The notes beneath the pieces were generated by a model. It was not told the origin of the DNA and did not search any database. It saw only the letters and a list, made by a program, of their open reading frames with translations. From assembly GCA_027487835.1 (NCBI GenBank), contig JAIYCU010000025.1, positions 21,890-85,889 of the forward strand: a stretch of 64,000 nucleotides of DNA, given 5' to 3'. Below are positions 1-64,000 of this stretch, in pieces; positions within the stretch are counted from its first letter, which is position 1, and every line of letters starts with the position of its first letter. This DNA is from Bacteroidota bacterium (GTDB lineage Bacteria > Bacteroidota > Bacteroidia > UKL13-3). The position numbers were made by a program, and so were the translations under genes.

Positions 1-2362
1 TGTATTCGTTCTTAGTATTTCTGATGATGTCACCAAGTCGTGGAGGGTTTATTTGAGACAAAGAATCAAATCCAACATGTTTATAAAAAGCATTATTAAG
101 GGCTAAATTTTGTCCACTAAATACTAATCTCACCGTAGTAAATAATGCAATGGCCCCACCAATTGGATTTAGTAAAACAAGTTCCCCTGCCGAATATCTA
201 CTTGGGTCATCGAATCTGCTAAATTCGCAGGTGGCTGTTAAAAACATAGGAAGTTTAACCCCGTTTTCAGTTTTACCATTGGTCCAAGAAGTCACATCTT
301 CTATCCCCATCACCCTTTCAGCAGTTAGCCCAACTTCTCCTCCATGTCCAGTATAGTTAAAAATTAAGCAGCCATTTTCTATGCTATTATTAATGGCCTT
401 TTTTGCATCTGGATACCTAGCTCCACCTGCCGTACTTTCTAGTTTGTAAGCATCTAAAAATATTTTTTCAATATTGTATTCAGGGTACTTATTAATTAGG
501 TTACTGGCCAGGGCATCTGCCTGTCCAATATGGCTACTTCCATCCCCATCATCTGCCGAGAAAACAATCTTATTGCGCCAATTTCCATAGGCTTCAATAC
601 TGGTGTAAGAAATTATTTTATTCACCAAATTGCTCGCCTCTTCTTCATTGGTAACAATAAGCCTACCAATGCCAATGTCTAATGATTCTTTAACGCCTTG
701 GTTCGGCCATAAATCTATTGCTTGGTCCCACAAACCTTCAGTATCTTCTAAGAACCCAAAATAATCATCACTGCAATAGCTACTTGTTGGGGAAAATGAT
801 TCCCAGCTTTCAAACGTAGGTATATAATTGGTATTGGGCTTTTGTCTGTATTTGTAATCATAAGAGGCGCGTCCAAATAGTAGGGCATATTTTGGTGCTT
901 GTGCAGGCGAATTTGCCCTTAAATAAAACATCCGTAAAAAGTCTCTAATGGCCGAAATATCTTGGGCTCCTCCTGAAAACTCATTATAAATTTCTTGTAT
1001 ATTCACTACATGAATATTAAGACCTTGAAGTTTGTTATGATGCGCAGCAAGTCTAAATGCCTCTTTGGTAAATGCTGGATGGGTGATAATAAACCCATCT
1101 GGAATGTTTAAGGCATGCAGATTTTGATTCGCTAAAGATTGCCAACCAGCAATTTGTAAAAAATTACTTCCATCAAATACTGCAAAGGTTTTTAGCGAGT
1201 CGGTAAAAGAATTAAAAACAAATTCGCTTGCAACTAAGCTTCCTTCTAGCAAAAATGCTTGTAATGGGTTGGTAACATCCCAAACAGTTAGGTTTCGGTT
1301 TGAACCAACCGCGTATTTTGCAGTATTACCAATGCCTAAATGGCTTGCATCTTTGAAAACAAAATTTCCATTTGTATTTCTTAAGGTTGCCTTGGCTTGA
1401 ATTTCAAAAAAATCTAGCCACCCTACACTTCCAGAAGCCGGTTTATTATAAACGTAACTTAAAGTAAAATTAGCTGCTGGAGGAATAAAATTTGTTGTAT
1501 TGATAATGAGTCCGCAAGTATATGGGGCTTCGTAGCCTGGAGAAACCTCTCTACAATTTTGGGTCAACAAATTTGTCGGGCCTAATTTTATATCAAAAGT
1601 GCTTGGAAAAAATGACCTAGCGGTTACAGACGACTTCATGCTTACCGAAGAGCCCACGACCCAATTTGGAATGCTTACATTAAACGATTGTTGGGTAACA
1701 CGGTCAAATTCTTCACCAACCCAAACTTTACCTGATTTTCCTAAGTTGGAGAGGTCGTTGTTATATACCTGCAAATAGTTATATGTACTTATTGTGGTAT
1801 CAGTATTATTGGGGCTATTTCCTTTAACAACGCGTTTGCCTGGCGAATTAGATAAGGTTAAGAAATAGTACGTAGTATCACAATATAAGTTGGAATTAAA
1901 AGAATATTGATTGGTATTGGCGTCAAAATTCCATTGATTTATTTGGGATTCTCCATAAAAGGCGAGAAAGTCACCAGGATTAAGTCTGCCATCTGATTCA
2001 CCTTGCACAATGATAGCAATTTCTTGTAAATCGTCAATTCTTGATTTGTTATTAGGTGTTGGAAGCATGCCAGCGCCAATTCCATAAAGTTTTAAATTTC
2101 GAGGGTCGAGCTGGTCCACATTAAATCCCATAGATTTAAGCAAAGTTTGATCAATTCTGTAGATTCCATTTTGTGTAGTGGCAATTTTGAACCAATTTCC
2201 GGTTGCAAGCACCGAGTTTAATGTAAAAGTTGGTTTTTTCTTGGCTAGCGTATTTGGGTAGTTATTTGTGGGTATTTGGGCATCAATAGCAAAGCTAGTG
2301 AGCAGCAATAAAAAGCTGAAAGCTAAATACTTATTAAAAAATGTATCCAGGTTTTGTTTCAT
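1..2362 (-). CDS. porU: T9SS sortase PorU (peptidase C25 family), N-terminal part; runs off window start
   Basis: Missing from the ORF track because there is no stop in the window. Manual translation from ATG at 2362 gives MKQNLDTFFNKYLAFSFLLLLTSFAIDAQ...SVLATGNWFKIATTQNGIYRID, with the C25 catalytic motifs NYTGHGGE (~330-360) and TATCEFSRFDDP (~205-240). Divergent from porP/gldJ. Confidence 0.93.
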   Translation of the reverse strand, partial: MKQNLDTFFNKYLAFSFLLLLTSFAIDAQIPTNNYPNTLAKKKPTFTLNSVLATGNWFKIATTQNGIYRIDQTLLKSMGFNVDQLDPRNLKLYGIGAGMLPTPNNKSRIDDLQEIAIIVQGESDGRLNPGDFLAFYGESQINQWNFDANTNQYSFNSNLYCDTTYYFLTLSNSPGKRVVKGNSPNNTDTTISTYNYLQVYNNDLSNLGKSGKVWVGEEFDRVTQQSFNVSIPNWVVGSSVSMKSSVTARSFFPSTFDIKLGPTNLLTQNCREVSPGYEAPYTCGLIINTTNFIPPAANFTLSYVYNKPASGSVGWLDFFEIQAKATLRNTNGNFVFKDASHLGIGNTAKYAVGSNRNLTVWDVTNPLQAFLLEGSLVASEFVFNSFTDSLKTFAVFDGSNFLQIAGWQSLANQNLHALNIPDGFIITHPAFTKEAFRLAAHHNKLQGLNIHVVNIQEIYNEFSGGAQDISAIRDFLRMFYLRANSPAQAPKYALLFGRASYDYKYRQKPNTNYIPTFESWESFSPTSSYCSDDYFGFLEDTEGLWDQAIDLWPNQGVKESLDIGIGRLIVTNEEEASNLVNKIISYTSIEAYGNWRNKIVFSADDGDGSSHIGQADALASNLINKYPEYNIEKIFLDAYKLESTAGGARYPDAKKAINNSIENGCLIFNYTGHGGEVGLTAERVMGIEDVTSWTNGKTENGVKLPMFLTATCEFSRFDDPSRYSAGELVLLNPIGGAIALFTTVRLVFSGQNLALNNAFYKHVGFDSLSQINPPRLGDIIRNTKNEY
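1292..1308 (-). repeat. Dispersed motif TTGGTTCAAACCGAAAC, perfect copy
   Basis: Inside porU, read as GSNRN. Confidence 0.9.
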
Positions 2363-2515
2363 TTTCTAGTTGAAATATTTTTATTAAAATTGCGTTATTT
2401 CGAACTAATAACGACAACAAATTAAAGTAAATTGTTTGAACACGTAACAACATATTAAAACTATTCTTATAATTGCAATTCTGAGTATTTTCTATTTAGG
2501 CTATTTAATTAATTA

Positions 2516-3511
2516 ATGAATCGGGTGAAAAGCTTTCTAACAAGGCTAAAAATATTTCTGTCGTTTACATTGCTTTTTGCTGGGCAAGTGTGGGCGCAGG
2601 ATCCGCAGTTTTCGCAATTTTATGCGAATCCGGTTTACGTAAACCCTGCCTTTGCAGGTAGCTCTAAGGTTGGGCGTTTCGTTCTGAACTCAAGGAGTCA
2701 GTGGCCAAGCATATCAGGTGCTTTTACAACTGGATCTTTAAGTTATGATGAACATTTTAATAATATAAATGGAGGCATCGCACTTCAAGCCATTTATGAT
2801 GAGCAAGGTGTTGGTACTCTAAGAACGGTAAGTGTTAACTTTGCCTACGCATATGAAATTCCAGTTACCCGCAATTTTACCATAAGAGCGGCTATACAAG
2901 CTGGGTTTTTTCAAAAATCTATCGACTTTTCTAAATTATTGTGGTACGACCAAATTGTTAGAACACAAGGATTTATTAATCCAACTAGCGAGCCACCTGG
3001 CGCGCAATCTATATTGAGTCCAAATTTTGCAACAGGTGTAATAGGATATACAAGAAATTTCTATGCTGGCTTTGCCGTTCACAATTTATTTGAGCCTTCC
3101 CAGAAGTTTTATGCAGGCGCTGCCAATCCTGTGCCTAGACGCTTTACAGGAAATATGGGATTAGTAATTCCTGTTATAGAAGATCGTTCATTAAAAAGGT
3201 CTGTTAATTTATACCCTAACGTGGTGGTTATGTCTCAAAGACAATTTAACCAAGTTAATTTAGGGATGTATGGAAGCCGTGGGCCTTATATTTTAGGAGC
3301 TTATTTTAGACAAAACTCAGTAAATGCGGATGCCTTTATTTTAGTTGCAGGGGTAAGAACAGGCAAGGTTAAATTTGGTTATTCCTTCGATGGTACCATT
3401 AGTAGAGCAAGAACTGGCGCTATTAATTCTCATGAAGTTTCTTTAGCTTATGAAATTAAAAAGAGAAATCCGAGGGTTAAAATTAGAAAAGTTACTTGTC
3501 CAGATTTTTAA
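2516..3511 (+). CDS. PorP/SprF family T9SS outer-membrane beta-barrel protein
   Basis: Signal peptide followed by QDPQFSQFYANPVYVNPAFAG, the family N-terminal motif; C-terminal SHEVSLAY...CPDF. Confidence 0.92.
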   Translation: MNRVKSFLTRLKIFLSFTLLFAGQVWAQDPQFSQFYANPVYVNPAFAGSSKVGRFVLNSRSQWPSISGAFTTGSLSYDEHFNNINGGIALQAIYDEQGVGTLRTVSVNFAYAYEIPVTRNFTIRAAIQAGFFQKSIDFSKLLWYDQIVRTQGFINPTSEPPGAQSILSPNFATGVIGYTRNFYAGFAVHNLFEPSQKFYAGAANPVPRRFTGNMGLVIPVIEDRSLKRSVNLYPNVVVMSQRQFNQVNLGMYGSRGPYILGAYFRQNSVNADAFILVAGVRTGKVKFGYSFDGTISRARTGAINSHEVSLAYEIKKRNPRVKIRKVTCPDF

Positions 3512-3597
3512 TTTTCCAAAATTTTATTAAGTTGCAGTTCGATATACTTTATTGAGAAATAATGAGTTTCTTAATTTTAAACTATCGATTTAAAGAT

Positions 3598-4590
3598 ATG
3601 AAAAGAATTATTTTATTCTTTATGTTAGGTTTAATTGGGTTTGCCGATGGGTTTGCGCAAGATCCACAGCTTACGCAATTTTATGCCTCACCGTTGTATA
3701 CTAATCCAGCTATGGCAGGTGCTTCTAGGAAAATTAGGCTAACGCTCAATGCCAGAGACCAATACACTGCTCTAAATAATAATTACAAAACGGGCGTTAT
3801 GGGACTAGATGCCTATTTACCTAAGATAAAAAGTGGCTTTGGAATTGTGTCTATGTATGATGTGGCTGGAGATGGAAATTTAACAACCACCAGTGTTAGC
3901 GCAATTTATTCTTATAATTTAGAAATTAACAGAGAATGGGCATTTAATGCCGCATTGCAAGGAGGAATACTACAAAGAAGGTATGATTTTAGTCGCTTTG
4001 TTTTTAGAGACATGATTGATCCTACCCGTGGGCCAGTGCTACCAACAGCGGAATCAAAAGGTTTGGAGCAAATTGCAGTTCCTAACTTTGCATTCGGTGG
4101 ATTATTATATAGTAGCAGGGTTTTTATTGGAGGTGCAATGCACAATCTTCTTGAGCCCAATATGTCATTTTATTCGCCAGATGCCGATAATGAAGCCTTA
4201 AAATTACCAAGGAAGTATACATTGCATGGTGGCGTTAATATTTATTTGAATAAATCACGGTACGAAGAAAATAGAGTAATCCTTTCACCTAATTTGTTGT
4301 TTATGCAGCAAAGAAACTTTTACCAAATGAACATGGGTTGTTATATCAAGCAAAAATCTTTAACCATTGGTGCTTGGTACCGTCAAACATCCACAAACGG
4401 CGATGCTGCTATCTTTATGATTGGCTTTAAATTGCCTGCAGTTAGAATAGGTTATAGCTATGATGCCATTATATCCTCAGCAAAAACCGCAACTGTTGGC
4501 TCTCATGAAATTTCGCTAGGAATAGAAATTAAACCCAAGAACAAATCTGGGGTTCGATATAATAAAAAGTTAGTTTGTCCTGCGCTGTAA
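3598..4590 (+). CDS. PorP/SprF family T9SS outer-membrane beta-barrel protein, second paralog
   Basis: QDPQLTQFYASPLYTNPAMAG and SHEISLG...CPAL. Start moved from 3562 to the ATG at 3598, which gives a clean signal peptide (MKRIILFF). Confidence 0.92.
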   Translation: MKRIILFFMLGLIGFADGFAQDPQLTQFYASPLYTNPAMAGASRKIRLTLNARDQYTALNNNYKTGVMGLDAYLPKIKSGFGIVSMYDVAGDGNLTTTSVSAIYSYNLEINREWAFNAALQGGILQRRYDFSRFVFRDMIDPTRGPVLPTAESKGLEQIAVPNFAFGGLLYSSRVFIGGAMHNLLEPNMSFYSPDADNEALKLPRKYTLHGGVNIYLNKSRYEENRVILSPNLLFMQQRNFYQMNMGCYIKQKSLTIGAWYRQTSTNGDAAIFMIGFKLPAVRIGYSYDAIISSAKTATVGSHEISLGIEIKPKNKSGVRYNKKLVCPAL

Positions 4591-4641
4591 TAAAATTCTA
4601 AAAAAAAGTGGACACTCACATGAAAATGTTAAAAAATTCGT

Positions 4642-4649
4642 TAGTTTTG
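4642..4649 (+). promoter_or_regulatory. Bacteroidota sigma70 -7 element (TAGTTTTG) upstream of gldJ
   Basis: Matches TAnnTTTG, 23 nt before the ATG. Confidence 0.55.
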
Positions 4650-4672
4650 AAAATTCCAATAGTTATCTAATT

Positions 4673-6121
4673 ATGAAAGGTATTTCGAAATTCTTTCTTT
4701 TCGCTACAGCTGCAGCCGGTTTATTAACTGGCACTGCTTGTAACAAGGCCGGTAAATCCAGCACCACAGGGTGGAAGTACAATGACGCCAAGTGGGGTGG
4801 CTTCGAGAAACATAAGTTTAAGGAGCAAGAAACTGGTCCGGGGCTAATCTTTGTTGAAGGTGGTACGTTTACAATGGGTCAGGCTGAACAAGACCTTACC
4901 TACGACCATAACAACATGAAGCGTCGTATTTCTGTTAGTAGTTTTTACATGGACGAAACAGAAGTATCTAACTTTCACTATTTAGAATACTTGCATTGGT
5001 TAATGCGCCAGTATTCTGATAATCCAGTTATTTACACAAAAGCATTACCTGATACACTTGTTTGGAGAGATAAACTTTCCTACAACGAACCTTATGTTTT
5101 GTATTACTTGCGTCACCCTGCCTACAGAGATTATCCAGCGGTAGGTGTAAATTGGGTTCAAGCTGCTGAGTATTGCAAATGGCGTACAGACAGGGTTAAT
5201 GAAATGATCATGGTAAGAGAAGGATTTGTTTCTCTTGACATTCAAAAACAGTCAGGCGAAAATAACTTCAATACAGAAGCCTATTTGTTAGGATTATACA
5301 CGCCATCTATCAAGAAGGAATTACGTGATTATTCCCCAGGTGGTAAGCAACGCCAAGTGCGGATGGAAGATGGAATTTTATTACCTTCTTACCGTCTTCC
5401 AACAGAAGCGGAGTGGGAATATGCCGCTAGCGCTTACAAATCAGCAGGCTTTAATGAGAATGTTGATGTGAAAAGAATTTATCCTTGGAATGGTTTAACC
5501 TTACGCAGATCAGACACTGAAAAAACACGTGGTCGTATGTATGCCAACTATACCCGTGCACGTGGTGACGGAGCAGGTATTGCAGGTAATCTAAATGATG
5601 GTGCTATTTATACTACTTTAGTAAAAGACAAAACCTATTTGCCTAATGATTTTGGTTTATATCATATGGCAGGTAACGTGAGCGAATGGACAAATGACAT
5701 TTACCGTCCTTTGTCATTAGAAGATATGACTGGTTTTAATCCTTATCGTGGTAATGAGTATAAGAAATATAAAACTGATGCAGATGGGTACATCTCTGAA
5801 AAGGATAGCCTTGGCCGTATGATTTATATTGACGTTACTGAAGAGGACAATGCTAAACGCAGGAATTATAAGAAAGCTGATAATATTGGATTCAAGGATG
5901 AACTTCAATACCCAGACATTGAAATGAAGTATGAGTATGGTGTTAGTTCTTTGATTGATAATGCAGCTAGAGTTTATAAGGGTGGTTCATGGGCAGATAA
6001 AGCTTATTGGTTAGTACCTGGAACTCGCCGCTATTTAGATCAAGAGCAAGCAACTGCAACTATTGGTTTCCGTTGTGTAATGGATAGAGTAGGCTCTATG
6101 TCTAAAGGTGGTAAAAAATAA
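4673..6121 (+). CDS. gldJ: Gliding motility lipoprotein GldJ (FGE-sulfatase/SUMF1 fold)
   Basis: Lipobox LTGTAC; STTGWKYN; EQETGPGLIFVEGGTFTMG; YRLPTEAEWEYAA; NDFGLYHMAGNVSEW; TIGFRCV. The location divergent from porU favours GldJ over GldK. Confidence 0.85.
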   Translation: MKGISKFFLFATAAAGLLTGTACNKAGKSSTTGWKYNDAKWGGFEKHKFKEQETGPGLIFVEGGTFTMGQAEQDLTYDHNNMKRRISVSSFYMDETEVSNFHYLEYLHWLMRQYSDNPVIYTKALPDTLVWRDKLSYNEPYVLYYLRHPAYRDYPAVGVNWVQAAEYCKWRTDRVNEMIMVREGFVSLDIQKQSGENNFNTEAYLLGLYTPSIKKELRDYSPGGKQRQVRMEDGILLPSYRLPTEAEWEYAASAYKSAGFNENVDVKRIYPWNGLTLRRSDTEKTRGRMYANYTRARGDGAGIAGNLNDGAIYTTLVKDKTYLPNDFGLYHMAGNVSEWTNDIYRPLSLEDMTGFNPYRGNEYKKYKTDADGYISEKDSLGRMIYIDVTEEDNAKRRNYKKADNIGFKDELQYPDIEMKYEYGVSSLIDNAARVYKGGSWADKAYWLVPGTRRYLDQEQATATIGFRCVMDRVGSMSKGGKK

Positions 6122-6140
6122 TATTCACAATTAATTGAAT

Positions 6141-6176
6141 AAAAAAAGGCTCCCAATTGGGGGCCTTTTTTATTTT
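6141..6176. terminator. Bidirectional rho-independent terminator between gldJ and the convergent T9SS cargo gene
   Basis: AAAAAAAGGCTCCC-AATT-GGGGGCCTTTTTT, a GC stem flanked by A and T runs; overlaps the stop of 6170..8971. Confidence 0.85.
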
Positions 6177-8971
6177 AGTAAGGTGATAGTGCCATGAAAG
6201 TCTTTCCAGTCTTGGGCCATTTTCTTTTTGGTTTTAAGGATATAATAATACACCCCTTCACTCATTTCATTTCCATTTTGGTCTTTACCATTCCAAGCAA
6301 AATCAATGGTATTTGCTGTAAAAATTGTTTGACCCCAACGGTTATAAATGATTATTTCCCCATCCTCACATTGCCCAATTACGCCAGATAATTTAAATAC
6401 ATCATTGTATCCATCAGCATTTGGTGTAAACACATTTGCCTGCTTAAAATTACTCAAAGAATCTGGTAAGTATACTGTCCCTACGGCCGTGTCGGCGCAA
6501 TTTGTTCCGTACTCTGTAATCAAAATTATGGGCAAGTTATAATACTGTGAGACCAATTTCTTTACGGGATTTTCTTCATAACTGCTATCTCCGTCTGGGA
6601 AGCGCCAAAAGAAGTTGGCCGCACCAGGTGTTTCATTGAAAAAGGTAAAAATAGAATTACATGTATCAATGGTATGGCTAAACTTAGTTTTAGAAATTCT
6701 GAAGTCAAACTTTAGGGCCGCATTGCTACAACGCGGACTTACATTTAATGGACCGAAAACATTGGCAGGGGTGGTTTTTAAATCAGAAAATGGGTTGTTT
6801 CCTTGAGGACAACTGGCACACATACTTTGGTAAACCACGCCTCTTTTATCAAATCTGCTTGTACCGCCGTCTACATGGTCGCCTGTATTATCTGGATTAT
6901 CACCGCCTAAAAATGTAGCATATAAAAGGTCGCTTGCCTCTTTATTTAGTAGCATTAGGTAAAAATCGCTTCCATCTGTTTTGGGCTGAAAGGCGTCTGC
7001 GGTAACTTGTAAGCCAATGGTTGATGAATTGCTTCCGTCGATTTTGGTGGCTGTTTTACCACCCCAAGAACTCACGTAAATACGTTTGCAATCATCCACC
7101 AAGAAGGCATTAATGGTAAGGTCAATTTGGTTGCGGCCTGAACCAAATACGGTTGACCATCTTTTGGTTTTTAGGTCTTCTGTAAATGAGGCAATAAATT
7201 GATGTGCATTGGGATTGCTGAATTTGCCCGCACTTACTGGAATGGTTCCTTTACTTTGTCCAACAATGTAAATATTTTTATCAGCATCTTCTTCTAGGGA
7301 GATAATTTGATCGTATTGATCAGTCCCAAAATAGGTTGCTGCAAGTAAACTTTTTCCATCATTAGAAACTTTTGCAATGAGCCCATCACAAGTACCACCT
7401 GAAAAGCTTGGTTGAAAAGAGGTTGGGTCGGTTTTAAAATCAATGCTATTGGTGCCACCACATAATAGAATTTCGTTGGATTGAGTAAAATCAATGCTAT
7501 AGAAAGCATCAGCACCGCTGCCACCCAATAAAGTGCACCAATCTAAACTGCTTAGGTTTGGGTTAAACTTTGCTATTACTCCGTCTTGTTGGCCTTTTAG
7601 CACGTTTTGATAGGCTCCATTGGTGGTTGGAAAGGTATCAGATTGGGTAAAGGAAGTAAGGTATATATTATTGTTAAGGTCGGTTATGATATCCCCTCGA
7701 TAGCTATCTGCAAAGAAGTAATTTGTAATGCCGTTAAAGTTAATGCCATCATTTGCTTTTCCTCCTAAATAGGTAGAAGCAAGTAATTGTCCATTTGCAT
7801 TAAATTTAGCAACAATAATGTCATGTCTACCATTATGGGTGGTATCATATGCTTGTAATGTAGTGGGAAAATTAGAGGAGTATGTATTGCCCAAGACCAA
7901 AAGATTGTTGGCATTATCAATTACAAGGCTATGAGGAATTTCATTATTAGTACCTCCTAGATAAGTTGCATAAAGCAAGCTACTGCCGTCGCTGCTATAT
8001 TTAGAAAGGGTAATATCACACGGAAATTGAGAAAGGCCTATTTCGCCTTCAGAAAAGCCTCCACCTGCAAAGTTTAATTGAAATGCGCCTGAGGTTGTTG
8101 GATATTTTCCATTGGCAATTGTACTTGGGCCAGTGGTAATACCAGCGGCATATAAAGTTCCATTTTCACCATAGGTTGCAGAGCAACCAAAATTATCTGC
8201 AGTGGCGCCAGAGTATGTGAGAAACACAATTTCTGGGTCGATTATAAGCGGATAATTTGGGTTGTATTGATTATTCACTTCAAAACTAAGCTTGTTTTGT
8301 ATAAGTTTAAAATCAACCCTCACAAAGGTTTTAGTACCCTCTATAATTTGCCAAGCAATTGGTTGAGTTTCTTTGATGGTTTCATAATCGGTTTGAATAT
8401 AGAGTTCGCCATTTTGCAGGTAAATGGCTTTTGCGCCATTCACTTTAATTTGCAGTTGATGAATAGGTGCGTGGGGTTCGAGCAAGTATTCGTATTTTAG
8501 TTTGTTCTCGCTCGTATTTAGGCGAAGATGTATGCCGGGATAAAGGTTTTTAAGTTGAACCGATTGTGCAACTGGCACATTTGTTTGCCAATTTTCAGGA
8601 TTTTTTCCAATAAAGTAATTATGGTAATAATTGGCAGGTGTTTCAATTATTGGCAATCCAATTTGTGCATTTTCAAAGCTTAGGTTCAAACCGAAAACTT
8701 TAAGCGTTGAATCCTCTGCTAATTTTGTAGCATGGTGCTTCCTCAGTCTGTTGGTTTGGGCGGGTTCAAAAAAGTAATATTGAATGCCATTTCCTTTTAC
8801 ATGAATTTCATGATAGGCTGCAACTTGTCTAAATAAAATAGCCGAAGGCCATTGTCCTTTGTTTTGAACCCAATGCGATGAAAAATTGGAAGTTTGTGTT
8901 GCACTAGTTTGGGCTTTAAGTACAAGACTTATCAAAACTAGCGAGGCACTTATGAATATTTTTAGGTTCAA
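6170..8971 (-). CDS. Secreted SBBP-repeat (beta-propeller)/PKD protein with T9SS type B CTD (CHU_C)
   Basis: TTG start, signal peptide, WVQNKGQWP N-domain, repeated YATYLGG/STYLGG units, C-terminal NVFTPNADGYND...YNRWG...EGVYYY...GTITLLK. Confidence 0.88.
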   Translation of the reverse strand: MNLKIFISASLVLISLVLKAQTSATQTSNFSSHWVQNKGQWPSAILFRQVAAYHEIHVKGNGIQYYFFEPAQTNRLRKHHATKLAEDSTLKVFGLNLSFENAQIGLPIIETPANYYHNYFIGKNPENWQTNVPVAQSVQLKNLYPGIHLRLNTSENKLKYEYLLEPHAPIHQLQIKVNGAKAIYLQNGELYIQTDYETIKETQPIAWQIIEGTKTFVRVDFKLIQNKLSFEVNNQYNPNYPLIIDPEIVFLTYSGATADNFGCSATYGENGTLYAAGITTGPSTIANGKYPTTSGAFQLNFAGGGFSEGEIGLSQFPCDITLSKYSSDGSSLLYATYLGGTNNEIPHSLVIDNANNLLVLGNTYSSNFPTTLQAYDTTHNGRHDIIVAKFNANGQLLASTYLGGKANDGINFNGITNYFFADSYRGDIITDLNNNIYLTSFTQSDTFPTTNGAYQNVLKGQQDGVIAKFNPNLSSLDWCTLLGGSGADAFYSIDFTQSNEILLCGGTNSIDFKTDPTSFQPSFSGGTCDGLIAKVSNDGKSLLAATYFGTDQYDQIISLEEDADKNIYIVGQSKGTIPVSAGKFSNPNAHQFIASFTEDLKTKRWSTVFGSGRNQIDLTINAFLVDDCKRIYVSSWGGKTATKIDGSNSSTIGLQVTADAFQPKTDGSDFYLMLLNKEASDLLYATFLGGDNPDNTGDHVDGGTSRFDKRGVVYQSMCASCPQGNNPFSDLKTTPANVFGPLNVSPRCSNAALKFDFRISKTKFSHTIDTCNSIFTFFNETPGAANFFWRFPDGDSSYEENPVKKLVSQYYNLPIILITEYGTNCADTAVGTVYLPDSLSNFKQANVFTPNADGYNDVFKLSGVIGQCEDGEIIIYNRWGQTIFTANTIDFAWNGKDQNGNEMSEGVYYYILKTKKKMAQDWKDFHGTITLLK
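8681..8696 (+). repeat. Dispersed motif copy TAGGTTCAAACCGAAA
   Basis: Antisense inside the SBBP gene, read as FGLNL. Confidence 0.85.
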
Positions 8972-8975
8972 ACCG
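8963..8975 (+). repeat. Dispersed motif copy TAGGTTCAAACCG
   Basis: Overlaps the TTG start of the SBBP gene. Confidence 0.8.
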
Positions 8976-9114
8976 TATTTTTTTTCTCCACTAAATTAGG
9001 CAATTCGCAGGGGAAAAGGCAATAGGCTTTCTAATTATGTATTATTTAAGAAAAAAAATAGGAGCATTGCAACCATAAGGAAACCTTTTTAATCTAACCT
9101 ATAAGTACGTTAAA

Positions 9115-9660
9115 GTGAGCAAACAACTTGATGAAAAAATTCTACAGGGATGTTTAAAGCGAGAGGTAAAGAGCCAAAAGGCTTTTTACGATCACTTTAG
9201 CAGTGCCATGTATGCTGTTTGTTTAAGGTATAGCAATACCAAAGAGGATGCGAGGGACATTTTACAAGATGGATTTGTAAAGGTTTTTGCAAAATTGGAA
9301 CAATTTACTGGCAAGGGTTCTTTGGAAGGTTGGATGAAAAGGGTTTTTATTAATACGGCTTTAGAGCACTATCGTGTAAATAAAAACCACATGTACCAAA
9401 GTGATGTTGAAGAAGCTTATCAATTAAGCTACGAGGCAGACACTTTGGATAAAATTTCTCAAAAAGAAATTTTTGAAGCGATGCAAAAAATGGCACCAGG
9501 TTACAGATCTATTTTGAATTTGTATGCCATTGAGGGTTATTCACATGCTGAAATTGCAGAAATGTTAGGCATTAGTGAAGGCACTTCAAAGAGTCAGCTT
9601 TCTAGAGCACGTGTTATTTTCATTTTAACTTGGAAGAATTTAAATAAGGAGAAAAATTAA
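9115..9660 (+). CDS. ECF RNA polymerase sigma factor (sigma70, RpoE-like)
   Basis: GTG start; region 2 DARDILQDGFVKVF...GWMKRVFINTALE; region 4 LYAIEGYSHAEIAEMLGISEGTSKSQLSRAR. Confidence 0.95.
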   Translation: MSKQLDEKILQGCLKREVKSQKAFYDHFSSAMYAVCLRYSNTKEDARDILQDGFVKVFAKLEQFTGKGSLEGWMKRVFINTALEHYRVNKNHMYQSDVEEAYQLSYEADTLDKISQKEIFEAMQKMAPGYRSILNLYAIEGYSHAEIAEMLGISEGTSKSQLSRARVIFILTWKNLNKEKN

Positions 9661-9663
9661 ATT

Positions 9664-10569
9664 TTGGAAATAGATAATAACATAGATCAGTTGCTGGCAT
9701 CCAAGATGGATGGTTTTGAGGCCCAGGCACCTGCTGGTGCTTGGGATGCAATTCAAGCCAATTTGCCTGCAGCAGGGCCGGCTTCAATTGGTTCTAGCCT
9801 AGGTTCTGCACCTTTGGTAGCAGCAAAAACGACAAGTATTTTAGCTAAACTTGGATTGCTTGTTGGTTCTGCTGTGCTTGTTTCTACTTTTATTTATTTT
9901 GTAAATTCTAATCCAGAGGTTATTCAGTCAACGCCAAAATTTGAAATAAAAGCCTCAGAAAAAGAGCTTGGTTTGACCCAAACTGATAAATCAACAATTA
10001 ATGCTGTTGAAGCATCAGAACTTAAAACTCCAGCAAAGGCTAAAGGCTTTTCGGTCCCTAATGCTGCGCCTGTTGACGAAAATGCACGATCTAAAGAAAC
10101 TCCAATTCGAGAAGAGAAGCCGCAAGAATTAGTGCCAGCCTCGCCTTCGTTACCTGAGACAGTTTCACAAAAGGAGCCTGTAAAACCAAGTGAGGATAGA
10201 AAGGAAACCGCGATAGAAAACGACGAGGAAGACAAACAAACAGATTTGAATGAGCCTGCATTAAATAATCCAATTTCAATTGAGAAACGTCAGCCTAAAT
10301 TTCACAATGCCTTTTCGCCCGATGGAGATGGAAAGAATGATACTTGGTTTGTAGAATTAGAAGATGTATCTGATTATCATTTAGGAATTTATAATATTAA
10401 AGGGCAATTAGTTTTTGAATCAAGTAAATTGAGTGAGCATTGGAATGGTAATAATGATAGGAACGGTGAGACATGTGAATCTGGGAATTATGCATTTATT
10501 ATAAATTATAAATATAAAAATGAAACAAAAATGAATACAAGTCAGGGCATCATTGCACTATTTCGATAA
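9664..10569 (+). CDS. Putative anti-sigma factor: cytoplasmic N-domain, one TM helix, disordered linker, T9SS type B CTD
   Basis: TTG start 3 nt after the sigma gene. IDQLLASKMDGFEAQAPAGAWDAI resembles Bacteroidota anti-sigma N-termini; hydrophobic helix at aa ~59-81; P/E/K-rich aa 82-210; FHNAFSPDGDGKNDTW...GIIALFR is CHU_C-like. Confidence 0.75.
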   Translation: MEIDNNIDQLLASKMDGFEAQAPAGAWDAIQANLPAAGPASIGSSLGSAPLVAAKTTSILAKLGLLVGSAVLVSTFIYFVNSNPEVIQSTPKFEIKASEKELGLTQTDKSTINAVEASELKTPAKAKGFSVPNAAPVDENARSKETPIREEKPQELVPASPSLPETVSQKEPVKPSEDRKETAIENDEEDKQTDLNEPALNNPISIEKRQPKFHNAFSPDGDGKNDTWFVELEDVSDYHLGIYNIKGQLVFESSKLSEHWNGNNDRNGETCESGNYAFIINYKYKNETKMNTSQGIIALFR

Positions 10570-10641
10570 TTTGAAATCTCAAAAAAAATCAATAGATTGG
10601 CAGACAATTTTAGAAAATAACAACAATTTAAACTATATAAT

Positions 10642-13600
10642 ATGAATCGATTATTTACCAGATTAGCCTTTTGGGTGATTGCAGTACTGATGTCTGCAAG
10701 CTCATTTGCGCAGTCGCTTTCCTTGGATGTGGGGCCAAACATAATATGTTTTGGCAAGCCATTGCAAGTAAGGGCTGTGCTTGCGGGGGTAAGTCCTGCA
10801 GATGTTACCGCATACCGTTTTGATTGGGGTAATGGAGACTCTACGGTTAACTTTCTTGGAAATCCAGTTGTAAATTTTGCTACCAAGCAATATCCAGCAG
10901 CAGGTATTTATCAAGTAACAGTAACAGCTAGGTTTTCTAACCGTGGACCTTTAACTGCAAGTTATTGGGATACTGTTTACAATCTACCAACCGCAGCATT
11001 TTCACTAACAAGTCAAGATTCGCAGTGTTATACTGGGAACGTTTATTGTTTTAAAGAGGCTGCCTTGCAGGGTCCAGCGCCTAGCTTACCATTAACAACG
11101 CGTAATTTAACCTACGGTGATGGTAACAATGACCAGTTAGCAGTTGGAGAAAATAAATGTCATAATTTTGGAAAAGGTGGTGTGCCTTTTAACGTAGGTT
11201 ATTCTGTATCTGACATTGGAGGCTGCGCCTCACAAGCATTTCGGGCTGTTTATGTTGGAAACGATTTAAGACCAAGGTTTGCAGTAAGTGGAACTCCTCG
11301 TTGCGATACAACACCTTATATTTTCATCAATCAAACGCCAACCTCCCCTTCAAGTTTACAGTGGTTTAAATGGGATTTTGATGATGGTACATCTTATAAT
11401 TCTTCTGATCCAATAGTGCCAGCTGATTTAGTATGGTGGAATAACTTTACACATAGCTACACCCTTAATGGCGTTTTTAATCCTAGATTAACTATAAAAG
11501 GTAAGTTATTAAATTGTACTGAATCATTCCAGTACAGTTTGTCTGGCAATCAGTTACCAGAAAACATCATTATTCGTTACGACCTACGCTCGCGCAGAAG
11601 TCCAATGAATGATACCATTTCTGATAGTGTGTGTATTGCAAACCTTATGCAAGGTGGTGTATGTTTATATAACATGTATCCATTGCAAGGGGTAAATACA
11701 CCTATACAGATTTTATGGGATTTTGCTGATCCAAATGCTAATCCACCAGGATCTGATAAATTCTTGAACCAAGCTGCACCTTGTTATAAATATTTAGCAC
11801 AAGGCCATTTCTTCCCTAAATTATACGTGCAATGCCCTGGTAAGCCGGTTAAGCGACTCGATTTCTGGTCAAGAATAAGCCTTCCAGATGATTCCGATAC
11901 CTTATATGTTGCCCCACCTATACCAAATCCTCGATTATATACTATAAATGGTTACTTGTTCTTCCCGAATGACACCATTACTAAATTTAGATGGATACCT
12001 GGAAAGGATGGAACCTCTAGAGATAGTATCACCGCTTATTGGAAGTATTTTACAAATGATACCTTAGATAGATACACACTTAAAAAACGTGGTGATTTTG
12101 TTGGTTTTGGTGTAAATGTTCTTGGGCCAACGGTTGCAATTGAAAATCCTATTATACCCATTGTGGTTAAGCAAAATTTGAAGGTACAATGTGCTCCTTC
12201 TTTCCCGGTTGAATTTGTAAATGCAAGTAGCATTTATCAAAGTCATAATCTTTATATCCGTTGGGAATTTGGAGATGATTATGCGCCAAGATGTACCTCT
12301 TTCTCGGTGCCTGATCCAAGTAAGCCAAACGGTGGAATGCAGCCGTATACTACTGCCATTGATTTGGCCAATAGAACTTTGCCAAGATTTATTACAGGTA
12401 CAGTTATTTACCCAGGTGGCGTAAACTGTAATTTCTCACATGATACTCTACCTATCCATAAATATGAACGTTGGAGCAGAATTTACCAGTGGCATAGATA
12501 TGGACACGATTACCCACCATTTGATTCTTCAGGAACAGGTTGGACAAAAGATCCAGCGCAGGCTGCACCAAATGGTAAGAAGTTAGTAGCACCTATTGAT
12601 TTAGCCGATTGGGGTAAGCCAATGTTCTCTTCTGGCCCAACACCTTCTCGTATAGATACTTTGGATATGTATCCACAGGATATGCAACCCAACCGTCCTA
12701 TTACTGTTCGAAATGGGGTAATACCAGATCCAATTGCAAACTACTATGGATATTGGGAACTTACTTTGCCTGTAGGTACTACTGCAGATACTAGTAGCTT
12801 CTTAAAACAAAGTCCAGGTGGTCCAAACTTGACCCTGCCAAATATGCCAAATGGTGTTTCTAGAAGATACCGCGGAAATACAATAATTCCTGGTACCAAT
12901 GGTATGACACTATATGAGTACATCTTTAATAGGGTAGTACAAAGATGTCCTACTGTTACTTTGTTAATGAAAGATAGTTTTAATAATCAATCAGCAGATA
13001 AATACAGAAACTTTGAAGATATTATTGCTACAAATGCTTCATCAGGAAACCAATTTGATTTGACTTTAGTAGTTAAGCAATCGATGGATTTGTCTCCAAA
13101 ACCAACTTTGATTTTAGATTCGGATACCTTTAGGTTCAAAACTGGTGCTCCAAATAATAATATGGTTTTTAAATTGGATACTGCATCTGCAAAAAGAGAT
13201 ACCCTTAAAGGATACACTTATGGCGGTTATGTGGTTCGTGATACCATAATAATTAGCCCAGCTCGTAGAGATTCCTTCTTTACCTTTGTTTATAATTACT
13301 ATACCTACGAATTAAGACGTAATCCATTAACTGGCCAGTGGACGGCTAAATTGCCATCAGATCATTTTTATGTAGATGCCTTTGATTGCGGTGGAACCTC
13401 TACTTTACAATTGCCATTGGTTGGGGTAGACGCGTTTGGTTTGGGTAAAACAGGTAGGGTTTGTCCAGATTTATTAAGTGGCCAATCAGGCGGTAGAATT
13501 CGTTTTGAATTTGGAAGAGTAGATACGATTCCTGGTACTTACCCAGATTGTGGAGGAAGAACTTTCTTACTATTTAACTATGACTCCCTTGCAGATAGAA

Positions 13601-16600
13601 GAGATTTAACACCATGTGATTTGGATGGTTTTGTGCAGTTTGATGGAACGCACCCTTCTACTGGAGCGGTAACGCCAGGTGGAAATGTTTGGCCAGGCTT
13701 TAATAATGGCGTTAACTTTAACCCATTAACTGCTTGGACAGGCCCAGGTGGAACATCTAGCATCACCCATTATTTGCCAGCAGGTCCTTGGCCATATACC
13801 AATAGCCCTGTAGATCCTAGAGGTTTTGTGACCGTAGGTTTAATAATGGGGTCTGGTTGTAATAACCCAGGTTGTGGTGGCCCTGATCCAAACTGTATTT
13901 CGGATACAGTATGGTACCACAAATTTTTACACTTAATTACCTTAAACGCAACGTTTACCTTCCGCAAGGTGGGTGGTTATATTGATTATGGTGTGCCAAG
14001 CAGGTTGCCTAGTCAAGATTATACCTATGACTCAGCACAATTTTATCCTGCAAGTGTAGGTGGTGCTATCCCTAACGGCAACTGGCGTGAGCCTTGGAAC
14101 CGTTTGTATGGAAAAGGTGATATTGTTGAGTTCGAGACTTACGTAAAAACGCAAGATTTTGTGCTAGCAGACATTTGGGATTGGGGCGATGGTACAGTAA
14201 CTATCGACTCATTCTATACAAATAGACAAGATACCTTTGTAAAACTAGATCCTGTAAATTTCCCTAACGATAGCGTATTCTTTGAAAAGTATACGTATCC
14301 GCTAAATAGATTGAGGTTCTTTGTTTCAACTGAAAGTATTCCATTCACTGTATTAAATGTTTCAACACCTTTCCCATTAGGCGTTAGAGTTTACAGAGGA
14401 ATTCAAAGAGATACTATTTGGAGATGTGATGACCCAACTAAGGCGATGCCACCTCAAAGTATTAAGGTTACAAACGTGCTCATTGATACAGCTTTCCATT
14501 TGTTGCCACTTACGCACCAGTATTTTAAGTCGTCTTATGAAATGACTGCGGGCCCAGGTACAACCATTAAGAGGGGTGCTATTACCCCAGTAGAGCATAT
14601 TTTAGTTACTACTACACAATGTTTAAATTCAAAAGTTAGACAAATTGTAATTGGTACGGTTGACACCTTTACAGTATTTGAAGATGGCGTAATTTCAGAT
14701 GGTATTTTATGTGTGAACCAAGAGGTAACCTTTGAAGATTCTATTCGTTACTGGTTCCCTAAACCGTATGGTACTAATAATGTGTTTGGTCCTAGCCGCC
14801 CGTTAGACATCCCAGATTATACTTTCCCTGGTGGTGAGGTAGAAATTTATAATGATAACCATGGCAGAGCAATGAATGGCTATCCAAATGATTCAATTAA
14901 AACATTTGTAAATTATTCTAAGTATTATGTTACTACCGCTGCAACTTGTCCTTTTGGATGGGTTCAACAAGCAGGAGTTGTAAATAATACTTGTTATAAA
15001 ATTGATACATCATTTTTTGAAAGAATTTATTGGGATTATGAATCTGATGGTGTGATAGATTATGCAGGTGCATTTAATGCAAGACATAAATATAAAGCAC
15101 CTGGTAAATTCAAAGTTTCCATGATTACTAGAGATACAGTTGGTTATTATGATACCTGTTTTACCTTCTTAAATGTGGTTGAACCAATTGCAAAGTTCTC
15201 TAGTGCAGGTTTATTCAATTGCGATGTTCCAGTTCAATTCTTTGATTCATCAAAAATTGTAGATGGTTGTATCGCAGAAACTGGTTTCCCTTGCGATCAG
15301 GTTGACTATAGAAGATGGTGGTTTGGAGATGCAGGATTTGATTCATTGGCTTGGAGGTCTGAAGCGCCAAATCCTACGTATGCGTATAAGAAAAATGGAT
15401 GGTATACCATTATGCAAGTATTAAAAACAACGCAAGGTTGTTATGATACTGCTAGAAAAGATATCTACCTACGTGGACCGCGTCCAAGAATTAAGTTATT
15501 AGGAGATACATTGGGTTGTGTGCCGTATAAGTTGAAAATAGTTTCTTATCCAAATGACTCAGGCGTATTCAGTGTTACACCTGCAACCTTTATTAGGCCA
15601 GGTAGACCAGATGGAGCTTATGAAACTATTTTGTTAAAGAATCCTGATACGGTTGAAGTGGTTTATGATTATGAAGGTGTTTATGAATTAACTGCTGTTG
15701 GTTATGATACCTATCCGATTACAAATGCACTTTGTCCACCAGTGGTTGTGCCAGATACAGCTGGAGGTGAGCAGAAGATTAGAATCTATGTGAAGAATCC
15801 ATATAAGGTTGAAATTGCAAGTTCTAAGAATATTGTCTGTGTTGGTGAGCCTTTTAATATCACAAATAGGTCGTCAATAGATACCATTACCAAGTTTAGA
15901 ATGTATTCTTATAATTCTGATTATACTTCGATTTTAGACACTGTATTTAAGACTAATTTCTTCCAAGATTCGGTATTTAAATATGCTTTCTTCTCAGCTG
16001 GTGTTTATAATTTAGTTATGCAATCAACTAGCTTTATTGAAAATACACCTAAATGTACGAGTCGAGATACTGTAACTATAAGGGCTATGAAGGCAAAAGC
16101 TGCCCTAGAAACCGATAGCTTAGGTATGCCGAAGTATTTTGTAAGAAATCTATCAGACAGCGCAAATGCATCTTCTTACATCTGGCGTGTTTATAATCCT
16201 GATGGAACACTCAGATTACAAGTAGATGTGCCAAGTAATAGTGATCCTAAATTCAACTTAGGTGAGTTAGACTTTAAAAATGACATCGGTGTGTTTAGGG
16301 TTTGTGTTTGGGCAATAACTGCTGGATTGGATTACTGTATTGATAGTGCTTGTAAAGATGTAATCAATAATTTCCAAGTAAGTGTTAAGGTGCCAAATGT
16401 GTTTACGCCTAATAATGATGGTAAGAACGACGTGTTCAATATCCAAATTAGTGGTGAAGAAATGTATGACCTTAAGATTTGGAATCGTTGGGGTGGACTT
16501 GTATTTGAAAGCTTAGATTCGAAAGTAATGTGGAATGGACGTACCCAAAATGTGGGTGAAGAAAATCCAGAAGGTACTTATTACTTTGTGTTTAAATATC

Positions 16601-16659
16601 AACTACGTGGTCAGGCCGAAGAATTTGTTAGAGGTTCAATAACCTTACTCAGAGAATAA
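10642..16659 (+). CDS. 2005-aa secreted multi-PKD, Cys-rich surface protein with T9SS type B CTD
   Basis: Signal peptide; repeated WDFDDG/WDWGDG/WWFGD PKD motifs; C-terminal VPNVFTPNNDGKND...WNRWGG...EGTYYF...GSITLLRE. Confidence 0.88.
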   Translation: MNRLFTRLAFWVIAVLMSASSFAQSLSLDVGPNIICFGKPLQVRAVLAGVSPADVTAYRFDWGNGDSTVNFLGNPVVNFATKQYPAAGIYQVTVTARFSNRGPLTASYWDTVYNLPTAAFSLTSQDSQCYTGNVYCFKEAALQGPAPSLPLTTRNLTYGDGNNDQLAVGENKCHNFGKGGVPFNVGYSVSDIGGCASQAFRAVYVGNDLRPRFAVSGTPRCDTTPYIFINQTPTSPSSLQWFKWDFDDGTSYNSSDPIVPADLVWWNNFTHSYTLNGVFNPRLTIKGKLLNCTESFQYSLSGNQLPENIIIRYDLRSRRSPMNDTISDSVCIANLMQGGVCLYNMYPLQGVNTPIQILWDFADPNANPPGSDKFLNQAAPCYKYLAQGHFFPKLYVQCPGKPVKRLDFWSRISLPDDSDTLYVAPPIPNPRLYTINGYLFFPNDTITKFRWIPGKDGTSRDSITAYWKYFTNDTLDRYTLKKRGDFVGFGVNVLGPTVAIENPIIPIVVKQNLKVQCAPSFPVEFVNASSIYQSHNLYIRWEFGDDYAPRCTSFSVPDPSKPNGGMQPYTTAIDLANRTLPRFITGTVIYPGGVNCNFSHDTLPIHKYERWSRIYQWHRYGHDYPPFDSSGTGWTKDPAQAAPNGKKLVAPIDLADWGKPMFSSGPTPSRIDTLDMYPQDMQPNRPITVRNGVIPDPIANYYGYWELTLPVGTTADTSSFLKQSPGGPNLTLPNMPNGVSRRYRGNTIIPGTNGMTLYEYIFNRVVQRCPTVTLLMKDSFNNQSADKYRNFEDIIATNASSGNQFDLTLVVKQSMDLSPKPTLILDSDTFRFKTGAPNNNMVFKLDTASAKRDTLKGYTYGGYVVRDTIIISPARRDSFFTFVYNYYTYELRRNPLTGQWTAKLPSDHFYVDAFDCGGTSTLQLPLVGVDAFGLGKTGRVCPDLLSGQSGGRIRFEFGRVDTIPGTYPDCGGRTFLLFNYDSLADRRDLTPCDLDGFVQFDGTHPSTGAVTPGGNVWPGFNNGVNFNPLTAWTGPGGTSSITHYLPAGPWPYTNSPVDPRGFVTVGLIMGSGCNNPGCGGPDPNCISDTVWYHKFLHLITLNATFTFRKVGGYIDYGVPSRLPSQDYTYDSAQFYPASVGGAIPNGNWREPWNRLYGKGDIVEFETYVKTQDFVLADIWDWGDGTVTIDSFYTNRQDTFVKLDPVNFPNDSVFFEKYTYPLNRLRFFVSTESIPFTVLNVSTPFPLGVRVYRGIQRDTIWRCDDPTKAMPPQSIKVTNVLIDTAFHLLPLTHQYFKSSYEMTAGPGTTIKRGAITPVEHILVTTTQCLNSKVRQIVIGTVDTFTVFEDGVISDGILCVNQEVTFEDSIRYWFPKPYGTNNVFGPSRPLDIPDYTFPGGEVEIYNDNHGRAMNGYPNDSIKTFVNYSKYYVTTAATCPFGWVQQAGVVNNTCYKIDTSFFERIYWDYESDGVIDYAGAFNARHKYKAPGKFKVSMITRDTVGYYDTCFTFLNVVEPIAKFSSAGLFNCDVPVQFFDSSKIVDGCIAETGFPCDQVDYRRWWFGDAGFDSLAWRSEAPNPTYAYKKNGWYTIMQVLKTTQGCYDTARKDIYLRGPRPRIKLLGDTLGCVPYKLKIVSYPNDSGVFSVTPATFIRPGRPDGAYETILLKNPDTVEVVYDYEGVYELTAVGYDTYPITNALCPPVVVPDTAGGEQKIRIYVKNPYKVEIASSKNIVCVGEPFNITNRSSIDTITKFRMYSYNSDYTSILDTVFKTNFFQDSVFKYAFFSAGVYNLVMQSTSFIENTPKCTSRDTVTIRAMKAKAALETDSLGMPKYFVRNLSDSANASSYIWRVYNPDGTLRLQVDVPSNSDPKFNLGELDFKNDIGVFRVCVWAITAGLDYCIDSACKDVINNFQVSVKVPNVFTPNNDGKNDVFNIQISGEEMYDLKIWNRWGGLVFESLDSKVMWNGRTQNVGEENPEGTYYFVFKYQLRGQAEEFVRGSITLLRE

Positions 16660-16673
16660 TTATAATTAACTAT

Positions 16674-16707
16674 AAAAAGAGGCTGCCATTGGTAGCCTCT
16701 TTTTTTT
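16674..16707 (+). terminator. Rho-independent terminator after the 2005-aa gene
   Basis: AAAAAGAGGCTGCC-ATT-GGTAGCCTC followed by a T8 run. Confidence 0.88.
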
Positions 16708-16712
16708 GTCCT

Positions 16713-16720
16713 TAACTTTG
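16713..16720 (+). promoter_or_regulatory. Bacteroidota -7 element TAACTTTG
   Basis: TAnnTTTG 4 nt before the ATG at 16725, directly after a terminator. Confidence 0.55.
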
Positions 16721-16724
16721 TAAT

Positions 16725-17189
16725 ATGAAACATTCCTTTTTGGTTCAAACCGTAGTTTTATTATTCTTTACTTTGGCTTTAAGTTGCCAAAGCAATAAGA
16801 TATATACGGCTAATACTATTCCAGCAGAATGCTTGGAATTTGGCACAGATGACACAAATACGGGTCTTAAGGTCTCATGGATTTTTTTGGAAAATGGACA
16901 AGTATTTTACAGAACCAATTTATTTACGGTATCGCAAAAGTCATTGTCTAGATCTGCCGTTAAAAAGTTGTTTGTAGAGGCCAATCGCATCAAGCGATCC
17001 GGTTTTAAGTTTAGGGCTGAAGGTGCTTATCGGGCTTTTATTACTTTTAAAGAGGCAAGTCACCAGAATGAATCTACTTGGATTTGGCCTTATGGCGGTA
17101 CCAAGGATTATCCTGATGAGCTTAAGAAGTTATATAAGCTTTGTGAAGAGGCTGCCCAATTGAGCAAGGAAGAAATTAAGACAGATTAA
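16725..17189 (+). CDS. Hypothetical lipoprotein
   Basis: Hydrophobic N-terminus with lipobox LALSC; no recognised domain. Confidence 0.7.
   Translation: MKHSFLVQTVVLLFFTLALSCQSNKIYTANTIPAECLEFGTDDTNTGLKVSWIFLENGQVFYRTNLFTVSQKSLSRSAVKKLFVEANRIKRSGFKFRAEGAYRAFITFKEASHQNESTWIWPYGGTKDYPDELKKLYKLCEEAAQLSKEEIKTD
16740..16752 (+). repeat. Dispersed motif copy TTGGTTCAAACCG
   Basis: In a lipoprotein signal peptide, read as LVQTV. Confidence 0.85.
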
Positions 17190-18049
17190 GAAGCGTATCT
17201 TCTTTTGATGATTCGCTCCAAGTCTATCACTAATTCATTTTGATTTGTCCAGCCGTTTTGGTGCTTTAGATCACTAAATATTCTGAGGGCATCGTTTAAG
17301 TCAATTGCTTGGTTCAGCCTATCTATTGATTTTGCATACTCAAACACATTTTTATTGAAGAGTTCGTTAACAAAAGCAATTTTCTTGTTTAAGTTAATGG
17401 CGTTTTTGATGTTATCAATAGGCGCTTCAAGCGTTTTTTCTACAATTGGATTATGTGATTCTTTGCTGTTTTTATCGTTGTAGGTAGCTTCTCTTTCTTT
17501 AAAGCTTTCATTCAATGGAACAATGGGTTTTTCTAAAATCTCTGGCAATACTGTTTTTTGAATCCTTTTATTCTCTACCGCCTTTTCAATATTTACCTCT
17601 ATTGGTTGCTCATGCTTAGTGGTTGTAGAAGGGTATTCTATGGGGACAATAGCCTGCGCACTTTCTAATATTCTTGAAGGAATTTCTACAATACTTGGAA
17701 TGGGTTCTTCCTCAATTTTTGTTACAATTTCATCTAATGTAATATCTAGTGAAGTTTCTTTTAGAATTGTTTTAAAATCTTGGGCGATGTGCGATATTGG
17801 TTCCTCAACAACAGGCACTTCTGCTATAGGTTCTTCATTTTTAGGAACTTGACCCGCAATAAAATTTAAGTTTTCCTGCTCTTCGGTTCTTAATTTTAGG
17901 ATCAACTCAAATAAATCGGTGCATTGCTTTTTAAGTAATTCTTTCTCTAGCAAAGTAAAAGATGTACCATTTAATAAAATTTGTTTGATATTGCTATTGA
18001 GGTCCTCTGATTTTACCTTTAATTTGCTAACGAGTTGCAGTGAATTCAT
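17186..18049 (-). CDS. Conserved hypothetical cytoplasmic protein (helical N- and C-domains, acidic linker)
   Basis: 287-aa ORF. C-terminal INLNKKIAFVNELFNKN resembles an uncharacterised Bacteroidota family from memory; the E/P-rich middle looks disordered. Confidence 0.7.
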   Translation of the reverse strand: MNSLQLVSKLKVKSEDLNSNIKQILLNGTSFTLLEKELLKKQCTDLFELILKLRTEEQENLNFIAGQVPKNEEPIAEVPVVEEPISHIAQDFKTILKETSLDITLDEIVTKIEEEPIPSIVEIPSRILESAQAIVPIEYPSTTTKHEQPIEVNIEKAVENKRIQKTVLPEILEKPIVPLNESFKEREATYNDKNSKESHNPIVEKTLEAPIDNIKNAINLNKKIAFVNELFNKNVFEYAKSIDRLNQAIDLNDALRIFSDLKHQNGWTNQNELVIDLERIIKRRYAS

Positions 18050-18149
18050 CTGAATTGTAATTATGTTACAAATTTTAGTTTTAGAATTAAAGATTAATTA
18101 ACATTTTTAAATATTAGGGAGCCAATCGCACACTATTTGAAACACTTGT

Positions 18150-18746
18150 ATGTCTGAAGAAATGTTTATAGAACCCCGTTACTTTCCCCATCACCGCAAA
18201 GGATGGATAGAAGTTGTTTGCGGGTCTATGTTTTCTGGCAAGACCGAGGAATTAATTAGGCGCGTAAATAGGGCAAAAATCGCAGGGCAAAAAGTAGAAA
18301 TTTTTAAACCTAGTGTTGATACACGTTACCATTCTGAAGAGGTAACTTCTCATAATGAGAACAAAGTACTTTCTACGCCCGTTGAAAGTCCTTTAAATAT
18401 TCTACTAATGGTAAATAAGGCAACGGTAGTTGCCATTGACGAAGCGCAGTTTTTTGATGATGGTTTAGTTTACGTATCGGAAAATTTGGCTTCAAAAGGT
18501 ATAAGAGTAATTATTGCTGGTTTGGATATGGATTATATGGGTAAACCATTTGGACCAATGCCTAAGCTAATGGCTGTTGCTGAATATGTAAGCAAGGTGC
18601 ATGCCATTTGCGTTAGTTGTGGTGATTTAGCTACACATTCGTTTAGAAAAATTAGCAATGACTCCTTAATTATGTTGGGTGAGCAAGAAGCTTATGAAGC
18701 AAGATGCAGGTATTGTTTTAACAAAGGAATGGGTGAGCAAGCATGA
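18150..18746 (+). CDS. tdk: Thymidine kinase
   Basis: CGSMFSGKTEEL P-loop, VAIDEAQFF, AGLDMDY, Zn ligands CVSCG and CRYC. Confidence 0.97.
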   Translation: MSEEMFIEPRYFPHHRKGWIEVVCGSMFSGKTEELIRRVNRAKIAGQKVEIFKPSVDTRYHSEEVTSHNENKVLSTPVESPLNILLMVNKATVVAIDEAQFFDDGLVYVSENLASKGIRVIIAGLDMDYMGKPFGPMPKLMAVAEYVSKVHAICVSCGDLATHSFRKISNDSLIMLGEQEAYEARCRYCFNKGMGEQA

Positions 18747-19963
18747 GTAAAAAACAGGATCTTATATTCTTTTCTGTTACTCGTTGGAATCAATCCAATC
18801 CTGGTTCTTCCATTTCTTTGCTTAAGGAATTTAGCAAGCAATACCGTGTTTTTTTTGTTGAACGACCTTATTCTATAAGAGACTTGTTTATCGAATGGGG
18901 TAACTTCCAACTTAAGCAACGCATCTGGGCTATTTTGTTTAGACGAAAGCCATATATTGAAGTAGATACGGGTTTCTCTAACTTTGTTGTGGTTACACCA
19001 GGCCTATGTATCCCAGTTAATTTTCTTCCAAAAGGGATTCTATATAAATTGTTTAATGCTTATAACAACCTCGTTGTAGCCCGGTCAATTAAGTCCACTA
19101 TTCGCAAATATGAACTTAAAGACTTCATCTATTTCAATTATTTTAATCCCGTTATTTTACCAGTTTTTGAAAGTGTATTTTATAAGCCTATCTTGAATGT
19201 TTATTATATTACAAATGATATAAATACTTCGAAATACCTTTCTAAGCATGGAGCTGAGGCGGAACAAAATGCTATTAAGAAAACAGATTTAATTTTGGTG
19301 AATTCTAAACATCATTTCGATCGAACTTATCAAAAGAAACTTAATATGCATTATTTTCCTAATGCGGTAGATTTTACATTCTTTGAGCAAATTAGAATCA
19401 AAGAACTTTCAAGGCCTTATGATTTATTAAACATTGGGGAAACTAAAGTGCTTATGTTTTGCGGTTATATCAGCAGTATTAGGTTAGATTATCAATTATT
19501 AAAAGCTGTTTGTGAAAATTTTCCTCAATATTTAGTTGTGCTTATAGGTACCTATGATGAAGCCGATTTAATTAAATATAAATTAGACCAAATCCCTAAT
19601 CTTATCATATTAGGAAATAGGCGGTATGAGTCAATTCCCTCTTATATCAAAGTGGCCTCTGTTACACTGATCCCATACCTTTGCAACGAGTTAAACCAAG
19701 GTGCCTATCCTTTAAAGTTAAATGAATATTTGGCAATGGGAAAACCCGTAGTCTCCACTAATTTTAGTCCGGATATGCAGGCCTTTAAAAATGTGGTTTA
19801 CGTGGCAGATGATTATGAAGATTTTCTAAATTCCATTGAATTAGCAATTCTTGAAAACAGCGAGGAGCTTCAAAGTAAGAGAATTGAAATAGCAACGCAT
19901 AATACCTGGACCATGCGTGTGAATCAATTTAAGTTTTTAGTTGATACTACTTTGGCTAAATAA
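18743..19963 (+). CDS. Glycosyltransferase, GT-B fold, family 4 (TuaH-like)
   Basis: HYFPNAVD, IPYLCNELNQGAYPLKLNEYLAMGKPVVST; ATGA overlap with tdk. Confidence 0.88.
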   Translation: MSKKQDLIFFSVTRWNQSNPGSSISLLKEFSKQYRVFFVERPYSIRDLFIEWGNFQLKQRIWAILFRRKPYIEVDTGFSNFVVVTPGLCIPVNFLPKGILYKLFNAYNNLVVARSIKSTIRKYELKDFIYFNYFNPVILPVFESVFYKPILNVYYITNDINTSKYLSKHGAEAEQNAIKKTDLILVNSKHHFDRTYQKKLNMHYFPNAVDFTFFEQIRIKELSRPYDLLNIGETKVLMFCGYISSIRLDYQLLKAVCENFPQYLVVLIGTYDEADLIKYKLDQIPNLIILGNRRYESIPSYIKVASVTLIPYLCNELNQGAYPLKLNEYLAMGKPVVSTNFSPDMQAFKNVVYVADDYEDFLNSIELAILENSEELQSKRIEIATHNTWTMRVNQFKFLVDTTLAK

Positions 19964-19966
19964 TAA

Positions 19967-22051
19967 TTAAATAAAGCCATTCCATTTTCTAATAAGCCAT
20001 TCTAAACTCATTCCCAATAGCAGCAATGCCAGCAATAATTTAAAGTTGATGAGTAATTCAATATCTTGCTCTTCATAAATGATGGGCTTAATTTGGGCGT
20101 TTTCTTTTAGCTCCTTTACCAAATCCTCTACCTTATTTGGATAGTACATTTTGCCGCCAGTTTCTGCAGCAATCGCTTCTAAAAGTCCATGTTCTGCTTT
20201 TGTTTGAAGCAATTCTAATTGAAGCGCTTGAACTGAAAAATTTCCCTTTTTCACTGGAAATGATTTGTCGTCTTTTACAGTTGCCACATAACTATAAATA
20301 CCTGGTGAAAGTTTACCAGCATTTAATTCATAACCTTTCCCGTTTTTGGCCAAAGTGTATTGATAATTTTGCCCGTTGGAATTACTTATTTTTACTTCAA
20401 CGTCTTTTTGCTGGGTGAGTTCAAATGTTTCGTTATAAACTTCTGCTTCAAAAAGAGCAGCTTCTGTTTCATCAAATTTCTTTTTTACCGGGTTGAACCT
20501 AAACCGACTTTGGTCGTTATTACCCGCTGTCCATTGAATTATTTTTCCAAGTAATTGTTGAGTAATTACCTGATTTTGGTTCAATAAGAAATCATGTAAA
20601 CGCCATTTCCAAAATCCTTCTCCTGCAAGAACAGCGTATTTGCTACCCTTAGACTGACTAAAAAACAAAAGAGCTTGATTGGTTTTAACATAGCCAATTT
20701 GCTGGTTTAATAGAATAGTTGCATCTAAAGGTGTTTTGTAGCTTCCATAAAGCGTTATAAGCGGTGGCGCTTTTTGTACAAATTCAGAAAGTTCTTCATC
20801 AACTAAGAAAAGGGGGAAATCATTGTTTATCCAAGCTTGCGATTCATTGAAATTTTGTGGAGGGCCATTTATAGAAAGTATGCCAAGTTTGCCCAAGGCA
20901 TAAGAACTATTTTGCTTGCCCAATATGTAAAATATGGGTTTATTTTTAGCTTGTAAATTTTTAATCAACGCCTCTCCAGTGCCATTGTTTCCAGGCAACT
21001 GATGTAAAATAAACAAAGAAGCTTCGTTGATATATTCTTCCTTGTAATTTTGCATGAGGTAGCTGAATACCTCATAATTTGGATTGGTTTTTAAGGTTTG
21101 AACCAAGGCACTTACATCTGGGTGTGGGTTTTGTGCCACAATAACAAGTTTCTGCTTTGATTTTAATACTTCCACCTCAAAGCTAAAAGTGTTATTTATT
21201 AGATTACTTTCACCTGCAATAGGCTGAAGTTTTACTTTGTAAGAATGTAAACCTTCTTTATTAGCAGGCAGAGTAAGCGTAATGCGCTCCGTACCTGGGT
21301 CGGTTTGTATAAGAAGACTTCCAGCATTAATAAGGTTTGCGTTTTCGCTTAGGTTATAGAATACTTTATTTCCTTTTACAAAATTTGCTGCAATAGCCAC
21401 CTCAACAGTAAAGTTATTGCCTTCAAAAACAATATCGTTGTGTTTTACCTGTTTAATCCAAACGTCTTTTTTTCTTGTGCTATCCCCAAGTGCGACAGGA
21501 TAAACCTTCGTCTTTTGTTGTATGGCTTCGTACATTGGATTTTCCCCTGCATTATAAATGCCATCGCTTACTAAGATTATACTTGCTAGGTTTAGGTTGT
21601 AATGGGCTTCGCCAACTCCTTTAATTCCTGCTGCAATATTGCTTTGCTTTTCATTGAAATCAAAGTTTGTATTCTCTTTTAGTGATTCTCCAAATGAGTA
21701 GATCTTAACTTGGTAATCTTCTCCAAGTTTTTCAGGAATGGTTAATAGATTGGCCAGTTGGTTTTTTAGTTCTTCTTTGTTTTTACCCCCACTCAGCAAA
21801 GAGGCTGTATTGTCTACCAATAGTGCAATGATGGGCTTTTCAATTCTTTGGGTTTTTAGCTCAAAAAGCGGCCCTAACAACAAAAGCAAAATAGAAAAAA
21901 CTACGGAGAATCGTAGCAAATACAAGGCTTTTCTTAACCATATATTAGCAATATTGAGTGGATTATTCCGATACAGAAAATAGCTAATTCCTGCGGCTAA
22001 TAATAGCCATGAAATTATAAATGCATATGGGTAGGGAGTGCTAAAACTCAT
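19967..22051 (-). CDS. Membrane-anchored VWA-domain protein (two N-terminal TM helices, one C-terminal TM helix)
   Basis: LLVDNTASL (MIDAS-like), ILVSDG, terminal LEWLIRKWNGFI. Start moved to the ATG at 22051, 2 nt downstream of the fabG stop. Confidence 0.75.
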   Translation of the reverse strand: MSFSTPYPYAFIISWLLLAAGISYFLYRNNPLNIANIWLRKALYLLRFSVVFSILLLLLGPLFELKTQRIEKPIIALLVDNTASLLSGGKNKEELKNQLANLLTIPEKLGEDYQVKIYSFGESLKENTNFDFNEKQSNIAAGIKGVGEAHYNLNLASIILVSDGIYNAGENPMYEAIQQKTKVYPVALGDSTRKKDVWIKQVKHNDIVFEGNNFTVEVAIAANFVKGNKVFYNLSENANLINAGSLLIQTDPGTERITLTLPANKEGLHSYKVKLQPIAGESNLINNTFSFEVEVLKSKQKLVIVAQNPHPDVSALVQTLKTNPNYEVFSYLMQNYKEEYINEASLFILHQLPGNNGTGEALIKNLQAKNKPIFYILGKQNSSYALGKLGILSINGPPQNFNESQAWINNDFPLFLVDEELSEFVQKAPPLITLYGSYKTPLDATILLNQQIGYVKTNQALLFFSQSKGSKYAVLAGEGFWKWRLHDFLLNQNQVITQQLLGKIIQWTAGNNDQSRFRFNPVKKKFDETEAALFEAEVYNETFELTQQKDVEVKISNSNGQNYQYTLAKNGKGYELNAGKLSPGIYSYVATVKDDKSFPVKKGNFSVQALQLELLQTKAEHGLLEAIAAETGGKMYYPNKVEDLVKELKENAQIKPIIYEEQDIELLINFKLLLALLLLGMSLEWLIRKWNGFI

Positions 22052-22053
22052 TC

Positions 22054-22797
22054 TTACATTACCATGCCGCCACAAACATTGATGGTTTGTCCGCTAATGT
22101 ATGAAGAGGCATCACTTGCTAAAAATAATACACAATTGGCAACATCTTCAGGTTTTCCACCTCTTTTAAGTGGAATGCCTTTTATCCATTCTGCTTTTAC
22201 TTCTTCAGCTAGGGTATCAGTCATTTCAGTTTCTATGAAACCTGGCGCAATGGCATTGCAACGGATATTTCTTGAACCCAATTCTTTGGCAACACTTTTA
22301 GTTAGACCAATCATACCGGCTTTGGAGGCGGCATAATTAGCTTGGCCAGCATTACCTGTTATTCCAACCACAGAGGTTATATTAATGATTGAGCCACTTT
22401 TGGCCTTCATCATGGGTTTCATAGCGGCCTTAGTCATGGCAAATGCTGATTTTAAATTGGTATCAAGCACGTCATCCCATTGCTGTTCGCTCATTCGCAT
22501 CAATAAGGTATCCTTTGTAATACCGGCATTATTTACCAACACATCTAAAGCCCCAAAATCTTTTAGAATTTCATCTACAACTTTATCCGCTTCTGCAAAT
22601 TCTGCTGCATTACTTTGATATCCTTTTGCTTTAACGCCCATGGCTTGCAGCTCTGCTTCAAATGTCATTGCTTTTTCAACAGAGCTCACATACGTAAACG
22701 CAATATTTGCGCCTGCTTTTGCTAGGGTATGGGCTATTCCTTTGCCAATTCCGCGAGAAGCGCCCGTAACAAGCGCTGTTTTTCCTTGTAAATTCAT
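22054..22797 (-). CDS. fabG: 3-oxoacyl-ACP reductase
   Basis: TGASRGIG, VNNAGITKD, GNAGQANYAASKAG, NAIAPGFIET. Start moved to MNLQGK at 22797. Confidence 0.95.
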   Translation of the reverse strand: MNLQGKTALVTGASRGIGKGIAHTLAKAGANIAFTYVSSVEKAMTFEAELQAMGVKAKGYQSNAAEFAEADKVVDEILKDFGALDVLVNNAGITKDTLLMRMSEQQWDDVLDTNLKSAFAMTKAAMKPMMKAKSGSIINITSVVGITGNAGQANYAASKAGMIGLTKSVAKELGSRNIRCNAIAPGFIETEMTDTLAEEVKAEWIKGIPLKRGGKPEDVANCVLFLASDASSYISGQTINVCGGMVM

Positions 22798-22929
22798 GGT
22801 ATAAATCTTGGTTTGGCGAATATAGGAAAATTTGCAGTTTGGATGCTCCAAAATAGAATTTTCACAATAATTGTAATGTTGAAGTTGCTTAATTTTCTTT
22901 TAGCAATTGAAAGTTTAGTAGTCTGAACG

Positions 22930-24681
22930 CTACTTTGCAAATTGGTGTGAATACAATTCCTTATAGTATTTGCTGTTTAGAAGTAATTGCTGATGGGTTC
23001 CACGCTCCACAATTTCCCCTTTTTCCAATACTAATATTTCATCAGCATGTGCAATGGTACTAAGTCTATGGGCAATCATAATGCTGCTTCTACCCACACG
23101 CATCTTCTCAATGGCTTGCTGAATTATTTCTTCCGTTTCATGGTCAATTGACGAGGTGGCTTCATCTAAAACTAAAATGGCTGGCTTATGCACCATGGCC
23201 CTCACAAAAGAAATCAATTGCCTTTGGCCTACACTTAGACTCGCGCCTCTTTCCATCACAGCTTGTTGGTATCCATTGGGCAATAAACTTATGAATTCAT
23301 GTGCGCCCAATTGCTTAGCAACTGCTATAACTTCCTCATCACTTATTTCTGTATCATACAACTTGATATTGTCCATAATACTGCCACTAAATAAGAACAC
23401 ATCTTGCAATACCACCGCAATTTTACTTCGTAAACCTTCTAAATTATAGTCTTGAACCAATACGCCGTCAATTTTTATCGTGCCTGATTGAATTTCATAA
23501 AAACGACTCAGCAAATTAATGATGCTTGATTTTCCAGCACCCGTTGCACCCACCAAAGCCAAGGTTTTGCCTTTGCTTAGAATAAAAGAAATTTCCTTTA
23601 AAACCAGTTGTCCGGGTATATAAGAAAAGTTTACCTTTTCAAAAGCAATATTACCTTCCAATTGGTCGGCATTTTCAGTACCTTCAATTTCTTTGGGTTC
23701 AGTTTCATCAATAAGCTTAAAAATTCTATCTGATGCCACCATTCCCATTTGTAAATTATTGAACCTGTCGGCTAACTGTCTAATTGGCCTAAAAAAGAGG
23801 TTCAAATACATAATAAAAGCAATAAGCACACCTGCAGAAAAGGTTCCTTCAATAACTCCTCCCGCTCCATACCACACCAATAATCCAATGGCTACAGCAC
23901 TTAGAACTTCTACTACTGGGAAAAATACTGAATAGTAAAACACGCTCTGAATATTGGCATTGCGATGTTCCGCATTTATTTGTTTAAACTTTTCAAACTC
24001 TTGTGGCTCTCTGTTAAATATTTGAACAATTTGCATTCCAGTTAAATGTTCCTGAACAAAGGTGTTCATCTGGGCCACCTTATTTCTTACTTCCTCAAAG
24101 CTCGATTTCACGGCTTCTTTAAACAAATAGCCACTATAAAAAAGCAAAGGCAATACAGATAAGCAAACCAAAGAAAGTTTCACATCGGTGGCAAACATCA
24201 ATATCAAGAGAACCACTATTTGTAGCACGTCACCTACAATATTTATCATCCCTTCACTAAATACTTCACTTATAACTTCAATGTCGCTTATGCTTCTAGT
24301 AACTAAGTTCCCAACAGGGGTTTTATCAAAATAACTTTGTTTAAAAGTAAGTAAATGTTTGTAAACTTTGTTTCGTAGATCATATATAATTTGTTGCCCC
24401 AAGAAATTCGATAGAAGGGTTCCCCACCATTGCATAGCAGCCCCAATTATTAATAGCACTAATAACAAAATTGACATGTTGAGTAACCCTTTACCATTGC
24501 CAACTGAAATATACTTGTCAATGGTTACCTGAATTAAGTAGGGCCTTAACGGGCCTAAAATGGCTATACTAATGGTTAAAAAAACAGCAGTAAAGAACTT
24601 ATTTCTGTATGGTAATGCTAGGGAAAATATCCTTAGTAAAAGTTTCCAATCAAAGGATTCTTTTTTTTGTTTTTTACTCAT
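22930..24681 (-). CDS. ABC exporter, fused permease/ATPase (MsbA/MdlB-like)
   Basis: Six-TM N-domain; Walker A GATGAGKS; signature LSVGQRQ; Walker B LVLDEATS; IAHRLST. Confidence 0.95.
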   Translation of the reverse strand: MSKKQKKESFDWKLLLRIFSLALPYRNKFFTAVFLTISIAILGPLRPYLIQVTIDKYISVGNGKGLLNMSILLLVLLIIGAAMQWWGTLLSNFLGQQIIYDLRNKVYKHLLTFKQSYFDKTPVGNLVTRSISDIEVISEVFSEGMINIVGDVLQIVVLLILMFATDVKLSLVCLSVLPLLFYSGYLFKEAVKSSFEEVRNKVAQMNTFVQEHLTGMQIVQIFNREPQEFEKFKQINAEHRNANIQSVFYYSVFFPVVEVLSAVAIGLLVWYGAGGVIEGTFSAGVLIAFIMYLNLFFRPIRQLADRFNNLQMGMVASDRIFKLIDETEPKEIEGTENADQLEGNIAFEKVNFSYIPGQLVLKEISFILSKGKTLALVGATGAGKSSIINLLSRFYEIQSGTIKIDGVLVQDYNLEGLRSKIAVVLQDVFLFSGSIMDNIKLYDTEISDEEVIAVAKQLGAHEFISLLPNGYQQAVMERGASLSVGQRQLISFVRAMVHKPAILVLDEATSSIDHETEEIIQQAIEKMRVGRSSIMIAHRLSTIAHADEILVLEKGEIVERGTHQQLLLNSKYYKELYSHQFAK

Positions 24682-24683
24682 CC

Positions 24684-27185
24684 TTAAAAGCGCAATTGCA
24701 TTTTAATATTAACCCTTCTATTGGTGAGGTAGTTTGGCACCGCATATCTTGCTGCTGTTACGTCCTCTATCCAAATATAACTTATCGTATTGTTTACACC
24801 TAGCAAATTGAAAACTTCAATTCCTATCCATGCACTTTGAATATTCTTGCGCCAAAAGTTATCTCTTTTTCGGGTATCTTCCTCAATCAAAACGCGGTTG
24901 ATACCTAAATCTACCCGACGGTAGCTTGGAATTCTGTTTAAGTCATTATAGCGGTTTCTATCTGGCACCCCAAAAGGAAGACCACTGCCATAAACTAAAT
25001 TAAGGTTCATTCTTAATTTAGGATTTTTGCGCAAATAATCTTGGAAAAATATTGCAAAATTAACCCTTTGGTCAGTAGGGCGTGGGATAAACGATGGGGT
25101 AATTGCATTACCTTGTGCATCTATGGCATCGGTTATTTTTTCTTGGGTTTTCATTACACTTAAGCTTGCCCAACTTTCTGCGCCTTTCACAAACTCTCCA
25201 TTTACCCTAAGGTCGATACCACTTGCATACCCACTTGAATTATTATTGGCAAAATACCTAATCCTAACATTGTCAATTTCATAAGGAATAAGGAAATCAA
25301 GTTGTTTATAATATACTTCCCCAATGAACTTAAAAGGGCGATTCCAAGCTGTAAAATTCATATCACCGCCTACTACATAATGAATGGCTCTTTGTGCTTT
25401 AATTTTTGGATTCAATTCCCCATTAAAATCTCGTAGTTCTCTATAAAAAGGAGGCTGATAATACCATCCATAAGCCGCTTTAATGAGCCAATCTTTCTTC
25501 GGTTTTGCATCTGATTTACTTTCTTTTAATAGCTTATTAAATTTTCTATTGGGTTCAAATGCAAACTGAATCCTAGGACTTAGAACGGTTTGTTGGTTAT
25601 AGCTCCAATTATTAATACGAATTCCGTAGGTGATAGTAGCATTATAGGTTTTGTTTAAAATCTGGGAGTTTTGGGCATAGGCGCTTAATCGATAAGTAGT
25701 AAGGCTCAATTTAGTGCTTAAATAACTGTTTAATTCAAAGTTTCCATTGCTATCTAATTTAGGTCTTGAGAAGCCTGCAGAATCATCATAATACCATTCG
25801 TGCAAGCGATCATTGATGGTTTCTGTTTGTAGGAAAGCGCCCCATTGAAGGGTGTTTTTACCTTCTGAATGAAAACCTCTGTGTCCAATATTATTAACCC
25901 TTGCCACCACTGCATTTCTGGCATTATTTATAAAGTAACCAACGCCCCTTAAACTTCTGGCACGGGCAAAATTATCAGATCCTAAATCGGTTTCAATATC
26001 ACTTAAACGATAGGCTCCCTCAACGGTAAAAATTTCATTTTCGTTGGAGTAAAAGCTTGAGCCAATTAGTTTTAGTTGAGTTTTATGGTTGAGTTTATAA
26101 TTTAGGGTGGCAGCGGCCATCCCTGTTTGATATTCCATGAGGTCGGCGCCGTCAAAGAAGATATTTAATTGGTATGCCCGGTTGACAGTGCCAAAAGTAG
26201 TTTGTCGGTTTTGAGGTACAAAGTAATATTTGTTGCTAGCAAAGCTACCCAAAATGCTTAGCGTTAAGTTGTCGGTAAGGTGCCAGTTTAATAGCGTTTG
26301 AACATCATAAAATTTTGGCTGATAATCGCCTTGTACATCAAAAGTGCCTAGCACGTAAGCATTGCTCCAGTACCTTGCACCTAATAGCCAAGTAAAGCGT
26401 AAATCTTTGGAAGCACCTTCTACATGCGTTTGAAGTCCGAGCAAACTTACAGTGGCCGAGGCTCCAAACTTTTTAGGGTCTTTATACTTAATGTCTAAAA
26501 CACTGCTCATTTTATCTCCATACCTTGCTTCAAATCCGCCAGCAGAAAATTTAACGTTTTGAACCAACTCAGTATGAATAAAACTTAATCCTTCTTGTTG
26601 TCCGCTTCTTGGGAGGAAGGGACGATAGATTTCGATATCATTTACATAAATGAGGTTTTCATCATAATTTCCACCTCTTACATTGTACTGTGAGCTAAGT
26701 TCATTATTAGAAGAAACGCCAGGTAAAGTTTTAAGGATTTGTTCAAACGACCCACTAACATTCGCCAATATACTTGCCTTTTTTGGGTCAATGGTATACA
26801 TGGATACTTTGTCTCTGTCTTTTTCTTCGCTTACCACAAAAACCCTAAGCGAAACGCCAAAATCCATTTGTACGGCTAACTCCTTTTTTTCTCCTTTTTC
26901 AAGGGCTTGAATTTCAACTTTTTTGGGTGGTCTGCCTACATAAGTAAAAACAAGGGTGAGGGGAATATTGGAAGGGACTTGCAAATTATACTTTCCATTT
27001 TTATCACTGTTTCCAGTGATTTTGGTAGAAATAATTTGAATATTAACATCTTCGATTGGCCGATTGAGCGAATCACTTATGGTACCAAAAAGGTAGGCTT
27101 TATCTTGCCCAAAAACATTGGCAATAAAAAGTTGGGTCAAACCAAACAAAAAGAAGGCAGCAATTTTTCTCAATGCTTTACTCAA
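24684..27185 (-). CDS. TonB-dependent receptor-like outer membrane protein with carboxypeptidase-regulatory-like N-domain
   Basis: Signal peptide; plug motif TLPGV...YNVRGGNYDENLIYVNDIEI; barrel ending in EVFNLLG...KMQLRF. No susD follows. Confidence 0.88.
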   Translation of the reverse strand: MSKALRKIAAFFLFGLTQLFIANVFGQDKAYLFGTISDSLNRPIEDVNIQIISTKITGNSDKNGKYNLQVPSNIPLTLVFTYVGRPPKKVEIQALEKGEKKELAVQMDFGVSLRVFVVSEEKDRDKVSMYTIDPKKASILANVSGSFEQILKTLPGVSSNNELSSQYNVRGGNYDENLIYVNDIEIYRPFLPRSGQQEGLSFIHTELVQNVKFSAGGFEARYGDKMSSVLDIKYKDPKKFGASATVSLLGLQTHVEGASKDLRFTWLLGARYWSNAYVLGTFDVQGDYQPKFYDVQTLLNWHLTDNLTLSILGSFASNKYYFVPQNRQTTFGTVNRAYQLNIFFDGADLMEYQTGMAAATLNYKLNHKTQLKLIGSSFYSNENEIFTVEGAYRLSDIETDLGSDNFARARSLRGVGYFINNARNAVVARVNNIGHRGFHSEGKNTLQWGAFLQTETINDRLHEWYYDDSAGFSRPKLDSNGNFELNSYLSTKLSLTTYRLSAYAQNSQILNKTYNATITYGIRINNWSYNQQTVLSPRIQFAFEPNRKFNKLLKESKSDAKPKKDWLIKAAYGWYYQPPFYRELRDFNGELNPKIKAQRAIHYVVGGDMNFTAWNRPFKFIGEVYYKQLDFLIPYEIDNVRIRYFANNNSSGYASGIDLRVNGEFVKGAESWASLSVMKTQEKITDAIDAQGNAITPSFIPRPTDQRVNFAIFFQDYLRKNPKLRMNLNLVYGSGLPFGVPDRNRYNDLNRIPSYRRVDLGINRVLIEEDTRKRDNFWRKNIQSAWIGIEVFNLLGVNNTISYIWIEDVTAARYAVPNYLTNRRVNIKMQLRF

Positions 27186-27188
27186 CGA

Positions 27189-27866
27189 TTAGGCCTTAGT
27201 TGTGGTATGAGGGTGTGTATTTTTTAGCGCTTGTATGATTGCTTGGGGCTGGGTTGAACCAAAAACATAGTTTCCAGCCACCAAAACTTTAGCGCCTGCT
27301 TCCAGTAATTTTGGAGCGGTAATTTGATTTACGCCGCCGTCAATTTCTATAAGGCAATTTGATCCTGATTTATCTATTAAATCTCTCAATTCTCTGCATT
27401 TTTCATAGGTTTGCTCAATAAATTTTTGGCCTCCAAAACCAGGGTTTACGCTCATCATGCAAATAAGGTCTGCATCCTTAATCACGTCCTTAAGAAGGCT
27501 AATTGGGGTATGTGGATTAATAGCAATACCTGCCTTCATTCCTTCTTCCTTGATGGCGTGTATCGTTCTATGTAAATGGGTGCAGGCTTCGTAATGAACC
27601 GATAAAATGGCCGCACCCACTTCTTTAAAATCTTTAATATAACGCTCAGGCTGCACAATCATTAGGTGAACATCCAAAGGCTTTTTGGCTAAGTTTTGGA
27701 TAGATTTAATAATAGGAAACCCAAAGGAGATATTGGGTACAAATACGCCATCCATTACATCCACATGGAACCAGTCGGCTTGGCTAGCATTAATCATTTC
27801 TACATCTCTACCAAGGTTGGCAAAATCTGCCGAAAGCACTGAGGGCGCGATTATTGGAAAACTCAT
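27189..27866 (-). CDS. rpe: Ribulose-phosphate 3-epimerase
   Basis: IAPSVLSADF, HVDVMDGVFVPN, DVHLMI, MSVNPGFGGQ, EIDGGV. Confidence 0.97.
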   Translation of the reverse strand: MSFPIIAPSVLSADFANLGRDVEMINASQADWFHVDVMDGVFVPNISFGFPIIKSIQNLAKKPLDVHLMIVQPERYIKDFKEVGAAILSVHYEACTHLHRTIHAIKEEGMKAGIAINPHTPISLLKDVIKDADLICMMSVNPGFGGQKFIEQTYEKCRELRDLIDKSGSNCLIEIDGGVNQITAPKLLEAGAKVLVAGNYVFGSTQPQAIIQALKNTHPHTTTKA

Positions 27867-27895
27867 GCGGCGAAGATAATGAAAATGTGGAAAGG

Positions 27896-28624
27896 CTAAG
27901 GATTCAAAAAAAATTCTCTCTGAAGGCTTAATGCATTGGTGAGAATGAGTTTGTTGGCATTTTTCAAATCAATTAATTCACAGGGACTTTCAATAACTTT
28001 GTGTTGTTGCATAAATGTATTTCGACCGATGCCTTCAATGCAAGCTTCGGAAAGTGGTGGAGTATACCATTGTTCATTTTTGAACCAAAAGATATTGCTA
28101 CTAGTGCTTTCAATAATTCTTCCGTGTGTGTTTAAAATGAGGCATTCATCCCAATTCATTTCTTTGGCATAGATGGCTGACATCACGTAAATAAGGGCAT
28201 TCCCAGATTTTAAGTTGGCCAAAATGCCTGGGGCTTTGGTTTGGTCTGGATAAACGCCCAAGGTTAAAGTTTTATTAAGTTTTGGAGAAAATGGAGTGGC
28301 AGTTACCTGGTAATTGAGCAGAGCCTCACTTGGGAAATAAAATCCTTCTCCTTCTCTTTTGGCGCTAAATCTAATTCTAAAGTATTTTGAATCGGGGTTT
28401 TGGTTCAAACCGAAACTTACTGCATCCATTGATAATTCTAGAAAGGTTTGAAAAGAAAGATAGGGTTTAGGCATTTTCAAGACAGACAATCCGCGGGTTA
28501 AGCGCTCAAAATGCTGAGTAGCAAAACGAATTGCATTTCCATCATAAAACATGGTTTCAAATAAAAGGTCGCCATATTGGCCTGCTCTTTCCATAAAATG
28601 ATTTGTTCGTAAAGGTAAAATCAT
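27896..28624 (-). CDS. Aminotransferase class IV (4-amino-4-deoxychorismate lyase/PabC-like)
   Basis: YGDLLFETM, HFERL, PLP Lys in NLKSGN, IIESTSSNIF, CIEGIGR. Confidence 0.85.
   Translation of the reverse strand: MILPLRTNHFMERAGQYGDLLFETMFYDGNAIRFATQHFERLTRGLSVLKMPKPYLSFQTFLELSMDAVSFGLNQNPDSKYFRIRFSAKREGEGFYFPSEALLNYQVTATPFSPKLNKTLTLGVYPDQTKAPGILANLKSGNALIYVMSAIYAKEMNWDECLILNTHGRIIESTSSNIFWFKNEQWYTPPLSEACIEGIGRNTFMQQHKVIESPCELIDLKNANKLILTNALSLQREFFLNP
28400..28416 (+). repeat. Dispersed motif TTGGTTCAAACCGAAAC, perfect copy
   Basis: Antisense in the pabC-like gene, read as SFGLNQ. Confidence 0.9.
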
Positions 28625-28645
28625 AGATTTGCCTCACCAAATCTA
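28624..28645. promoter_or_regulatory. Palindrome made of two opposed -7 promoter elements (TAGATTTG-N6-CAAATCTA)
   Basis: Perfect 8-bp inverted repeat; each arm is a TAnnTTTG consensus, one pointing to thiolase (+) and one to the pabC-like gene (-). Confidence 0.6.
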
Positions 28646-28658
28646 AAATTCAATTTTT

Positions 28659-29840
28659 ATGAAAACAGTTTATATTGTTTCAGTAGCTCGCACGCCAATA
28701 GGCGCATTTAATGGTTCATTAGCCACATTGAGTGCTACACAATTAGGAGCCATAGCCATTAAAGGCGCCTTGGAAAAGGCAGGAGTAGCACCAGAAATGG
28801 TAGAAGAAGTATTTATGGGTAATGTAATTTCCTCAAATTTGGGTCAGGCACCTGCTACCCAAGCGATGATTTATGCAGGAATACCAAATACAGTACCTGC
28901 AACAATTATCAATAAAGTTTGTGCATCTGGTTCAAAAGCAATTATGATGGGCGCACAATCTATTATGATGGGTATTAATGATGTAGTAATTGCAGGCGGA
29001 ATGGAGAGCATGAGTAACATTCCATATTATTTAGATAAAGCTAGAAATGGCTATCGTTTAGGACATGGAACTATAATTGATGGTATGATTAGAGATGGAT
29101 TATGGGATGTTTACAAAGATTTTCACATGGGCAATGCAGCGGAGATGTGCGCTAGAGAATATAACTTTACCCGTGAAGACCAAGATGCATTTGCGATAGA
29201 AAGCTATACTCGTGCTCAAAATGCCTATAAGAAAAATGCATTTGATGCTGAATTAGTACCAGTAGAAATTCCAGTAAGAGGAAAAGATCCAATCATGGTA
29301 ACTGCTGATGAGGAGTACTTAAAGGTTAATTTTGATAAGTTAAAAACATTGAAACCAGCCTTCGAAAAGGATGGTACAATTACGGCAGCCAATGCTTCGA
29401 AGTTGAATGATGGGGCAAGTGCCTTGGTATTAATGAGCGAGGAAAAAGTGAAAGAGCTTGGACTTAAGCCTTTGGCAAAAATAATTGCTTTTGCGGATGC
29501 AGCGCAAGCGCCTGAGTGGTTTACAACTGCCCCAGCATTAGCGATTCCAAAAGCATTGAAATGGGCTGGAATAGAAATAAAAGATGTGGATTATTTTGAA
29601 TTAAATGAAGCCTTCTCTGTGGTGGGTATGGTTAATAATAAGATTTTAGGATTAGATGATAAGAAGGTGAATGTTTACGGTGGTGCAGTTTCATTAGGAC
29701 ATCCATTGGGTAGTTCTGGTTCTAGAATTGTGGCTACCTTAACAAGTGTATTAAATCAAGAAGGTGGTAGATACGGAGTAACTGGTATTTGTAATGGGGG
29801 TGGTGGCGCTTCTGCTATTGTAATTGAAGCGGTTTCATAA
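28659..29840 (+). CDS. Acetyl-CoA C-acetyltransferase (thiolase)
   Basis: INKVCASG, AGGMESMS, NASKLNDGA, ELNEAF, GHPLGSSG, GICNGGGGA. Confidence 0.96.
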   Translation: MKTVYIVSVARTPIGAFNGSLATLSATQLGAIAIKGALEKAGVAPEMVEEVFMGNVISSNLGQAPATQAMIYAGIPNTVPATIINKVCASGSKAIMMGAQSIMMGINDVVIAGGMESMSNIPYYLDKARNGYRLGHGTIIDGMIRDGLWDVYKDFHMGNAAEMCAREYNFTREDQDAFAIESYTRAQNAYKKNAFDAELVPVEIPVRGKDPIMVTADEEYLKVNFDKLKTLKPAFEKDGTITAANASKLNDGASALVLMSEEKVKELGLKPLAKIIAFADAAQAPEWFTTAPALAIPKALKWAGIEIKDVDYFELNEAFSVVGMVNNKILGLDDKKVNVYGGAVSLGHPLGSSGSRIVATLTSVLNQEGGRYGVTGICNGGGGASAIVIEAVS

Positions 29841-29869
29841 GAAAAGGTGCAAAGGGGCGTTATTGAATC

Positions 29870-30739
29870 GTGAAAAAGATTAGTTTATTTTTACTGCTGC
29901 TCTCAGCATTATCCTTGCGAGCGCAGCAATTGGACTCTGCCGCCTTAGAAGAGTTGAAAGATTATGAAATTCGCTTGAGTGGTTTAGGCGAAAACATGGT
30001 GCGAAATTTTGATGAGATAACCCGCATTACATCTGGTAAAAATTTTATTATGCAATTATCAAGAGCCCTTCGTGTGGAGGGCTCTTTTTATTATCCATTC
30101 GACTCGCTAAAGAACGTTATGAAATTAAGTTCACCAGATGGATTATTTAGGATATTGACCTGGAATGTTGCTACTAATGATGAGCATTTTAGGTATTTCG
30201 GAGTCATACAGATGAATCCAAAAAAAATAGAAGAATTAAATAAGGTTGAACCCTTATATGAATCCTTTTATCCTTTGATTGATAGAAGTGATAGCATAAA
30301 AAGTCATCTGTTTGTGGAAACAGGCGCCAATCAGTGGTATGGCGCCAATTATTATAAAATTGTAAAAACCACTTTCAATAAAAGAGATTATTACACGCTA
30401 TTAGGTTGGGATGGCGCCGATAGCCTAGTCAATCGAAAAATTGCAGATGTTTTACAATTCAAAGAGGGCAAACCAAGGTTTGGAGCACCTATCTTTGATT
30501 TGAAACGAAAGACAGTTTTTTACAGAATGGTTTTTGAATTTAACAATGAAGCTACTATGGCGCTTAAGTATGATGAGAAGCGAAAATTTCTCATTCATGA
30601 AAACATAGTGCCAGACAAGCCAGAAAATTCGGCCTTCGCAGAGCGATATTTTCCTGATGGTTCTTTTGATTATTTGATTTGGAATAAAAAAGGGCAGTGG
30701 GAAAAGCAACCCAAAATGCTCGAAGTATTTGAAAAATAA
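29870..30739 (+). CDS. Conserved hypothetical exported protein
   Basis: GTG start, signal peptide ending SLRA-QQ, 289 aa; function not recognised. Confidence 0.75.
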   Translation: MKKISLFLLLLSALSLRAQQLDSAALEELKDYEIRLSGLGENMVRNFDEITRITSGKNFIMQLSRALRVEGSFYYPFDSLKNVMKLSSPDGLFRILTWNVATNDEHFRYFGVIQMNPKKIEELNKVEPLYESFYPLIDRSDSIKSHLFVETGANQWYGANYYKIVKTTFNKRDYYTLLGWDGADSLVNRKIADVLQFKEGKPRFGAPIFDLKRKTVFYRMVFEFNNEATMALKYDEKRKFLIHENIVPDKPENSAFAERYFPDGSFDYLIWNKKGQWEKQPKMLEVFEK

Positions 30740-30754
30740 AGATTAATAAAGCAT

Positions 30755-33700
30755 ATGAAAAATTTTACAAACCTAAGTTTTAAGGTAATACTGTTATTGC
30801 TAATCACAGCAATAGTTACCAATGAGTCTAGGGCCCAAGCCCTATCTGGAACCTACTCTATTCCTGGAAATTATAGTACCATTAAAGATGCAGTGGATGC
30901 ATTAAACGCAAATGGTGTGAATGGAGCTGTTACCTTTAATATTGGGGCAGGCTCTGCTTACTCAGAGACCTTGTCGAGTGGCATTGCACTTGGAAGTGCT
31001 ACCCTTAATGCTACAGTTTCTGCAACCAATACCATTACCTTTCAAAAAGCTGCCACTGCCACAGCCAACCCGATGGTAACAGCTTATGCAGGTAGTAAAA
31101 TAGCAAGTTCTGCCGACTCTATTGACGTGATGTGGGCAATTTCTGGAACAGATTGGGTTACTATTGACGGGATTGACTTAGTTGAATCCAGCGGTAATAC
31201 TACAAATTTAACATGGATGGAAGTTGGATATGGCTTATACAAGACCAGCGTAACAGATGGTGTAAATAATGTAACCATTAAAAACTGCGTAATCACTCTA
31301 AATAGAAATAACATTACCAATGGTGTGGGCCCACGTAATAATATTGCAGGCTCAACAGGTATTGAAGTTATAAATTGCACAAGAACAGCAGTATCAACTG
31401 CTTTGGTTCAAACTTCTGTGGCAGGTGCAAGTTCTTTTAATAAATTTTATAGCAATACCATTCAAAATGTAAATATTGGAATTGCGTTGGCAGGTGGCAC
31501 TGTAGCTGCGCCGTATACTTTAGCTGATTTGAACAATGATATTGGCGGGAATTCACTTCTAACTGGAAATAACATTATTAACTTTGGTGGTGGAACTGGC
31601 GCTGGAAATGCTTGTGCGGCGGCATATATCAGCAATCAATATGGGTCGAACATTTCAAATAATATAATTCATAACAATACAGGTACTGGGGTAAATCACC
31701 CAACATCGAATAGAGGAATTTGGTTGTTTGCCAATTCACCTGGTGCAAGTTGTAATGTAAATAATAATACGATTACAATTCTTGGTGGCGCCAATGCGGG
31801 TGCCATTAACTGGTGTATAGATATGGAAATGGCGCAAACAGGTGCTAATGGTAATATCCTAAATATTAATGGCAACAAGTTTTTAAACTGTACAAGTTCA
31901 CCTAATACAAGTGTTCAGTTTACTGCCATTTGGGTAAACTCTGCGGCTACTACTGTTAATGTTAATAATAATTATATCTACGGATATTCTAAAAGTTCTA
32001 CAACTGGTATTCAAAGTGTAATCCTTAGTCAATTAGCTGGTATTGGCACTTTAAATATTAACAACAATATTATTGACTCAACCTCATTAACGGGCGTTTT
32101 TACTACGCAATATGGCATTGGTGTAACAGCCACTGCTACTACGCTTAATATCAATAATAATAGCATTACTAAGTTGATTTATAATTCGTCGACAACAGGT
32201 GCAGGTACATTATACCCAATTTATAATGGAGGTGCTGCCACAACAGTTAATGGAAATGCCAACCTAATTGATAGTTTAACAAGAAATGGATCTACTGGTG
32301 GTACTACAATTGGTATGTATTTTTTAAGTGGAACTAACCAAAATGCTAAGAATAACATCTTTAGAAACTTCTATATTACAGGAGCAGGGGCTGCTTCCAC
32401 CATGTATGGTATTCAATTATCTGGGACAACTATTATTTGTGATAGTAATAATATTTATAATTTAAATGTTGCCAAAGCTACAGGCACAGGTGCACTTTAT
32501 GGTATATATGATATCTCTTCCCCAAACAACGAGAACTATCGATATAATAATATATACAATTTAACCCATATTGGTACTGGAATTGTTTATGGCTTATATG
32601 CTTTTACTACTACAGGTACGCGCACAGTAGCCTATAATAATATTTATAACCTAAGTGGATTCTCTACGGTAATTGGAATCTTAATGTCATCTAGTGTGCC
32701 AAGGATTTTTAACAATAGAATTTATGATATTACTACAAATGGAGCAGCTTCTATTGTATCTGGAATCACCATCTCCTCAACTACCGCGGGTACTGCTCAA
32801 GTGTTTAATAATTTAATCTCTAGAGTATTTGCACCACTTTCTAATTCAGCCACTCCAACTTTGTTTGGTATCAATTTAACTACTGTAACAGCCACATCAA
32901 CAATTGGCGTTTATCATAATACCATCAATTTAAATGCGGTTTCAAGTGGCACTAATTTTTCATCTGCAGCTATTCAGCATTCGGCCAATGCAACTGGCAC
33001 AACTGCCGTTTTAGATTTACGCAATAATATTTTAATTAATAATTCAACACCAAGTGGCACGGGTAACTCAGCTGCCATTAGAAGAACTGCAGCTACCACT
33101 GCCAACTATGCAACAACTTCTAATAGAAATATGCTTTATGCTGGAGTTCCGTCTGCAAATAGATTAATTTATTTTGACGGTATTGTTGGTGATTCGACAT
33201 TAGCAGACTTTAAGGCTCGCTTTCTAACCTTAGAGCAAGCTTCTGTCACAGAGCAACCGAGTTTTTTAAGCAATGTTGGTTCTGATCCTAATTTCCTTCA
33301 TTTAGATGCTACTATTCCTACGCGCAGCGAAAGCGGTGGGTCAGTTATTGCGGGTATCACCTTTGATGCGGATAACGTGATTAGACAAGGAAGTTTGGGA
33401 TATTTAGGCACTGGTTCTTCTCCTGATATAGGAGCAGATGAAGGTGAGTTTACAGGTATTGCAATGGTATTAGATTCTAGTAATGTAGATCAAAATACAG
33501 CAGCAGTTCCTATTAATTCGGTAAATCAACAAGTAATTAGGATTCGTGTTTATACTTCTAATAACTTTAATCCATTGGTGTTAAGTTCAATGAAATTGAA
33601 CACAGCTGGAACTACTAACGTTGCTGATATTCAAAATGCAAAAGTATTTTATACAGGTGCTAATCCGGTTTTTGCTACAAGCACTCAATTCGGTTCAACT

Positions 33701-36700
33701 GTTGCAGCTCCAAATGGTGTTTTTTATGCCAATGGAAATTTAACCTTGCCTGCAGGTGTTAGTTATTTATGGGTAAGTTATGATACAAAAACTACTTCAA
33801 CCGTCAATAACTTTATTGATGCAAGAGTAGATAGTTTGCTTATAGGCGGGATAAATACAGCGCCCATCAATGGAGATCCTGTGGGTTCTCGCAGAATCTT
33901 AGCTCCATTAAATGGTAACTATCTTGTGGGTAATACTCAAGTATATCCAACCTTAACTGCAGCAAGTGCAGATTTAGTAACATTGGGTGTTTCTGGTCCA
34001 GTTTCCTTTATATTAACTGATACTATATATAATTCAACGAGCGGTGAAGTTTTTCCAATTTCTTTTTCTGCTTATACAGGAGCATCAAGCACAAACACAG
34101 TAACTGTTAGACCAGCAACAGGTATTTCAGCTAGAATTGAAAGTAACAATTCAAATACTACAGTTGACCTAAATAATATTAATTTTTTTAGATTAGATGG
34201 AAGGCCAGGTGCTATTGGAGGATTCACAATAGGTTCAAACCTAATTATTAGCAATGCTGGGAATACCGCACCTGCATTAAGGTTTAGCAATGAAGCATCT
34301 AACAATCAAATTCTCTTTACTGACTTAAGAGCCAATAACCAAACTGCTGCTGGTGCAATAAATGCGGGTGTATTAAGTTTTGGTGCTACATCAGGCTTAA
34401 ATGGAATAGATAATAATATTATAAGAAATTGCCATATTCATGAAAATGGAGGCGGGAATCCAGTGGTAGCTGTTTCTTCAATTGGTTCAGCCAATTCAAT
34501 TTCAGCAAATAATGATGCCAATATTATTGATAGTTGCGAGATTTATAATTTCTATAATGCTTCTTTGGCCTCAACTGCAATTTATGTGGGTGCAAACAAT
34601 AATGCTTGGTTTATAAATTCAAATAAATTTTACCAAACAGGTTTATTGACCTATTCAAGTGCGGTTACTCATCGTATATTTTGGATAACGCCAAACACAG
34701 CCAACTTAACGACTGGAAGTGGATTTGTAATTCATAATAACTATTTAGGTGGAAGTGCTGGAAATGGAACGGGTGTTTATGCCATGACTGGGACAACTAC
34801 CTATTTGTTTAATGCAATGGATATTTCTGTTGGTTTAGGTGTCCCTACTTCCATTCAAGGTAATATTATTACTAATTTCAATGAAACAAATGGCGGCGGT
34901 AGTGCAATAAATTTCTTAGGTATTAACTTGGTAAATGGAAATGTAAATTGTGGCACAACCACTGGTAACTTAATAGGTTCAAGAACTGTGAATGGCGCAA
35001 TTACTTATACCGTTACGGGAGCAAGTGGCGGCGCCTCAGGTATTAGAACAGGGGGTGGAACTGGAAATACTTTTAATATTTCAAATAATATCATCAGTGG
35101 TTTTGATCTAATCGGTAATGCAACAACGGCCACTCCTGAATTTTTTGGTATCAATCCGTTTTTAGGAACAAATGTGAATGTAACCAATAATATGATTGGT
35201 GATACTTCTTTGCTTGCTAGTATTCAAGTAATATCTACAAGTGCCACTTCTACGTTAGCGCAAAGAGTGACCGGAATATTTGTTAATCCAAGTTCTGGTA
35301 CACCTGTTTTTAATATCAGTAATAATATCATTTGTAATATTTCTAATGCTTATTCAGCTACAGGTACACAAGCTGCTTGCACCCGTGGTATAGCATTATT
35401 GCCAACCATTGCAGGTACTTACACTGTTTCTAATAACCGAATTACAAATATCTATACGGCATCTGCTACTACAGCAAATGCGGCAAATACAACTTTAGCA
35501 GGTATCGTAGCAAGTCATACTGTTGGAGCTTCTTTAATTTCTAACAATATCATTGCTAATCTAAATCTTACAAGTACCAATATAACAGCTCCTATTCAGG
35601 CAACAGGTATTTTTTATTCTACGCCTGCCTCTGGTAATAATCAAGTATTGCGTAACCAAATTCATACCTTAGTTATAACAGCATTAAATCCAGTAGCAAG
35701 TATCAATGGATTGGACTTTGCAGCGGGTAATGGGGTTGTGGCAAATAATATGATTCGTTTAGGATTGGACTCTTTGGGCAATTCAATTGCAACTCCTTGT
35801 GTGTTTAGAGGAATTACTAAAAACACAGGTAATATTACTTTAGTGCATAATTCTGTTTACATTGGTGGAACAGGTATTGCAAGCAATGCTGCAAATACCA
35901 TTGCATTTCAACGTTCTGGAGCAGGTACAGATATTGTGCGCAATAACATTTTTGTAAATAACCGTTCGAATGGTTCTGGGACTGGAAAGCATTATGTAAA
36001 TTATCTTATCAATGCCACAACCTTAACCCAAAATAATAATAGTTATTTTGGCAATGGCACAGGGTTGGTTTTTGGAACTTTTAATAATGGTACTACAGAT
36101 GTGGCAAACTTTGTAAACAATTGGATTGCTTCAGAAAATAGTAGTGCATTTGCAAATCCTCAATTTATAAATGCGAATGGAGGTATGATAGATGGAGATT
36201 TACATATCAGTACAACATTAGCTACGCCTATAGAGGCAAATGGCTTTACCTTAGCAACTATTACCGAAGATTTTGATGGACAGACAAGAAGCACTTTATC
36301 TCCAACTGATATTGGTGCTGATGCTGGAAACTTTATTCAATTAGATGTATTTGCTCCTATTATTGGAAACTTCACTGCAGGTAATACAGCTTCTACAGGC
36401 GACAGAACTTTCCTTGTAAATATTACAGATCAAACTGGGGTGCCAGTTTCTGGTGGGCTTGAACCAAGAGTATATTTTAAAAAGTTTGCAGCTGGTTCAT
36501 TTGCTTCAACCGGTGCTGTTCGAACCTCAGGTACAGCTCAAAATGGTATTTATACTTTTACCATTTCGCAAAGTACCCTTGGTGGTTTAACGATTAGTGA
36601 TTCAGTTTACTTTTATTTAATCGCCCAGGATTCATCATTGGGAGCTAATTTATCAAGTTTGCCTGGTGGTGCCAATGCTAGCAATGTAAATACAATTGTG

Positions 36701-39700
36701 GCTGAACCTAGTACCTTATTTTCTTACCGAATCGTTCCAGGTTTGTCTGGAACCATTTTGGTAGGTGCTGGCCAAACCTATACCTCATTAACTGGCTCAG
36801 GTGGTTTATTTGAGGCCGTAAACAATGGTTCTTTAAACAGCAGTATAACGGCTGTTATCACCAGCGACTTATTAGAAACTGGCGTAAACGGTCTTAATCA
36901 AATTAATGAAACTGGCGCAGGTAATTACACCTTTTCGATTGTACCTGATGGAACTACAGAAAGGTTGATTGTAGGCAATGTTCAAGGTGCTGGTGATATC
37001 GGAGGATTAATAAGACTAAATGGTGCTGACAGGGTAAAAATAGATGGAAGTTTTGGAGGAAGCGGTAGATTTTTAAGATTTAGAAATAGGGCATTTAATA
37101 CCACATTTATCCCTAACGCAACAATTAGATTTCAAAACGATTCTAAATTGGATACGGTTAGAAACTGTTTTATTGAAGGAACAGATCAAGCTGTAGGTAC
37201 TATCCTTTTTGGTACTACAAATGTAGTCGGAGGCTTTGGAAACGATTCAAATGCGGTTATCAATTGTGTTATTAGAGATACATTAGGCAATCCTTCTACA
37301 GGTCAGATTCCTAATACTGCGCTTCAAAGCCAAGGCACGGCGGGCATAGGAAACGATTATAACACCTTTGCCAACAATGAGGTATTTAATCACGGCTTTG
37401 CTCTTGCTAATTTGGCCACTACTGCTGGTGATTTTTGGAATTTTTCTAACAATAGTTTCTATCAAATCATTGTAAAAGCAAACCCTATAATAGCGTATCA
37501 AATTGATGGTGGAACAGGTCATATTTTTAATGGAAATAGCATGGGCGGTTCAGCTCCTAATAGAAGTGGCGCAGCATTAACAACAACTAATGCTAGCAAT
37601 CCAAATATTACGGCAATAAGAATTAACAATGCAGCTACAACGGCTCAAATTACCAATAATACTTTTTCTAATATTGCTAGTACGAGTGCCGTTCATTTAA
37701 TTAATATTTCGGCAGGCAATGTTACCATTGCCAATAACACAATCGGAGGCGGTGCTATGCCATACGATACTGTTCAAAATGGTTTTGACAATGGAATTAT
37801 TAATGTTACGGGAGGAACAATTTCTATTGTTAACAATACAATAGGAAATATTTCATACTACGATGGATTTGGAGATAGAACGAGTGGAATAACCGTTTCC
37901 GGAGGAACTGCCACCATTACTGGCAATACCATTAGAGACATTAAAGGTAATTCTAGTGGTACTGCATTTACTTTCTTAATAACTGGTATGCATATTAGTG
38001 GTGGTACCAACCATGTAATTGAACAAAATATAGTATCCAATATTTTTAACATTAATGCAGGTACTGCGGCATATACCGCAGTAGGTATAAATGTGATTGG
38101 GGGAACAAACACATCTGTTTTGCGCAATAGAATTCATACTATTTATGGCTCTGGTTCTGGAACTGGATCAAGTTCTAACCAAGTTTTTGGTATGTATGTT
38201 TCAAGTACTGGTGGTGTAAATGTGAGAAACAACCAAATAAGCATTGGTAACAATACTACCGGCGAAACACGTGTTTACGGCATACAAGATGTTGCTGGTT
38301 CTGGAAATAACCTTTATTACAACAACTCAATTTTTGTGAATGGTCTTATAACAAGTGGTTCTAATAACTCTTATTGCATTCAACGCACAGGCTTATCTAA
38401 TGTGGTGAGTCTAAATAATATTTTATATAATAAGCGTGCAACCTTAGGAACTGGAGCTGGCTTTGCATTTGGCTCAAACTCACTAACAGGAGTTGCCGCC
38501 AATACCGTAAATTATAACCTAATAGTAGTTAATGATACCAATAGAATTGCAGAAGCTCCTTTGAACTTTGCAAATAGTGTTAGTTTATTTAATACGTTTT
38601 ATTCAAACGCAAATACTTACCCATCTAATTGGTATGAGTTGACTGCAAATTTACCAGCGCAAACGTTCTTTGTAGATACATTGGTAGCTAATTTGAATAT
38701 TTTAAGCTCAAACGCCAATGCATGGTATGCCAATGGAAAAGGTCTTGCATTAACAGCGGTATCAAATGATTTTAACAACAATGCCCGTTCAATATCAATT
38801 GCAAATGGAGCAACAGATATTGGTTCAAATGAATTCAATACTTCAACTTTACCTCCTTTGGCTACTGCAAGTGCTGCGCCTACATTAGGAAACACTACTA
38901 TATATACTTTTGGCGGAAAGCAAATTGCTAGCCTAACTTGGGGTAACGCTGGAACTGTTCCAAGTGCAGTTGCCATTAGGTATTACAGTGGTGAAAACGC
39001 GCCAAATTTAATTGCAGGAAGAACACGTTTCAACGCCTTTTATGATATAGCTGCAACTGGCGGAACTGGATTTACTTATAACCTTAGCTTGTTGGCAGAT
39101 TCTGCTACGCTAGGCAATGTTGCAGGTATTAGCCCCTCCAAGTTAGCGCGTTTTGAAACAGCCACTTGGAATTTTATTACTAATTCTGCCAGTAATGGCA
39201 TTAACGGTACGCTTGCAACCACAACGCCTCAAAGTAGTTTCGGGATTTTTACTGGTACAGATGCTAACAATAATCCGTTACCCGTAACACTTTTAGCCTT
39301 TAATGCTCAGAAAATTGAGGAGGATGTGAAATTAACCTGGAAAACAGCTAGCGAATTAAATAACAAAGGCTTTTATATAGAACGCTCTGTTGATGGATTG
39401 AACTTTGAAACCATTGGATTTGTTAAAGGAAAAGGAAATTCTGAAATGGTTATTTCTTATGGTTTTGTTGACCAAAATGCGTTTGAAAATACAGGAATCA
39501 ACAAACTCTACTACCGTTTGAACCAAGTTGATTTTGATGGAACAAACTCTTATTCAGAACTTAAACAAGTAGAGAAAGAAGTGAGTTTAGGTTTGAAGGT
39601 TGGTTTATATCCAAATCCTTTCGCGCAAAGCTTTACAATTGCATTGAATTTGGTTCAAACCGAAACCATTGCTATTGAAGTTTTGGATGTAAATGGACGC

Positions 39701-39835
39701 AGTTTAAATCGTTTTGTGAAATCAGCGCAAGCGGCTGTTACAATTACAGAATTGAATGAGTTAGCCAGTGGTGTTTACTTTATAAGAATAAGCATTGGCG
39801 ATGAATTAAAGGTATTGAGACTGGTAAAAGAATAG
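30755..39835 (+). CDS. 3026-aa secreted beta-helix protein with BNR-associated-N-like domain and T9SS type A CTD
   Basis: Signal peptide; N/I/T/G-rich xxNNxI repeats; three modules each ending in DIGADE/DIGSNE; LPVTLLAF...WKTASELNN domain; C-terminal LYPNPF...SGVYFIRI...RLVKE. Confidence 0.88.
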   Translation: MKNFTNLSFKVILLLLITAIVTNESRAQALSGTYSIPGNYSTIKDAVDALNANGVNGAVTFNIGAGSAYSETLSSGIALGSATLNATVSATNTITFQKAATATANPMVTAYAGSKIASSADSIDVMWAISGTDWVTIDGIDLVESSGNTTNLTWMEVGYGLYKTSVTDGVNNVTIKNCVITLNRNNITNGVGPRNNIAGSTGIEVINCTRTAVSTALVQTSVAGASSFNKFYSNTIQNVNIGIALAGGTVAAPYTLADLNNDIGGNSLLTGNNIINFGGGTGAGNACAAAYISNQYGSNISNNIIHNNTGTGVNHPTSNRGIWLFANSPGASCNVNNNTITILGGANAGAINWCIDMEMAQTGANGNILNINGNKFLNCTSSPNTSVQFTAIWVNSAATTVNVNNNYIYGYSKSSTTGIQSVILSQLAGIGTLNINNNIIDSTSLTGVFTTQYGIGVTATATTLNINNNSITKLIYNSSTTGAGTLYPIYNGGAATTVNGNANLIDSLTRNGSTGGTTIGMYFLSGTNQNAKNNIFRNFYITGAGAASTMYGIQLSGTTIICDSNNIYNLNVAKATGTGALYGIYDISSPNNENYRYNNIYNLTHIGTGIVYGLYAFTTTGTRTVAYNNIYNLSGFSTVIGILMSSSVPRIFNNRIYDITTNGAASIVSGITISSTTAGTAQVFNNLISRVFAPLSNSATPTLFGINLTTVTATSTIGVYHNTINLNAVSSGTNFSSAAIQHSANATGTTAVLDLRNNILINNSTPSGTGNSAAIRRTAATTANYATTSNRNMLYAGVPSANRLIYFDGIVGDSTLADFKARFLTLEQASVTEQPSFLSNVGSDPNFLHLDATIPTRSESGGSVIAGITFDADNVIRQGSLGYLGTGSSPDIGADEGEFTGIAMVLDSSNVDQNTAAVPINSVNQQVIRIRVYTSNNFNPLVLSSMKLNTAGTTNVADIQNAKVFYTGANPVFATSTQFGSTVAAPNGVFYANGNLTLPAGVSYLWVSYDTKTTSTVNNFIDARVDSLLIGGINTAPINGDPVGSRRILAPLNGNYLVGNTQVYPTLTAASADLVTLGVSGPVSFILTDTIYNSTSGEVFPISFSAYTGASSTNTVTVRPATGISARIESNNSNTTVDLNNINFFRLDGRPGAIGGFTIGSNLIISNAGNTAPALRFSNEASNNQILFTDLRANNQTAAGAINAGVLSFGATSGLNGIDNNIIRNCHIHENGGGNPVVAVSSIGSANSISANNDANIIDSCEIYNFYNASLASTAIYVGANNNAWFINSNKFYQTGLLTYSSAVTHRIFWITPNTANLTTGSGFVIHNNYLGGSAGNGTGVYAMTGTTTYLFNAMDISVGLGVPTSIQGNIITNFNETNGGGSAINFLGINLVNGNVNCGTTTGNLIGSRTVNGAITYTVTGASGGASGIRTGGGTGNTFNISNNIISGFDLIGNATTATPEFFGINPFLGTNVNVTNNMIGDTSLLASIQVISTSATSTLAQRVTGIFVNPSSGTPVFNISNNIICNISNAYSATGTQAACTRGIALLPTIAGTYTVSNNRITNIYTASATTANAANTTLAGIVASHTVGASLISNNIIANLNLTSTNITAPIQATGIFYSTPASGNNQVLRNQIHTLVITALNPVASINGLDFAAGNGVVANNMIRLGLDSLGNSIATPCVFRGITKNTGNITLVHNSVYIGGTGIASNAANTIAFQRSGAGTDIVRNNIFVNNRSNGSGTGKHYVNYLINATTLTQNNNSYFGNGTGLVFGTFNNGTTDVANFVNNWIASENSSAFANPQFINANGGMIDGDLHISTTLATPIEANGFTLATITEDFDGQTRSTLSPTDIGADAGNFIQLDVFAPIIGNFTAGNTASTGDRTFLVNITDQTGVPVSGGLEPRVYFKKFAAGSFASTGAVRTSGTAQNGIYTFTISQSTLGGLTISDSVYFYLIAQDSSLGANLSSLPGGANASNVNTIVAEPSTLFSYRIVPGLSGTILVGAGQTYTSLTGSGGLFEAVNNGSLNSSITAVITSDLLETGVNGLNQINETGAGNYTFSIVPDGTTERLIVGNVQGAGDIGGLIRLNGADRVKIDGSFGGSGRFLRFRNRAFNTTFIPNATIRFQNDSKLDTVRNCFIEGTDQAVGTILFGTTNVVGGFGNDSNAVINCVIRDTLGNPSTGQIPNTALQSQGTAGIGNDYNTFANNEVFNHGFALANLATTAGDFWNFSNNSFYQIIVKANPIIAYQIDGGTGHIFNGNSMGGSAPNRSGAALTTTNASNPNITAIRINNAATTAQITNNTFSNIASTSAVHLINISAGNVTIANNTIGGGAMPYDTVQNGFDNGIINVTGGTISIVNNTIGNISYYDGFGDRTSGITVSGGTATITGNTIRDIKGNSSGTAFTFLITGMHISGGTNHVIEQNIVSNIFNINAGTAAYTAVGINVIGGTNTSVLRNRIHTIYGSGSGTGSSSNQVFGMYVSSTGGVNVRNNQISIGNNTTGETRVYGIQDVAGSGNNLYYNNSIFVNGLITSGSNNSYCIQRTGLSNVVSLNNILYNKRATLGTGAGFAFGSNSLTGVAANTVNYNLIVVNDTNRIAEAPLNFANSVSLFNTFYSNANTYPSNWYELTANLPAQTFFVDTLVANLNILSSNANAWYANGKGLALTAVSNDFNNNARSISIANGATDIGSNEFNTSTLPPLATASAAPTLGNTTIYTFGGKQIASLTWGNAGTVPSAVAIRYYSGENAPNLIAGRTRFNAFYDIAATGGTGFTYNLSLLADSATLGNVAGISPSKLARFETATWNFITNSASNGINGTLATTTPQSSFGIFTGTDANNNPLPVTLLAFNAQKIEEDVKLTWKTASELNNKGFYIERSVDGLNFETIGFVKGKGNSEMVISYGFVDQNAFENTGINKLYYRLNQVDFDGTNSYSELKQVEKEVSLGLKVGLYPNPFAQSFTIALNLVQTETIAIEVLDVNGRSLNRFVKSAQAAVTITELNELASGVYFIRISIGDELKVLRLVKE
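39650..39666 (+). repeat. Dispersed motif TTGGTTCAAACCGAAAC, perfect copy
   Basis: In the CTD of the 3026-aa protein, read as LVQTET. Confidence 0.9.
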
Positions 39836-39860
39836 GGGAATTTATTTTTTGATAGCGCAA

Positions 39861-39887
39861 TAGTGGGCGGCCGAAGGCCGCCCACTA
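39861..39887. terminator. Perfect 12-bp GC-rich hairpin with GAA loop between convergent genes (terminator or REP-like)
   Basis: TAGTGGGCGGCC-GAA-GGCCGCCCACTA; overlaps the sua5 stop codon; followed by GTTTTGTTTT on the + strand. Confidence 0.65.
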
Positions 39888-40847
39888 GTTTTGTTTTATA
39901 GCCGCCCGTCTCAATCTATCATTTATTGCCCTGCCAAGATTTTCCTCAGGCAATAATTGTGCAATGATTACTTTTAATTGCATGTTGTCTGCCTTACGTA
40001 AAGCTGTAAATAGGTTTTGGGCGGCTTCTGCATAACTACCACCATCGGATAATAATATCTGATTAATAGTAGGAATTTGCCCATGTGGCTCCTTAAATCC
40101 AATAAAAGCCATTTCAGAAAACTCAGCTTCAGGTAAATGTGCAATGGCATCGTCTATATACAAGGGAGTTTGTGGCGCATAATGCCTACTTAACATACCT
40201 GGTGCTTCAGGGTTTTCATTATTTATAAGTTTGGTTTGATCCAATTTCATCCCTAAACTATCTTCTATTTCCTCTAGACTAAGTCCGCCTAGCCGAAGTA
40301 ATTTTGGGGTGTTTCCTGTAAAAGAAATTATGGTAGATTCTAATCCAATATGGCATGGGCCGCCATCCAAAATTGCGCCAATTTCTTCCCCAAACTGCGC
40401 TTGAACATCTTGTGCTTTGGTGGGACTTATTGTGCCAGATTTATTTGCGCTGGGTGCTGCCAATGGAAAAGCTAGTTTGCTTAATAATTCTAATGTTAAC
40501 GGATGATTTGGAACTCGAATAGCAACACTATTTTGACCTGCCGTAACAATATCGGGTATTAAATTACTTTTAGGTACAACAAGAGTGAGTGGTCCAGGAG
40601 AAAATTTTGCTGCTAGGTCTAATGCTTGTTTAGGGATGGATATTTCCCATTCTTGAAACCGTTCCATGGAATTCGAATGCAATATTAATGGGTTAAATTG
40701 GGGTCGGTTTTTTGCCTGAAAGATTCCTGCAACTGCTTGCCCATTAAAACCGTTTGCCGCTAAGCCATAAACTGTTTCGGTTGGAATTGCTACCAATTTT
40801 CCTTCGCTTAGCAGGTCGATAGCTGTTTGCAGTTTATGAATTATCAT
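39885..40847 (-). CDS. sua5: L-threonylcarbamoyladenylate synthase (Sua5/TsaC with C-terminal Sua5 domain)
   Basis: PTETVYGLAA, KNRPQFNPLILH, AAPSANKSG, GLESTI, PGMLSRHYAP. Confidence 0.95.
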   Translation of the reverse strand: MIIHKLQTAIDLLSEGKLVAIPTETVYGLAANGFNGQAVAGIFQAKNRPQFNPLILHSNSMERFQEWEISIPKQALDLAAKFSPGPLTLVVPKSNLIPDIVTAGQNSVAIRVPNHPLTLELLSKLAFPLAAPSANKSGTISPTKAQDVQAQFGEEIGAILDGGPCHIGLESTIISFTGNTPKLLRLGGLSLEEIEDSLGMKLDQTKLINNENPEAPGMLSRHYAPQTPLYIDDAIAHLPEAEFSEMAFIGFKEPHGQIPTINQILLSDGGSYAEAAQNLFTALRKADNMQLKVIIAQLLPEENLGRAINDRLRRAAIKQN

Positions 40848-40885
40848 TTTGTCTCTTTATTAATTCTATTCATTCAAAATTAGGC

Positions 40886-40929
40886 AAAAAAAGGCCGCAA
40901 GAAATCGTTTTACCAATTCTTGCGGCCTT
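40886..40929 (-). terminator. Rho-independent terminator downstream of hbd
   Basis: 13-bp stem AAGGCCGCAAGAA/TTCTTGCGGCCTT with a 13-nt loop, followed by a T run on the minus strand. Confidence 0.75.
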
Positions 40930-40947
40930 AATAATATGATTTAGTTG

Positions 40948-41835
40948 TTAGTTAAACCTAGGAGATACTACTAGTTCTTTAGAGCCTGGCGTATACACAT
41001 AAAATCCTTCGCCAGATTTAACACCCATAATACCTGCAGTTACCATGTTTACTAATAATGGACTTGGCGCATACTTGGTATCACCCAATCCATCATACAA
41101 TACATTCATAATCGCTAAGCAAACATCTAATCCAATAAAATCTGCTAATTGTAAGGGTCCCATTGGATGCGCCATACCTAGTTTCATTACTGTATCAATA
41201 GATTCTACTGTTCCAACGCCACTTTGTAAACATATGATGGCTTCATTAATCATTGGCATTAAGATACGGTTGGCAATAAAACCCGCATAATCATTTGCCT
41301 CTGCAGGTACTTTACCGATGGCTTTTGATAAATTAACCACGGCTTCACTTACTTCTTTAGAAGTTTTATACCCATTGATAACTTCAACAAGTTTCATCAC
41401 AGGTACAGGGTTCATAAAATGCATTCCAATTACTTGCTCTGGACGTTTGGTAACGCTTGCAATTTTGGTAATAGAAATTGAAGATGTATTTGAGGCAAGT
41501 ATGCAATGTGCAGGTGCATACTCATCAATTTGTTTAAAAATATCAAGTTTAATATTGATGTTTTCACTGGCCGCTTCCACAATTAAATCTGCCTCGCTAC
41601 TTGCTTCTTTTAAGCTAGTAAAAGTGGTAATATTGGCAAGTGTTGCAAGTTTAACTTCTTCTGTTATACTTCCTTTTGTTACCATGCGGTCAAGGTTCTT
41701 TCCGATGGTTTCAATCGCTTTTTTCAATTGCGTTTCATTAACATCAATTAAATTTACCTTGTAATTGTTTTGGGCAAAAACGTGGGCTATTCCATTTCCC
41801 ATAGTGCCTGATCCTATAACTGTAATGTTCTTCAT
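40948..41835 (-). CDS. hbd: 3-hydroxybutyryl-CoA dehydrogenase
   Basis: VIGSGTMGNG, LASNTSSISI, GMHFMNPVP, GFIANRIL, HPMGPLQLADFIGLD. Confidence 0.95.
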   Translation of the reverse strand: MKNITVIGSGTMGNGIAHVFAQNNYKVNLIDVNETQLKKAIETIGKNLDRMVTKGSITEEVKLATLANITTFTSLKEASSEADLIVEAASENINIKLDIFKQIDEYAPAHCILASNTSSISITKIASVTKRPEQVIGMHFMNPVPVMKLVEVINGYKTSKEVSEAVVNLSKAIGKVPAEANDYAGFIANRILMPMINEAIICLQSGVGTVESIDTVMKLGMAHPMGPLQLADFIGLDVCLAIMNVLYDGLGDTKYAPSPLLVNMVTAGIMGVKSGEGFYVYTPGSKELVVSPRFN

Positions 41836-41866
41836 ATCGATTTTATTGCATTTTTAAATTGCTGCG

Positions 41867-41874
41867 CAAATGTA
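41867..41874 (-). promoter_or_regulatory. Bacteroidota -7 element TACATTTG(CGC) upstream of hbd
   Basis: TAnnTTTG on the minus strand, about 30 nt before the start. Confidence 0.6.
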
Positions 41875-41931
41875 AAAAAGGATGTTAGATAAAAAAGCAG
41901 TGAATGAACTAAAAACCACAAATCTTTGTCT

Positions 41932-41939
41932 TATGTTTG
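41932..41939 (+). promoter_or_regulatory. Bacteroidota -7 element TATGTTTG upstream of the M43 peptidase
   Basis: TAnnTTTG 11 nt before the ATG. Confidence 0.5.
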
Positions 41940-41950
41940 ATTAAATATTT

Positions 41951-43336
41951 ATGAAGTCAACTATTACACTGTTTTTTAGTTTGTTAGCTTTATTGGTAAA
42001 AGCCCAAACAACCTTTTGTCCAACCGAATTATCTGCCGATCAATTGCGGTGGTTAAGGCAGTTTCAATTGCAAATTGACCAAAACGGATTGCCGGGAAAG
42101 TCTGCTGTCATTACCTATGTGCCCGTAAAATTCCATATTATTGGAAATAATGACGGGGTGGGATATTATTCTATTACTTCAATCATGCGGGCTTTTTGCG
42201 ACCTAAACGAAGATTTTCTTCCCTCTGGCTTGCAGTTTTACCTGGCAGATAGCATTTCGTACATAAACGACAATGACCTTTATGCAGGAAATAGCGACGC
42301 CATTTGGTTTAGGTCGGAAGATTATAAAAAAGAAGGTGCGGTGAATGTCTTTTTTCATGGGGCAGGAATGCAATGGTGTGGTGTTTATTTTCCGGGTGTG
42401 GATGTGGTATTTGTTAAAAATTCTTGTCAAGGTTCAAATGCAACTACCTTAACACACGAATTAGGACACTTTTTTAGTTTGCCCCATACTTTTTCAGGAT
42501 GGGAAAATGGCAACGACCCTGGCAATTGGGAGCGCTTAGATGGTAGCAATTGCAGAAATGCAGGAGATGGTTTTTGCGATACCAAAGCAGATTATGTAAG
42601 TCAACGTTGGGGTTGCCCTTTGGCATGGACCCTCAAAGATCCAACCAATACACCTTTTAAGCCAGATAGTTCTATTTACATGAGTTACTCTTCAGACCAA
42701 TGCCAATCTAGGTTTAGCGAAGAACAAATGGCTGCCATGCGGTTGAATGTTTTTTCACGGAATATTTCTACCCTAACTGCGGATGTGAGGGCTTTGCCTT
42801 CGCCAACTTTATTGCAGCCTTCAAGTTTAGCTAAAGACATTTCTCCCAACGCCATTAACTTGGTTTGGCAAAAGGTGCCTGGCGCATTTGCTTATCATGT
42901 TCAAATTGCTCGCTTTGGAGACTGGAATTATTTAAATTATGATGCCCTTGTGTATGATACAAGTGCTTTGATTGATTTATTTGGAAGTTGGAAATATGCC
43001 TGGCGAGTAAAGGCCATCACCAACGCCTACACCTGTGGTGGCTTTGGTTTGGCTGATACATTTACCACCAAAGAAACGCTCACGGGTTTGGTTCAAACCG
43101 AAACCCAAAAGAATTTAAGTATATACCCTAACCCTTCTGATCGAAACCAGCAATTGAATTTTATAGCGAGCGAAATGAGTGAGATAGAAATTAGGGACAT
43201 TGAAGGTCGTTTGGTTCATAGTTTTCGGCTTGAACCAAAGCGTTTGCTCCAGCTAAGCTTGAATAAAGCGGGTTTATATTTAGTGTATTGTAAACAACTA
43301 GATAAAGTAAGTGTGAGTCGTGTTTTGGTAAATTAG
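41951..43336 (+). CDS. Secreted zinc metallopeptidase (M43/pappalysin-like) with FN3-like domain and T9SS type A CTD
   Basis: Signal peptide; VPVKFHII; HELGHFFSLPH Zn motif; Met-turn IYMSYS; C-terminal SIYPNP...AGLYLV. Confidence 0.88.
   Translation: MKSTITLFFSLLALLVKAQTTFCPTELSADQLRWLRQFQLQIDQNGLPGKSAVITYVPVKFHIIGNNDGVGYYSITSIMRAFCDLNEDFLPSGLQFYLADSISYINDNDLYAGNSDAIWFRSEDYKKEGAVNVFFHGAGMQWCGVYFPGVDVVFVKNSCQGSNATTLTHELGHFFSLPHTFSGWENGNDPGNWERLDGSNCRNAGDGFCDTKADYVSQRWGCPLAWTLKDPTNTPFKPDSSIYMSYSSDQCQSRFSEEQMAAMRLNVFSRNISTLTADVRALPSPTLLQPSSLAKDISPNAINLVWQKVPGAFAYHVQIARFGDWNYLNYDALVYDTSALIDLFGSWKYAWRVKAITNAYTCGGFGLADTFTTKETLTGLVQTETQKNLSIYPNPSDRNQQLNFIASEMSEIEIRDIEGRLVHSFRLEPKRLLQLSLNKAGLYLVYCKQLDKVSVSRVLVN
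43088..43104 (+). repeat. Dispersed motif TTGGTTCAAACCGAAAC, perfect copy
   Basis: In the pre-CTD linker of the M43 peptidase, read as LVQTET. Confidence 0.9.
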
Positions 43337-44427
43337 TGATGCTGATTAAAGGAGGCAAAATCTTCAGGCGTATCAAAGCTCTTGAGTGCATTTGGCTTTT
43401 CAACCACAATTTTAAGAGCCTTTATGCTCGAAAGTATCTTGCTTAGAGAATTTTGGTTTTCCTCTTTATTTAATTTTTTGATGGCTTCAAAATCCTTTGG
43501 ATGGAGGCAACAAAGCATTGGCTCAAAAGCTTCGTTTATGCCTTTTGAAAGGGCAACCGAAACTTCAAACAATTGACAAGCTTCCGTAAGTTGTTGTAAA
43601 TATTCCCTTGGCAGTAAAGGATAATCGCAACCCACAAGCAGTGCGGCACTATGAATATTTGTTTCAAGTAAGGCAATGAGTCCGGCCAGCGGGCCAGCCT
43701 CCTCATCACTTGGCTTATCATGAAGTTGGGTTAGGGTAGGGTCGAACCAATTAGCCTGTTCTTTTTTACAAGCAATAAAAGTAGAATCAACAAGGGGTTG
43801 CACCAAGTGGTTTAGCCAGAGATACTGTGGTACCTCATGATAATGCAGCAGGGCTTTGGGCTGCTTCATGCGGCGGCTGGCGCCGCCGCATAACAACAAG
43901 GCAACAAACCTTAACTTAAGTTCCGTCTTCTCTCCCTGCAATTGCTCACTACTCATTTGTAGGGAATCTTGTAAATTATAGTGCAGTTTAGCCTCCAACA
44001 AAAGATAATCTCTGATAACTAAATAACACGTTCGACCTATTATTTCGTGCTTTAATAGCTGTAAGCCTTTGCTGAGAGCAGGCTCAAATCCAGCCTGGTT
44101 TTTAAACTCCAATTTACCAATTTCATCCAATACCAAATGATTTGCAGTAGTTTCAATTGCATTTAGCAAAAGGTTTTGTGCCAATTCAAAATTTTCTTTA
44201 AGGAAAGTAAACCTTCCAATTTGCACCAATGACGTATTAGTAAAATCATGCTCGTAAACCTCTAAAGGCAAGATTAAATTTAAAGTATGGAAGTATAATT
44301 TTCGTTTAAGGGCTAGGTCGGGCATTAAAATAGCAAAAGTATTGGGTTGCCCTTTAAGCCAATGTATGAGTCGGCTTGTTTTGCCACTTCTAATGGGGTC
44401 ACTTATCAGGATAAACTCAGTTTTCAT
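43333..44427 (-). CDS. Fusion of an NTPase_1 (THEP1-like) domain and a MobA-like nucleotidyltransferase domain
   Basis: N-half PIRSGKTSRL and LVLDEIGKLE; C-half LLCGGASRRMKQPKA, GPLAGL, LVGCDYPLL, FEPM, SFDTPED. Confidence 0.75.
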   Translation of the reverse strand: MKTEFILISDPIRSGKTSRLIHWLKGQPNTFAILMPDLALKRKLYFHTLNLILPLEVYEHDFTNTSLVQIGRFTFLKENFELAQNLLLNAIETTANHLVLDEIGKLEFKNQAGFEPALSKGLQLLKHEIIGRTCYLVIRDYLLLEAKLHYNLQDSLQMSSEQLQGEKTELKLRFVALLLCGGASRRMKQPKALLHYHEVPQYLWLNHLVQPLVDSTFIACKKEQANWFDPTLTQLHDKPSDEEAGPLAGLIALLETNIHSAALLVGCDYPLLPREYLQQLTEACQLFEVSVALSKGINEAFEPMLCCLHPKDFEAIKKLNKEENQNSLSKILSSIKALKIVVEKPNALKSFDTPEDFASFNQHH

Positions 44428-45403
44428 TTAGCGGGTAAAGGCTAATGGCAAGCATAATTTCCATAAAAAACCAGATTCTAAACAAGGCATTGCGTTTTTT
44501 GTTACTAAACTCCCAAACCGATTGAACCATTTGTGAATAGTTGTGCATTTGTTGGCTAACCATGCCAAAGGCATTTTCTTCTGCAACCTTAGAGGATATT
44601 TTTTGCAACAAAAACCTTAGCAAGGGAGTTACAACAAACAATATAACTACTAAAACCAAAAGGGTTCTAAGTAATACATACAATCCCTTATTTAGGGTTC
44701 CTTCGCTAAGCCAAAAGGTGAATCCAATAAATGCCAAGGTTAATAATAGGCCTAGCCATTTTAAGCTAAATTTCGATTTTGTTTTATTTTGAGCAATTGG
44801 GTTTGGTTCAAACCGAGGTAAACTGCTAGCAATTAAAAATAACTTTTGAGGGAGCTTAAAGGATTTATAACCTAGAAAAATACCCCAAAAGAAATAGAGT
44901 GAAGCATATAATAGCATTAGCCAAAAGCTAAACGAAAAATCTGGAGAAAGATGGAAATCTTTGAGCAAGCCCATTACAAAAATATCCAATGCCTCCCAAA
45001 TACTTTTTCCGTAAAGGAGCGTGGTTAGTAAGAACTTTTGCAAGGCAGATTCTAGCAAGGCAATGGCGCCAAATAGCATACAAGTAAAAATGTTCCTGCC
45101 AAGTAGCCCAAAAATTATCCAAGCCATGAGCCCTTGAAATCCCACAGCAATATAAGCTGGGAGAGGGGCTTGCGGGCTCACCAAAAACTTAATTGACATT
45201 ACTAGTAAGGTTGCCTTAATTATTTGGTATGGTTTGTGTTTGTATTGCTGCGCCAACAACATAAGGATAATGCAAGCAAAACCTCCAACAAAAAAACCAG
45301 TGAATGGGAGTTTAATGGCATGTAAAAGACCTCCTAGTCCACTTTCGCAAAAAGCCCAAAGTGCTATAAGGTTTATTTGTTCTTTTGTATGTTGTTTATC
45401 CAA
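44417..45403 (-). CDS. Multi-pass membrane protein of unknown function
   Basis: About 8 hydrophobic segments; ALWAFCESGLGGLLHAIKLPFTG; overlaps the next gene by 11 nt. Confidence 0.75.
   Translation of the reverse strand: MDKQHTKEQINLIALWAFCESGLGGLLHAIKLPFTGFFVGGFACIILMLLAQQYKHKPYQIIKATLLVMSIKFLVSPQAPLPAYIAVGFQGLMAWIIFGLLGRNIFTCMLFGAIALLESALQKFLLTTLLYGKSIWEALDIFVMGLLKDFHLSPDFSFSFWLMLLYASLYFFWGIFLGYKSFKLPQKLFLIASSLPRFEPNPIAQNKTKSKFSLKWLGLLLTLAFIGFTFWLSEGTLNKGLYVLLRTLLVLVVILFVVTPLLRFLLQKISSKVAEENAFGMVSQQMHNYSQMVQSVWEFSNKKRNALFRIWFFMEIMLAISLYPLNEN
44803..44816 (+). repeat. Dispersed motif copy TTGGTTCAAACCGA
   Basis: Antisense in a membrane-protein loop, read as RFEPN. Confidence 0.85.
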
Positions 45404-45436
45404 TTTTAACTATTTTAGCAAACCAATTCAATTCAA

Positions 45437-45940
45437 ATGAGAAACTTACTTTTTACCCTTTTTATCGCCGCCATTAGCGTAAATGCCATCGCACAAAAAG
45501 AGGCTCAAACCATGCCATCGATTTTGTTAAAAGACATGAATGGCAAGCCCAAAAATATGGCAGATTATTCAAAGAATGGTAAAATAACCATCATTAGTTT
45601 TTGGGCTACTTGGTGTTCACCTTGTAAAAAGGAATTGAACAATATTAATGATTTATATGATGATTGGAAGAACAAATACGATTTAGTAGTAGTGGCCGTA
45701 AATACAGATAATGCAAGAAATACACAAAAGGTAAAACCCTACGTAGATGGCCAAGGTTGGGAATACGAAATCATCATGGATGTGAACCAAGATTTACAAA
45801 GAGCCTTAAATATTGTGCAAATACCTCATACCTTTTTGCTAGACCAAAATGGTCAGATAGTTTACCAACACAGCGGGTACGTAGAGGGTGATGAGTTGGC
45901 GCTTGAAGAAAAAATAAAGGCCTTATTGGCCAAAAAATAG
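45437..45940 (+). CDS. TlpA-family periplasmic thiol-disulfide reductase
   Basis: Signal peptide; SFWATWCSPCKKEL; IPHTFLLD. Confidence 0.92.
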   Translation: MRNLLFTLFIAAISVNAIAQKEAQTMPSILLKDMNGKPKNMADYSKNGKITIISFWATWCSPCKKELNNINDLYDDWKNKYDLVVVAVNTDNARNTQKVKPYVDGQGWEYEIIMDVNQDLQRALNIVQIPHTFLLDQNGQIVYQHSGYVEGDELALEEKIKALLAKK

Positions 45941-48118
45941 ATGATCAGACCTTTAATAGTCATTTTAATAAATACCCTTTGCTTTGGATTCGTTTCAGGG
46001 CAAAGGGTTTTTAATGAAAGCATTCCAAGGTTTTTTTCAGATTCAATGGGTAAATATTGTGAGTGGGAAGCTTGGGGCTATAGAAACATCCCCGAATACC
46101 TATGTACTTGCAATAACTTAGATGCGGCTAAAACAACACAAACCAATGCCCTGTGGCCAGGAGCAAGTTTAGGTTTGAACCTAAATGGCGCTGGCTTAAA
46201 TAAATTAGGTGTTTGGGATGGTGGCCGCGCCCGAACTTCACATATTGAGTTTGGTGGCCGTGTAATTATCATGGATTCTGGCGGAACCTTAAGTTCTCAT
46301 ACCACTGCAGTGGTTGGAAACATGATTGCTGCTGGTATCAATGCAAATGCAAAGGGGATGAGCTTTGCTGCCCAGCTAAAGAATTGGAATTTCACTAATG
46401 ACAATGCAGAAATAATTGCAGCAGCAGCAGATTTGTTTTTATCAAACCACTCTTATGCTTCTACATCAGCCTGGACAAATATCAGCGGACAATGGTACTG
46501 GTATGGAGACAGTAGTTTGCATCCTACGCGTGATTGGAAGTTTGGCTATTATGATAACCGCAGCAGAATTTGGGACAGTGTAATGTATGCCAATCCTTAT
46601 TATTTAATGGTTAAGGCCAGTGGCAACGACCGTGGTGCGGGTATTGCACCTGGAACGCCCCACTATTATTGGAATGGAACGGCTTGGGCTTTGAGCACCA
46701 CTACGCGTGATTCTGTTGGACCTTATGATTGCATCTCTACCTTTGGAAATGCAAAGAATATTCTTTGTGTGGGCGCTGTTCCTGTTCAACCCAATGGGCC
46801 ATTGGGTGCCATCAATACCTTAAGCTTTAGCACTTGGGGTCCTACTGATGATGGTAGAATAAAGCCAGATTTGGTGGCCGCAAGCGGAAATATAATCTCA
46901 GTGGGTTCTGCTACTGATTCTGCCTATGCGGGCCTTGGTGGTACTTCCATTGCTGCGCCAAACGTAACTGGTTCCTTGCTTTTATTGCAGCAATATAACC
47001 ATCAGCTTAAAGGAAACTACTTATTTAACGCTACCCTTAAAGCCCTTGCCATACACAGTGCAAGAAGATGCAAGCCTACCTTACTTGGTCCAGATTATGA
47101 ATGTGGCTGGGGAATTCCAGACTTTGCAAAGGCCGCTTTGTGTTTAAAAGATTCCTTTAAAAATAGGGTAGTAGAAGCAACCTTGCAAGCGCAAGATTCA
47201 TTTCAACTATTTGTTTACCTTAACCCAACAGATACCTTTAAAAGTACCTTGGTTTGGACAGACCCTAAAGGGATTACTGCCGCACCTGTTTATAATGATA
47301 CTACCCTCAAATTGGTAAATGATTTAGACATGCGCTTGTTTACTCAAACTGATTCGTTGGTTGGGATGCCCTTTGTCTTAAACCCTGCTAATCCTGCCTT
47401 GGCCGCAACATCTGGAGACAACTTTAGAGACAATGTAGAACAAATAATAAAGACAAATCTTGTGGCAGGTTGGTATAAAATTAAGATAAAACACAAAGGA
47501 AGTCTTCAAAATAATATTGCACAAAAGTTCTCCTTGGTGGCAAGCGGTAGTCATGCCCTATTGGCTTTGCCTGTAAGTTACCTTTCAATGCATGCCCAAC
47601 AACTTTCTATCAAAGAAATTCAATTGAAATGGCAAACGGTTCAAGAAGTAAATAATAAAGAATTTGAAGTATGGCACGGAACCGATGTCAATGCATTGTC
47701 ATTTGTAGGAAAGGTGCCTGGCAAAGGAAATTCAAATATACTGCAATCCTATCAGTTTGTGTTGAACCAAGCGAAGGGTTTTGCAGGTACCCAGTATTTT
47801 CAATTGAGGCAAAAGGATTTAGATGCTAAGTTGTCTTATTCAAAAATTATTAGTCTTGACCCAAGCGTTGAATTAAACATTTCGTCTATTTTTCCAAATC
47901 CATTTAAGGAGGAAGTAAACATTCGTTACCAGGCTAATGAGCAAAGTAAACTTAGTATAATGAGCATGGCCGGTGAGCAATTGTTTTCAATTGAATTACT
48001 GCCCAATAGCAATGGAATCTACACTTTGAACCTAAAACAATTGCCAGCAGGTTTATACATTTTATTACTTCAAAACAGCAATGGCCAGGTTGCGTATAAG
48101 TTATTAAAGGAGCAGTAG
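45941..48118 (+). CDS. Secreted subtilisin-like serine peptidase (S8) with T9SS type A CTD
   Basis: Catalytic D (GVWDGG), H (SSHTTAVVG) and S (GGTSIAAPNV); GPTDDGRIKPDL; LPVSY domain; IFPNPF...AGLYIL tail. Confidence 0.92.
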   Translation: MIRPLIVILINTLCFGFVSGQRVFNESIPRFFSDSMGKYCEWEAWGYRNIPEYLCTCNNLDAAKTTQTNALWPGASLGLNLNGAGLNKLGVWDGGRARTSHIEFGGRVIIMDSGGTLSSHTTAVVGNMIAAGINANAKGMSFAAQLKNWNFTNDNAEIIAAAADLFLSNHSYASTSAWTNISGQWYWYGDSSLHPTRDWKFGYYDNRSRIWDSVMYANPYYLMVKASGNDRGAGIAPGTPHYYWNGTAWALSTTTRDSVGPYDCISTFGNAKNILCVGAVPVQPNGPLGAINTLSFSTWGPTDDGRIKPDLVAASGNIISVGSATDSAYAGLGGTSIAAPNVTGSLLLLQQYNHQLKGNYLFNATLKALAIHSARRCKPTLLGPDYECGWGIPDFAKAALCLKDSFKNRVVEATLQAQDSFQLFVYLNPTDTFKSTLVWTDPKGITAAPVYNDTTLKLVNDLDMRLFTQTDSLVGMPFVLNPANPALAATSGDNFRDNVEQIIKTNLVAGWYKIKIKHKGSLQNNIAQKFSLVASGSHALLALPVSYLSMHAQQLSIKEIQLKWQTVQEVNNKEFEVWHGTDVNALSFVGKVPGKGNSNILQSYQFVLNQAKGFAGTQYFQLRQKDLDAKLSYSKIISLDPSVELNISSIFPNPFKEEVNIRYQANEQSKLSIMSMAGEQLFSIELLPNSNGIYTLNLKQLPAGLYILLLQNSNGQVAYKLLKEQ

Positions 48119-48126
48119 CACTAACA

Positions 48127-48993
48127 TTACATCTCTGCCATCAACTGGTCTAGCTTTGCTTCTAAATCAGCGTTAATTGGAGCAAGGGGAAGTCTTACCA
48201 CATTTTCGCATAAGCCCATTTTGCTCATTATATATTTTACCCCACCAGGGTTTCCATCCATGAAAATGCCTTTCATAAGGTTATATAATTTATAGTGCAA
48301 TTGACGAGCTTCTACAAATTTGTTATCCATGCCTAATCTCACCATGCTGGTAAATTCTTTTGGGTAGGCTTGTCCAATTACAGAAATTACGCCACTCATG
48401 CCCATGGCTAAAAATGGGAGCGTTAGATTATCATCACCAGAAATAATTTCAAAATCGGCAGGTTTTTCATTGAGCAAGTCCATGAATTGTTCTGGATTGC
48501 CACTTGCTTCTTTTATGGCCACAAACTTCTCCGAGGAATTGGCTAATCGTAAGGTGGTAGCGGCACTCATGTTAGATCCTGTTCTGCCTGGTACATTATA
48601 TAAAATTATAGGCAATGGACAGGCTTCTTCAATGGCCATAAAATGGCGGTAGATGCCTTCCTGACTTGGTTTATTATAAAACGGACTTACCGATAGGATG
48701 GCATCATATCCATCAAAATCAAAATGGGCAATGGTGTCTAAAATGTCTTGGGTATTGTTACCTCCAAGGCCAGCCACACATGGCACTCTGCCTGCTGCTT
48801 GTTTGATAACATGGGCGTAGATCTGTTTTTTTTCATCTTTGCTAAGGGTAACACTTTCGCCAGTGGTACCTAAAACAACCAAATATTCTACTCCTCCAGT
48901 AATGGAATGCTCAATAATTTTTGAGAGCGAATTAAAATCAACTTCACCAGAGGCGGTGAATGGAGTAATAAGCGCTACGCCAGTGCCTTTCAT
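48127..48993 (-). CDS. dapA: 4-hydroxy-tetrahydrodipicolinate synthase
   Basis: GVALITPF, GTTGES, PFYNKPSQEG, LYNVPGRT, AIKEASG, ISGDD. Confidence 0.96.
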   Translation of the reverse strand: MKGTGVALITPFTASGEVDFNSLSKIIEHSITGGVEYLVVLGTTGESVTLSKDEKKQIYAHVIKQAAGRVPCVAGLGGNNTQDILDTIAHFDFDGYDAILSVSPFYNKPSQEGIYRHFMAIEEACPLPIILYNVPGRTGSNMSAATTLRLANSSEKFVAIKEASGNPEQFMDLLNEKPADFEIISGDDNLTLPFLAMGMSGVISVIGQAYPKEFTSMVRLGMDNKFVEARQLHYKLYNLMKGIFMDGNPGGVKYIMSKMGLCENVVRLPLAPINADLEAKLDQLMAEM

Positions 48994-49028
48994 AATTGCA
49001 AAATTTAACGCTCAAATATATTGCTTTC

Positions 49029-49676
49029 TTAGAATTTACCCCTTATGCCTGCCGAAAGAATGCCATTGTAGCCAAATCCAAACTCTGCGAAGCCGCTAAC
49101 TTGCTTGCCAATCTCAATGCCAAAAGGGGTTAATTGCCCACTAAAATAATTATACTTTACACTAACGTCGCGCGCTGCTGGGTTTGTGTAGGTAACAGTT
49201 TGACTAAATTCATGCATACTCAAACCAATTTTGCCGTATAATTTTGTGCGTTCATTTTTATTGTAAACAAAAAGACATTCTAGACCTATGGTTTTTGTTT
49301 TATTATAATAAGCACCATATTTAGTATAAAGGGTGGTGCTACTTTCTCTTTCAATATCGCCTTGTTGATTGTCTAAACCAACGCTAAGTCCAAATCTGAT
49401 TTGTCTGTTTGGGGAGTAATGATACTGTGCATAAAGCCCTCCGGTTCTTGTTTTGTTTGTGTACCTATTAGAACCAGCTGAAAAAGCATAATAAAGAACT
49501 TCTCCTAAACCATTTAGTATTTGTGGTAAGGTTGCTACACCTGCTTGAAAAGCTAGGTGGTGCGTTGGGTTGCTTTTGGCAGTGGAATCTTTTACATTGT
49601 ATCTGTAAGTTTGAGCATTTGCCAATTGGTTCAAACCGAAACAAAAAAAGAAGAGGCTAAGTAATTTAGTTTTCAT
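49029..49676 (-). CDS. Small outer-membrane beta-barrel protein
   Basis: Signal peptide, alternating beta-strand pattern, terminal FAEFGFGYNGILSAGIRGKF. Confidence 0.8.
   Translation of the reverse strand: MKTKLLSLFFFCFGLNQLANAQTYRYNVKDSTAKSNPTHHLAFQAGVATLPQILNGLGEVLYYAFSAGSNRYTNKTRTGGLYAQYHYSPNRQIRFGLSVGLDNQQGDIERESSTTLYTKYGAYYNKTKTIGLECLFVYNKNERTKLYGKIGLSMHEFSQTVTYTNPAARDVSVKYNYFSGQLTPFGIEIGKQVSGFAEFGFGYNGILSAGIRGKF
49626..49642 (+). repeat. Dispersed motif TTGGTTCAAACCGAAAC, perfect copy
   Basis: Antisense in the OMP signal peptide, read as CFGLNQ. Confidence 0.9.
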
Positions 49677-49730
49677 GTGCTAGGTTTTAGTAAAGATAAA
49701 ACAAATAATTTATTTTATTGTTTTATCGAA

Positions 49731-52703
49731 ATGAAACCGCTAAGCCTATCCCTATTTTTGCTTTTACTTCAAATTGGCCTTAGTGCTCAAAATCCTATTA
49801 GCTATCCCAACCAAGGAACCTTATTGGCAGCATCAACAAACCAGCAGCATCATTATTTTTTATTTAGGTCTTCGCAGTCTTCTATTGTAGTAATTGATGA
49901 AAACACCAAGAAGGATTCGGTTATTCTTTTAGATAAATCATGGATAAGCGAGGCAGTTGCCTTGCCAACAGGATTTTTGTTTTATGCTGACGATGATGTG
50001 CTTCAAAAAAATGAATTATGGTATTTTGATTTTAAAGATGGACTTATTAATACAGGGCTGGTTCATGGAGGCTCTAGCCTTATTAGGCCATTTTTTAGAA
50101 ACAACCAGTTGATTATTCTTGCCTTTGATAAAACTTGGAATGTGTATCAATTTGATGCAAAGCAAAAGCAAGCTATATGGCAATTCAGCACCTCGCAAAT
50201 CATTCAAGATGTTTTTGTGATTAGCAATATCCCAGTGGTTCAGATTAGCATTGCAAACCAAAGTAAGTTTGAATATTGGTTGTGTCAACAAGATTCCTCT
50301 AAAAAAATATTTGAAGGTAAGTTTCCTGCATCCTTTCAACAGCCTTCCTTATTTGCAGTTGATTCCGATGCAGCTTATATTTCGCTACCTCGTAAAACCA
50401 ATGCAGAGGTATTTACTACTGTTTATAAATTACATATTAACGGAGCCGATTCTTTTGGACGAACCAGCATAAGGACACAGCGTTCTTTATGGGATGTAAA
50501 TAAGTTTAGGGAACCTTATCCTATCGCCAACAATGGTATTGTAAGATTTGTGCCTGAAGCCTATTCTAATGATAGTTTACCCTTGGTTCAACTACAAATT
50601 AGCAACTTAACTTGGCGCAGTATTTTGCCTAAAAGTGCCACAGCGTTTAAAGGAAATAGGCCTTGGGATTTAGACGAATTAGGCAATAACAGGTGGATGA
50701 TTAAAAGCAAAGTATGCGGTATTGAGTTAGCCGTACTTAAAGAAGACACTATGTTTGAGGTGGCAGATTATTGGAAAGGTCCTTCGGATGGGATTCAGCT
50801 TTATTTTGGTGCCTTCATGGGTTCGGCTTTTTACGGCGATTCTTTGTTTTTTTTAAGCAGCAATGGCAAAGATGGCAAATGGTATTTAAGCTATCAAAAA
50901 GGGGATGAGCAAAAAATTCATCAGCTGATGCCTATCCCTTCTGATTATAGTCTTGATAGAAGAAGGATTAATTTTTTATATCCTACCCCAAATGGATGTT
51001 TTGTAAGTTATGAGCTAACCGGCAACACTCCAGCAGCCTTGGTTTACTATGCTTTTTTAGCCTCGCCTTTGGTTCAAACCGAGCAAAACAATGCCAAGGA
51101 GGGCGAATGGATGAGGCAATTTTCGGAGGTTTCTGTTAGCAACAATTCATCAAATAGGGTATTGGTAAGTTGTTTATTGGTGAACCAAAATAGTGAGTCT
51201 TACATTAGCTTGGAGAAAGGAGTTTACGACCCAATGATGGATGCAGATACCAAAGAACCTTTGCAAGGCTTAGGCTCTCAGCACATCATCAAGTTAGATA
51301 AAAATGGCAATAGACTTTGGGATTTTACCTATGGTTTCCCAGCAAGGTCTGGCAATACAAGAATGGGGCTTCAACCCAATGGAGATGTGGTGATAGCTGG
51401 TTGCGCATGGCATTATGCTGTCATTGGCAATGACTCTAATGACAATAATAATGTTAACTACCTCTTAGCCTTAGATGCTAATACAGGGCAACCTAAATGG
51501 TCTGAATGGTTTATGCCCAAGCCTAAAAACTCCGCCCCCGAAGAAATAGAAGCCTTAACCTGCGACAATAAAGGGAATATTTATATGGTTGTAAAGGTTA
51601 CAGGGACACAGTTTTCTTATGATAATATCAACCTAGTTTTGAGCAAACCAGATGCCCATGTGCTGATTAAGTTAAATGAATTTGGATCCTCTATTTGGGC
51701 CCACGAAATTAAACAAGATTGGGTAGGCGTTTGGACAGGCACTGTGGTGAAGATTTTAGTGGATGAAACCCAAGAGCAGGTTATTACCTTAAATACCCAG
51801 TCGGCTTACTACAATACAGGTAGTACATGCGATTATACAGATTGGTATGTTACTTATTCGGCAGTGGATGCTAAGAGCGGAAAGCTTAGATGGAAAAGAG
51901 AACTCACCTTTTCTGATTTAGGTGGCATGCTCACCCTCGAAAAATCAGCTAATAATTTTATTCTTAGCACAGGGTATTTTAGAGGTTTTTCAGAAATAGA
52001 CCAAGATAAAGTAGAAACTCCAAGAGACGAAGATTGTCATCAAACGCGTGCATTTAGGCTGGTGTTAAATCCTTTAAATGGAGAGGTGCTTTATAAAACC
52101 TTGTTTTCTTTCCCCAATTATTTGCCAGTTAGAACTGCCACAGACAAAGAGGTGGTTTGGGAAGTAGGCTTAAATAAAGTAACTAGTTCCGACAGAAATT
52201 ATCACGTTTCTCTGCTTGCCAATGATTTGCATGGTAGGCCTTTTGAACCCTTAAAGATTGAAAAAGCTACGGGTCCTGGCGACTTTGGATATAACGGTCG
52301 TATAGCCATTCAAGATGGGTATGTTTGGATAAGCGACCTTACCTCTAAACAGTTTGGTCCATTTTATAGCAACATCACGCAAGCCAATTCGGTAAGCATT
52401 GTAAGGCTTAAATTGCCAGAGGTGGCCTCCCTCTCCAATAATTACAATGCAGAAGCACTGGAAGAAAAACTATTCTTAGGGCCTAATCCTTTTACCCATC
52501 AATTGCAGTTAAGTTATCCAGAAAAAGGGTACTACAGAAACTTTGAAGTATATGATTTATCAGGGAAATTAATCTTAGAACAGCCTTTGTTGGCGGATGT
52601 AGACATTGAAAAAATAGACATGAGCGCCTTACCAAAGGGATTGTTTATCTTTAAGTTTATTGGGAAAGATAGGGTGCTGGTTAAAAAATTGATCAAGGAG
52701 TAA
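49731..52703 (+). CDS. Secreted protein of unknown function (probable beta-propellers) with T9SS type A CTD
   Basis: Start moved to ATG 49731 (MKPLSLSLFLLLLQIGLSAQ); IIKLDKNGNRLW/LIKLNEFGSSIW repeats; LGPNPFT...YDLSGKL...KGLFIFK...KKLIKE tail. Confidence 0.8.
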   Translation: MKPLSLSLFLLLLQIGLSAQNPISYPNQGTLLAASTNQQHHYFLFRSSQSSIVVIDENTKKDSVILLDKSWISEAVALPTGFLFYADDDVLQKNELWYFDFKDGLINTGLVHGGSSLIRPFFRNNQLIILAFDKTWNVYQFDAKQKQAIWQFSTSQIIQDVFVISNIPVVQISIANQSKFEYWLCQQDSSKKIFEGKFPASFQQPSLFAVDSDAAYISLPRKTNAEVFTTVYKLHINGADSFGRTSIRTQRSLWDVNKFREPYPIANNGIVRFVPEAYSNDSLPLVQLQISNLTWRSILPKSATAFKGNRPWDLDELGNNRWMIKSKVCGIELAVLKEDTMFEVADYWKGPSDGIQLYFGAFMGSAFYGDSLFFLSSNGKDGKWYLSYQKGDEQKIHQLMPIPSDYSLDRRRINFLYPTPNGCFVSYELTGNTPAALVYYAFLASPLVQTEQNNAKEGEWMRQFSEVSVSNNSSNRVLVSCLLVNQNSESYISLEKGVYDPMMDADTKEPLQGLGSQHIIKLDKNGNRLWDFTYGFPARSGNTRMGLQPNGDVVIAGCAWHYAVIGNDSNDNNNVNYLLALDANTGQPKWSEWFMPKPKNSAPEEIEALTCDNKGNIYMVVKVTGTQFSYDNINLVLSKPDAHVLIKLNEFGSSIWAHEIKQDWVGVWTGTVVKILVDETQEQVITLNTQSAYYNTGSTCDYTDWYVTYSAVDAKSGKLRWKRELTFSDLGGMLTLEKSANNFILSTGYFRGFSEIDQDKVETPRDEDCHQTRAFRLVLNPLNGEVLYKTLFSFPNYLPVRTATDKEVVWEVGLNKVTSSDRNYHVSLLANDLHGRPFEPLKIEKATGPGDFGYNGRIAIQDGYVWISDLTSKQFGPFYSNITQANSVSIVRLKLPEVASLSNNYNAEALEEKLFLGPNPFTHQLQLSYPEKGYYRNFEVYDLSGKLILEQPLLADVDIEKIDMSALPKGLFIFKFIGKDRVLVKKLIKE
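51069..51082 (+). repeat. Dispersed motif copy TTGGTTCAAACCGA
   Basis: In an interdomain linker, read as LVQTE. Confidence 0.85.
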
Positions 52704-52752
52704 TTGAGTCACTTCCATTAAGATTCAAAGCCCTTAATGCCTCCGAACATGT

Positions 52753-52768
52753 GTTATGCGAGGATTAA
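52753..52768 (-). repeat. Inverse core (R''-like) end of the toxin-antitoxin cassette; the rest of this attC appears truncated
   Basis: The + strand GTTATGCGAGGATTAA matches the cassette start GTTAGGCGAGAATTAA (minus strand, 53394->53379) at 14/16 positions. Confidence 0.6.
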
Positions 52769-52780
52769 GATATTCAGAAA

Positions 52781-53077
52781 TTAATAAGGTTTTATTTGGT
52801 CATTTCGATTTGCATCCCAAATGGATAATACTATTATTTCATAAGGGTTGAAGTCATAAAATATTAAATAGTCTCGAACAATTTTCACTCTAGTACTTCC
52901 TTCATCAGTTTTCCTTCCAGACTCAGGATATTGGGAGGCTATTTTTATGGCTTCTTTTATCATTTTGTTTAATCGAAGACTATAAGTCTTTGATGAATTT
53001 CTTTCTATCCAATATGATAGAATTTCTAAACGGTCATGATTTGCAGACTTTGTCCAAACTATTTTTCGCCGAGCCAT
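52781..53077 (-). CDS. Type II toxin, RelE/ParE family
   Basis: IVWTKSANHDRLEILSYW...YPESGRKT...RDYLIFY...IVLSIWD, a typical ParE-like pattern, 98 aa. Confidence 0.88.
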   Translation of the reverse strand: MARRKIVWTKSANHDRLEILSYWIERNSSKTYSLRLNKMIKEAIKIASQYPESGRKTDEGSTRVKIVRDYLIFYDFNPYEIIVLSIWDANRNDQIKPY

Positions 53078-53295
53078 TTATCTATTTCTCCATCCGCTGC
53101 TTTCTCATCTAAAATTTCTGAATTCAAATACTCTAATTTAGCCTTTCTGATATGAGACTTCTGTTTGTCGTTCAATTCAAATACTTTTTCTTCCAACTCA
53201 AAATCTAATAGCATTTTTATTTCCTCAATAATACCTGCATCATTGATATCATTGATTTTACTTATTAATTCTGCTTTTAATTCTAGTGCTTTCAT
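53059..53295 (-). CDS. Putative antitoxin (acidic, 78 aa)
   Basis: Small acidic ORF directly upstream of, and overlapping by 19 nt, the RelE/ParE toxin. Confidence 0.75.
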   Translation of the reverse strand: MKALELKAELISKINDINDAGIIEEIKMLLDFELEEKVFELNDKQKSHIRKAKLEYLNSEILDEKAADGEIDKWLGEK

Positions 53296-53311
53296 TGCTT
53301 TCTTATTAATC

Positions 53312-53319
53312 CAAATTTA
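53312..53319 (-). promoter_or_regulatory. -7 element TAAATTTG, the TA module's own promoter
   Basis: TAnnTTTG 16 nt upstream of the antitoxin ATG, inside the cassette. Confidence 0.55.
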
Positions 53320-53387
53320 AAGTATTTTCAGAACTATATAAAAATTATTTATGGAGTTTCAACCTTAAGTAAATTCATTTAATTCTC

Positions 53388-53528
53388 GCCTAACGTTTTT
53401 GGGCTTGGCGAAGGTGGGGTTTAGAAAGTACCAAAGTTCAAATTTAGCACAAAAGCTAATAGAAAGTAGAAATGTCCAGCCTAGTACTAAAGCCCCACTT
53501 TTGCCAAGCCCGTGTTAGCAGCAGCAAT
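53388..53528 (-). mobile_element. attC-like recombination site (integron cassette junction)
   Basis: In gene direction: TGCTAAC (inverse core, 53520->53514) ... GTTAGGC (core GTTRRRY, 53394->53388). Arms GGGCTTGGCGAAGGTGGGGTTTAG (53401-53424) and CTAAAGCCCCACTTTTGCCAAGCCC (53487-53511) pair with two G-T wobbles on the bottom strand and one bulged G (53492). Confidence 0.75.
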
Positions 53529-54401
53529 TCTTTCAGCATCCAACACTTGTATGTCCTCCTATTGGTTTTACTACTTCTCCATTGTTCGCAGGTCTTGACA
53601 AATAAATTGTCGGACTTGTTGCGTTGTAATGTCGTGAAGTATCAATTATTAAATCTAAAATTCCGTCCCCGTCAATGTCGCCTGCAAATATTAGGTTTAT
53701 CATTTGGTCGTCAAAATTTGGTTGGGCAACAAGAAGGCTTGTGTGCTGTTGTCCTTTGATTGTCGCTGTTAAATAAAGTTTGTAATTCCAAACGTCAAAC
53801 CACTCTGGGTCGTCTTCCACTTTCTTTTTACCTCCTGTCGCATATATTTTGTAGTCAATACCTAAATAGTTAATTCGCAAAGTGTCGCCAGGAAAGATTT
53901 GTTCTTTTGATAGAATGGCTTGTTGAACATTATGAGGTGTCAAAAATTTTGAAGCCTCAATTAAAATAATTGAAGTGTCTTTGTTTATGGTTTGAACTTC
54001 CCAACCAGTATTTTCATTTTCATTCTCGTCCACAATTTGGTCATTAACTCTTTTTGTTTTCAGTTTAGTTTCTGCAAGGTAAAAACCTGTCTTGCCTTGA
54101 AAAAGTCCGAACCATTTTTCTTTATCTGCATTTTCCCAAACTTCATCACCGTGAAATGTTCCTACTGTCAATACTTTGATTGAGAAAGTGCTGTCAATAG
54201 GAAAAGAAGAATAGTCGTAGGTGATGGTGTCGTTGTCTGAAGTGTTAGTAACTGCAACGGCATTTGTCAAAGTGTCAACAGTTGAAGTTTTATTTGCAGG
54301 ATTATTCTGTTGGCTTGAATTGTTACAAGCTGTCAGTCCCAAAACTGCAAAGGTCAATGCTAATATTTTCTGTTTAACTGTCGTCATATTGTTGCTGCTA
54401 A
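53394..54401 (-). mobile_element. Integron-like gene cassette (~1.0 kb) carrying one lipoprotein gene
   Basis: Begins G|TTAGCAGCAACAAT-ATG (54402->54385) and ends in the attC whose inverse core reads GTTAGCAGCAGCAAT on + (53514-53528), a 14/15 match. Confidence 0.72.
53533..54387 (-). CDS. Hypothetical lipoprotein (cassette-borne)
   Basis: Lipobox LGLTAC; S/T/N-rich linker; DxDxDG-type motif GDIDGDGILD; ends SVGC. Confidence 0.85.
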   Translation of the reverse strand: MTTVKQKILALTFAVLGLTACNNSSQQNNPANKTSTVDTLTNAVAVTNTSDNDTITYDYSSFPIDSTFSIKVLTVGTFHGDEVWENADKEKWFGLFQGKTGFYLAETKLKTKRVNDQIVDENENENTGWEVQTINKDTSIILIEASKFLTPHNVQQAILSKEQIFPGDTLRINYLGIDYKIYATGGKKKVEDDPEWFDVWNYKLYLTATIKGQQHTSLLVAQPNFDDQMINLIFAGDIDGDGILDLIIDTSRHYNATSPTIYLSRPANNGEVVKPIGGHTSVGC

Positions 54402-54525
54402 CTCATTTATACCCGCATAAAACACTCCCATAGCAAGCCAAATTGGTTCGCTTTGCGCTTAAATTATGCGGATTATTTTTTTTGAGATTAGAAAGGTTTC
54501 TAATTTTCATAAGTTATTGGTTGAG

Positions 54526-54556
54526 CAAAATTATTCGTTTTTGGGTAAAATTACAA
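54526..54556 (-). promoter_or_regulatory. Candidate cassette-driving promoter (TTG-N20-TAATTTTG)
   Basis: Minus-strand TTG at 54556-54554 and TAATTTTG at 54533-54526, pointing into the promoterless cassette. Confidence 0.45.
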
Positions 54557-54585
54557 GCATTTGCAGTACCTCTCCCGGCTAAACT

Positions 54586-54613
54586 ATGGACCATCGTCTA
54601 TCGACCATGGACA
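54586..54613 (+). repeat. Degenerate heptamer tandem repeat, 4 units
   Basis: ATGGACC ATCGTCT ATCGACC ATGGACA. Confidence 0.55.
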
Positions 54614-54701
54614 TATCTTCAAGGACTAAGTTCAAACTATTTACAACAATACCCACACAAAACGTTAATAAAATGCCGCGCAATTGTAACAAACAAGTGC
54701 C

Positions 54702-54709
54702 TATTTTTG
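54702..54709 (+). promoter_or_regulatory. -7 element TATTTTTG upstream of the exonuclease gene
   Basis: TAnnTTTG 7 nt before the TTG start. Confidence 0.5.
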
Positions 54710-54716
54710 AAGCAAT

Positions 54717-56108
54717 TTGTACGCCATAGTCGACATAGAAACCACCGGAGGGCAACCCAATCAGAATAGAATTACTGAACTTTCTATCTATGTGCATGAT
54801 GGCACCCAAGTGATTGAACACTTTGAAACTTTGGTTAATCCAGAGATTCCAATTCCACCCTATATTCAGGCCTTTACAGGTATTACCAATGATATGGTGG
54901 CAAGCGCTCCCACTTTTGCAGCCATTGCCGAAAAAATTTATGAGATTCTTCAAGGTAATATTTTCATTGCCCACAATGTAAATTTCGACCATAGTTTTAT
55001 CAAAAATCAATTGTCGGAAGCTGGGTTCGACCTAAACGTAAAAAAACTTTGCACGGTTAGACTAAGCAGAAAAATTGTTCCGGGCCATCGCTCTTATAGT
55101 CTTGGAAATATATGCGCTGCCCTAGGGATTCGTTTGCACAACAGGCACCGCGCAGGTGGAGATGCCTTAGCTACGGTTAAGTTATTTGAGCATTTGTTGG
55201 CCAATGATACGGAACATCATATTGAAGATTCTTTAAAACGAGGGTCGAAAGAGCAACAACTGCCTGCAAATGTGAGCAAGGCTGATTTTGAAAAATTACC
55301 CAAAATGCCAGGTGTTTATTACTTTGTGAATGAAAATGGATTGGCCATTTATGTAGGTAAAGCCAAAAACATTAAAAGCAGGGTGTCAAGCCATTTTAGC
55401 GGGAATTTAAAGTCGAAGCAAAAGCAAAACTTCATGCGCGATATTCATGGCTTTAGTTTTACTGCTACAGGCAATGAACTATTAGCCATCTTGCTTGAGA
55501 GCCATGAAATTAGAAGACTTTGGCCCAATGAAAATCGCGCTCAAAAAAGAATTAGTCAGGTATATGGGCTCTATGATTATATCGATCAAAACAATAAGAT
55601 AAGATTTGGCGTAGATAAAGTAAGAAAGGAGTTAAAACCCTTGCTCACGTTTGGTTCACATGCTGCGGCTTTACAATACCTCAATCAAATGATTGATGCC
55701 TATGGATTATGTCCAAAACTTTGTAATAGCCAAACCAATCCAGGCACTTGTATCTCTGTTAAAAATGAAATTTGTGATGGTTATTGTTTAGTCCAAGAAA
55801 ATGTTGCTGCCTATAATGCAAAGGCACAGGCCTTTTTTAATCAGTTAACTTTAGAAAAGAAAACTTACTATATTGTAAGCAAAGGTCGCAATTATAAAGA
55901 GCAATCAGTTGTGATATATGAGCCCGGTAATTTTGTAGGGTATACCTTTGTCTCTATTCGTGAGCAAATAGATTTTGACCATGTAAAAGATAGCTGTGAA
56001 GCCTTAAAAATAAACAGCCTAATGGAATCTGTCTTGAGTCAGATAGTAAGTGGCGAGAAAAGTAAAGGATACAAGGTCTACACGCAAATGCGCATGGCTA
56101 TGGATTAA
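54717..56108 (+). CDS. DEDDh 3'-5' exonuclease (DNA pol III epsilon-like) fused to a GIY-YIG (UvrC-like) nuclease
   Basis: TTG start; IVDIETTG, AHNVNFD, HRAGGDA; PGVYYF...IYVGKAKNIKSRVSSHF. Confidence 0.92.
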   Translation: MYAIVDIETTGGQPNQNRITELSIYVHDGTQVIEHFETLVNPEIPIPPYIQAFTGITNDMVASAPTFAAIAEKIYEILQGNIFIAHNVNFDHSFIKNQLSEAGFDLNVKKLCTVRLSRKIVPGHRSYSLGNICAALGIRLHNRHRAGGDALATVKLFEHLLANDTEHHIEDSLKRGSKEQQLPANVSKADFEKLPKMPGVYYFVNENGLAIYVGKAKNIKSRVSSHFSGNLKSKQKQNFMRDIHGFSFTATGNELLAILLESHEIRRLWPNENRAQKRISQVYGLYDYIDQNNKIRFGVDKVRKELKPLLTFGSHAAALQYLNQMIDAYGLCPKLCNSQTNPGTCISVKNEICDGYCLVQENVAAYNAKAQAFFNQLTLEKKTYYIVSKGRNYKEQSVVIYEPGNFVGYTFVSIREQIDFDHVKDSCEALKINSLMESVLSQIVSGEKSKGYKVYTQMRMAMD

Positions 56109-57418
56109 ACTTTGTTTGGTTCAAACAGAAAATTCTTACATTCCATTATCATTTCTTCATCAATTTTTCCAAGCTCTGCGGTGGAAATTTCGTTTACCAA
56201 ACCTGGATCATACGCTGTTTTTACCTTTATGTAATTACTTGTAAAACCATACATGGTATTGCCATCGCTTTCAGCTTCCCATAAAACTGGGTAAGATTTG
56301 CCAATATGTTCTTCATAAAAGGCCCTGCGTTTTTTATCAGATAAAATATGAAGCATTTTACTTCTATCAGCACGCACCTGCATAGGCACTTTACCTGGCA
56401 ATTTGAAGGCGGTTGTATTTTCTCTTTCGCTGTAGGTAAACACATGCAAATAAGAAATTGGGAGTTCGTTTAGGTATTGGTAAGTCTCTAAAAACAACTC
56501 CTCTGTTTCTCCTGGAAATCCCACAATTACATCAACTCCAATGCAACAATGTGGCATGAGTTTCTTAATTTTTTCTACCCTTGAAGTATATAAAGCAGTA
56601 AGGTATTTCCTGCGCATACTTTTTAACAAGGTATCTGAGCCCGATTGCAATGGAATATGAAAATGAGGCACAATTTTTTTGGATTGCGCCACCCAATCAA
56701 TTATTTCATCACTTAATAAATTAGGTTCAATGCTGCTAATGCGTATGCGTTCTAAACCTTCAATTTGGTCTAAGGCTTGTAAAAGTTGGTAAAAGTTTTG
56801 GTTCGACCCAATGCCAAATTCACCGGTATTTACGCCTGTTAATACAATTTCTTTGGTGCCTTGGGCTACAATTTCATGGGCTTGCTTTACCACATTTTCA
56901 ATGGTATCACTTCTGCTTTTACCTCTTGCCAAAGGAATGGTACAAAAAGAACAGAAATAATCGCAACCATCTTGCACTTTAAGAAAGGTTCGGGTTCTAT
57001 CGCCAATAGAGTAGGAGGCATGATACTCCAATACTTCTTTGATTTTTCCGTCTTTTACTTCTGCTATTTCTTTTTTCTGGCCTGACCCAATATGCTGATG
57101 TAAATTAAATTTTTCTGCAGCACCTAACACCAAATCTACCCCTTCAATCTGGGCAATTTCTTGCGGTTTAAGTTGCGCATAGCAGCCAATTATCGTGATA
57201 AAAGCATTTGGGTTATGCCTGAGTGCTTCTTTTACGATGCGTTTGCATTTCTTATCGGCATTGTCTGTAACAGAGCAAGTATTAATAACATATACATCTG
57301 CACCTTCATGAAATTGCACTTTGGCGTAACCTTCGGCCAGTAACGACCTGCCAATGGTGGAAGTTTCGGAGAAGTTAAGTTTACAACCTAAGGTATAGAA
57401 AGCAACTGATTTAGACAT
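56105..57418 (-). CDS. mtaB: tRNA t6A37 methylthiotransferase MtaB
   Basis: TLGCKLNFSE, INTCSVT, radical SAM CDYFCSFC, TRAM tail. Start moved to MSKSVAF at 57418. Confidence 0.92.
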   Translation of the reverse strand: MSKSVAFYTLGCKLNFSETSTIGRSLLAEGYAKVQFHEGADVYVINTCSVTDNADKKCKRIVKEALRHNPNAFITIIGCYAQLKPQEIAQIEGVDLVLGAAEKFNLHQHIGSGQKKEIAEVKDGKIKEVLEYHASYSIGDRTRTFLKVQDGCDYFCSFCTIPLARGKSRSDTIENVVKQAHEIVAQGTKEIVLTGVNTGEFGIGSNQNFYQLLQALDQIEGLERIRISSIEPNLLSDEIIDWVAQSKKIVPHFHIPLQSGSDTLLKSMRRKYLTALYTSRVEKIKKLMPHCCIGVDVIVGFPGETEELFLETYQYLNELPISYLHVFTYSERENTTAFKLPGKVPMQVRADRSKMLHILSDKKRRAFYEEHIGKSYPVLWEAESDGNTMYGFTSNYIKVKTAYDPGLVNEISTAELGKIDEEMIMECKNFLFEPNKV

Positions 57419-57428
57419 AATTGGGGCG

Positions 57429-57436
57429 CAAAAGTA
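57429..57436 (-). promoter_or_regulatory. -7 element TACTTTTG(CGC) upstream of mtaB
   Basis: TAnnTTTG 10 nt before the corrected ATG. Confidence 0.65.
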
Positions 57437-57540
57437 ACCATATATACGGAAAGCAACAAGTATAGAAATTTGTAACATTAAGGATTATTTAAGCTACTAA
57501 TACATTGGAATTTATGTCTAAGTTGTATATTTCCACTTGA

Positions 57541-60500
57541 ATGAAAAGAAAAGTACTTAGTTTTTTTATTTGGCTTTTACCCGTTTTGGCTATGGCTCAA
57601 AACTGTAAAATTATAACGGGTACCAATAAGGTTTGTTTGGGCAATACCGTGTTGTTTACAGTAAGCATCGACCCTGGTTTCACCGCATCTTCTTATGCTT
57701 GGAATTTTGGAAATGCGGCAATAAGTTCACAAGCAAGCCCTGTATATCAGTATCCTGCTAGGGGCTTATTTACCCCCACTGTAACAATTAATTTTTTAGG
57801 CGGAGGCAGTTGCACAGTTAGTGGTGACCCCATTCGTGTAGTGGGAAATCCTAATGCAGATTTTCAAGTTAGTTCAAGTTTATCGCAATGTTTTAAGAAT
57901 AATCAGTTTTGTATTACAGATTTATCAGCACCTGGACAGGACAATGCACCCATTCAAACCCGCTTATTTTTATGGGGCGATGGGGCTTTCTCAAATCAAA
58001 GTCCGCCCATTGGAAACACGCTTTGCCAAACTTATGCCAATCCCCTAGGAGGTGTTTATACCCTAACTTTAGAAGTGTATGATACCAATAATTGCTCAGC
58101 TAGAAAAGAACGCAAAGATGTTGTCACTGTATTTTCTAAAATGCAAGAGGTGAGCTTCAGAACCAACTATACTGTTCAGTGTTTCTCTACACCAGCTTTG
58201 TTTACCAATACTTCTAAAATTCCATTAGCCCAAGTAAAGAGCTATCGTTGGGAGTTTGGTGATAGCACATCGGCTACCAGTCCTTGGACAAATTTCACAA
58301 AGAATTATACCAAATCTGGAATCTTTACGGCCAAGCTAATCGTGGAAGATTTAAATGGATGCCGAGATACTGCCATTGTAACCCCTGCTGCAGAAAACTA
58401 CAAATTGGATTCAACTATTTATTTAGATAAAGTCAGAACCTGCTATAATTATAATAGTTTCACCTTTGTATCTAAAAACTTCTTTCCAGGTGTTATTGTA
58501 AATTGGGCGGTTTACAAAGTAGGTAACCCCAATAGAATTGACTCCATTACCCTTACCAATATGGACAGTATTTCTTTAACCGACTGTGGCCAGTTTCAGT
58601 TAAGAATGTATGTTCGATTAGGGAGTTGTTCTTTTAGAAGAGATACTTTAATAGAAGTTCTAGGACCAAAATCGGTGATAGAAACTCCTTTAGACAGGGT
58701 AAATAACAGCATTCAGTGCGAGATTCATGATACGGTGATTTTTAGAGGACCTCCTCCTGCCGATCGCAGTTGCTTTTATCAAAATAGCAACATACTTAGG
58801 GTTTGGGATTTTGATGATCCATTTGCACCAGCTTGTACTACTGATGTGAAACTGAATATTAATGTAGGTGTAAATTGCAGATACAGTAAGGATAGCTTAA
58901 ATGTGAAACATAGTTATACCCCAGGCAAAGAGCGTTGCTATTACCCAAAGTTAACCTTAACCGACTTAGCCAGTGGTTGCACACATTATGATACTACCAG
59001 TCTTAAACTCACGCCCCCAGATGCAGGTTGGGATAGCACAGTTTCGCCTGTTAGAAGAGGTTTGTATTATACTGGAATTCCTTGTATAAAATCTGGAATT
59101 ACCTTTCATTTAGATGAAACCTTGCCCCTTTGCGGAAGAGAGCAAGTTTGGATAATGACGGATACTGCCTGTGATAATGCCACTTGGATTAAAATTGATT
59201 CGAATGAAAATAAATTTGAATACAGTTACCAATCTACCTGTAGCAAAGATGGAAAAGTAACGGTTGGCCTAATCATAAAAAATGGACTTGATAAAAACGG
59301 GAATCCTTGTTATGATACCGCTTACTATCCTGTTATGTTTACTTTTTTTCCGCTTGACCCAAGTTTTACAGTCACTACTGTTAGCACGGGATGCGGTCCT
59401 TTTACCATCAAGCTTGTTATGAATGATAGTATTCAGGATAGTTTGGTAAGAGCAGTGTTTTCGCAAAGTGTAAACCGAACTTTGTTTTTTAATTCAGGCG
59501 ATTCCATTATCCCCACGCAATATTTTACTTTTGCCACACCCGGAATTAAACGCATAAAACTGGAACTTTACAATACACGTAAATGTGTTTTAGACTTCCA
59601 AAGAGATGTGTTCTTTGGATTCTTTAAAACCTTTCAACCTGATAAAGAAATCATTTGTTTGGGAGATTCCATTGAGTTAAAAGACAATGTTAGTTATTAT
59701 AACAGTCCAATACTCCATTGGAAAGATCCAGCAAGGGCAGCAGCAGGAAAAGAGCAATTGTATTGGGATTTTGGGGATGGTAGAGGCTTTGCAACCGCAG
59801 GTCCCAATCCTAAATTTAAATATACAAAGGTGGGCAATTACCGCTTGCGCATGGTAGCCGTTGACAGCATCGGTTGCCGAGATACTTTTACCTATAGCAT
59901 TTTAGTAAAGGTGGTAGACCTTCAAGCTGCCGTTAAGAGTATGCAAGCCCGTTATTTATGTGCCCCCCAAATTTTAGCCTTTGAAGACCGCTCAATTTAT
60001 ACTGATTCAAGTGCTTTATATGGTCAAACTCCTTATGATGCGATTGCATCATGGAACTGGGATTTTGGGGATAGTAAAACACCAAGTTTATTGCAAAATC
60101 CAGTGCATGCTTTTACAACCAACGGCACCTTTAATGTTAAATTGAGGGTAAGTACCTTAAGGGGTTGTATAGATTCTGCCTTTGTGCCCATTTGGATAGA
60201 TGGGCCAAGACCTAGATTTGATATTGTGAGTGATACCATAGGTTGCGCCCCTTTTGCAGTAAATTTAAAAAATACTACAGGATACCCACTTATCAATTGG
60301 ATTTGGTATTTTAGAGATCAGCTCAACTCAGTATCAAGTACAAAATTGGATACCAATGTTAAATTTACGTATGTTAATCCGGGTACCTACAAAATTTATG
60401 TGGTAGGAGAGGATACTATTTTTGATCCATTAACGGGTAACTTTAAAACCTGCTTGGCGGTATTTCCTGATTCATTAAATGTAAATGCAGAAAGACGCAC

Positions 60501-61323
60501 AGTGAGGGTTTTGCCTTCCATTAGTGCAGCTATCATTGGCCCAGATTCGGTTTGCAAGGATGAACCTTTTAATTTGATTGCAAGACCAAAAGGCTTATAC
60601 CAAGGCTTTAATTGGTTTGTAACTGATACCAGTAATGGCATTCAAGAATTGTTTCCAGATACGGTATTAAGCCATACCTATACCCGCTCAGGCACGTATC
60701 GGGTGCGGATGTTTCCATTGCTAAGTGGCAATAAGTGCACAGACACCAGTTTTAAATCCATTCATGTGAGTGAGGTCTTTGCCGACTTTGAAATGGATCA
60801 AACCGAACTACCATTGGTTAAATTTACCAATAAATCCTTGGGTGCAGTTAGATATGAATGGGACTTTGGACACCTTGTTTCTGGGCCAAAAAACTATTCT
60901 ACCCTCGCCAATCCTACGCATAGTTTTATTGGTGATTCGGGTGCCTTCTTGGTGTGTTTAAAGGCATTTAATGATCAAGATTGTGTAGATTCTATTTGTA
61001 AGTTAACCTTGCCTGCTGAAATTAGGATTAAAATTCCAAATGTATTTACGCCCAATGCCGATGGCACAAATGATGCGTATGATATAGACGCAGTAGGCAT
61101 CATTAAATATAAATTAGACATTTTTAACCGTTGGGGCGAAAAAGTCTATTCTTCAGAGCGAGATGGTTTTGGAAATGATGGAATTAATTGGAACGGTAGG
61201 GTTAGAAACGAAGGAAAAGAATGCCCAGAAGGTACCTATTACTTTGCGTTTATTTACCAATTGGCAAACATGGCAGAAGCAAAAGATGTGCATGGAACCA
61301 TTACCCTATTAAGAGGTGAATAG
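57541..61323 (+). CDS. 1260-aa secreted multi-PKD, Cys-rich protein with T9SS type B CTD
   Basis: Signal peptide; WNFGN/WEFGD/WDFGD repeats; IPNVFTPNADGTND...FNRWGE...EGTYYF...GTITLLRGE. Confidence 0.9.
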   Translation: MKRKVLSFFIWLLPVLAMAQNCKIITGTNKVCLGNTVLFTVSIDPGFTASSYAWNFGNAAISSQASPVYQYPARGLFTPTVTINFLGGGSCTVSGDPIRVVGNPNADFQVSSSLSQCFKNNQFCITDLSAPGQDNAPIQTRLFLWGDGAFSNQSPPIGNTLCQTYANPLGGVYTLTLEVYDTNNCSARKERKDVVTVFSKMQEVSFRTNYTVQCFSTPALFTNTSKIPLAQVKSYRWEFGDSTSATSPWTNFTKNYTKSGIFTAKLIVEDLNGCRDTAIVTPAAENYKLDSTIYLDKVRTCYNYNSFTFVSKNFFPGVIVNWAVYKVGNPNRIDSITLTNMDSISLTDCGQFQLRMYVRLGSCSFRRDTLIEVLGPKSVIETPLDRVNNSIQCEIHDTVIFRGPPPADRSCFYQNSNILRVWDFDDPFAPACTTDVKLNINVGVNCRYSKDSLNVKHSYTPGKERCYYPKLTLTDLASGCTHYDTTSLKLTPPDAGWDSTVSPVRRGLYYTGIPCIKSGITFHLDETLPLCGREQVWIMTDTACDNATWIKIDSNENKFEYSYQSTCSKDGKVTVGLIIKNGLDKNGNPCYDTAYYPVMFTFFPLDPSFTVTTVSTGCGPFTIKLVMNDSIQDSLVRAVFSQSVNRTLFFNSGDSIIPTQYFTFATPGIKRIKLELYNTRKCVLDFQRDVFFGFFKTFQPDKEIICLGDSIELKDNVSYYNSPILHWKDPARAAAGKEQLYWDFGDGRGFATAGPNPKFKYTKVGNYRLRMVAVDSIGCRDTFTYSILVKVVDLQAAVKSMQARYLCAPQILAFEDRSIYTDSSALYGQTPYDAIASWNWDFGDSKTPSLLQNPVHAFTTNGTFNVKLRVSTLRGCIDSAFVPIWIDGPRPRFDIVSDTIGCAPFAVNLKNTTGYPLINWIWYFRDQLNSVSSTKLDTNVKFTYVNPGTYKIYVVGEDTIFDPLTGNFKTCLAVFPDSLNVNAERRTVRVLPSISAAIIGPDSVCKDEPFNLIARPKGLYQGFNWFVTDTSNGIQELFPDTVLSHTYTRSGTYRVRMFPLLSGNKCTDTSFKSIHVSEVFADFEMDQTELPLVKFTNKSLGAVRYEWDFGHLVSGPKNYSTLANPTHSFIGDSGAFLVCLKAFNDQDCVDSICKLTLPAEIRIKIPNVFTPNADGTNDAYDIDAVGIIKYKLDIFNRWGEKVYSSERDGFGNDGINWNGRVRNEGKECPEGTYYFAFIYQLANMAEAKDVHGTITLLRGE

Positions 61324-61325
61324 GC

Positions 61326-61628
61326 TTAGGTAAATTTTTCTTTTCTTAGTACTTCAACGGTACTAACAAATGCTACAATGCTAAATTTGTCGAAGTATTT
61401 GCTTGAAAGGGTTTCCATAATTTTAATGGCAACCTCTTCTTTCACCAAGGTTTCAATTTTAATATTACGGCCTTCCCAATCCGTGAAATGTTTGGAGTGA
61501 ATTCCTTCCCCTTCAACCTCAGCAATGGTATAGCCTTTGCATCCACATTCTTTTATATCCTTGATAATTTTATGTTGAAGCGCATCTAAGGCGATAATGG
61601 TAACAAGTTTTAAAGTAACTAGATTCAT
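61326..61628 (-). CDS. SbtB-like P-II family regulator
   Basis: LKLVTII...GYTIAEVEGEG...NIKIETLV...VEVLRKEKF; 3 nt downstream of the sbtA-like gene. Confidence 0.85.
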   Translation of the reverse strand: MNLVTLKLVTIIALDALQHKIIKDIKECGCKGYTIAEVEGEGIHSKHFTDWEGRNIKIETLVKEEVAIKIMETLSSKYFDKFSIVAFVSTVEVLRKEKFT

Positions 61629-61631
61629 ATA

Positions 61632-62603
61632 TCAATTACATAATAGGGTGGCAAAATAATGATAAAGAGGAATTCCTAAGGTTACATTAAAAGGAAAGGC
61701 AACAGCTAAGGCTGCGGTTAAATAATAACCTGGGTTGGCCTCAGGAATTGCGATTCTTACAGCTGCAGGAGCTGCGATATACGAGGCACTAGCGCATAAG
61801 ACGCCAAAAATAGTGGCAGTACCCACATTTAATCCAATTAAAGAGGCAAGCCAAATTCCAATAAATGCATTAATAATTGGGATACAAATGGCTGCGGTAA
61901 CAAGCCGTAATCCTACCTTTTTTAAATCACTTAATCGTCTGCCGGTAACAAGCCCAACTTCCAATAAAAACAAACATAAAATACCTTTGAAAGGCGAATC
62001 AAAGAATGGACTCACTTGGCTATAGCCTTTGTCGCCTGTTGCCAAGCCAATTAATAAACCGCCAATGAGCAAAACAAATCCTTTGCCTGTTAAGAGTTCC
62101 TTTAAAATTTCTTGTTGGGTATTTATCGTTTCAACTTCGCCAGGCTGATTTCTTTTAGCAAGGTATAAGGCTACCATAATTCCTGGAACTTCCATAATGG
62201 CAAGCAAGGCACTTACAAATCCCTCATAGGGAATATTGTTGGTTTCCATGTGCACAATGGTTTGACTAAATGTTACCACACTTACCGAACCAAAATGCGC
62301 TGCCATGGCTGCTGCATTAATTGAATCAAATCCCGCCAATCGTTTGAGTATTTGATAGGCATAGATAGGAATGATTAAGCACATTAAAATGGCTATGAGA
62401 CCTGATTTGTAAAATTCTAGAAATGGGGTATGGGTTAGTTTTACGCCTCCTTTTATGCCTATGGCAAACAATAGGTAAACGGTTAACCCAAGGTACATGC
62501 CTTCTGGTAGCTTTAAATCACTTCTGATAAGGGTGGCCAATACACCCAATACAAAAGCAAGCACCATCGGAGAACTTAAGCTATTTAATAAAGTATCAAT
62601 CAT
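61632..62603 (-). CDS. SbtA-family sodium-dependent bicarbonate transporter
   Basis: SDLKLPE...YLLFAIGIKGG, AAHFGSVSVVTF, ASASYIAAPAA, FPFNVTLGIPLY; about 10 TM helices. Confidence 0.9.
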   Translation of the reverse strand: MIDTLLNSLSSPMVLAFVLGVLATLIRSDLKLPEGMYLGLTVYLLFAIGIKGGVKLTHTPFLEFYKSGLIAILMCLIIPIYAYQILKRLAGFDSINAAAMAAHFGSVSVVTFSQTIVHMETNNIPYEGFVSALLAIMEVPGIMVALYLAKRNQPGEVETINTQQEILKELLTGKGFVLLIGGLLIGLATGDKGYSQVSPFFDSPFKGILCLFLLEVGLVTGRRLSDLKKVGLRLVTAAICIPIINAFIGIWLASLIGLNVGTATIFGVLCASASYIAAPAAVRIAIPEANPGYYLTAALAVAFPFNVTLGIPLYHYFATLLCN

Positions 62604-62608
62604 GTTAG

Positions 62609-64000
62609 TTAAAAAGGATAGCCTACGCCAAGGTTAAAAATAGTTTTATTCCAAAGCTCTGAAATATTTCCATATTCATCAAAAACATAGCGTTCATTTT
62701 CTGGCCTCCGTGGGTCAAATATAGGTACAGCCGCGTCAATTCTTAAAATCAAAAAATCAAGGTTAAGTCGAATCCCGGTTCCCGCGCCCAATGCCAGTTG
62801 TTTTTGAAAGGTATTTATATTGAATACTGCACCTTCTCGCCCATCTTCTTTAATACGCCAAATATTTCCTGCATCTGCAAAAACAGCCCCTTCAATAAAG
62901 TGATTATAGATGTTAAATCTGTACTCTAAAGAAAGTTCCAACTTTACATCCCCACTTCGATCTAAACCACCACTGGCATTGTAGGAGCCGGGTCCGATAG
63001 ACCTTGGCAAAAATGCGCGAATACTATTGGCTCCTCCTGTAAAAAATCGTTTATCAAAAGGGATAAAATCAGGAGAATTACCAAAGGGCACTGCTAACCC
63101 AAGCGCAAGTCTTCCTGCCACTCTATTGTTTACATCTAAAAACTTATTGTATCTAAGGTCGGCAAATGTTTTGGCATATTGAAAGTAGCGCACGCCTAAA
63201 AACGACCTAAACCCACTATCGTTGGGTGTAATGCTTAAAGCCCTATTAGCAAGTTCAATAAAACTACCTGCAAGTTCCAATACATCCCATTTAATAAAGC
63301 TATAATTTTTTCGTTTCGGATCATTTTGGTTATTGTAAATAAATCCGCCTTTGAAACTCGTTACAAAGTTATTGCTAAAGACACTTTGCAAATAAGGATC
63401 GTTTTTACTTTGAAGCTCCAATTCTTCGCTATTGAATCCCGTTCTAATAAAGCTAATTTCTGTAGGCACAAAATAGTAACTAAACTGCTTTTTAGTGATT
63501 TGATACGTTAAAGATAGACCAAATACATTTCTTATCCAGTCGATGTTTTTCTCCCATATTGCCGAGGCAGATAAAATACTTCGGTTGGTGCTTGTGGTGC
63601 GTTTTTTATCTAAACTTTTCAAGAAAATTAGTTTGGGATAAATTAGGCTGGCATTTAGGTTAGATTCAAAACTGTTAAAGAGTGGTCGTTTGGGGATATC
63701 TTCCCCTCTTTGGGCTTCTATGGAAAGGCGATAGGTAAGTTGGAGAATCTCTGCATTGCCAAAAATATTATTATTGGCTAGGGTAATTTGAGAAGCAATT
63801 CCATAATTTCTACCTGTAGAATTTGAAATTAAGTTGGACTGATCTGAGGTAATGGCTTGTGGTTCTATAATAAAGTCAAATTTACTGGCAGGTTGTAATC
63901 GGATAAAATAACTGATGCTAGCGCTATCTGTTCCACTATTTTCTGGGATGGCATTTAAGTTTACCGATTTAAAGATTCGGAGGTCGTTTAGCCTACTAAA
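62609..64000 (-). CDS. Omp85 family (TamA/TamL/BamA-like) outer membrane protein, C-terminal part; runs off window end
   Basis: The frame stays open from 64000 (FSRLNDLRIFKSVN...NNNIFGNAE). Barrel motifs RFFTGGANSIRAF, LEYRF, FADAGNIW, GIRLNLDFLILRID, FNLGVGYPF. Confidence 0.9.
   Translation of the reverse strand, partial: FSRLNDLRIFKSVNLNAIPENSGTDSASISYFIRLQPASKFDFIIEPQAITSDQSNLISNSTGRNYGIASQITLANNNIFGNAEILQLTYRLSIEAQRGEDIPKRPLFNSFESNLNASLIYPKLIFLKSLDKKRTTSTNRSILSASAIWEKNIDWIRNVFGLSLTYQITKKQFSYYFVPTEISFIRTGFNSEELELQSKNDPYLQSVFSNNFVTSFKGGFIYNNQNDPKRKNYSFIKWDVLELAGSFIELANRALSITPNDSGFRSFLGVRYFQYAKTFADLRYNKFLDVNNRVAGRLALGLAVPFGNSPDFIPFDKRFFTGGANSIRAFLPRSIGPGSYNASGGLDRSGDVKLELSLEYRFNIYNHFIEGAVFADAGNIWRIKEDGREGAVFNINTFQKQLALGAGTGIRLNLDFLILRIDAAVPIFDPRRPENERYVFDEYGNISELWNKTIFNLGVGYPF

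What the first reader, a model, noticed from the sequence alone, without database searches (positions are those of the whole stretch)
1292..60807. A 17-bp motif written through coding DNA and polarised to the chromosome, not to transcription
Seen: TTGGTTCAAACCGAAAC occurs perfectly 5 times (1292 on -, and 28400, 39650, 43088, 49626 on +). The 11-mer GGTTCAAACCG occurs at least 10 times (the five above plus cores at 8683, 8965, 16742, 44805, 51071). There are 3 more 10-mer cores (21095 -, 34232 +, 46172 -) and one-mismatch copies (43223 -, 56116 +, 60794 +). With a rough by-eye GC of ~37%, the 11-mer is expected about 0.02 times in this window on both strands. All copies lie in or overlap CDS, in at least four different frames (LVQTE, GSNRN, FGLNQ, RFEPN), and mostly in tolerant positions (signal peptides, linkers, loops, a start codon, a C-terminus). 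Of the 10 11-mers, 5 are sense and 5 antisense to their gene, but 9 are on the + strand. Inference: the signal acts on DNA and may be oriented to the replichore. Established analogues are DNA uptake sequences (Neisseria DUS, Pasteurellaceae USS), which accumulate in permissive coding positions, and polar motifs such as Chi or KOPS; I know of no such motif described for Bacteroidota. It can also fold as TTTGGT-TCAA-ACCGAA with a G-T pair in only one strand.
Basis: partly seen in the sequence, partly recalled or inferred. Interest (0 to 1): 0.88.

Follow-up and report, generated by a model that had tools for sequence, protein, structure and literature searches.

The report
Uptake-sequence-like 17-bp motif in Bacteroidota
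A 17-base DNA word is written hundreds of times through the genes of a group of uncultured freshwater Bacteroidota, with one-letter "dialects" in sister lineages.

Summary
TTGGTTCAAACCGAAAC occurs 5 times perfectly and its 11-mer core 10 times in 64 kb. A shuffle that keeps every protein and each gene's codon usage gives 0.06 and 0.46.

The motif is not confined to this contig. It is dense in independent assemblies of at least 10 related uncultured Bacteroidota species and sits at chance level elsewhere.

The claimed replichore polarity is not supported:
- The 9-mer core is 12+/13- in the window.
- Perfect copies in relatives split 48/50 against GC skew.
- Neighbouring copies are more often opposite than alike.

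In syntenic DNA of only 75% identity, all 5 window 10-mers are kept exactly (background 9%). Other sites differ by point changes, and one conserved peptide carries the motif through codon choice alone.

Sister lineages differ. One has no copies in 21 kb of syntenic DNA. Two use a one-base dialect, GGTTCAGACC.

Perfect copies are about five times enriched between genes. They lie beside terminators, not inside them.

Best reading (inferred, confidence about 0.5): a DUS/USS-like self-recognition sequence for natural transformation, spread by biased uptake and recombination. Rivals are a repair- or methylation-driven HIP1-like word and a binding-site array for an abundant DNA-binding protein. No paper found describes the motif.

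The parts
1292..1308 (-). Perfect 17-mer. Sense in the PorU-like C25 peptidase gene (2-2365, -), frame GSNRN.
   Evidence: Pfam. The orthologous site is perfect in L030 (JAUYMZ) at 68% flank identity. It has one mismatch (GGT>GGG, same peptide) in the motif-poor lineage L134, so protein constraint contributes at this site.
8681..8697 (+). TAGGTTCAAACCGAAAA (2 mismatches, exact 11-mer). Antisense in the CHU_C/DUF7948 gene 6170-8971, peptide VFGLNL.
   Evidence: The core is kept in CAMDHZ, JAIYDE and JAIYAT and absent in L134.
8963..8979 (+). TAGGTTCAAACCGTATT (exact 11-mer). Overlaps the TTG start codon (8971) of gene 6170-8971.
   Evidence: Orthologs carry TTGGTTCAAACCGTATT.
16740..16756 (+). 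TTGGTTCAAACCGTAGT (exact 11-mer). Sense, in the signal peptide MKHSFLVQTVV of gene 16725-17189.
   Evidence: The core is conserved in three relatives while the flanks differ.
21090..21106 (-). TTGGTTCAAACCTTAAA (10-mer core). Sense in gene 19967-22075, peptide LVQTLK.
   Evidence: Identical 17/17 in the relatives.
28400..28416 (+). Perfect 17-mer. Antisense in the class IV aminotransferase gene 27896-28624, peptide SFGLNQ.
   Evidence: One mismatch in CAMDHZ and JAIYAT.
34230..34246 (+). TAGGTTCAAACCTAATT (10-mer core). Sense in the 3026-aa T9SS cargo gene, peptide IGSNLI.
   Evidence: Absent at the ortholog in CAMARW (L132).
39650..39666 (+). Perfect 17-mer. Sense, peptide LVQTET in the C-terminal sorting domain of gene 30755-39835.
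   Evidence: Absent at the ortholog in L132. An opposite-strand partial copy lies 132 bp upstream (39514-39524).
43088..43104 (+). Perfect 17-mer. Sense, peptide LVQTET in the M43 peptidase/T9SS gene 41951-43336.
   Evidence: Perfect in CAMDHZ at 68% flank identity.
43222..43238 (-). TTGGTTCAAGCCGAAAA (2 mismatches). Antisense in the same gene, 134 bp from the copy at 43088 and inverted relative to it.
   Evidence: Near-identical in CAMDHZ.
44803..44819 (+). TTGGTTCAAACCGAGGT (exact 11-mer). Antisense in membrane-protein gene 44417-45403, peptide LPRFEPN.
   Evidence: Identical 17/17 in CAMDHZ.
46167..46183 (-). TAGGTTCAAACCTAAAC (2 mismatches). Antisense in S8 peptidase gene 45941-48118, peptide SLGLNL.
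   Evidence: Identical in CAMDHZ. L109 and L110 keep the peptide SLGLNL with other codons and no motif.
49626..49642 (+). Perfect 17-mer. Antisense in the signal peptide (CFGLNQ) of gene 49029-49676, 35 nt upstream of the start of gene 49677-52703.
51069..51085 (+). TTGGTTCAAACCGAGCA (exact 11-mer). Sense, peptide LVQTEQ in the 1008-aa T9SS cargo gene.
   Evidence: Lies in a 5.1-kb segment with no counterpart in CAMDHZ.
56116..56132 (+). TTGGTTCAAACAGAAAA (2 mismatches). Antisense at the C-terminus (NFLFEPNKV*) of the MtaB gene 56105-57478.
   Evidence: The ortholog in CAMDHZ has TGGG in place of TTGG.
60793..60809 (+). ATGGATCAAACCGAACT. A weak copy (one mismatch in the 11-mer) in CHU_C adhesin gene 57541-61323.
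   Evidence: Weaker still in CAMDHZ. Possibly a chance match.

Best explanation
The motif tTTGGTTCAAACCGAAAc is a lineage-specific genomic 'self' word of the DUS/USS type. The proposed mechanism is as follows.

1. A surface or periplasmic DNA receptor of the natural-transformation machinery prefers DNA that carries the word.
2. Repeated biased uptake plus homologous recombination (molecular drive) spreads and maintains it across the chromosome wherever coding allows.
3. When receptor specificity shifts, the genome follows, producing dialects.

Shown: abundance, DNA-level encoding, lack of polarity, clade distribution, positional conservation, gain and loss by point substitution, and dialects. 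Inferred: that the recognising process is DNA uptake.
For: 1. Strong enrichment that survives a protein- and codon-usage-preserving shuffle. Copies lie in four frames, on both gene strands and between genes.
2. Genome-wide presence in at least 10 related MAG species from independent assemblies. Example: 9-mer, 71 copies in 157 kb of JAIYAT and 81 in 126 kb of JAIOYZ. Only single chance hits occur in other phyla, and only two single hits in 2.9 million viral contigs.
3. Both orientations are equally used and there is no replichore polarity.
4. In TK- and MtaB-anchored syntenic DNA fetched without regard to the motif (73-79% nt identity), 5/5 window 10-mers are exactly conserved against a 9.2% background. 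Other sites differ by single substitutions. The peptide SLGLNL carries the motif only through codon choice.
5. Dialects:
   - GGTTCAGACC dominates in L110 (6 vs 2 canonical in 15.6 kb; consensus aTTGGTTCAGACCGAAAt).
   - It is also abundant in JAWXAZ (6 vs 7 canonical, 5 of those 7 being the copies by which the blocks were selected).
   - It is <=5% of canonical in JAIYAT, JAIOYZ, CAMDHZ and CAYUDC and absent from the window.
   - A syntenic relative (L134/L135) has no copies in 21.4 kb.
6. Perfect copies are about 5x enriched in intergenic DNA (29 of 98 against about 6% non-coding) and often lie between convergent genes beside terminators.
7. The sense bias of 45:24 matches the antisense TGA stop in one frame. 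Known uptake sequences show the same kind of frame and orientation bias (PMC2346458; bioRxiv 10.1101/2025.10.24.684340).
8. Spacing in the window is more even than random: largest gap 7.9 kb against 13.5 kb expected, P = 0.01.
9. The clade encodes DprA, RecA and a membrane-anchored ComEA-type HhH protein. The ComEA-like gene itself holds two copies.
10. Natural competence with preference for own DNA exists in Bacteroidota (Riemerella columbina), where no uptake sequence was found (PMC7965970).
Against: - No experiment exists. All genomes are uncultured MAGs.
- Competence of this lineage is unknown.
- No type IV pilus, ComEC or minor-pilin genes were seen in the roughly 0.8 Mb sampled, which is only about 0.2 genome equivalents.
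- ComEA, DprA and RecA are widespread in non-competent bacteria.
- About half of known DUS/USS lie inside terminator hairpins. These copies lie beside terminators, not in them.
- The fully conserved stretch (17 bp) is longer than the DUS or the USS core.
- The roughly 2:1 excess of opposite orientation between neighbouring copies in the motif-selected blocks is not a described property of uptake sequences.
- Dialects and positional conservation are also expected from any drive by a sequence-specific repair or conversion enzyme.
Confidence: 0.5

Rival explanations
1. HIP1-like word. A sequence-specific methyltransferase, nicking or mismatch-repair activity (biased gene conversion or very-short-patch-type repair) converts near-cognate sequences into the motif, without any role in DNA uptake.
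For: - The motif is dispersed, orientation-neutral, frame-independent and clade-limited, with one-base dialects. Highly iterated palindromes of cyanobacteria show the same features (my own knowledge: Elhai 2015).
- The spectrum is dominated by perfect copies with few single mismatches: window 5 perfect, 0 with one mismatch, 4 with two.
Against: - The motif is 17 bp and asymmetric, not a short palindrome, and contains no obvious methylation palindrome.
- The intergenic enrichment and the evenness of spacing are not predicted.
- No methyltransferase or Vsr-like gene was seen in the window.
Confidence: 0.15
2. Binding-site array for an abundant sequence-specific DNA-binding protein with a chromosomal role (nucleoid organisation, occlusion or segregation, in the manner of Noc/NBS, SlmA/SBS or MatP/matS). 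Each site would be kept by selection.
For: - The core is a quasi-palindrome, T(T/C)GGTT-CA-AACC(G/A)A, which suits a dimeric reader.
- Sites are positionally conserved across 25% nucleotide divergence.
- Sites tolerate coding DNA.
- Neighbouring sites tend to be inverted, which could reflect paired binding or looping.
Against: - Density is one core per 2.5-5 kb everywhere sampled. Known NBS, SBS and matS arrays have tens of sites, often regionally restricted (my own knowledge).
- A one-base dialect switch across hundreds of independently selected sites is hard to achieve by site-by-site selection.
- A syntenic relative has none.
- The conserved 3' GAAAC breaks the symmetry.
Confidence: 0.15
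3. Polar chromosome motif of the Chi or KOPS/AIMS kind, co-oriented with replication.
For: - 9 of 10 exact 11-mers are on the + strand, and cumulative GC skew of the window rises throughout.
- One more one-mismatch copy on + lies 4.6 kb upstream of the window.
Against: - 12+/13- for the 9-mer core and 12+/7- at <=1 mismatch in the same window.
- 48/50 against block GC skew in relatives.
- Mixed orientations within every long contig, and 56 discordant against 18 concordant adjacent 11-mers.
- At 17 bp the motif is far longer than any known Chi (5-8 nt) or KOPS (8 nt) (my own knowledge).
Confidence: 0.03
4. Remnant or target of a miniature mobile element (REP/REPIN with a RAYT transposase, or MITE ends) that spread copies as inverted pairs.
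For: - An imperfect palindrome that folds better in one strand.
- Inverted pairs 46-250 bp apart in some intergenic regions, and excess opposite orientation of neighbours.
Against: - About 70% of perfect copies are inside genes.
- Information ends sharply at about 18 bp and the flanks are unrelated.
- Sequences between paired copies are unrelated and often coding.
- Sites are orthologous across species and arise by point substitution, not insertion.
- No transposase is present in the window.
Confidence: 0.04

Closest known systems
DNA uptake sequence (DUS, AT-GCCGTCTGAA and dialects) of Neisseriaceae, read by the minor pilin ComP
   Same: - A hyper-abundant, non-palindromic word of 10-17 bp spread over the whole chromosome in both orientations.
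- Tolerated in coding DNA in the frames without stops, and enriched between genes.
- Conserved across a family-level clade, with one-to-few-base dialects in sister lineages.
- Near-absent elsewhere.
   Different: - No sequence similarity, and a different phylum.
- Density is lower: about 1 core per 2.5-5 kb against about 1 per kb.
- Copies lie beside terminators and do not form them.
- The receptor is unknown, and no ComP-type pilin or type IV pilus genes were seen in the DNA sampled.
- Uptake bias is untested.
Uptake signal sequence (USS, AAGTGCGGT / ACAAGCGGT types) of Pasteurellaceae
   Same: - A strong core with graded flanks.
- Two lineage-specific types.
- Sites kept at orthologous positions between species.
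- Preference for permissive protein positions.
- More even spacing than random.
   Different: - No sequence similarity.
- The USS has AT-rich helically phased flanks, whereas here information stops at about 18 bp.
- Function is untested here.
HIP1 (GCGATCGC) and related highly iterated palindromes of cyanobacteria
   Same: - A dispersed word in all frames of coding DNA.
- Lineage-specific variants.
- Function not tied to transcription.
- Possibly spread by a conversion or repair bias.
   Different: HIP1 is a short perfect palindrome linked to cognate methyltransferases. This motif is 17 bp, asymmetric, and has no known enzyme.
Chi and KOPS/AIMS polar motifs
   Same: Over-represented chromosomal oligomers that act on DNA irrespective of genes.
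   Different: Those are 5-8 nt and strongly co-oriented with replication. This motif is 17 bp and unpolarised.
REP/BIME/REPIN elements
   Same: An imperfect palindrome, with neighbouring copies often inverted.
   Different: REPs are extragenic and spread by transposition. These copies are mostly intragenic, orthologous and made by point substitution.

Membership tests
DUS/USS-type uptake sequences (functional class) | Hundreds to thousands of copies dispersed over the chromosome, far above compositional and codon-level expectation | tested here: met
   (window). (relatives: about 1 core per 2-5 kb in motif-selected and in motif-blind loci). Whole-genome totals were not obtainable.
DUS/USS-type uptake sequences (functional class) | Both orientations used about equally; no switch with the replichore | tested here: met
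   48/50 by GC-skew sign. Orientations are mixed within contigs. Adjacent 11-mers are 56 discordant and 18 concordant.
DUS/USS-type uptake sequences (functional class) | Shared by a clade, with lineage-specific dialects; absent outside it | tested here: met
   At least 10 MAG species carry the motif. The GGTTCAGACC dialect occurs in L110 and JAWXAZ. L134/L135, L113 and L115 are motif-free.
DUS/USS-type uptake sequences (functional class) | Accumulates in permissive positions: intergenic DNA, poorly constrained protein segments, frames without stops | tested here: met
   - 29 of 98 perfect copies are intergenic against about 6% non-coding DNA.
- Sense:antisense is 45:24, with a TGA stop in one antisense frame.
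- Copies lie in signal peptides, termini and T9SS tails.
DUS/USS-type uptake sequences (functional class) | Frequent inverted pairs forming intrinsic terminators | tested here: not met
   Intergenic copies lie next to terminator hairpins, not within them. Inverted pairs are 46-250 bp apart.
DUS/USS-type uptake sequences (functional class) | Competent cells preferentially take up DNA carrying the motif | not testable with these tools
   Needs an isolate or enrichment and uptake or transformation assays.
DUS/USS-type uptake sequences (functional class) | Cognate receptor and uptake machinery (ComP/ComN minor pilin, type IV pilus, ComEA, ComEC, DprA) | tested here: inconclusive
   DprA (L064), a ComEA-type HhH protein (L106; TIGR00426 60.9 bits against a cut-off of 53.1) and RecA (L055) were found. 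No pilus ATPase, secretin, prepilin or ComEC was seen in about 0.2 genome equivalents.
Neisseriaceae DUS / Pasteurellaceae USS (sequence families) | Core GCCGTCTGAA-like or AAGTGCGGT/ACAAGCGGT-like | tested here: not met
   The consensus tTTGGTTCAAACCGAAAc shares no core with either. It is not a member by sequence.
Chi / KOPS (polar motifs) | Strong co-orientation with replication, switching at ori and dif | tested here: not met
REP/REPIN | Extragenic palindromes spread as insertions, associated with a RAYT transposase | tested here: not met
   About 70% of copies are intragenic. Sites are orthologous and differ by substitutions. No shared flanks.
HIP1-type iterated words | Short perfect palindrome with a cognate methyltransferase | tested here: inconclusive
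   The motif is not a perfect palindrome. Methylation and enzymes cannot be tested here.
parS / NBS / SBS / matS arrays | Tens of palindromic sites, often confined to a chromosomal region | tested here: not met
   Density of one per 2.5-5 kb on every contig sampled. Regional restriction could not be tested on complete genomes.

The most novel reading that the evidence does not exclude
The motif is not an uptake signal. It would instead mark a previously unknown genome-wide system in Bacteroidota in which sites work on alternating strands or as inverted pairs. One possibility is a strand-specific hairpin (the G-T pair forms in one strand only) read on single-stranded DNA during replication, repair or recombination. 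Its reader would co-evolve with the genome (A/G dialects), and the system would be lost wholesale in sister lineages.
Probability: 0.12. Interest if true: 0.9.

Novelty: new variant of a known kind. Interest (0 to 1): 0.74.

Why it matters
Sequence-specific DNA uptake has been known for over 40 years from only two proteobacterial families. The origin of that specificity, and whether uptake sequences are selected or arise as a by-product of biased uptake, is still argued.

An independent, dialect-bearing uptake-type motif in abundant, uncultured freshwater Bacteroidota would have several consequences:
- It would indicate that natural transformation with self-preference operates in a major environmental phylum.
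- It would point to a different receptor class, since neither ComP nor ComN is expected there.
- It would offer natural contrasts (canonical, G-dialect and motif-free sister lineages with conserved synteny) for finding the receptor by phylogenetic profiling.
- The word would also serve as a practical marker for binning and for recognising foreign DNA in these genomes.

If the motif is not an uptake signal, it is still an undescribed genome-wide signal that is maintained against 25% sequence divergence.

Tried and rejected
- **Replichore polarity:** rejected.
- **Peptide or codon-usage origin:** rejected by the codon-preserving shuffle and by orthologs that keep the peptide without the motif.
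- **Assembly or adapter artefact, or single-contig effect:** rejected. The motif is present in NCBI, JGI, ENA and Logan assemblies of many species at 66-97% identity to each other.
- **Longer repeat or MITE:** rejected. Information ends at about 18 bp and the flanks are unrelated.
- **Promoter element:** there is no fixed distance to start codons.
- **Terminator:** a single copy has no T-run, and copies sit beside real terminators.
- **RNA family:** no Rfam match and no tRNA in the window. The resemblance of GGTTCAAAC to a tRNA T-loop was considered and dropped, because copies are on both gene strands.
- **Gene-position effect:** the position of copies along genes is roughly flat.
- **Phage origin:** only 2 single hits in IMG/VR.
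- **Competence gene hunt:** regex plus Pfam gave DprA, a ComEA-like protein and RecA. The one 'pilus ATPase' candidate turned out to be an ABC transporter.
  - The search for homologous proteins timed out three times. Orthologous loci were reached instead through 90%-identity cluster members.
  - One look-up (window 62609-63622) was not on record.
  - The taxonomic rank of the clade could not be fixed. Submitter labels such as 'Chitinophaga pinensis' at 35% GC are doubtful.

Full report
**1.

The 17-mer TTGGTTCAAACCGAAAC is perfect at 1292(-), 28400, 39650, 43088 and 49626(+). Fifteen sites lie within three mismatches, against 0.25 expected from dinucleotide-preserving shuffles. GGTTCAAACCG is exact at the ten stated positions, and 19 sites lie within one mismatch against 0.77 expected.

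An unbiased k-mer count shows that words from this motif are the most over-represented in the window. The shorter core TTGGTTCAA is the top 9-mer, with 25 copies.

The window is ordinary chromosomal DNA of a gliding/T9SS Bacteroidota organism. It carries PorU-like, two PorP/SprF, GldJ, thymidine kinase, FabG, Rpe, thiolase, Sua5, DapA, MtaB and several very large T9SS cargo genes. No mobile-element genes, tRNAs or Rfam matches were found.

**2. The signal is written at the DNA level**

I shuffled synonymous codons within each gene 1000 times, keeping every protein sequence and each gene's codon usage. The results:

| Word | Observed | Shuffle mean |
|---|---|---|
| 17-mer | 5 | 0.06 |
| 11-mer | 10 | 0.46 (max 3) |
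| 10-mer | 13 | 0.88 |
| 9-mer | 25 | 4.7 |

Copies are read as LVQTE, GSNRN, FGLNQ and RFEPN, five sense and five antisense.

The sense strand has no stop in any frame. The antisense strand has TGA in one frame. This by itself predicts a 3:2 sense bias; the observed ratio for perfect copies in relatives is 45:24.

**3. The motif is a property of a clade, not of this contig**

The window's contig recurs in independent assemblies.

About 85% of these belong to roughly fifteen uncultured Bacteroidota MAGs from lakes and ponds: JAIYAT, JAIOYZ, CAMDHZ, CAYUDC, JAWXAZ, CANKQY, CAILJQ, JAKRSG, NKJG and others. The rest are single hits in unrelated phyla, as chance predicts.

Within those blocks the core is dense. 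TTGGTTCAA occurs 71 times in 157 kb of JAIYAT, 81 times in 126 kb of JAIOYZ and 60 times in 114 kb of CAMDHZ.

Loci fetched without regard to the motif show the same. These were anchored on DapA, thymidine kinase, MtaB, Hbd or GldJ. There are 6-9 copies of the 10-mer per 15-21 kb in L109, L120 and L130, and 4 in L132.

Only two of 2.9 million viral contigs hold the 17-mer, once each.

**4. The claimed polarity is not supported**

- In the window the 9+/1- count holds only for the exact 11-mer. At one mismatch it is 12+/7-. For the 9-mer core it is 12+/13-.
- In relatives, perfect 17-mers split 48 to 50 relative to the sign of local GC skew.
- Long contigs carry both orientations side by side.
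- Adjacent 11-mers within 8-kb blocks are discordant 56 times and concordant 18 times.

A Chi- or KOPS-type motif would give the reverse.

**5. Sites are old, maintained, and gained or lost by point substitution**

The window and the JAIYAT/CAMDHZ/JAIYDE group are syntenic over at least 8-64 kb at 73-79% nucleotide identity.

In the thymidine-kinase-anchored 20.6 kb:
- All five window copies of GGTTCAAACC are exactly conserved. Only 9.2% of random 10-mers are.
- From the other side, 5 of 9 are shared.
- The rest differ by one or two substitutions, for example TTGGGTCAAACC against TTGGTTCAAACC.

Further along the window:
- 43088 is perfect in both genomes.
- 44803 and 46167 are identical over all 17 bases, imperfect flanks included.
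- 56795 is a three-mismatch copy in the window and a one-mismatch copy in CAMDHZ.

At greater distance (CAMARW, about 67% identity), 34230 and 39650 have no counterpart.

At 46167 the peptide SLGLNL is conserved in L109 and L110 but is encoded by other codons without the motif.

A caution applies to 1292. A motif-poor relative keeps the peptide GSNRN and 16 of 17 bases, so protein constraint contributes to conservation at that site.

**6. Dialects and motif-free relatives**

L134/L135 carry a GldJ that is at least 90% identical to the window's and have the same gene order. They have no copy of the 9- or 10-mer in 21.4 kb. L113 and L115 also lack it.

L110 (DapA 76% identical) carries GGTTCAGACC six times against two canonical copies in 15.6 kb. 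Its consensus is aTTGGTTCAGACCGAAAt.

JAWXAZ shows 6 G-variants against 7 canonical copies. Five of those seven are the copies by which its blocks were selected.

In canonical genomes the G-variant is rare: 3 vs 58, 3 vs 51, 2 vs 37, 0 vs 29, and 0 vs 13 in the window. L112 leans to GGTTCAAACA, and L132 has two palindromic GGTTCGAACC sites.

A one-base switch of a genome-wide word between sister lineages is the pattern described as DUS dialects (Frye et al. 2013, cited in PMC7965970; the description of that pattern rests on my own knowledge of the paper). It is easier to explain by a drive that follows the specificity of one reader than by selection at each site.

**7. Anatomy**

Aligning every GTTCAA-containing site shows information from position -4 to +12 only. 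The consensus is tTTGGTTCAAACCGAAAc, the same in five genomes, with nothing conserved beyond it.

The core is a quasi-palindrome: TTGGTT-CA-AACCGA, with arms matching 5 of 6. The top strand folds into a 6-8 bp hairpin with one G-T pair. The energies are -4.3 kcal/mol as DNA and -8.5 as RNA. The complement folds poorly, at -2.1 and -3.9.

The conserved 3' AAC has no conserved partner upstream. The hairpin is therefore not the whole story.

**8. Placement**

Of 98 perfect copies in relatives, 29 are intergenic, although crude ORF calls leave only about 6% of the DNA non-coding. Many sit between convergent genes directly beside a recognisable terminator hairpin, but not inside it. Others lie in divergent promoter regions at no fixed distance from start codons.

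Within genes the position is roughly flat.

In the window the largest gap between copies is 7.9 kb, against 13.5 kb expected for random placement (P = 0.01).

**9. An unexplained feature: alternating orientation**

In the motif-selected blocks, neighbouring copies are in opposite orientation about twice as often as in the same orientation. The 9-mer count is 139 discordant to 69 concordant.

This holds:
- within one gene (41/19),
- between co-oriented genes (35/19),
- between opposed genes (21/10),
- and at all distances up to 8 kb.

In motif-blind loci the effect is weak or absent: window 11 discordant/13 concordant, CAMDHZ 14/8, independent set 16/19. I see no route by which the selection of blocks could create it. 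I leave it open.

**10. Mechanism**

The best-supported reading is a DUS/USS-type self-recognition word for natural transformation, spread and kept by biased uptake plus homologous recombination.

What is shown: abundance, DNA-level encoding, orientation neutrality, clade limits, positional maintenance, point-substitution turnover, dialects, and permissive placement.

Supporting context:
- The clade encodes DprA, RecA and a membrane-anchored ComEA-type protein whose own gene holds two copies.
- Bacteroidota include naturally competent species. One of them prefers its own DNA, although a k-mer search found no uptake sequence (PMC7965970).

Against:
- There is no experiment.
- No pilus or ComEC genes were seen in the small sample.
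- Copies are not embedded in terminators. About half of known uptake sequences are (bioRxiv 10.1101/2025.10.24.684340).
- The orientation alternation is not a known uptake-sequence property.

Rivals:
- A HIP1-like word driven by a repair or methylation activity (0.15).
- A dense binding-site array for a DNA-binding protein (0.15).
- A REP/MITE-type element (0.04).
- A polar Chi/KOPS motif (0.03).

**11. Comparison and novelty**

By sequence this is neither a DUS nor a USS. By behaviour it meets four of the five testable hallmarks of that class and fails one (terminator embedding). Uptake itself cannot be tested here, and the receptor and machinery test was inconclusive.

The recent survey of uptake sequences treats them as confined to Neisseriaceae and Pasteurellaceae (bioRxiv 10.1101/2025.10.24.684340). 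Searches for the motif string and for uptake sequences in Bacteroidota found nothing.

I rate it a new variant of a known kind: real, robust and undescribed, with the function still to be shown.

Noticed in passing
Clade blocks L007-L108 (e.g. L020 7291-/7362+, L022 5933-/5998+, L051 5953-/6189+); window 39514-/39650+, 43088+/43222-: Neighbouring motif copies are in opposite orientation about 2:1 in the motif-selected blocks, in all gene contexts and at all distances up to 8 kb. '-+' pairs are closer (median about 600 bp) than '+-' pairs (about 2 kb). The effect is weak or absent in motif-blind loci.
   Followed up: partly
L110 (Ga0163151_10000784) 3587-13042; L010 and L067 (JAWXAZ): A one-base dialect, aTTGGTTCAGACCGAAAt, replaces the canonical word in at least two lineages. 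L112 leans to GGTTCAAACA. L132 has palindromic GGTTCGAACC sites.
   Followed up: partly
L134 and L135 (whole loci), syntenic to window 1-16 kb: A lineage with the same gene order and a GldJ at least 90% identical to the window's has no copy of the 9- or 10-mer in 21.4 kb. It is a natural motif-free control. The same GldJ variant (P0047) is also recorded on a 2.88-Mb contig.
   Followed up: partly
L106 3389-4159 (-), CAMDHZ: A membrane-anchored ComEA-type helix-hairpin-helix protein (TIGR00426 above cut-off) whose own gene carries two inverted motif copies 121 bp apart. DprA lies at L064 5432-6628 and RecA at L055 685-1725, both in motif-selected blocks.
   Followed up: partly
window 49563-54698: A 5.1-kb segment (a 1008-aa T9SS cargo gene and a 284-aa gene) has no counterpart in the syntenic CAMDHZ contig, which has about 1.5 kb there. 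The segment still carries an exact 11-mer (51071). A perfect 17-mer (49626) sits at its left edge.
   Followed up: no
L123 14750-16101 and L127 14762-16113: Two extra genes (a 219-aa gene and a DUF3575 gene) are inserted between FabG and the ABC transporter, relative to the window, L120 and L126.
   Followed up: no
window 2-6121 and L128 1-7485 (upstream of the window): A T9SS/gliding cluster: PorV, a PorU-like C25 peptidase, two PorP/SprF paralogues and GldJ. An AddA-type UvrD-helicase/PD-(D/E)XK nuclease (1072 aa) lies just upstream and holds a one-mismatch motif copy.
   Followed up: no
window 54717-56108 (+): A DEDD 3'-5' exonuclease fused to a GIY-YIG/UvrC-like nuclease domain (463 aa). 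It overlaps the 3' end of the MtaB gene by 4 nt on the opposite strand.
   Followed up: no
L023 3551-3671, L059 7150-7270, L077 4856-4968: SAM riboswitches near conserved intergenic perfect 17-mers. A conserved stretch GGGGACAAGCGGTGGATAAGC downstream of the motif in these three loci has no Rfam match.
   Followed up: partly
records CAMDHZ01, CAMCJW01, CAYUDC01: MAGs with 35-40% GC are labelled 'Chitinophaga pinensis' or 'Chitinophaga sp.' by their submitters. A cultured Chitinophaga (C. silvisoli) shows only a single chance hit. The labels look wrong.
   Followed up: no

What the first reader, a model, noticed from the sequence alone, without database searches (positions are those of the whole stretch)
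9115..10569. Anti-sigma factor ending in a T9SS secretion signal: a possible tethered sensor of secretion or gliding
Seen: directly after an ECF sigma gene is a 301-aa protein with no cleavable signal peptide. It has an anti-sigma-like N-terminus, one TM helix (aa ~59-81), a ~130-aa P/E/K/S-rich disordered linker and a complete type B CTD (aa ~212-301, FHNAFSPDGDGKND). Established: type B CTDs (CHU_C/TIGR04131) target proteins to the T9SS via PorP/SprF-family adaptors; ECF factors are released by anti-sigma proteolysis; and in Porphyromonas gingivalis the ECF SigP controls T9SS genes. Inference: a CTD anchored in the inner membrane cannot be exported, but a 130-residue tether could span the periplasm. 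Its capture or pulling by the PorP/translocon/GldLM machinery could report T9SS occupancy or force to the sigma factor, as a secretion-feedback or mechanosensing circuit. I do not know of a description of this circuit.
Basis: partly seen in the sequence, partly recalled or inferred. Interest (0 to 1): 0.8.

Follow-up and report, generated by a model that had tools for sequence, protein, structure and literature searches.

The report
Membrane-anchored sigma-factor partner ending in T9SS signal
A small inner-membrane protein encoded right after a stress-type sigma factor carries, on a long flexible tether, the same C-terminal "export tag" that type IX secretion cargo uses; it belongs to a large, conserved, undescribed family in Bacteroidota that probably couples gene expression to the secretion machinery.

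Summary
An ECF sigma gene (9115-9660) is followed 3 nt later by a 301-aa protein (9664-10569). This protein has a conserved two-helix N-terminus, one TM helix (aa 59-81), a 130-aa disordered linker and a canonical type B T9SS CTD (PF13585, E=2e-18).

It is not a one-off. At least 140 clusters at 50% identity share the architecture end to end. All 15 distinct members whose upstream DNA I could see sit directly behind an orthologous ECF sigma gene. None of 79 generic type B cargo loci has a sigma gene near the CTD.

- No member has an N-terminal signal peptide.
- Charge bias favours a cytoplasmic N-terminus.
- Linker length is tightly held (IQR 130-139 aa) although its sequence is not conserved.
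- The CTDs form their own clade but keep the type B motifs.
- A sigma-E-like promoter motif (TTGCAACC-N17-CATCTAA, 9067-9097) is conserved upstream of sigma.
- In the window's subfamily the operon continues into a giant (about 2000-aa) type B cargo gene.

Best reading: an anti-sigma factor whose periplasmic sensor is a tethered secretion signal, linking sigma activity to T9SS state. Sigma binding and T9SS engagement are inferred, not shown. I found no published description. The nearest precedent is the PorA CTD signalling to PorY-PorX-SigP.

The parts
9063..9102 (+). Conserved ECF (sigma-E-like) promoter motif upstream of the sigma gene. The -35-like TTGCAACC lies at 9067-9074 and the -10-like (A)ATCTAA at 9091-9097; GCAAC and TCT are separated by exactly 19 nt.
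   Evidence: The same motif, with identical spacing, occurs about 46 nt upstream of the true sigma start in 8 of 8 orthologous loci whose proteins are only 26-72% identical. L102 has the variant GCAAC-N19-TCATA. A PWM scan gives one strong hit in the 64-kb window (34 bits; next best 13) and one per locus. The loose pattern gives 2 hits in the window against 0.66 expected.
9115..9660 (+). ECF (group 4) sigma-70 family factor, 181 aa, GTG start.
   Evidence: Sigma70_r2 3e-12, Sigma70_r4_2 5.4e-17, TIGR02937 1.3e-25. Orthologues at 40-72% identity sit upstream of every family member examined.
9664..9768 (+). Conserved cytoplasmic N-terminal module (aa 1-35): two short helices with the motif NIDxLLKxxFxxFxPxAPxxxWxxIxxxL. 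This is the putative sigma-binding (anti-sigma) element.
   Evidence: D8 and P23 are invariant and W27 is at least 90% conserved in 68 members. AlphaFold2 predicts helices 7-15 and 26-33 at pLDDT about 84. Its divergence tracks sigma divergence (rho 0.63), unlike the CTD (rho 0.19). It has no Pfam or PDB match.
9769..9837 (+). Low-complexity A/G/S/P spacer (aa 36-58) between the N module and the membrane helix.
   Evidence: Searches show variable sequence. pLDDT is below 50.
9838..9906 (+). Single transmembrane helix / signal anchor (aa 59-81), rich in small residues, with a near-invariant Lys (K62) at the cytoplasmic edge.
   Evidence: Kyte-Doolittle 2.1. AlphaFold2 predicts helix 60-80. In 152 homologues the segment starts at aa 44-70 and never within the first 25 aa. 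The N flank has K+R 1.7 and D+E 0.14; the C flank has K+R 1.4 and D+E 1.8. No conserved AxA site follows it.
9907..10296 (+). Disordered E/P/K/S-rich periplasmic tether (aa 82-211, 130 aa).
   Evidence: No secondary structure; pLDDT 50-55. Length is conserved without sequence conservation: median 133.5, IQR 130-139, range 116-163 in 118 short-form members.
10297..10569 (+). Type B T9SS C-terminal domain (aa 212-301) plus stop codon.
   Evidence: PF13585 2e-18; TIGR04131 at 40.8 bits against a 35-bit cut-off. Beta-sandwich at pLDDT 92-98. Foldseek hits include T9SS substrate CTDs 8glk_D (TM-score 0.67 normalised to the target) and 5m11. It retains the cargo motifs PNxF(S/T)PNGDGxND, G.lVFes, WxG, GxYxY and GxIxLxR, but not the RW of NRWG. 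Sigma-linked CTDs form one clade apart from the neighbouring cargo CTDs.
10642..16659 (+). Giant (2005-aa) PKD plus type B CTD cargo with a classical signal peptide, 72 nt downstream. It is the probable co-transcribed output of the sigma factor.
   Evidence: PKD 4e-12, CHU_C 2.3e-20. BLASTP homologues are found directly downstream of the family member in 8 other loci, at gaps of 18-89 nt. No terminator-like site lies on the + strand between the genes. No separate sigma-type promoter hit was found.
6170..8971 (-). Divergently transcribed DUF7948 + SBBP + type B CTD cargo (933 aa). It is a frequent but not universal member of the cassette.
   Evidence: DUF7948 9.6e-56, CHU_C 5.8e-21. Orthologues at 38-57% identity are divergent from sigma in L085, L086, L088 and L090, and DUF7948-like matches are in the same position in L005, L099 and L101. 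It is absent in L093.

Best explanation
The 301-aa protein is the cognate membrane-anchored regulator (anti-sigma factor) of the ECF sigma encoded 3 nt upstream.

Anatomy. Its 35-residue two-helix N-terminus sits in the cytoplasm and holds the sigma factor. A single TM helix anchors it in the inner membrane. A disordered tether of about 133 residues, with conserved length, presents a canonical type B T9SS C-terminal domain in the periplasm.

Proposed mechanism. The tethered CTD is recognised by the same machinery that recognises type B cargo (a PorP/SprF-family shuttle and the SprA translocon). Engagement or pulling of the tethered CTD destabilises the anti-sigma factor, through site-1 cleavage in the linker and then intramembrane proteolysis. 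This frees sigma. Free sigma transcribes its own operon from the conserved TTGCAACC-N17-CATCTAA promoter: sigma, anti-sigma and, in this subfamily, the giant 2005-aa type B cargo. Newly made cargo CTDs then compete with the anti-sigma CTD for the T9SS. Expression of a very large cargo would thereby be matched to free secretion capacity. This is a FlgM-like secretion checkpoint, built on a tethered decoy signal.

Shown: the architecture, its conservation, the strict sigma linkage, the likely topology, the canonical CTD, the conserved promoter and the cassette.

Inferred: sigma binding, CTD engagement by the T9SS, proteolytic release, and the sign of the regulation.
For: 1. Architecture confirmed.
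2. At least 141 of 166 retrieved proteins (clusters at 50% identity) share N-motif, TM, linker and CTD end to end.
3. In 15 of 15 distinct members the gene abuts or overlaps (-14 to +18 nt) an orthologous ECF sigma gene on the same strand. By contrast, 0 of 79 generic type B CTD loci have an ECF sigma within about 4 kb.
4. No other anti-sigma candidate exists in the cassette.
5. No member has an N-terminal hydrophobic segment. The charge difference across the TM favours N-in by +1.9, and no AxA site follows it.
6. Linker length IQR is 130-139 aa with no sequence conservation.
7. The CTD is the best-conserved part (pLDDT 92-98). It keeps the type B motifs and scores a median 75 bits on a cargo-only HMM, against 95 for held-out cargo. 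Such motifs are required for secretion or shuttle recognition in F. johnsoniae (PMC12618676).
8. Sigma-linked CTDs form one old clade, not copies of the neighbouring cargo CTDs.
9. N-terminal divergence tracks sigma divergence (rho 0.63); CTD divergence does not (rho 0.19).
10. A sigma-E-like promoter is conserved upstream of sigma in 8 of 8 loci, with a variant in L102. The giant type B cargo lies directly downstream in the window and 8 other loci.
11. Precedent: the PorA CTD signals in the periplasm to PorY-PorX-SigP, even when PorA is kept on the inner membrane (PMC12152298).
Against: - The N-terminus matches no known anti-sigma domain family. It is much shorter than a class I anti-sigma domain.
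- No T9SS substrate is known to be inner-membrane anchored. In known T9SS complexes the CTD ends up bound to the shuttle at the outer membrane, so a tethered CTD might only bind non-productively.
- The 'RW' of the cargo NRWG motif is not kept in this clade, so recognition by the T9SS could be altered or lost.
- PorA signalling in P. gingivalis was independent of a working T9SS (PMC12152298). A CTD can therefore signal without reporting secretion.
- Divergent PKD-containing members (L102, L103, L104) lack the giant cargo downstream, so the cargo-competition part cannot be general.
- All members come from uncultured MAGs, so there are no expression or protein data.
Confidence: 0.55

Rival explanations
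1. It is an anti-sigma factor, but the CTD is used only as a periplasmic binding or sensor domain. It would bind a partner at the inner membrane or in the periplasm (its own cargo, a chaperone, a protease or another regulator). It would neither contact the T9SS nor report its state. This is analogous to the PorA CTD binding PorY.
For: The PorA CTD binds PorY and signals in sov, porL, porV and porU mutants, and also when tethered to the inner membrane (PMC12152298). The sigma-linked CTD clade has diverged from cargo CTDs: it has lost the RW of NRWG, gained a frequent Cys and a YQ motif, and scores about 20 bits lower on the cargo HMM. No PorP/SprF gene is a conserved neighbour.
Against: A partner at the inner membrane would not need a tether of about 133 residues held within a narrow length range. 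The CTD retains nearly all motifs that are needed for type B secretion (PMC12618676). The subfamily is co-conserved with type B cargo on both sides.
Confidence: 0.22
2. The CTD serves disposal or export after signalling. Some other cue triggers cleavage in the linker. The released linker-CTD fragment is then secreted by the T9SS, either to clear the periplasm or to display a small surface product. The CTD is not itself the sensor.
For: The CTD is canonical. The T9SS needs a free periplasmic substrate, which cleavage would create. Other single-pass anti-sigma factors are cut at a site-1 position in the periplasmic part (established for RseA and RsiW; my own knowledge).
Against: No other folded sensor domain exists in the short forms: AlphaFold2 shows only the disordered linker. 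The cue would therefore have to be read by a non-conserved disordered sequence. The conserved linker length is not explained. The CTD is the most conserved part of the protein.
Confidence: 0.12
3. It is an ordinary secreted T9SS substrate with an unusually long, conserved N-terminal extension before its signal peptide. It lies in the sigma operon only because sigma regulates it, and it is not an anti-sigma factor.
For: It has a bona fide type B CTD. The N-terminus matches no known anti-sigma family. Extended signal peptides with conserved N-terminal extensions exist in autotransporters (my own knowledge). NCBI annotates members only as 'gliding motility-associated C-terminal domain-containing protein'.
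Against: The hydrophobic segment starts 44-70 residues from the N-terminus in all 152 members. It is about 21-23 residues long with no conserved AxA site. The 'passenger' would be nothing but a non-conserved disordered linker. The position overlapping the sigma stop codon in 15 of 15 cases is the classic anti-sigma position, and no other anti-sigma candidate is present. N-terminal divergence tracks sigma divergence. The neighbouring real cargo proteins have normal N-terminal signal peptides.
Confidence: 0.08

Closest known systems
PorA - PorY/PorX - SigP cascade of Porphyromonas gingivalis (PMC7712824, PMC12152298)
   Same: A T9SS C-terminal domain has a second role as a periplasmic signalling element that ends at an ECF sigma factor controlling T9SS-related genes. 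PorA engineered to stay on the inner membrane still signals.
   Different: PorA is a free, signal-peptide-bearing type A CTD cargo. It acts through a two-component system (PorY/PorX), not through an anti-sigma factor. Here a type B CTD is naturally fused by a tether to the sigma factor's own membrane partner, and the local output is a type B cargo operon rather than T9SS components. There is no sequence relationship beyond the CTD fold.
FlgM / sigma-28 flagellar checkpoint (and the secreted T3SS regulators BtrA and ExsE); from my own knowledge
   Same: The same logic is proposed: an anti-sigma factor carries a secretion signal for the machine whose late substrates the sigma factor controls, so transcription is licensed by secretion competence.
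   Different: FlgM is soluble and fully exported through a one-step T3SS. Here the protein is anchored in the inner membrane, and the secretion system acts only across the outer membrane. Release would therefore need pulling and/or proteolysis. There is no homology, and the mechanism here is not demonstrated.
FecR/FecI-FecA-type cell-surface signalling, including the Bacteroidota ECF240/241 FecR-like systems (PMC7826278, PMC11637429)
   Same: A single-pass inner-membrane anti-sigma factor has a periplasmic part that reaches an outer-membrane protein, relays its state to an autoregulated ECF sigma, and is controlled by proteolysis.
   Different: The protein has no FecR, DUF4880 or DUF4974 domains. 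The presumed outer-membrane partner is the T9SS rather than a TonB-dependent transducer. The periplasmic part is a disordered tether plus a secretion signal.
RsgI / SigI of Clostridia and Bacillus; from my own knowledge
   Same: The anti-sigma factor's extracytoplasmic sensor domain is of the same type as a module in the proteins that the sigma factor regulates (CBMs there, type B CTDs here). Disordered regions and force-dependent release have been proposed for RsgI.
   Different: RsgI has a defined N-terminal anti-sigma domain and an autoproteolytic juxtamembrane domain. Neither is present here: AlphaFold2 shows only disorder between the TM helix and the CTD.
Class II short anti-sigma domains (CnrY, NepR); from my own knowledge
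   Same: A very short (about 30-residue) two-helix cytoplasmic element, followed in CnrY by a single TM helix, is sufficient to hold an ECF sigma.
   Different: No sequence similarity was detected, and the complex was not modelled. The resemblance is in size and secondary structure only.
Type B CTD T9SS cargo (SprB, Fjoh_3952 and others) with PorP/SprF shuttles (PMC9143113, PMC12618676)
   Same: The C-terminal 90 residues are a family member by HMM and retain the conserved motifs.
   Different: There is no cleavable Sec signal peptide, no functional passenger domain and no conserved adjacent PorP/SprF gene. The CTD clade is distinct from cargo CTDs.

Membership tests
T9SS type B C-terminal domain (TIGR04131 / Pfam CHU_C PF13585) | HMM match above the curated cut-off over the full domain at the extreme C-terminus | tested here: met
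   PF13585 at 66.7 bits (cut-off 27), profile positions 3-85 of 86, aa 213-298. TIGR04131 at 40.8 bits (cut-off 35).
T9SS type B C-terminal domain (TIGR04131 / Pfam CHU_C PF13585) | Conserved sequence motifs of type B CTDs (five motifs A-E in PMC12618676) | tested here: inconclusive
   A consensus comparison of 136 sigma-linked CTDs with 74 cargo CTDs shows PNxFTPNGDGxND, G.lVFes, WdG, GxYxY and GxixLxR retained. The RW of the cargo 'NRWG' block is not retained. I did not map the paper's exact motif boundaries.
T9SS type B C-terminal domain (TIGR04131 / Pfam CHU_C PF13585) | Ig-like beta-sandwich fold | tested here: met
   AlphaFold2 gives pLDDT 92-98 for aa 212-301. Foldseek hits include T9SS substrate CTDs 8glk_D (TM-score 0.67 normalised to the target), 5m11 and 8gl8_D, with weak E-values of 3e-3 to 5e-3.
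T9SS substrate (cargo) | Cleavable N-terminal Sec signal peptide | tested here: not met
   The first 58 residues have no hydrophobic segment. The only hydrophobic segment is at aa 59-81 (in homologues it starts at aa 44-70), with no AxA site. SignalP and DeepTMHMM were not available.
T9SS substrate (cargo) | Translocation across the outer membrane by the T9SS | not testable with these tools
   Needs fractionation or secretion assays.
T9SS substrate (cargo) | Genetic linkage of type B cargo to a cognate PorP/SprF-like shuttle (frequent, not obligatory) | tested here: not met
   Two PorP/SprF genes lie 5-7 kb upstream in the window, but none is present in L086, L090, L093 or L102.
ECF (group 4) sigma-70 factor (gene 9115-9660) | Sigma-2 and sigma-4 domains only, about 180 aa | tested here: met
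   Sigma70_r2, Sigma70_r4_2 and TIGR02937 at 90 bits against a 42.9-bit cut-off.
ECF (group 4) sigma-70 factor (gene 9115-9660) | Autoregulated ECF-type promoter (AAC-containing -35, spacer, short -10) | tested here: met
   TTGCAACC-N17-CATCT(A/G)A is conserved at the same position and spacing in 8 of 8 loci, plus a variant in L102. Promoter function was not assayed.
Anti-sigma factor of an ECF sigma (functional class) | Encoded immediately downstream of, and co-transcribed with, the sigma gene | tested here: met
   15 of 15 members, with a gap of -14 to +18 nt.
Anti-sigma factor of an ECF sigma (functional class) | Direct binding and inhibition of the sigma factor | not testable with these tools
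The only indirect evidence is the N-terminus/sigma co-divergence, rho 0.63.
Class I anti-sigma domain (ASDI; zf-HC2 / RskA-type) | Helical bundle of about 80-90 aa, often with an HxxxCxxC motif, detectable by Pfam | tested here: not met
   None of 80 N-termini hits a Pfam anti-sigma family. Only two short helices are predicted within 35 aa. There is no Cys/His motif.
FecR-like anti-sigma factors | DUF4880/FecR/DUF4974 domains | tested here: not met
   No such Pfam hits.

The most novel reading that the evidence does not exclude
The T9SS physically engages the tethered CTD and, using the proton-motive-force-driven GldLM/PorLM machinery, pulls on the anti-sigma factor. Mechanical extraction, or force-exposed cleavage, then releases the sigma factor. 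This would be a secretion-powered, FlgM-like checkpoint across two membranes. Cargo CTDs would compete with the decoy CTD, so that transcription of a giant adhesin tracks free secretion capacity.
Probability: 0.3. Interest if true: 0.9.

Novelty: new variant of a known kind. Interest (0 to 1): 0.72.

Why it matters
T9SS substrates are defined by a cleavable signal peptide plus a CTD. A large conserved family that places a canonical CTD on an inner-membrane tether, always paired with an ECF sigma, breaks that rule and points to a built-in link between secretion and transcription.

How Bacteroidota match the synthesis of huge adhesin-like cargo to T9SS capacity is largely unknown. The only worked example is PorA-PorXY-SigP in one species.

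This family offers a compact, genetically simple handle for asking what recognises type B CTDs in the periplasm. It consists of sigma, a partner and one conserved promoter. It also allows a test of whether the T9SS exerts force on substrates, and it could serve as a reporter of T9SS activity.

It also defines a new short sigma-binding module. It corrects an annotation as well: these proteins are currently named only 'gliding motility-associated C-terminal domain-containing protein'.

Tried and rejected
1. The search for homologous proteins timed out three times. It later found nothing with the N-terminal 88 aa and one 118-aa fragment with the N-terminal profile. I therefore could not learn whether the N-module is fused to other sensor domains.

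2. The single genome-contig scan picked the CTD motif as its search pattern. It returned 79 generic type B cargo loci plus one true family member. I reused the 79 as a negative control for sigma linkage. No cultured-organism member was identified.

A narrower alignment gave only 6 loci, all with the same cassette.

5. Pfam and PDB sequence searches of the N-module gave only noise.

6. The search for further sigma-dependent promoters found only the autoregulatory site in the 64-kb window. There was no convincing site before the DUF7948 gene, the giant gene or the PorP/GldJ genes. A loose-pattern match facing the divergent gene in L088 was not supported by the PWM.

7. Rejected: an alternative start at L51 that would make the hydrophobic segment an N-terminal signal peptide. 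The upstream 35 residues are conserved across the family and the homologues share the same start.

8. Rejected: recent domain shuffling from neighbouring cargo. The CTD tree shows one distinct clade.

9. The ECF classification paper does not mention CHU_C or T9SS-linked partners in its main text, and its supplements are not held.
Full report
**1. Observation**

The region reads as the first-stage reader described.
- Bases 9115-9660 (+) encode a 181-aa ECF sigma factor: Sigma70_r2 3e-12, Sigma70_r4_2 5.4e-17, TIGR02937 at 90 bits against a 42.9-bit cut-off.
- Three bases after its stop codon, a TTG at 9664 opens a 301-aa ORF that ends at 10569.
- The only hydrophobic segment of this protein is aa 59-81 (Kyte-Doolittle 2.1). 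The 130 residues that follow are E/P/K/S-rich.
- The last 90 residues match the type B T9SS sorting domain over its full length: PF13585 at E=2e-18, and TIGR04131 at 40.8 bits against a 35-bit cut-off.

AlphaFold2, run on a 68-sequence family alignment, predicts the following:
- two short N-terminal helices, aa 7-15 and 26-33, at pLDDT about 84;
- a TM helix at aa 60-80;
- no structure from aa 81 to 210, at pLDDT 50-55;
- a confident beta-sandwich at pLDDT 92-98.

The closest solved relatives of that sandwich include T9SS substrate CTDs (8glk_D, 5m11), although the E-values are weak.

**2. It is a family, not an accident**

An exhaustive HMMER search of 1.84 billion cluster representatives returned 7201 hits, most of them to the CTD alone. 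More than 100 of the best 150 are proteins of 285-330 aa that align with the query from residue 4-6 to the end.

In a motif/TM/CTD screen, 141 of the 166 retrieved proteins have all of the following:
- the conserved N-terminal motif NIDxLLKxxFxxFxPxAPxxxWxxIxxxL;
- a hydrophobic segment starting at residue 44-70;
- a non-conserved linker;
- a CHU_C domain.

Twenty-three are longer forms, with extra sequence between the TM helix and the CTD. In the long forms examined, that sequence includes a PKD domain before the CTD.

The shared start position and the conserved first 35 residues rule out a downstream alternative start that would turn the hydrophobic segment into an N-terminal signal peptide.

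Public records name members only 'gliding motility-associated C-terminal domain-containing protein'. All named records come from uncultured Bacteroidota.

**3. Linkage to the sigma factor**

I retrieved the genomic context of 14 other distinct members, spanning 26-68% identity to the window protein.
- In every case, 15 of 15 with the window, an orthologous ECF sigma gene lies immediately upstream on the same strand. Identity to the window sigma is 40-72%.
- The sigma gene is separated by -14 to +18 nt, and often overlaps the start codon.
- As a control, the 79 generic type B cargo loci from the genome scan contain no ECF sigma within about 4 kb of the CTD and no N-module.
- In 800 kb of fetched DNA, sigma hits and N-module hits coincide one to one.
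- Across 45 locus pairs, N-module similarity tracks sigma similarity (Spearman 0.63). CTD similarity does not (0.19). The pairs are not independent, so this is only supportive.

The N-module matches no Pfam family and no PDB chain. 'Anti-sigma' therefore rests on position, topology and co-divergence, not on homology. The tool would not accept a sigma/N-module fusion for structure prediction.

**4. Topology**

- None of 152 homologues has a hydrophobic stretch starting in the first 25 residues.
- The 15 residues before the TM helix carry 1.7 K+R and 0.14 D+E on average. The 15 after it carry 1.4 K+R and 1.8 D+E.
- This is a net charge difference of +1.9 in favour of a cytoplasmic N-terminus.
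- No small-x-small cleavage motif is conserved after the helix.
- By contrast, both neighbouring cargo proteins start with textbook signal peptides.

The most economical reading is an N-in signal anchor with the linker and CTD in the periplasm. This is a rule-based inference. SignalP and DeepTMHMM were not available.

**5. The tether**

In 118 short-form members that are less than 50% identical to one another, the distance from the TM helix to the CTD has a median of 133.5 residues. The IQR is 130-139 and the range is 116-163. The sequence itself is essentially unconserved.

Length conservation without sequence conservation is what a spacer of defined reach would show.

From general polymer estimates (my own knowledge), 133 residues have a contour length of about 50 nm and a relaxed end-to-end distance of roughly 8 nm. 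The linker could therefore reach the outer membrane only when substantially extended.

**6. The CTD**

- A neighbour-joining tree placed sigma-linked CTDs, their neighbours' CTDs and 40 random cargo CTDs together. The sigma-linked CTDs fall in a single clade, with one long-branch intruder. The giant-protein CTDs and the DUF7948-protein CTDs each cluster separately. The fusion is therefore old and vertically inherited, not repeatedly copied from adjacent cargo.
- Against an HMM trained only on cargo CTDs, sigma-linked CTDs score a median 75 bits. Held-out cargo scores 95 bits.
- The consensus retains PNxFTPNGDGxND, G.lVFes, WdG, GxYxY and GxIxLxR.
- It loses the RW of the cargo NRWG block and gains a frequent Cys and a YQ motif.
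- In F. johnsoniae, five conserved type B motifs are each required for secretion or shuttle recognition. Type B cargo depends on PorP/SprF-family shuttles (PMC12618676).

**7. The cassette and the promoter**

In the window's subfamily the sigma-partner pair is followed, after 18-89 nt, by a homologous giant PKD + type B CTD protein.
- In the window this is 10642-16659, 2005 aa.
- BLASTP finds homologues of it directly downstream in 8 other loci.
- The pair is usually preceded by a divergent DUF7948 + type B CTD protein, which is 6170-8971 in the window.
- No terminator-like site separates the partner gene from the giant gene.

About 46 nt upstream of the true sigma start, 8 of 8 loci share aTTGCAACc-N17-caTCT(A/G)A with identical spacing. 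The window copy lies at 9067-9097. L102 has the variant GCAAC-N19-TCATA. A PWM built from these sites finds one strong hit per locus and only this one in the 64-kb window. The motif resembles sigma-E-type ECF promoters and indicates autoregulation.

PorP/SprF and GldJ, which flank the cassette in the window, are not conserved neighbours. The three divergent members examined (L102, L103, L104; PKD domains detected in two) keep the sigma gene but lack the giant gene. The invariant core is therefore sigma plus partner.

**8. Mechanism**

Shown: the architecture, its conservation, the strict sigma pairing, the probable N-in topology, the length-constrained tether, the canonical but distinct CTD, the conserved promoter, and the association with type B cargo.

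Inferred:
- The N-module sequesters sigma.
- The tethered CTD is recognised by the type B pathway of the T9SS.
- Engagement leads to proteolytic release of sigma. The small-residue-rich TM helix would suit a site-2 protease.
- Sigma then drives its own operon, including the giant cargo.
- The cargo's CTD then competes with the decoy CTD, which closes a feedback loop.

I give about 0.8 to 'cognate membrane regulator of this sigma'. I give about 0.5-0.55 to 'its CTD couples sigma activity to the T9SS'. The sign of the response is open.

The main rival (0.22) is a PorA-like use of the CTD as a periplasmic ligand that does not read the T9SS. PorA signalling was T9SS-independent (PMC12152298), but that model does not explain the long, length-conserved tether. 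Lesser rivals are a disposal/export role for the CTD after cleavage (0.12) and an ordinary cargo with an odd signal sequence (0.08).

**9. Comparison with known systems, and novelty**

- The nearest precedent is the PorA-PorY-PorX-SigP cascade. There a type A CTD doubles as a periplasmic signal and still works when held on the inner membrane (PMC12152298). It acts through a histidine kinase, however, not as part of an anti-sigma factor.
- In logic, the proposal resembles FlgM/sigma-28.
- In geometry, it resembles FecR-type cell-surface signalling.
- In using a cargo-type module as the sensor, it resembles RsgI/SigI.
- In the size of its N-module, it resembles class II anti-sigma domains such as CnrY.
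- None of these is homologous, and the tested defining features of class I anti-sigma domains and FecR are not met.

Four full-text searches found no description of an anti-sigma factor carrying a T9SS CTD. The ECF reclassification paper does not mention it in its main text.

I classify it as a new variant of a known kind: an ECF sigma/anti-sigma pair with a new sigma-side module and a secretion signal as its sensor.

**10. Verdict**

The specific links to gliding and to the adjacent PorP paralogs are not supported. Interest is 0.72.

Noticed in passing
window 30755-39835, 41951-43336, 45941-48118, 49677-52703, 57541-61323: The window is unusually dense in T9SS cargo. Four proteins have type A tails (Por_Secre_tail): a 3026-aa protein with a BNR_assoc_N domain, an M43 peptidase, an S8 subtilase and a 1008-aa protein. 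A further type B protein has four PKD domains (1260 aa). The organism clearly relies on the T9SS.
   Followed up: partly
window 2516-6121: Two tandem PorP/SprF paralogs (331 and 342 aa) are followed by a 482-aa GldJ-like lipoprotein. That protein scores below both GldJ equivalog cut-offs (414.8 against 458.2; 363.2 against 382.9) and also resembles GldK/PorK. This trio is not conserved next to the sigma cassette in other genomes.
   Followed up: partly
window 9658-9666: The sigma gene and its partner are in the same reading frame, separated only by TAA ATT before the TTG start. In other loci the two genes overlap by 4-14 nt in different frames. This suggests translational coupling rather than read-through fusion.
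   Followed up: partly
window 10567-10575 and L088 4958-4966: The partner gene's stop codon is embedded in TAATTTG, which matches the Bacteroidetes housekeeping -7 element TAnnTTTG. This could be an internal promoter for the giant gene. It is seen in only 2 of 8 loci, so it is possibly chance.
   Followed up: no
window protein aa 166 (about 10159-10161); alignment A1: One proline in the otherwise unconserved linker is reported as at least 90% conserved, about 45 residues before the CTD. It might mark a processing site. It might also be an alignment artefact in a Pro-rich region.
   Followed up: no
L093 8001-9317, L095 1655-3121, L102 700-1827, L103 365-1480: Longer family members (371-488 aa) insert a PKD domain between the tether and the CTD. 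L102 and L103 lack the giant downstream cargo, as does the 345-aa member in L104. The sigma-partner pair therefore appears to have been re-used with other, unidentified regulons.
   Followed up: partly
L099 717-1526 (-): A 269-aa ORF with a signal peptide lies directly downstream of the divergent DUF7948-type cargo gene. It could be a PorP/SprF-like shuttle. I did not scan it against Pfam.
   Followed up: no
window 16725-17189, 17186-18049 (-), 19967-22075 (-), 29870-30739: Four sizeable ORFs (154, 287, 702 and 289 aa) have no Pfam match at E<=0.001. The first two directly follow the giant cargo gene.
   Followed up: no

What the first reader, a model, noticed from the sequence alone, without database searches (positions are those of the whole stretch)
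52753..54402. Integrase-less, integron-like two-cassette array with cassette-specific terminal inverted repeats
Seen: two adjacent units on the minus strand each start at a G|TT core and end in a near-perfect inverted copy of their own start. Cassette A (lipoprotein) has GTTAGCAGCAACAAT (54402->54388) against GTTAGCAGCAGCAAT (53514-53528), 14/15. Cassette B (toxin-antitoxin) has GTTAGGCGAGAATTAA (53394->53379) against GTTATGCGAGGATTAA (52753-52768), 14/16. The two repeats differ from each other, as expected if each cassette brought its own attC ends and recombination occurred at the GTT. Established: integrated integron cassettes show this split attC, with about 7-bp core/inverse-core complementarity. 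Inference: this is a Bacteroidota-type cassette system with unusually long (15-16 bp) end complementarity, inserted between two chromosomal genes, with no recombinase in the window (a CALIN-like arrangement).
Basis: partly seen in the sequence, partly recalled or inferred. Interest (0 to 1): 0.85.

Follow-up and report, generated by a model that had tools for sequence, protein, structure and literature searches.

The report
Integron-like gene cassettes in Bacteroidota
Two small gene units inserted between two housekeeping genes are cassettes of a widespread Bacteroidota system that I found no description of; it shuffles genes at a conserved DNA hairpin like an integron, but its recombinase lacks the segment thought essential for integron-type recombination.

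Summary
Both inverted repeats are at the stated coordinates (14/15 and 14/16).

They are two instances of a family-wide rule. The DNA between the units (53388-53520) is a 133-nt hairpin found in 96 metagenome contigs, about 210 copies, in co-oriented arrays of up to 8-9. Conservation stops exactly at AAC and GTT. The 12 nt after one GTT pair with the 12 nt before the next AAC (mean 9.3/12, n=103). Across one hairpin the figure is 4.8, and for random pairs 4.6.

The stem co-varies (15 of 21 pairs). Invariant G.T wobbles favour the strand antisense to the genes.

The hairpin travels with the gene upstream of it, and the same cassette sits beside different neighbours. The lipoprotein cassette recurs, with identical boundaries, in other genomes. 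One homologue in Flavobacterium algicola is 83% identical. A relative (L001) has an empty site.

Arrays start next to a Xer-like tyrosine recombinase or its remnant. It lacks the IntI-specific insertion, so this is not a classical integron.

Caveats: the window holds one hairpin only, unit B lacks its own, and the outer junctions are unresolved. No recombination was shown experimentally.

The parts
54388..54402 (-). 5' end of cassette A: G|TTAGCAGCAACAAT, immediately followed by the ATG
   Evidence: An identical start, GTTAGCAGCAACAATATGACGACA, occurs in L198/L199. Similarity begins exactly at the GTT.
53533..54387 (-). Cassette A gene: 284-aa lipoprotein of unknown function (signal peptide with lipobox LTAC)
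   Evidence: No Pfam family above cut-off. 260 homologues, up to 83-92% identical across Bacteroidota orders. Confident all-beta model with no PDB neighbour.
53514..53528 (-). 3' inverted copy of cassette A's start. It extends the outer (R-box) stem of the hairpin.
   Evidence: I7, 93%. Pairs 11/12 plus a G.T wobble at position 8 with 54388-54399.
53388..53520 (+). 133-nt attC-like hairpin site of cassette A. The + strand, antisense to the genes, is the folding strand. Layout: TAACG / 4-nt bulge / ~20-bp stem / ~78-nt loop / TGTTA.
   Evidence: Covariance model: 143 bits on +, 28 bits on -. Folding -25.1 kcal/mol, z -3.7. With A's own ends joined, -35.8, z -7.0. Family covariation.
53379..53394 (-). 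5' end of unit B: G|TTAGGCGAGAATTAA
53333..53362 (-). Promoter-like site inside unit B, upstream of the antitoxin (TTGAAA-18-TATAGT)
   Evidence: This is a consensus match only, 10/12.
53059..53295 (-). Unit B gene 1: 78-aa putative antitoxin, overlapping the toxin gene by 19 nt
   Evidence: No Pfam hit. The role is inferred from its position upstream of ParE.
52781..53077 (-). Unit B gene 2: 98-aa ParE-family toxin
   Evidence: PF05016, E 8e-9, above cut-off.
52753..52768 (-). 3' end of unit B: TTAATCCTCGCAT-AAC, the inverted copy of B's start. No hairpin core follows it.
   Evidence: 11/12 with the wobble allowed. No site found by the covariance model or the structure-only scan.
54403..54423 (.). 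Junction outside cassette A: AAC|TCATTTATACCCGCATAAAAC. It resembles the recombinase-proximal (attI-position) junctions of L109 and L172.
   Evidence: TTATAC.CG at the same offset in L109 and L172. Local alignment to L109 P~0.01. This motif comparison was made after seeing the data.
54424..54716 (.). Non-coding remainder of the insert. It holds a weak hairpin (54410-54475) and the direct repeat ATACCCGCATAAAAC (54408-22) / ATACCCACACAAAAC (54652-66). Unexplained.
   Evidence: z about -1. No Rfam family. No recombinase remnant.
52704..52752 (.). 49-nt spacer between the T9SS gene stop codon and unit B's end. Origin (host or insert) is unresolved.
   Evidence: Not alignable with L001.

Best explanation
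The block at about 52.75-54.4 kb is a short, recombinase-less remnant of an integron-like cassette array of a type widespread in Bacteroidota.

Cassette A is complete. It runs from G|TT at 54402, through the lipoprotein gene, to its own 133-nt hairpin site, which ends at the G of GTT at 53394.

Unit B is a ParE toxin-antitoxin pair with its own promoter-like site. It is a second cassette that keeps its cassette-specific ends but has lost, or never brought, its hairpin.

Shown by sequence comparison:
- Sites are conserved hairpins bounded by invariant AACG...TGTT.
- Exchange happens at the GTT that ends each site.
- Each cassette is a gene plus its downstream hairpin.
- The same cassette occurs beside different neighbours and in different genomes.

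Inferred:
- The strand antisense to the genes folds as single-stranded DNA.
- In an excised circle, the cassette's own two ends complete a 15-16-bp outer stem.
- A Xer-like tyrosine recombinase encoded at the head of complete arrays cuts and rejoins at AAC/GTT.
- In this window the recombinase is absent, so the two units are probably immobile unless a copy elsewhere in the genome acts in trans.
- The toxin-antitoxin pair would stabilise the locus.
For: Insertion: relative L001 has the same flanking genes with 89 bp between them, against 2,012 bp in the window. It has none of the three cargo genes.

Family: the hairpin arm pattern hits 96 metagenome contigs. Profile and covariance-model searches give about 210 sites, with 58 loci carrying two or more and none with mixed orientation.

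Packing: median 21 nt from stop codon to AAC, 53 nt from GTT to the next ATG. Median unit 833 bp.

End rule: the two ends of one unit pair at 9.30/12 (n=103). Across one site the figure is 4.84, and for random pairs 4.59. A G.T wobble at position 8 occurs in 74 units and in both window pairs.

Structure: 95.6% of cells paired against 81% in shuffles. 181 double-sided changes against 38. Slid controls reach at most 50% paired. G8.T134 is a wobble in 82/82 copies. The model scores 143 bits on the antisense strand and 28 on the other.

Polarity and mobility: sites sharing the gene-side flank but not the other flank have 97% identical cores (n=10). The reverse case gives 65% (n=3). Unrelated sites give 72%.

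Cassette A elsewhere: L198/L199 have the identical start and end, with a co-varied hairpin and different neighbours. In L196 (Flavobacterium algicola) the homologue is followed by a family hairpin but its boxes have decayed. In L197 it sits inside a co-oriented array of at least 17 ORFs, again with decayed boxes. Lipoprotein identity of 83% across orders contrasts with 46-52% for the adjacent exonuclease.

Recombinase: the outermost cassette boundary is verified 52-134 nt from a recombinase gene in L100 and L106, and from its truncated 3' remnant in L172 and L109. L124/L192 have the same layout, but their first boundary is not verified by end pairing.

Folding: joining A's own ends gives -35.8 kcal/mol (z -7.0), against -25.1 in the array form.
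Against: - No experiment. Excision, circles and strand specificity are all inferred.
- The window has only one hairpin. Unit B lacks its own, which simple integration at GTT does not predict.
- The outer boundaries of the insert cannot be placed to the base.
- None of the window's cargo genes occurs in the 96 repeat-bearing contigs. Unit B was found only at this locus, in the source strain and a ~99% identical strain.
- A recombinase or its remnant was seen in only five of the 96 repeat-bearing contigs, most of which are short. Homologues at ~52% identity (L190, L194/195) have weak or no family hairpins nearby.
- The recombinase lacks the I2-containing insertion held to be required for single-strand hairpin recombination (PMC7790495). 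Either the mechanism differs or another protein part substitutes.
- No extrahelical bases are evident in the inner stem.
Confidence: 0.8

Rival explanations
1. These are ordinary integron cassettes. The hairpins are standard attC sites served by a classical IntI encoded elsewhere in each genome, and the adjacent Xer-like gene is a bystander. The window would be a decayed CALIN.
For: AAC/GTT boxes, hairpin, 133-nt length as in Vibrio VCR2, and G:T bias on the bottom strand all match attC criteria (PMC5027507). Integrons have been reported sporadically in Bacteroidota (PMC8618304, PMC9668308).
Against: Every recombinase hit in 516 kb of array-bearing DNA is the Xer-like type and lies at an array head. 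No IntI-type protein was seen. Integrons are nearly absent from Bacteroidetes in RefSeq surveys (PMC9024848). No extrahelical bases are evident, and the outer stem is 15-16 bp rather than 7.
Confidence: 0.08
2. Exchange is by a Xer-type enzyme acting on double-stranded sites, as at dif or in Acinetobacter pdif modules. It is not on folded single strands, and the hairpin is incidental or regulatory.
For: The recombinase aligns end to end with XerA and lacks the I2 insertion. Crossover at a fixed GTT would also give the own-end rule.
Against: The long stem is conserved as a structure with many compensatory changes. Invariant G.T wobbles make one strand fold much better. All sites in an array share one orientation, unlike the alternating pdif sites. 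No 11-6-11 dif-like core is present.
Confidence: 0.08
3. The 133-nt element is a gene-3' intergenic repeat (REP/MITE-like, or a terminator) that spreads by itself. The flanking inverted repeats are by-products, and the genes do not move as cassettes.
For: The element always lies just after stop codons and is co-oriented with the genes. It is highly conserved in sequence in many copies.
Against: The flanks pair across the gene unit, not across the repeat: 9.3/12 against 4.8/12. The same gene-plus-hairpin unit occurs beside different neighbours, with breakpoints exactly at GTT. The mRNA-sense strand folds worse and no T-run follows the hairpin. No target-site duplications are present.
Confidence: 0.02
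4. Each unit is a small transposon or MITE with 15-16-bp terminal inverted repeats, moved by a transposase acting in trans.
For: Terminal inverted repeats flank each unit.
Against: No target-site duplication at either unit. No transposase in the window. The repeat sequences differ between units, whereas the shared element is the hairpin outside them. The ends always abut AAC/GTT.
Confidence: 0.02

Closest known systems
Sedentary chromosomal integrons (e.g. the Vibrio cholerae superintegron with its VCR attC sites)
   Same: - Chromosomal arrays of compact, co-oriented, mostly promoterless cassettes.
- Each cassette ends in a ~130-nt imperfect hairpin bounded by AAC...GTT, with exchange at GTT.
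- Bottom-strand folding bias through G:T pairs.
- Sites within a lineage are similar in sequence.
- Toxin-antitoxin and defence genes are among the cargo.
   Different: - The recombinase lacks the IntI-specific (I2) insertion and, in most cases, carries a ~265-aa N-terminal extension of three repeated modules.
- It is usually co-oriented with the cassettes.
- The outer stem is cassette-specific and 15-16 bp rather than 7.
- Asymmetry is provided by a one-sided 4-nt bulge, not by extrahelical bases in the L box.
- The hosts are Bacteroidota.
CALIN (cluster of attC sites lacking an integron integrase; IntegronFinder)
   Same: Cassettes and a recombination site with no recombinase nearby. In L172 and L109 the recombinase is visibly truncated, which fits the idea that CALINs are decayed platforms.
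   Different: The window has a single site, below the current two-site threshold. The sites may not be recognised by the standard attC model (not tested).
XerA / XerC / XerD chromosome-dimer resolvases
   Same: Best sequence and structure matches for the catalytic and core-binding domains. The alignment is contiguous, with no insertion.
   Different: The gene sits at the head of cassette arrays rather than acting at a single dif site. It has the extra N-terminal modules. The sites are long hairpins, not a 28-bp duplex dif.
pdif modules of Acinetobacter plasmids
   Same: Small gene modules, often toxin-antitoxin pairs, bounded by inverted recombination half-sites and moved by Xer-type enzymes (from my own knowledge of the literature, not checked here).
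   Different: pdif sites are 28-bp duplex XerC/XerD sites that alternate in orientation. Here the sites are 133-nt co-oriented hairpins with structural covariation.

Membership tests
Integron (classical, IntI-dependent) | Integrase of the IntI clade carrying the additional domain (I2 helix) around patch III | tested here: not met
   There is no recombinase in the window. The array-associated recombinase aligns to VchIntIA in two pieces, with 26 residues facing IntI4 residues 178-246. It aligns contiguously to XerA. TIGR02249 scores 225 bits against a cut-off of 265.
Integron (classical, IntI-dependent) | attC: imperfect hairpin with R boxes containing the conserved AAC/GTT, and crossover in that triplet | tested here: met
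   AACG and TGTT are invariant in 82/82 aligned copies. Conservation and cassette identity break exactly there. The crossover can be placed only to within the invariant triplet.
Integron (classical, IntI-dependent) | attC unpaired features: extrahelical bases, unpaired central spacer, variable terminal structure | tested here: inconclusive
   A variable ~78-nt terminal loop is present. A one-sided 4-nt bulge sits in the spacer position. No bulged bases appear in the consensus inner stem.
Integron (classical, IntI-dependent) | Bottom strand (antisense to cassette genes) folds preferentially, with G:T enrichment | tested here: met
   G8.T134 in 82/82 and G23.T122 in 59/82 copies. 143 against 28 bits. 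-35.8 against -29.9 kcal/mol.
Integron (classical, IntI-dependent) | Arrays of compact co-oriented cassettes, each a gene plus its downstream attC, that are shuffled | tested here: met
Integron (classical, IntI-dependent) | attI site and Pc promoter next to intI | tested here: inconclusive
   Outermost cassette boundaries lie 52-134 nt from the recombinase gene or its remnant. A shared TTATAC.CG motif occurs in L109, L172 and the window. Promoters were not tested.
CALIN (IntegronFinder 2 definition) | At least two attC sites without a nearby integrase | tested here: not met
   One site in 64 kb by covariance model with filters off and by a structure-only scan. Threshold taken from PMC9024848. 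IntegronFinder itself was not run.
IS / MITE with terminal inverted repeats | Target-site duplication flanking the inverted repeats; ends shared among copies | tested here: not met
   No duplication at either unit. End sequences are unit-specific.
Xer/dif-type modules (pdif) | 28-bp XerC-spacer-XerD duplex sites in alternating orientation | tested here: not met
   Sites are 133-nt hairpins, all in one orientation in 58 multi-site loci.
Type II toxin-antitoxin, ParDE-like (unit B) | ParE-fold toxin with a small upstream, overlapping antitoxin gene | tested here: met
   PF05016 above cut-off, with a 78-aa ORF overlapping by 19 nt. Activity was not tested.

The most novel reading that the evidence does not exclude
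Bacteroidota carry their own chromosomal cassette-capture system that recombines folded single-stranded hairpins, as integrons do. Its Xer-type recombinase never acquired the I2 helix, and three N-terminal beta-beta-alpha modules may take over recognition of the hairpin. This would be either an independent invention of integron-style recombination or a surviving early branch of it.
Probability: 0.45. Interest if true: 0.9.

Novelty: new variant of a known kind. Interest (0 to 1): 0.8.

Why it matters
Integrons are the textbook example of gene capture by recombination of folded single-stranded DNA. Current thinking ties that ability to one structural novelty of IntI, the I2 helix (PMC7790495). 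Integrons are also regarded as nearly absent from Bacteroidetes (PMC9024848).

A widespread Bacteroidota system with the same cassette logic but a recombinase lacking that segment would matter in several ways:
- It would make the question of how hairpin recombination evolved directly testable.
- It would add a large, unsurveyed pool of mobile cassettes. The cargo seen here includes toxin-antitoxin pairs, a restriction-modification pair, a TOTE protein, a reverse transcriptase and T9SS-sorted proteins.
- It would explain some assembly breaks and strain-level gene variation in environmental Bacteroidota.
- It would give annotation pipelines a new site model to search with.

Tried and rejected
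- A strict attC-pattern scan (outer box >=6/7 paired) missed even the known site, because outer boxes in arrays are hybrids. A relaxed scan gave only background apart from that site.
- Rfam found no family in 52.5-54.9 kb. The hairpin does not read as a terminator.
- The hairpins at 54410-54475 and 52733-52770 are not significant as attC sites (z about -1). The covariance model finds nothing there.
- No recombinase remnant in 54380-54760. The best tblastn hits have E of 0.05 or worse, are on the wrong strand or are not collinear.
- The window's cargo genes are absent from the 80 orthologous loci and the 96 repeat contigs.
- Exact-protein look-ups of the flanking genes returned only the same strain.
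- The plasmid collection has no copy of the hairpin. The viral contigs have no hairpin arm, toxin or antitoxin.
- No B-type ends occur in any fetched locus.
- L001 intergenic DNA cannot be aligned, so base-level boundaries could not be set.
- Three large protein searches timed out before later ones worked.
- The structure search of the lipoprotein gave no neighbour. The N-terminal recombinase module gave only a sub-threshold DUF5710 hit.
- Five literature searches found no description of this system. The library does not cover most subscription journals.
Full report
OBSERVATION

The two inverted repeats are at the stated coordinates.
- GTTAGCAGCAGCAAT (53514-53528) faces ATTGTTGCTGCTAAC (54388-54402), 14/15. 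This pair brackets a 284-aa lipoprotein ORF on the minus strand.
- GTTATGCGAGGATTAA (52753-52768) faces TTAATTCTCGCCTAAC (53379-53394), 14/16. This pair brackets an overlapping antitoxin/ParE pair (PF05016).

Judged alone they are only marginally unusual. The best 16-mer inverted repeat between gene flanks is 14 for each, against at most 13 for the 35 other genes in the window.

CTAAC is followed by a 22-nt imperfect stem, a 67-nt loop, the return arm and GTTAG (53388-53520). It folds better on the + strand, which is antisense to the genes: -25.1 kcal/mol and z -3.7, against -20.5 and z -1.9.

THE BLOCK IS AN INSERTION

The closest relative in the genome collection is L001, a Chitinophagales-type MAG. 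Its exonuclease is 88% identical and it has the same gene order on both sides. It has 89 bp between the T9SS-sorted gene and the exonuclease gene, where the window has 2,012 bp. It has none of the three cargo genes.

Alignable DNA stops at the T9SS stop codon (52703) and resumes at the exonuclease start (54716). The outer junctions therefore cannot be set to the base from this relative.

THE HAIRPIN IS A WIDESPREAD FAMILY

Logan contigs of the source strain end at 53420 and 53478 in three or four samples. This pointed to a repeated sequence.

A pattern for the hairpin arm found 96 metagenome contigs, where a handful were expected by chance. The whole ~119-nt core is conserved. Conservation ends sharply at ...TAAC on one side and GTTR... 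on the other.

Profile and covariance-model searches give about 210 sites. 58 loci have two or more, up to 8-9 per contig, and orientation is never mixed. Genes run on the strand opposite to the folding strand. The median distance is 21 nt from stop codon to AAC and 53 nt from GTT to the next ATG. The median unit is 833 bp.

The 12 nt after the GTT of one site pair with the 12 nt before the AAC of the next site. These are the two ends of one unit. The mean is 9.30/12 and the median 10 (n=103), with 75% at 9 or more.

The flanks of a single site pair at 4.84/12 and random pairs at 4.59/12. P(>=10) is 0.006.

The usual single mismatch is a G.T wobble at position 8 on the folding strand, seen in 74 units. 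Both window pairs have it. Most of the 7/12 cases are the same pairing with a one-base bulge.

THE HAIRPIN IS CONSERVED AS A STRUCTURE ON ONE STRAND

In 82 distinct copies, AACG and TGTT are invariant. 15 of 21 predicted pairs keep pairing through changes on both sides.
- 95.6% of cells are paired, against 81% in shuffles and at most 50% when partners are slid.
- There are 181 double-sided changes, against 38 in shuffles.
- G8.T134 is a wobble in 82/82 copies and G23.T122 in 59/82.
- A 4-nt bulge lies on one arm only.

The covariance model scores the window site at 143 bits on + and 28 bits on -. This argues against a terminator or mRNA element and for a single-stranded DNA substrate, as described for attC bottom strands (PMC5027507).

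Joining cassette A's own two ends, as in an excised circle, gives one continuous hairpin. It has a 16-bp outer stem, the bulge and a 23-bp inner stem. Its energy is -35.8 kcal/mol with z -7.0. The coding strand gives -29.9.

POLARITY AND MOBILITY

Ten pairs of sites from different contigs share the flank on the gene side (the right flank of the folding strand) but differ on the other flank. Their cores are 97% identical. In the three reverse cases the cores are 65% identical. Unrelated sites are 72% identical.

So the hairpin belongs to the gene upstream of it on the coding strand. The same gene-plus-hairpin unit sits beside different neighbours, and exchange occurs at the GTT that ends the site.

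CASSETTE A ITSELF IS MOBILE

The lipoprotein has 260 homologues. One in Flavobacterium algicola is 83% identical and one in a Bacteroidia MAG 85%. Homologues in Segetibacter and Arcicella are 63-64% identical. The neighbouring exonuclease is only 46-52% identical at such distances.
- L198/L199: the homologue starts with the same GTTAGCAGCAACAAT-ATGACGACA. It ends with the same AAGAATTGCTGCTGCT-AAC, then a co-varied hairpin, then GTT. Similarity to the window begins and ends exactly at the GTTs, and the neighbours differ.
- L197: the homologue lies in a co-oriented array of at least 17 ORFs on a 6.5-Mb contig.
- L196 (F. algicola) and L197: the boxes have decayed (GTT to GTC, AAC lost).

THE RECOMBINASE

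A box-II motif screen and tblastn of the 516 kb screened, which includes the window, found recombinase sequences only at array heads.
- L100 and L124: 536-541-aa genes, co-oriented with the cassettes.
- L106: a 274-aa gene in the classical divergent orientation.
- L172 and L109: only the last 36-49 codons remain.

The outermost cassette boundary is verified by end pairing in L100, L106, L172 and L109. It lies 52-134 nt from the gene or its remnant.

The protein passes NF040815, 'tyrosine recombinase/integron integrase', at 230-232 bits against a cut-off of 220. It fails the classical integron-integrase model, with 225 bits against 265.

Against VchIntIA (2A3V) the alignment splits. 26 residues face IntI4 residues 178-246, the region with the IntI-specific insertion. 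Against XerA it is contiguous. Foldseek ranks XerA and VchIntIA practically equal.

The ~265-aa N-terminal extension is conserved. It is predicted to form three beta-beta-alpha-beta-beta-alpha modules with a W..W.IP motif, and it has no family assignment.

The family is large and full-length conserved. Sources name it XerD or site-specific integrase, from Bacteroidota hosts, and none calls it an integron integrase.

It is chromosomal. It follows murB, alaS or an ornithine decarboxylase gene and is followed by co-oriented small ORFs. L192 has two strong family sites downstream.

THE WINDOW IN DETAIL

There is one hairpin only in 64 kb, and it belongs to cassette A.

Unit B has family-type ends (10/12 plus the wobble) and its own promoter-like site, but no hairpin follows its ...AAC at 52753.

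Outside cassette A's start, the junction reads AAC|TCATTTATACCCG. It shares TTATAC.CG at the same offset with the recombinase-proximal junctions of L109 and L172. I made this comparison after seeing the data, and the local alignment gives P of about 0.01. No recombinase remnant is detectable.

My reading is that this is the head end of an array that has lost its recombinase, as L172 and L109 are visibly doing. Direct capture of A plus B at a secondary site is not excluded. The missing hairpin of B and the 54424-54716 stretch remain unexplained.

COMPARISON WITH WHAT IS KNOWN

Functionally this matches a sedentary chromosomal integron.

As membership, the IntI-specific domain was tested and is absent. 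Extrahelical bases are not evident, the outer stem is twice the usual length, and the window falls below the CALIN threshold of two sites (PMC9024848).

Surveys find integrons nearly absent from Bacteroidetes (PMC9024848). The I2 helix is regarded as the innovation that enabled single-strand recombination (PMC7790495). Five literature searches found no description of this system, but the library is incomplete.

VERDICT

The finding opens onto a family-level system that I rate as a new variant of a known kind, with high interest. All mechanistic steps beyond sequence comparison are inference.

Noticed in passing
window 53420 and 53478 (loci L081-L086, L090-L093): Logan contigs of the source strain from three or four sequencing runs stop at exactly these two positions, the shoulders of the hairpin loop. 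This fits a multi-copy hairpin whose arms are shared but whose loop differs, so the source genome or community probably holds more copies.
   Followed up: partly
window 53533-54387; homologues P0121-P0240: The cassette A lipoprotein belongs to a family of about 260 proteins with no Pfam family. The predicted all-beta fold is confident (core pLDDT above 90) and has no significant PDB neighbour. It is conserved at 80-92% identity across distant Bacteroidota.
   Followed up: partly
window 54408-54422 and 54652-54666; also 52750-52768: A direct repeat, ATACCCGCATAAAAC / ATACCCACACAAAAC, lies 244 bp apart in the non-coding part of the insert. Unit B's outer end is the inverted complement of the first copy (79% over 19 nt). 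Meaning unknown.
   Followed up: partly
P0001 / L124 4816-6441, residues 1-265: The N-terminal extension of the array-associated recombinase consists of three repeated ~60-residue beta-beta-alpha-beta-beta-alpha modules with invariant tryptophans (W..W.IP). The only family hit is a sub-threshold match to DUF5710.
   Followed up: partly
L106 2186-3010: A short (274-aa) relative of the recombinase lacks the N-terminal modules. It sits in the classical divergent orientation, 52 nt from the first cassette boundary. At least two recombinase architectures therefore serve these arrays.
   Followed up: partly
L172 11741-11887 and L109 3403-3510: Only the last 36-49 codons of the recombinase gene remain next to otherwise intact first cassettes. 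This shows recurrent loss of the recombinase by truncation.
   Followed up: partly
L166 10617-13269; L112 385-3357; L192 16880-21202; L124 4141-4774: Array-linked genes with a defence-like flavour: a PstI-type restriction-modification pair lying between two sites in L166; a TOTE conflict-system protein just upstream of the first detected site in L112; a reverse transcriptase with a SACS-domain protein after the last detected site in L192; and a HigB/Gp49-HTH toxin-antitoxin pair next to the recombinase in L124.
   Followed up: no
L197 1-361: An IS110-family transposase gene lies at the edge of the large cassette array that contains the lipoprotein homologue. IS110/IS1111 elements are known to target attC sites in integrons (from my own knowledge, not checked here).
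   Followed up: no
L098 1333, L138 856, L100 7176, window 54402: Unrelated cassettes share similar 5' leaders of the form GTTAGCnGCAA...(ATG/TAG)ACGACAG. Position by position there is a weak GTT-A-nnn-GCAA signature after the crossover site. It could be a recombinase contact or a translation signal.
   Followed up: no
L194/L195 (contig ends about 1.6 kb after the recombinase gene): 100-kb contigs from two independent assemblies end shortly after the recombinase gene. This may mean that arrays of this kind break assemblies and are under-represented in MAGs.
   Followed up: no
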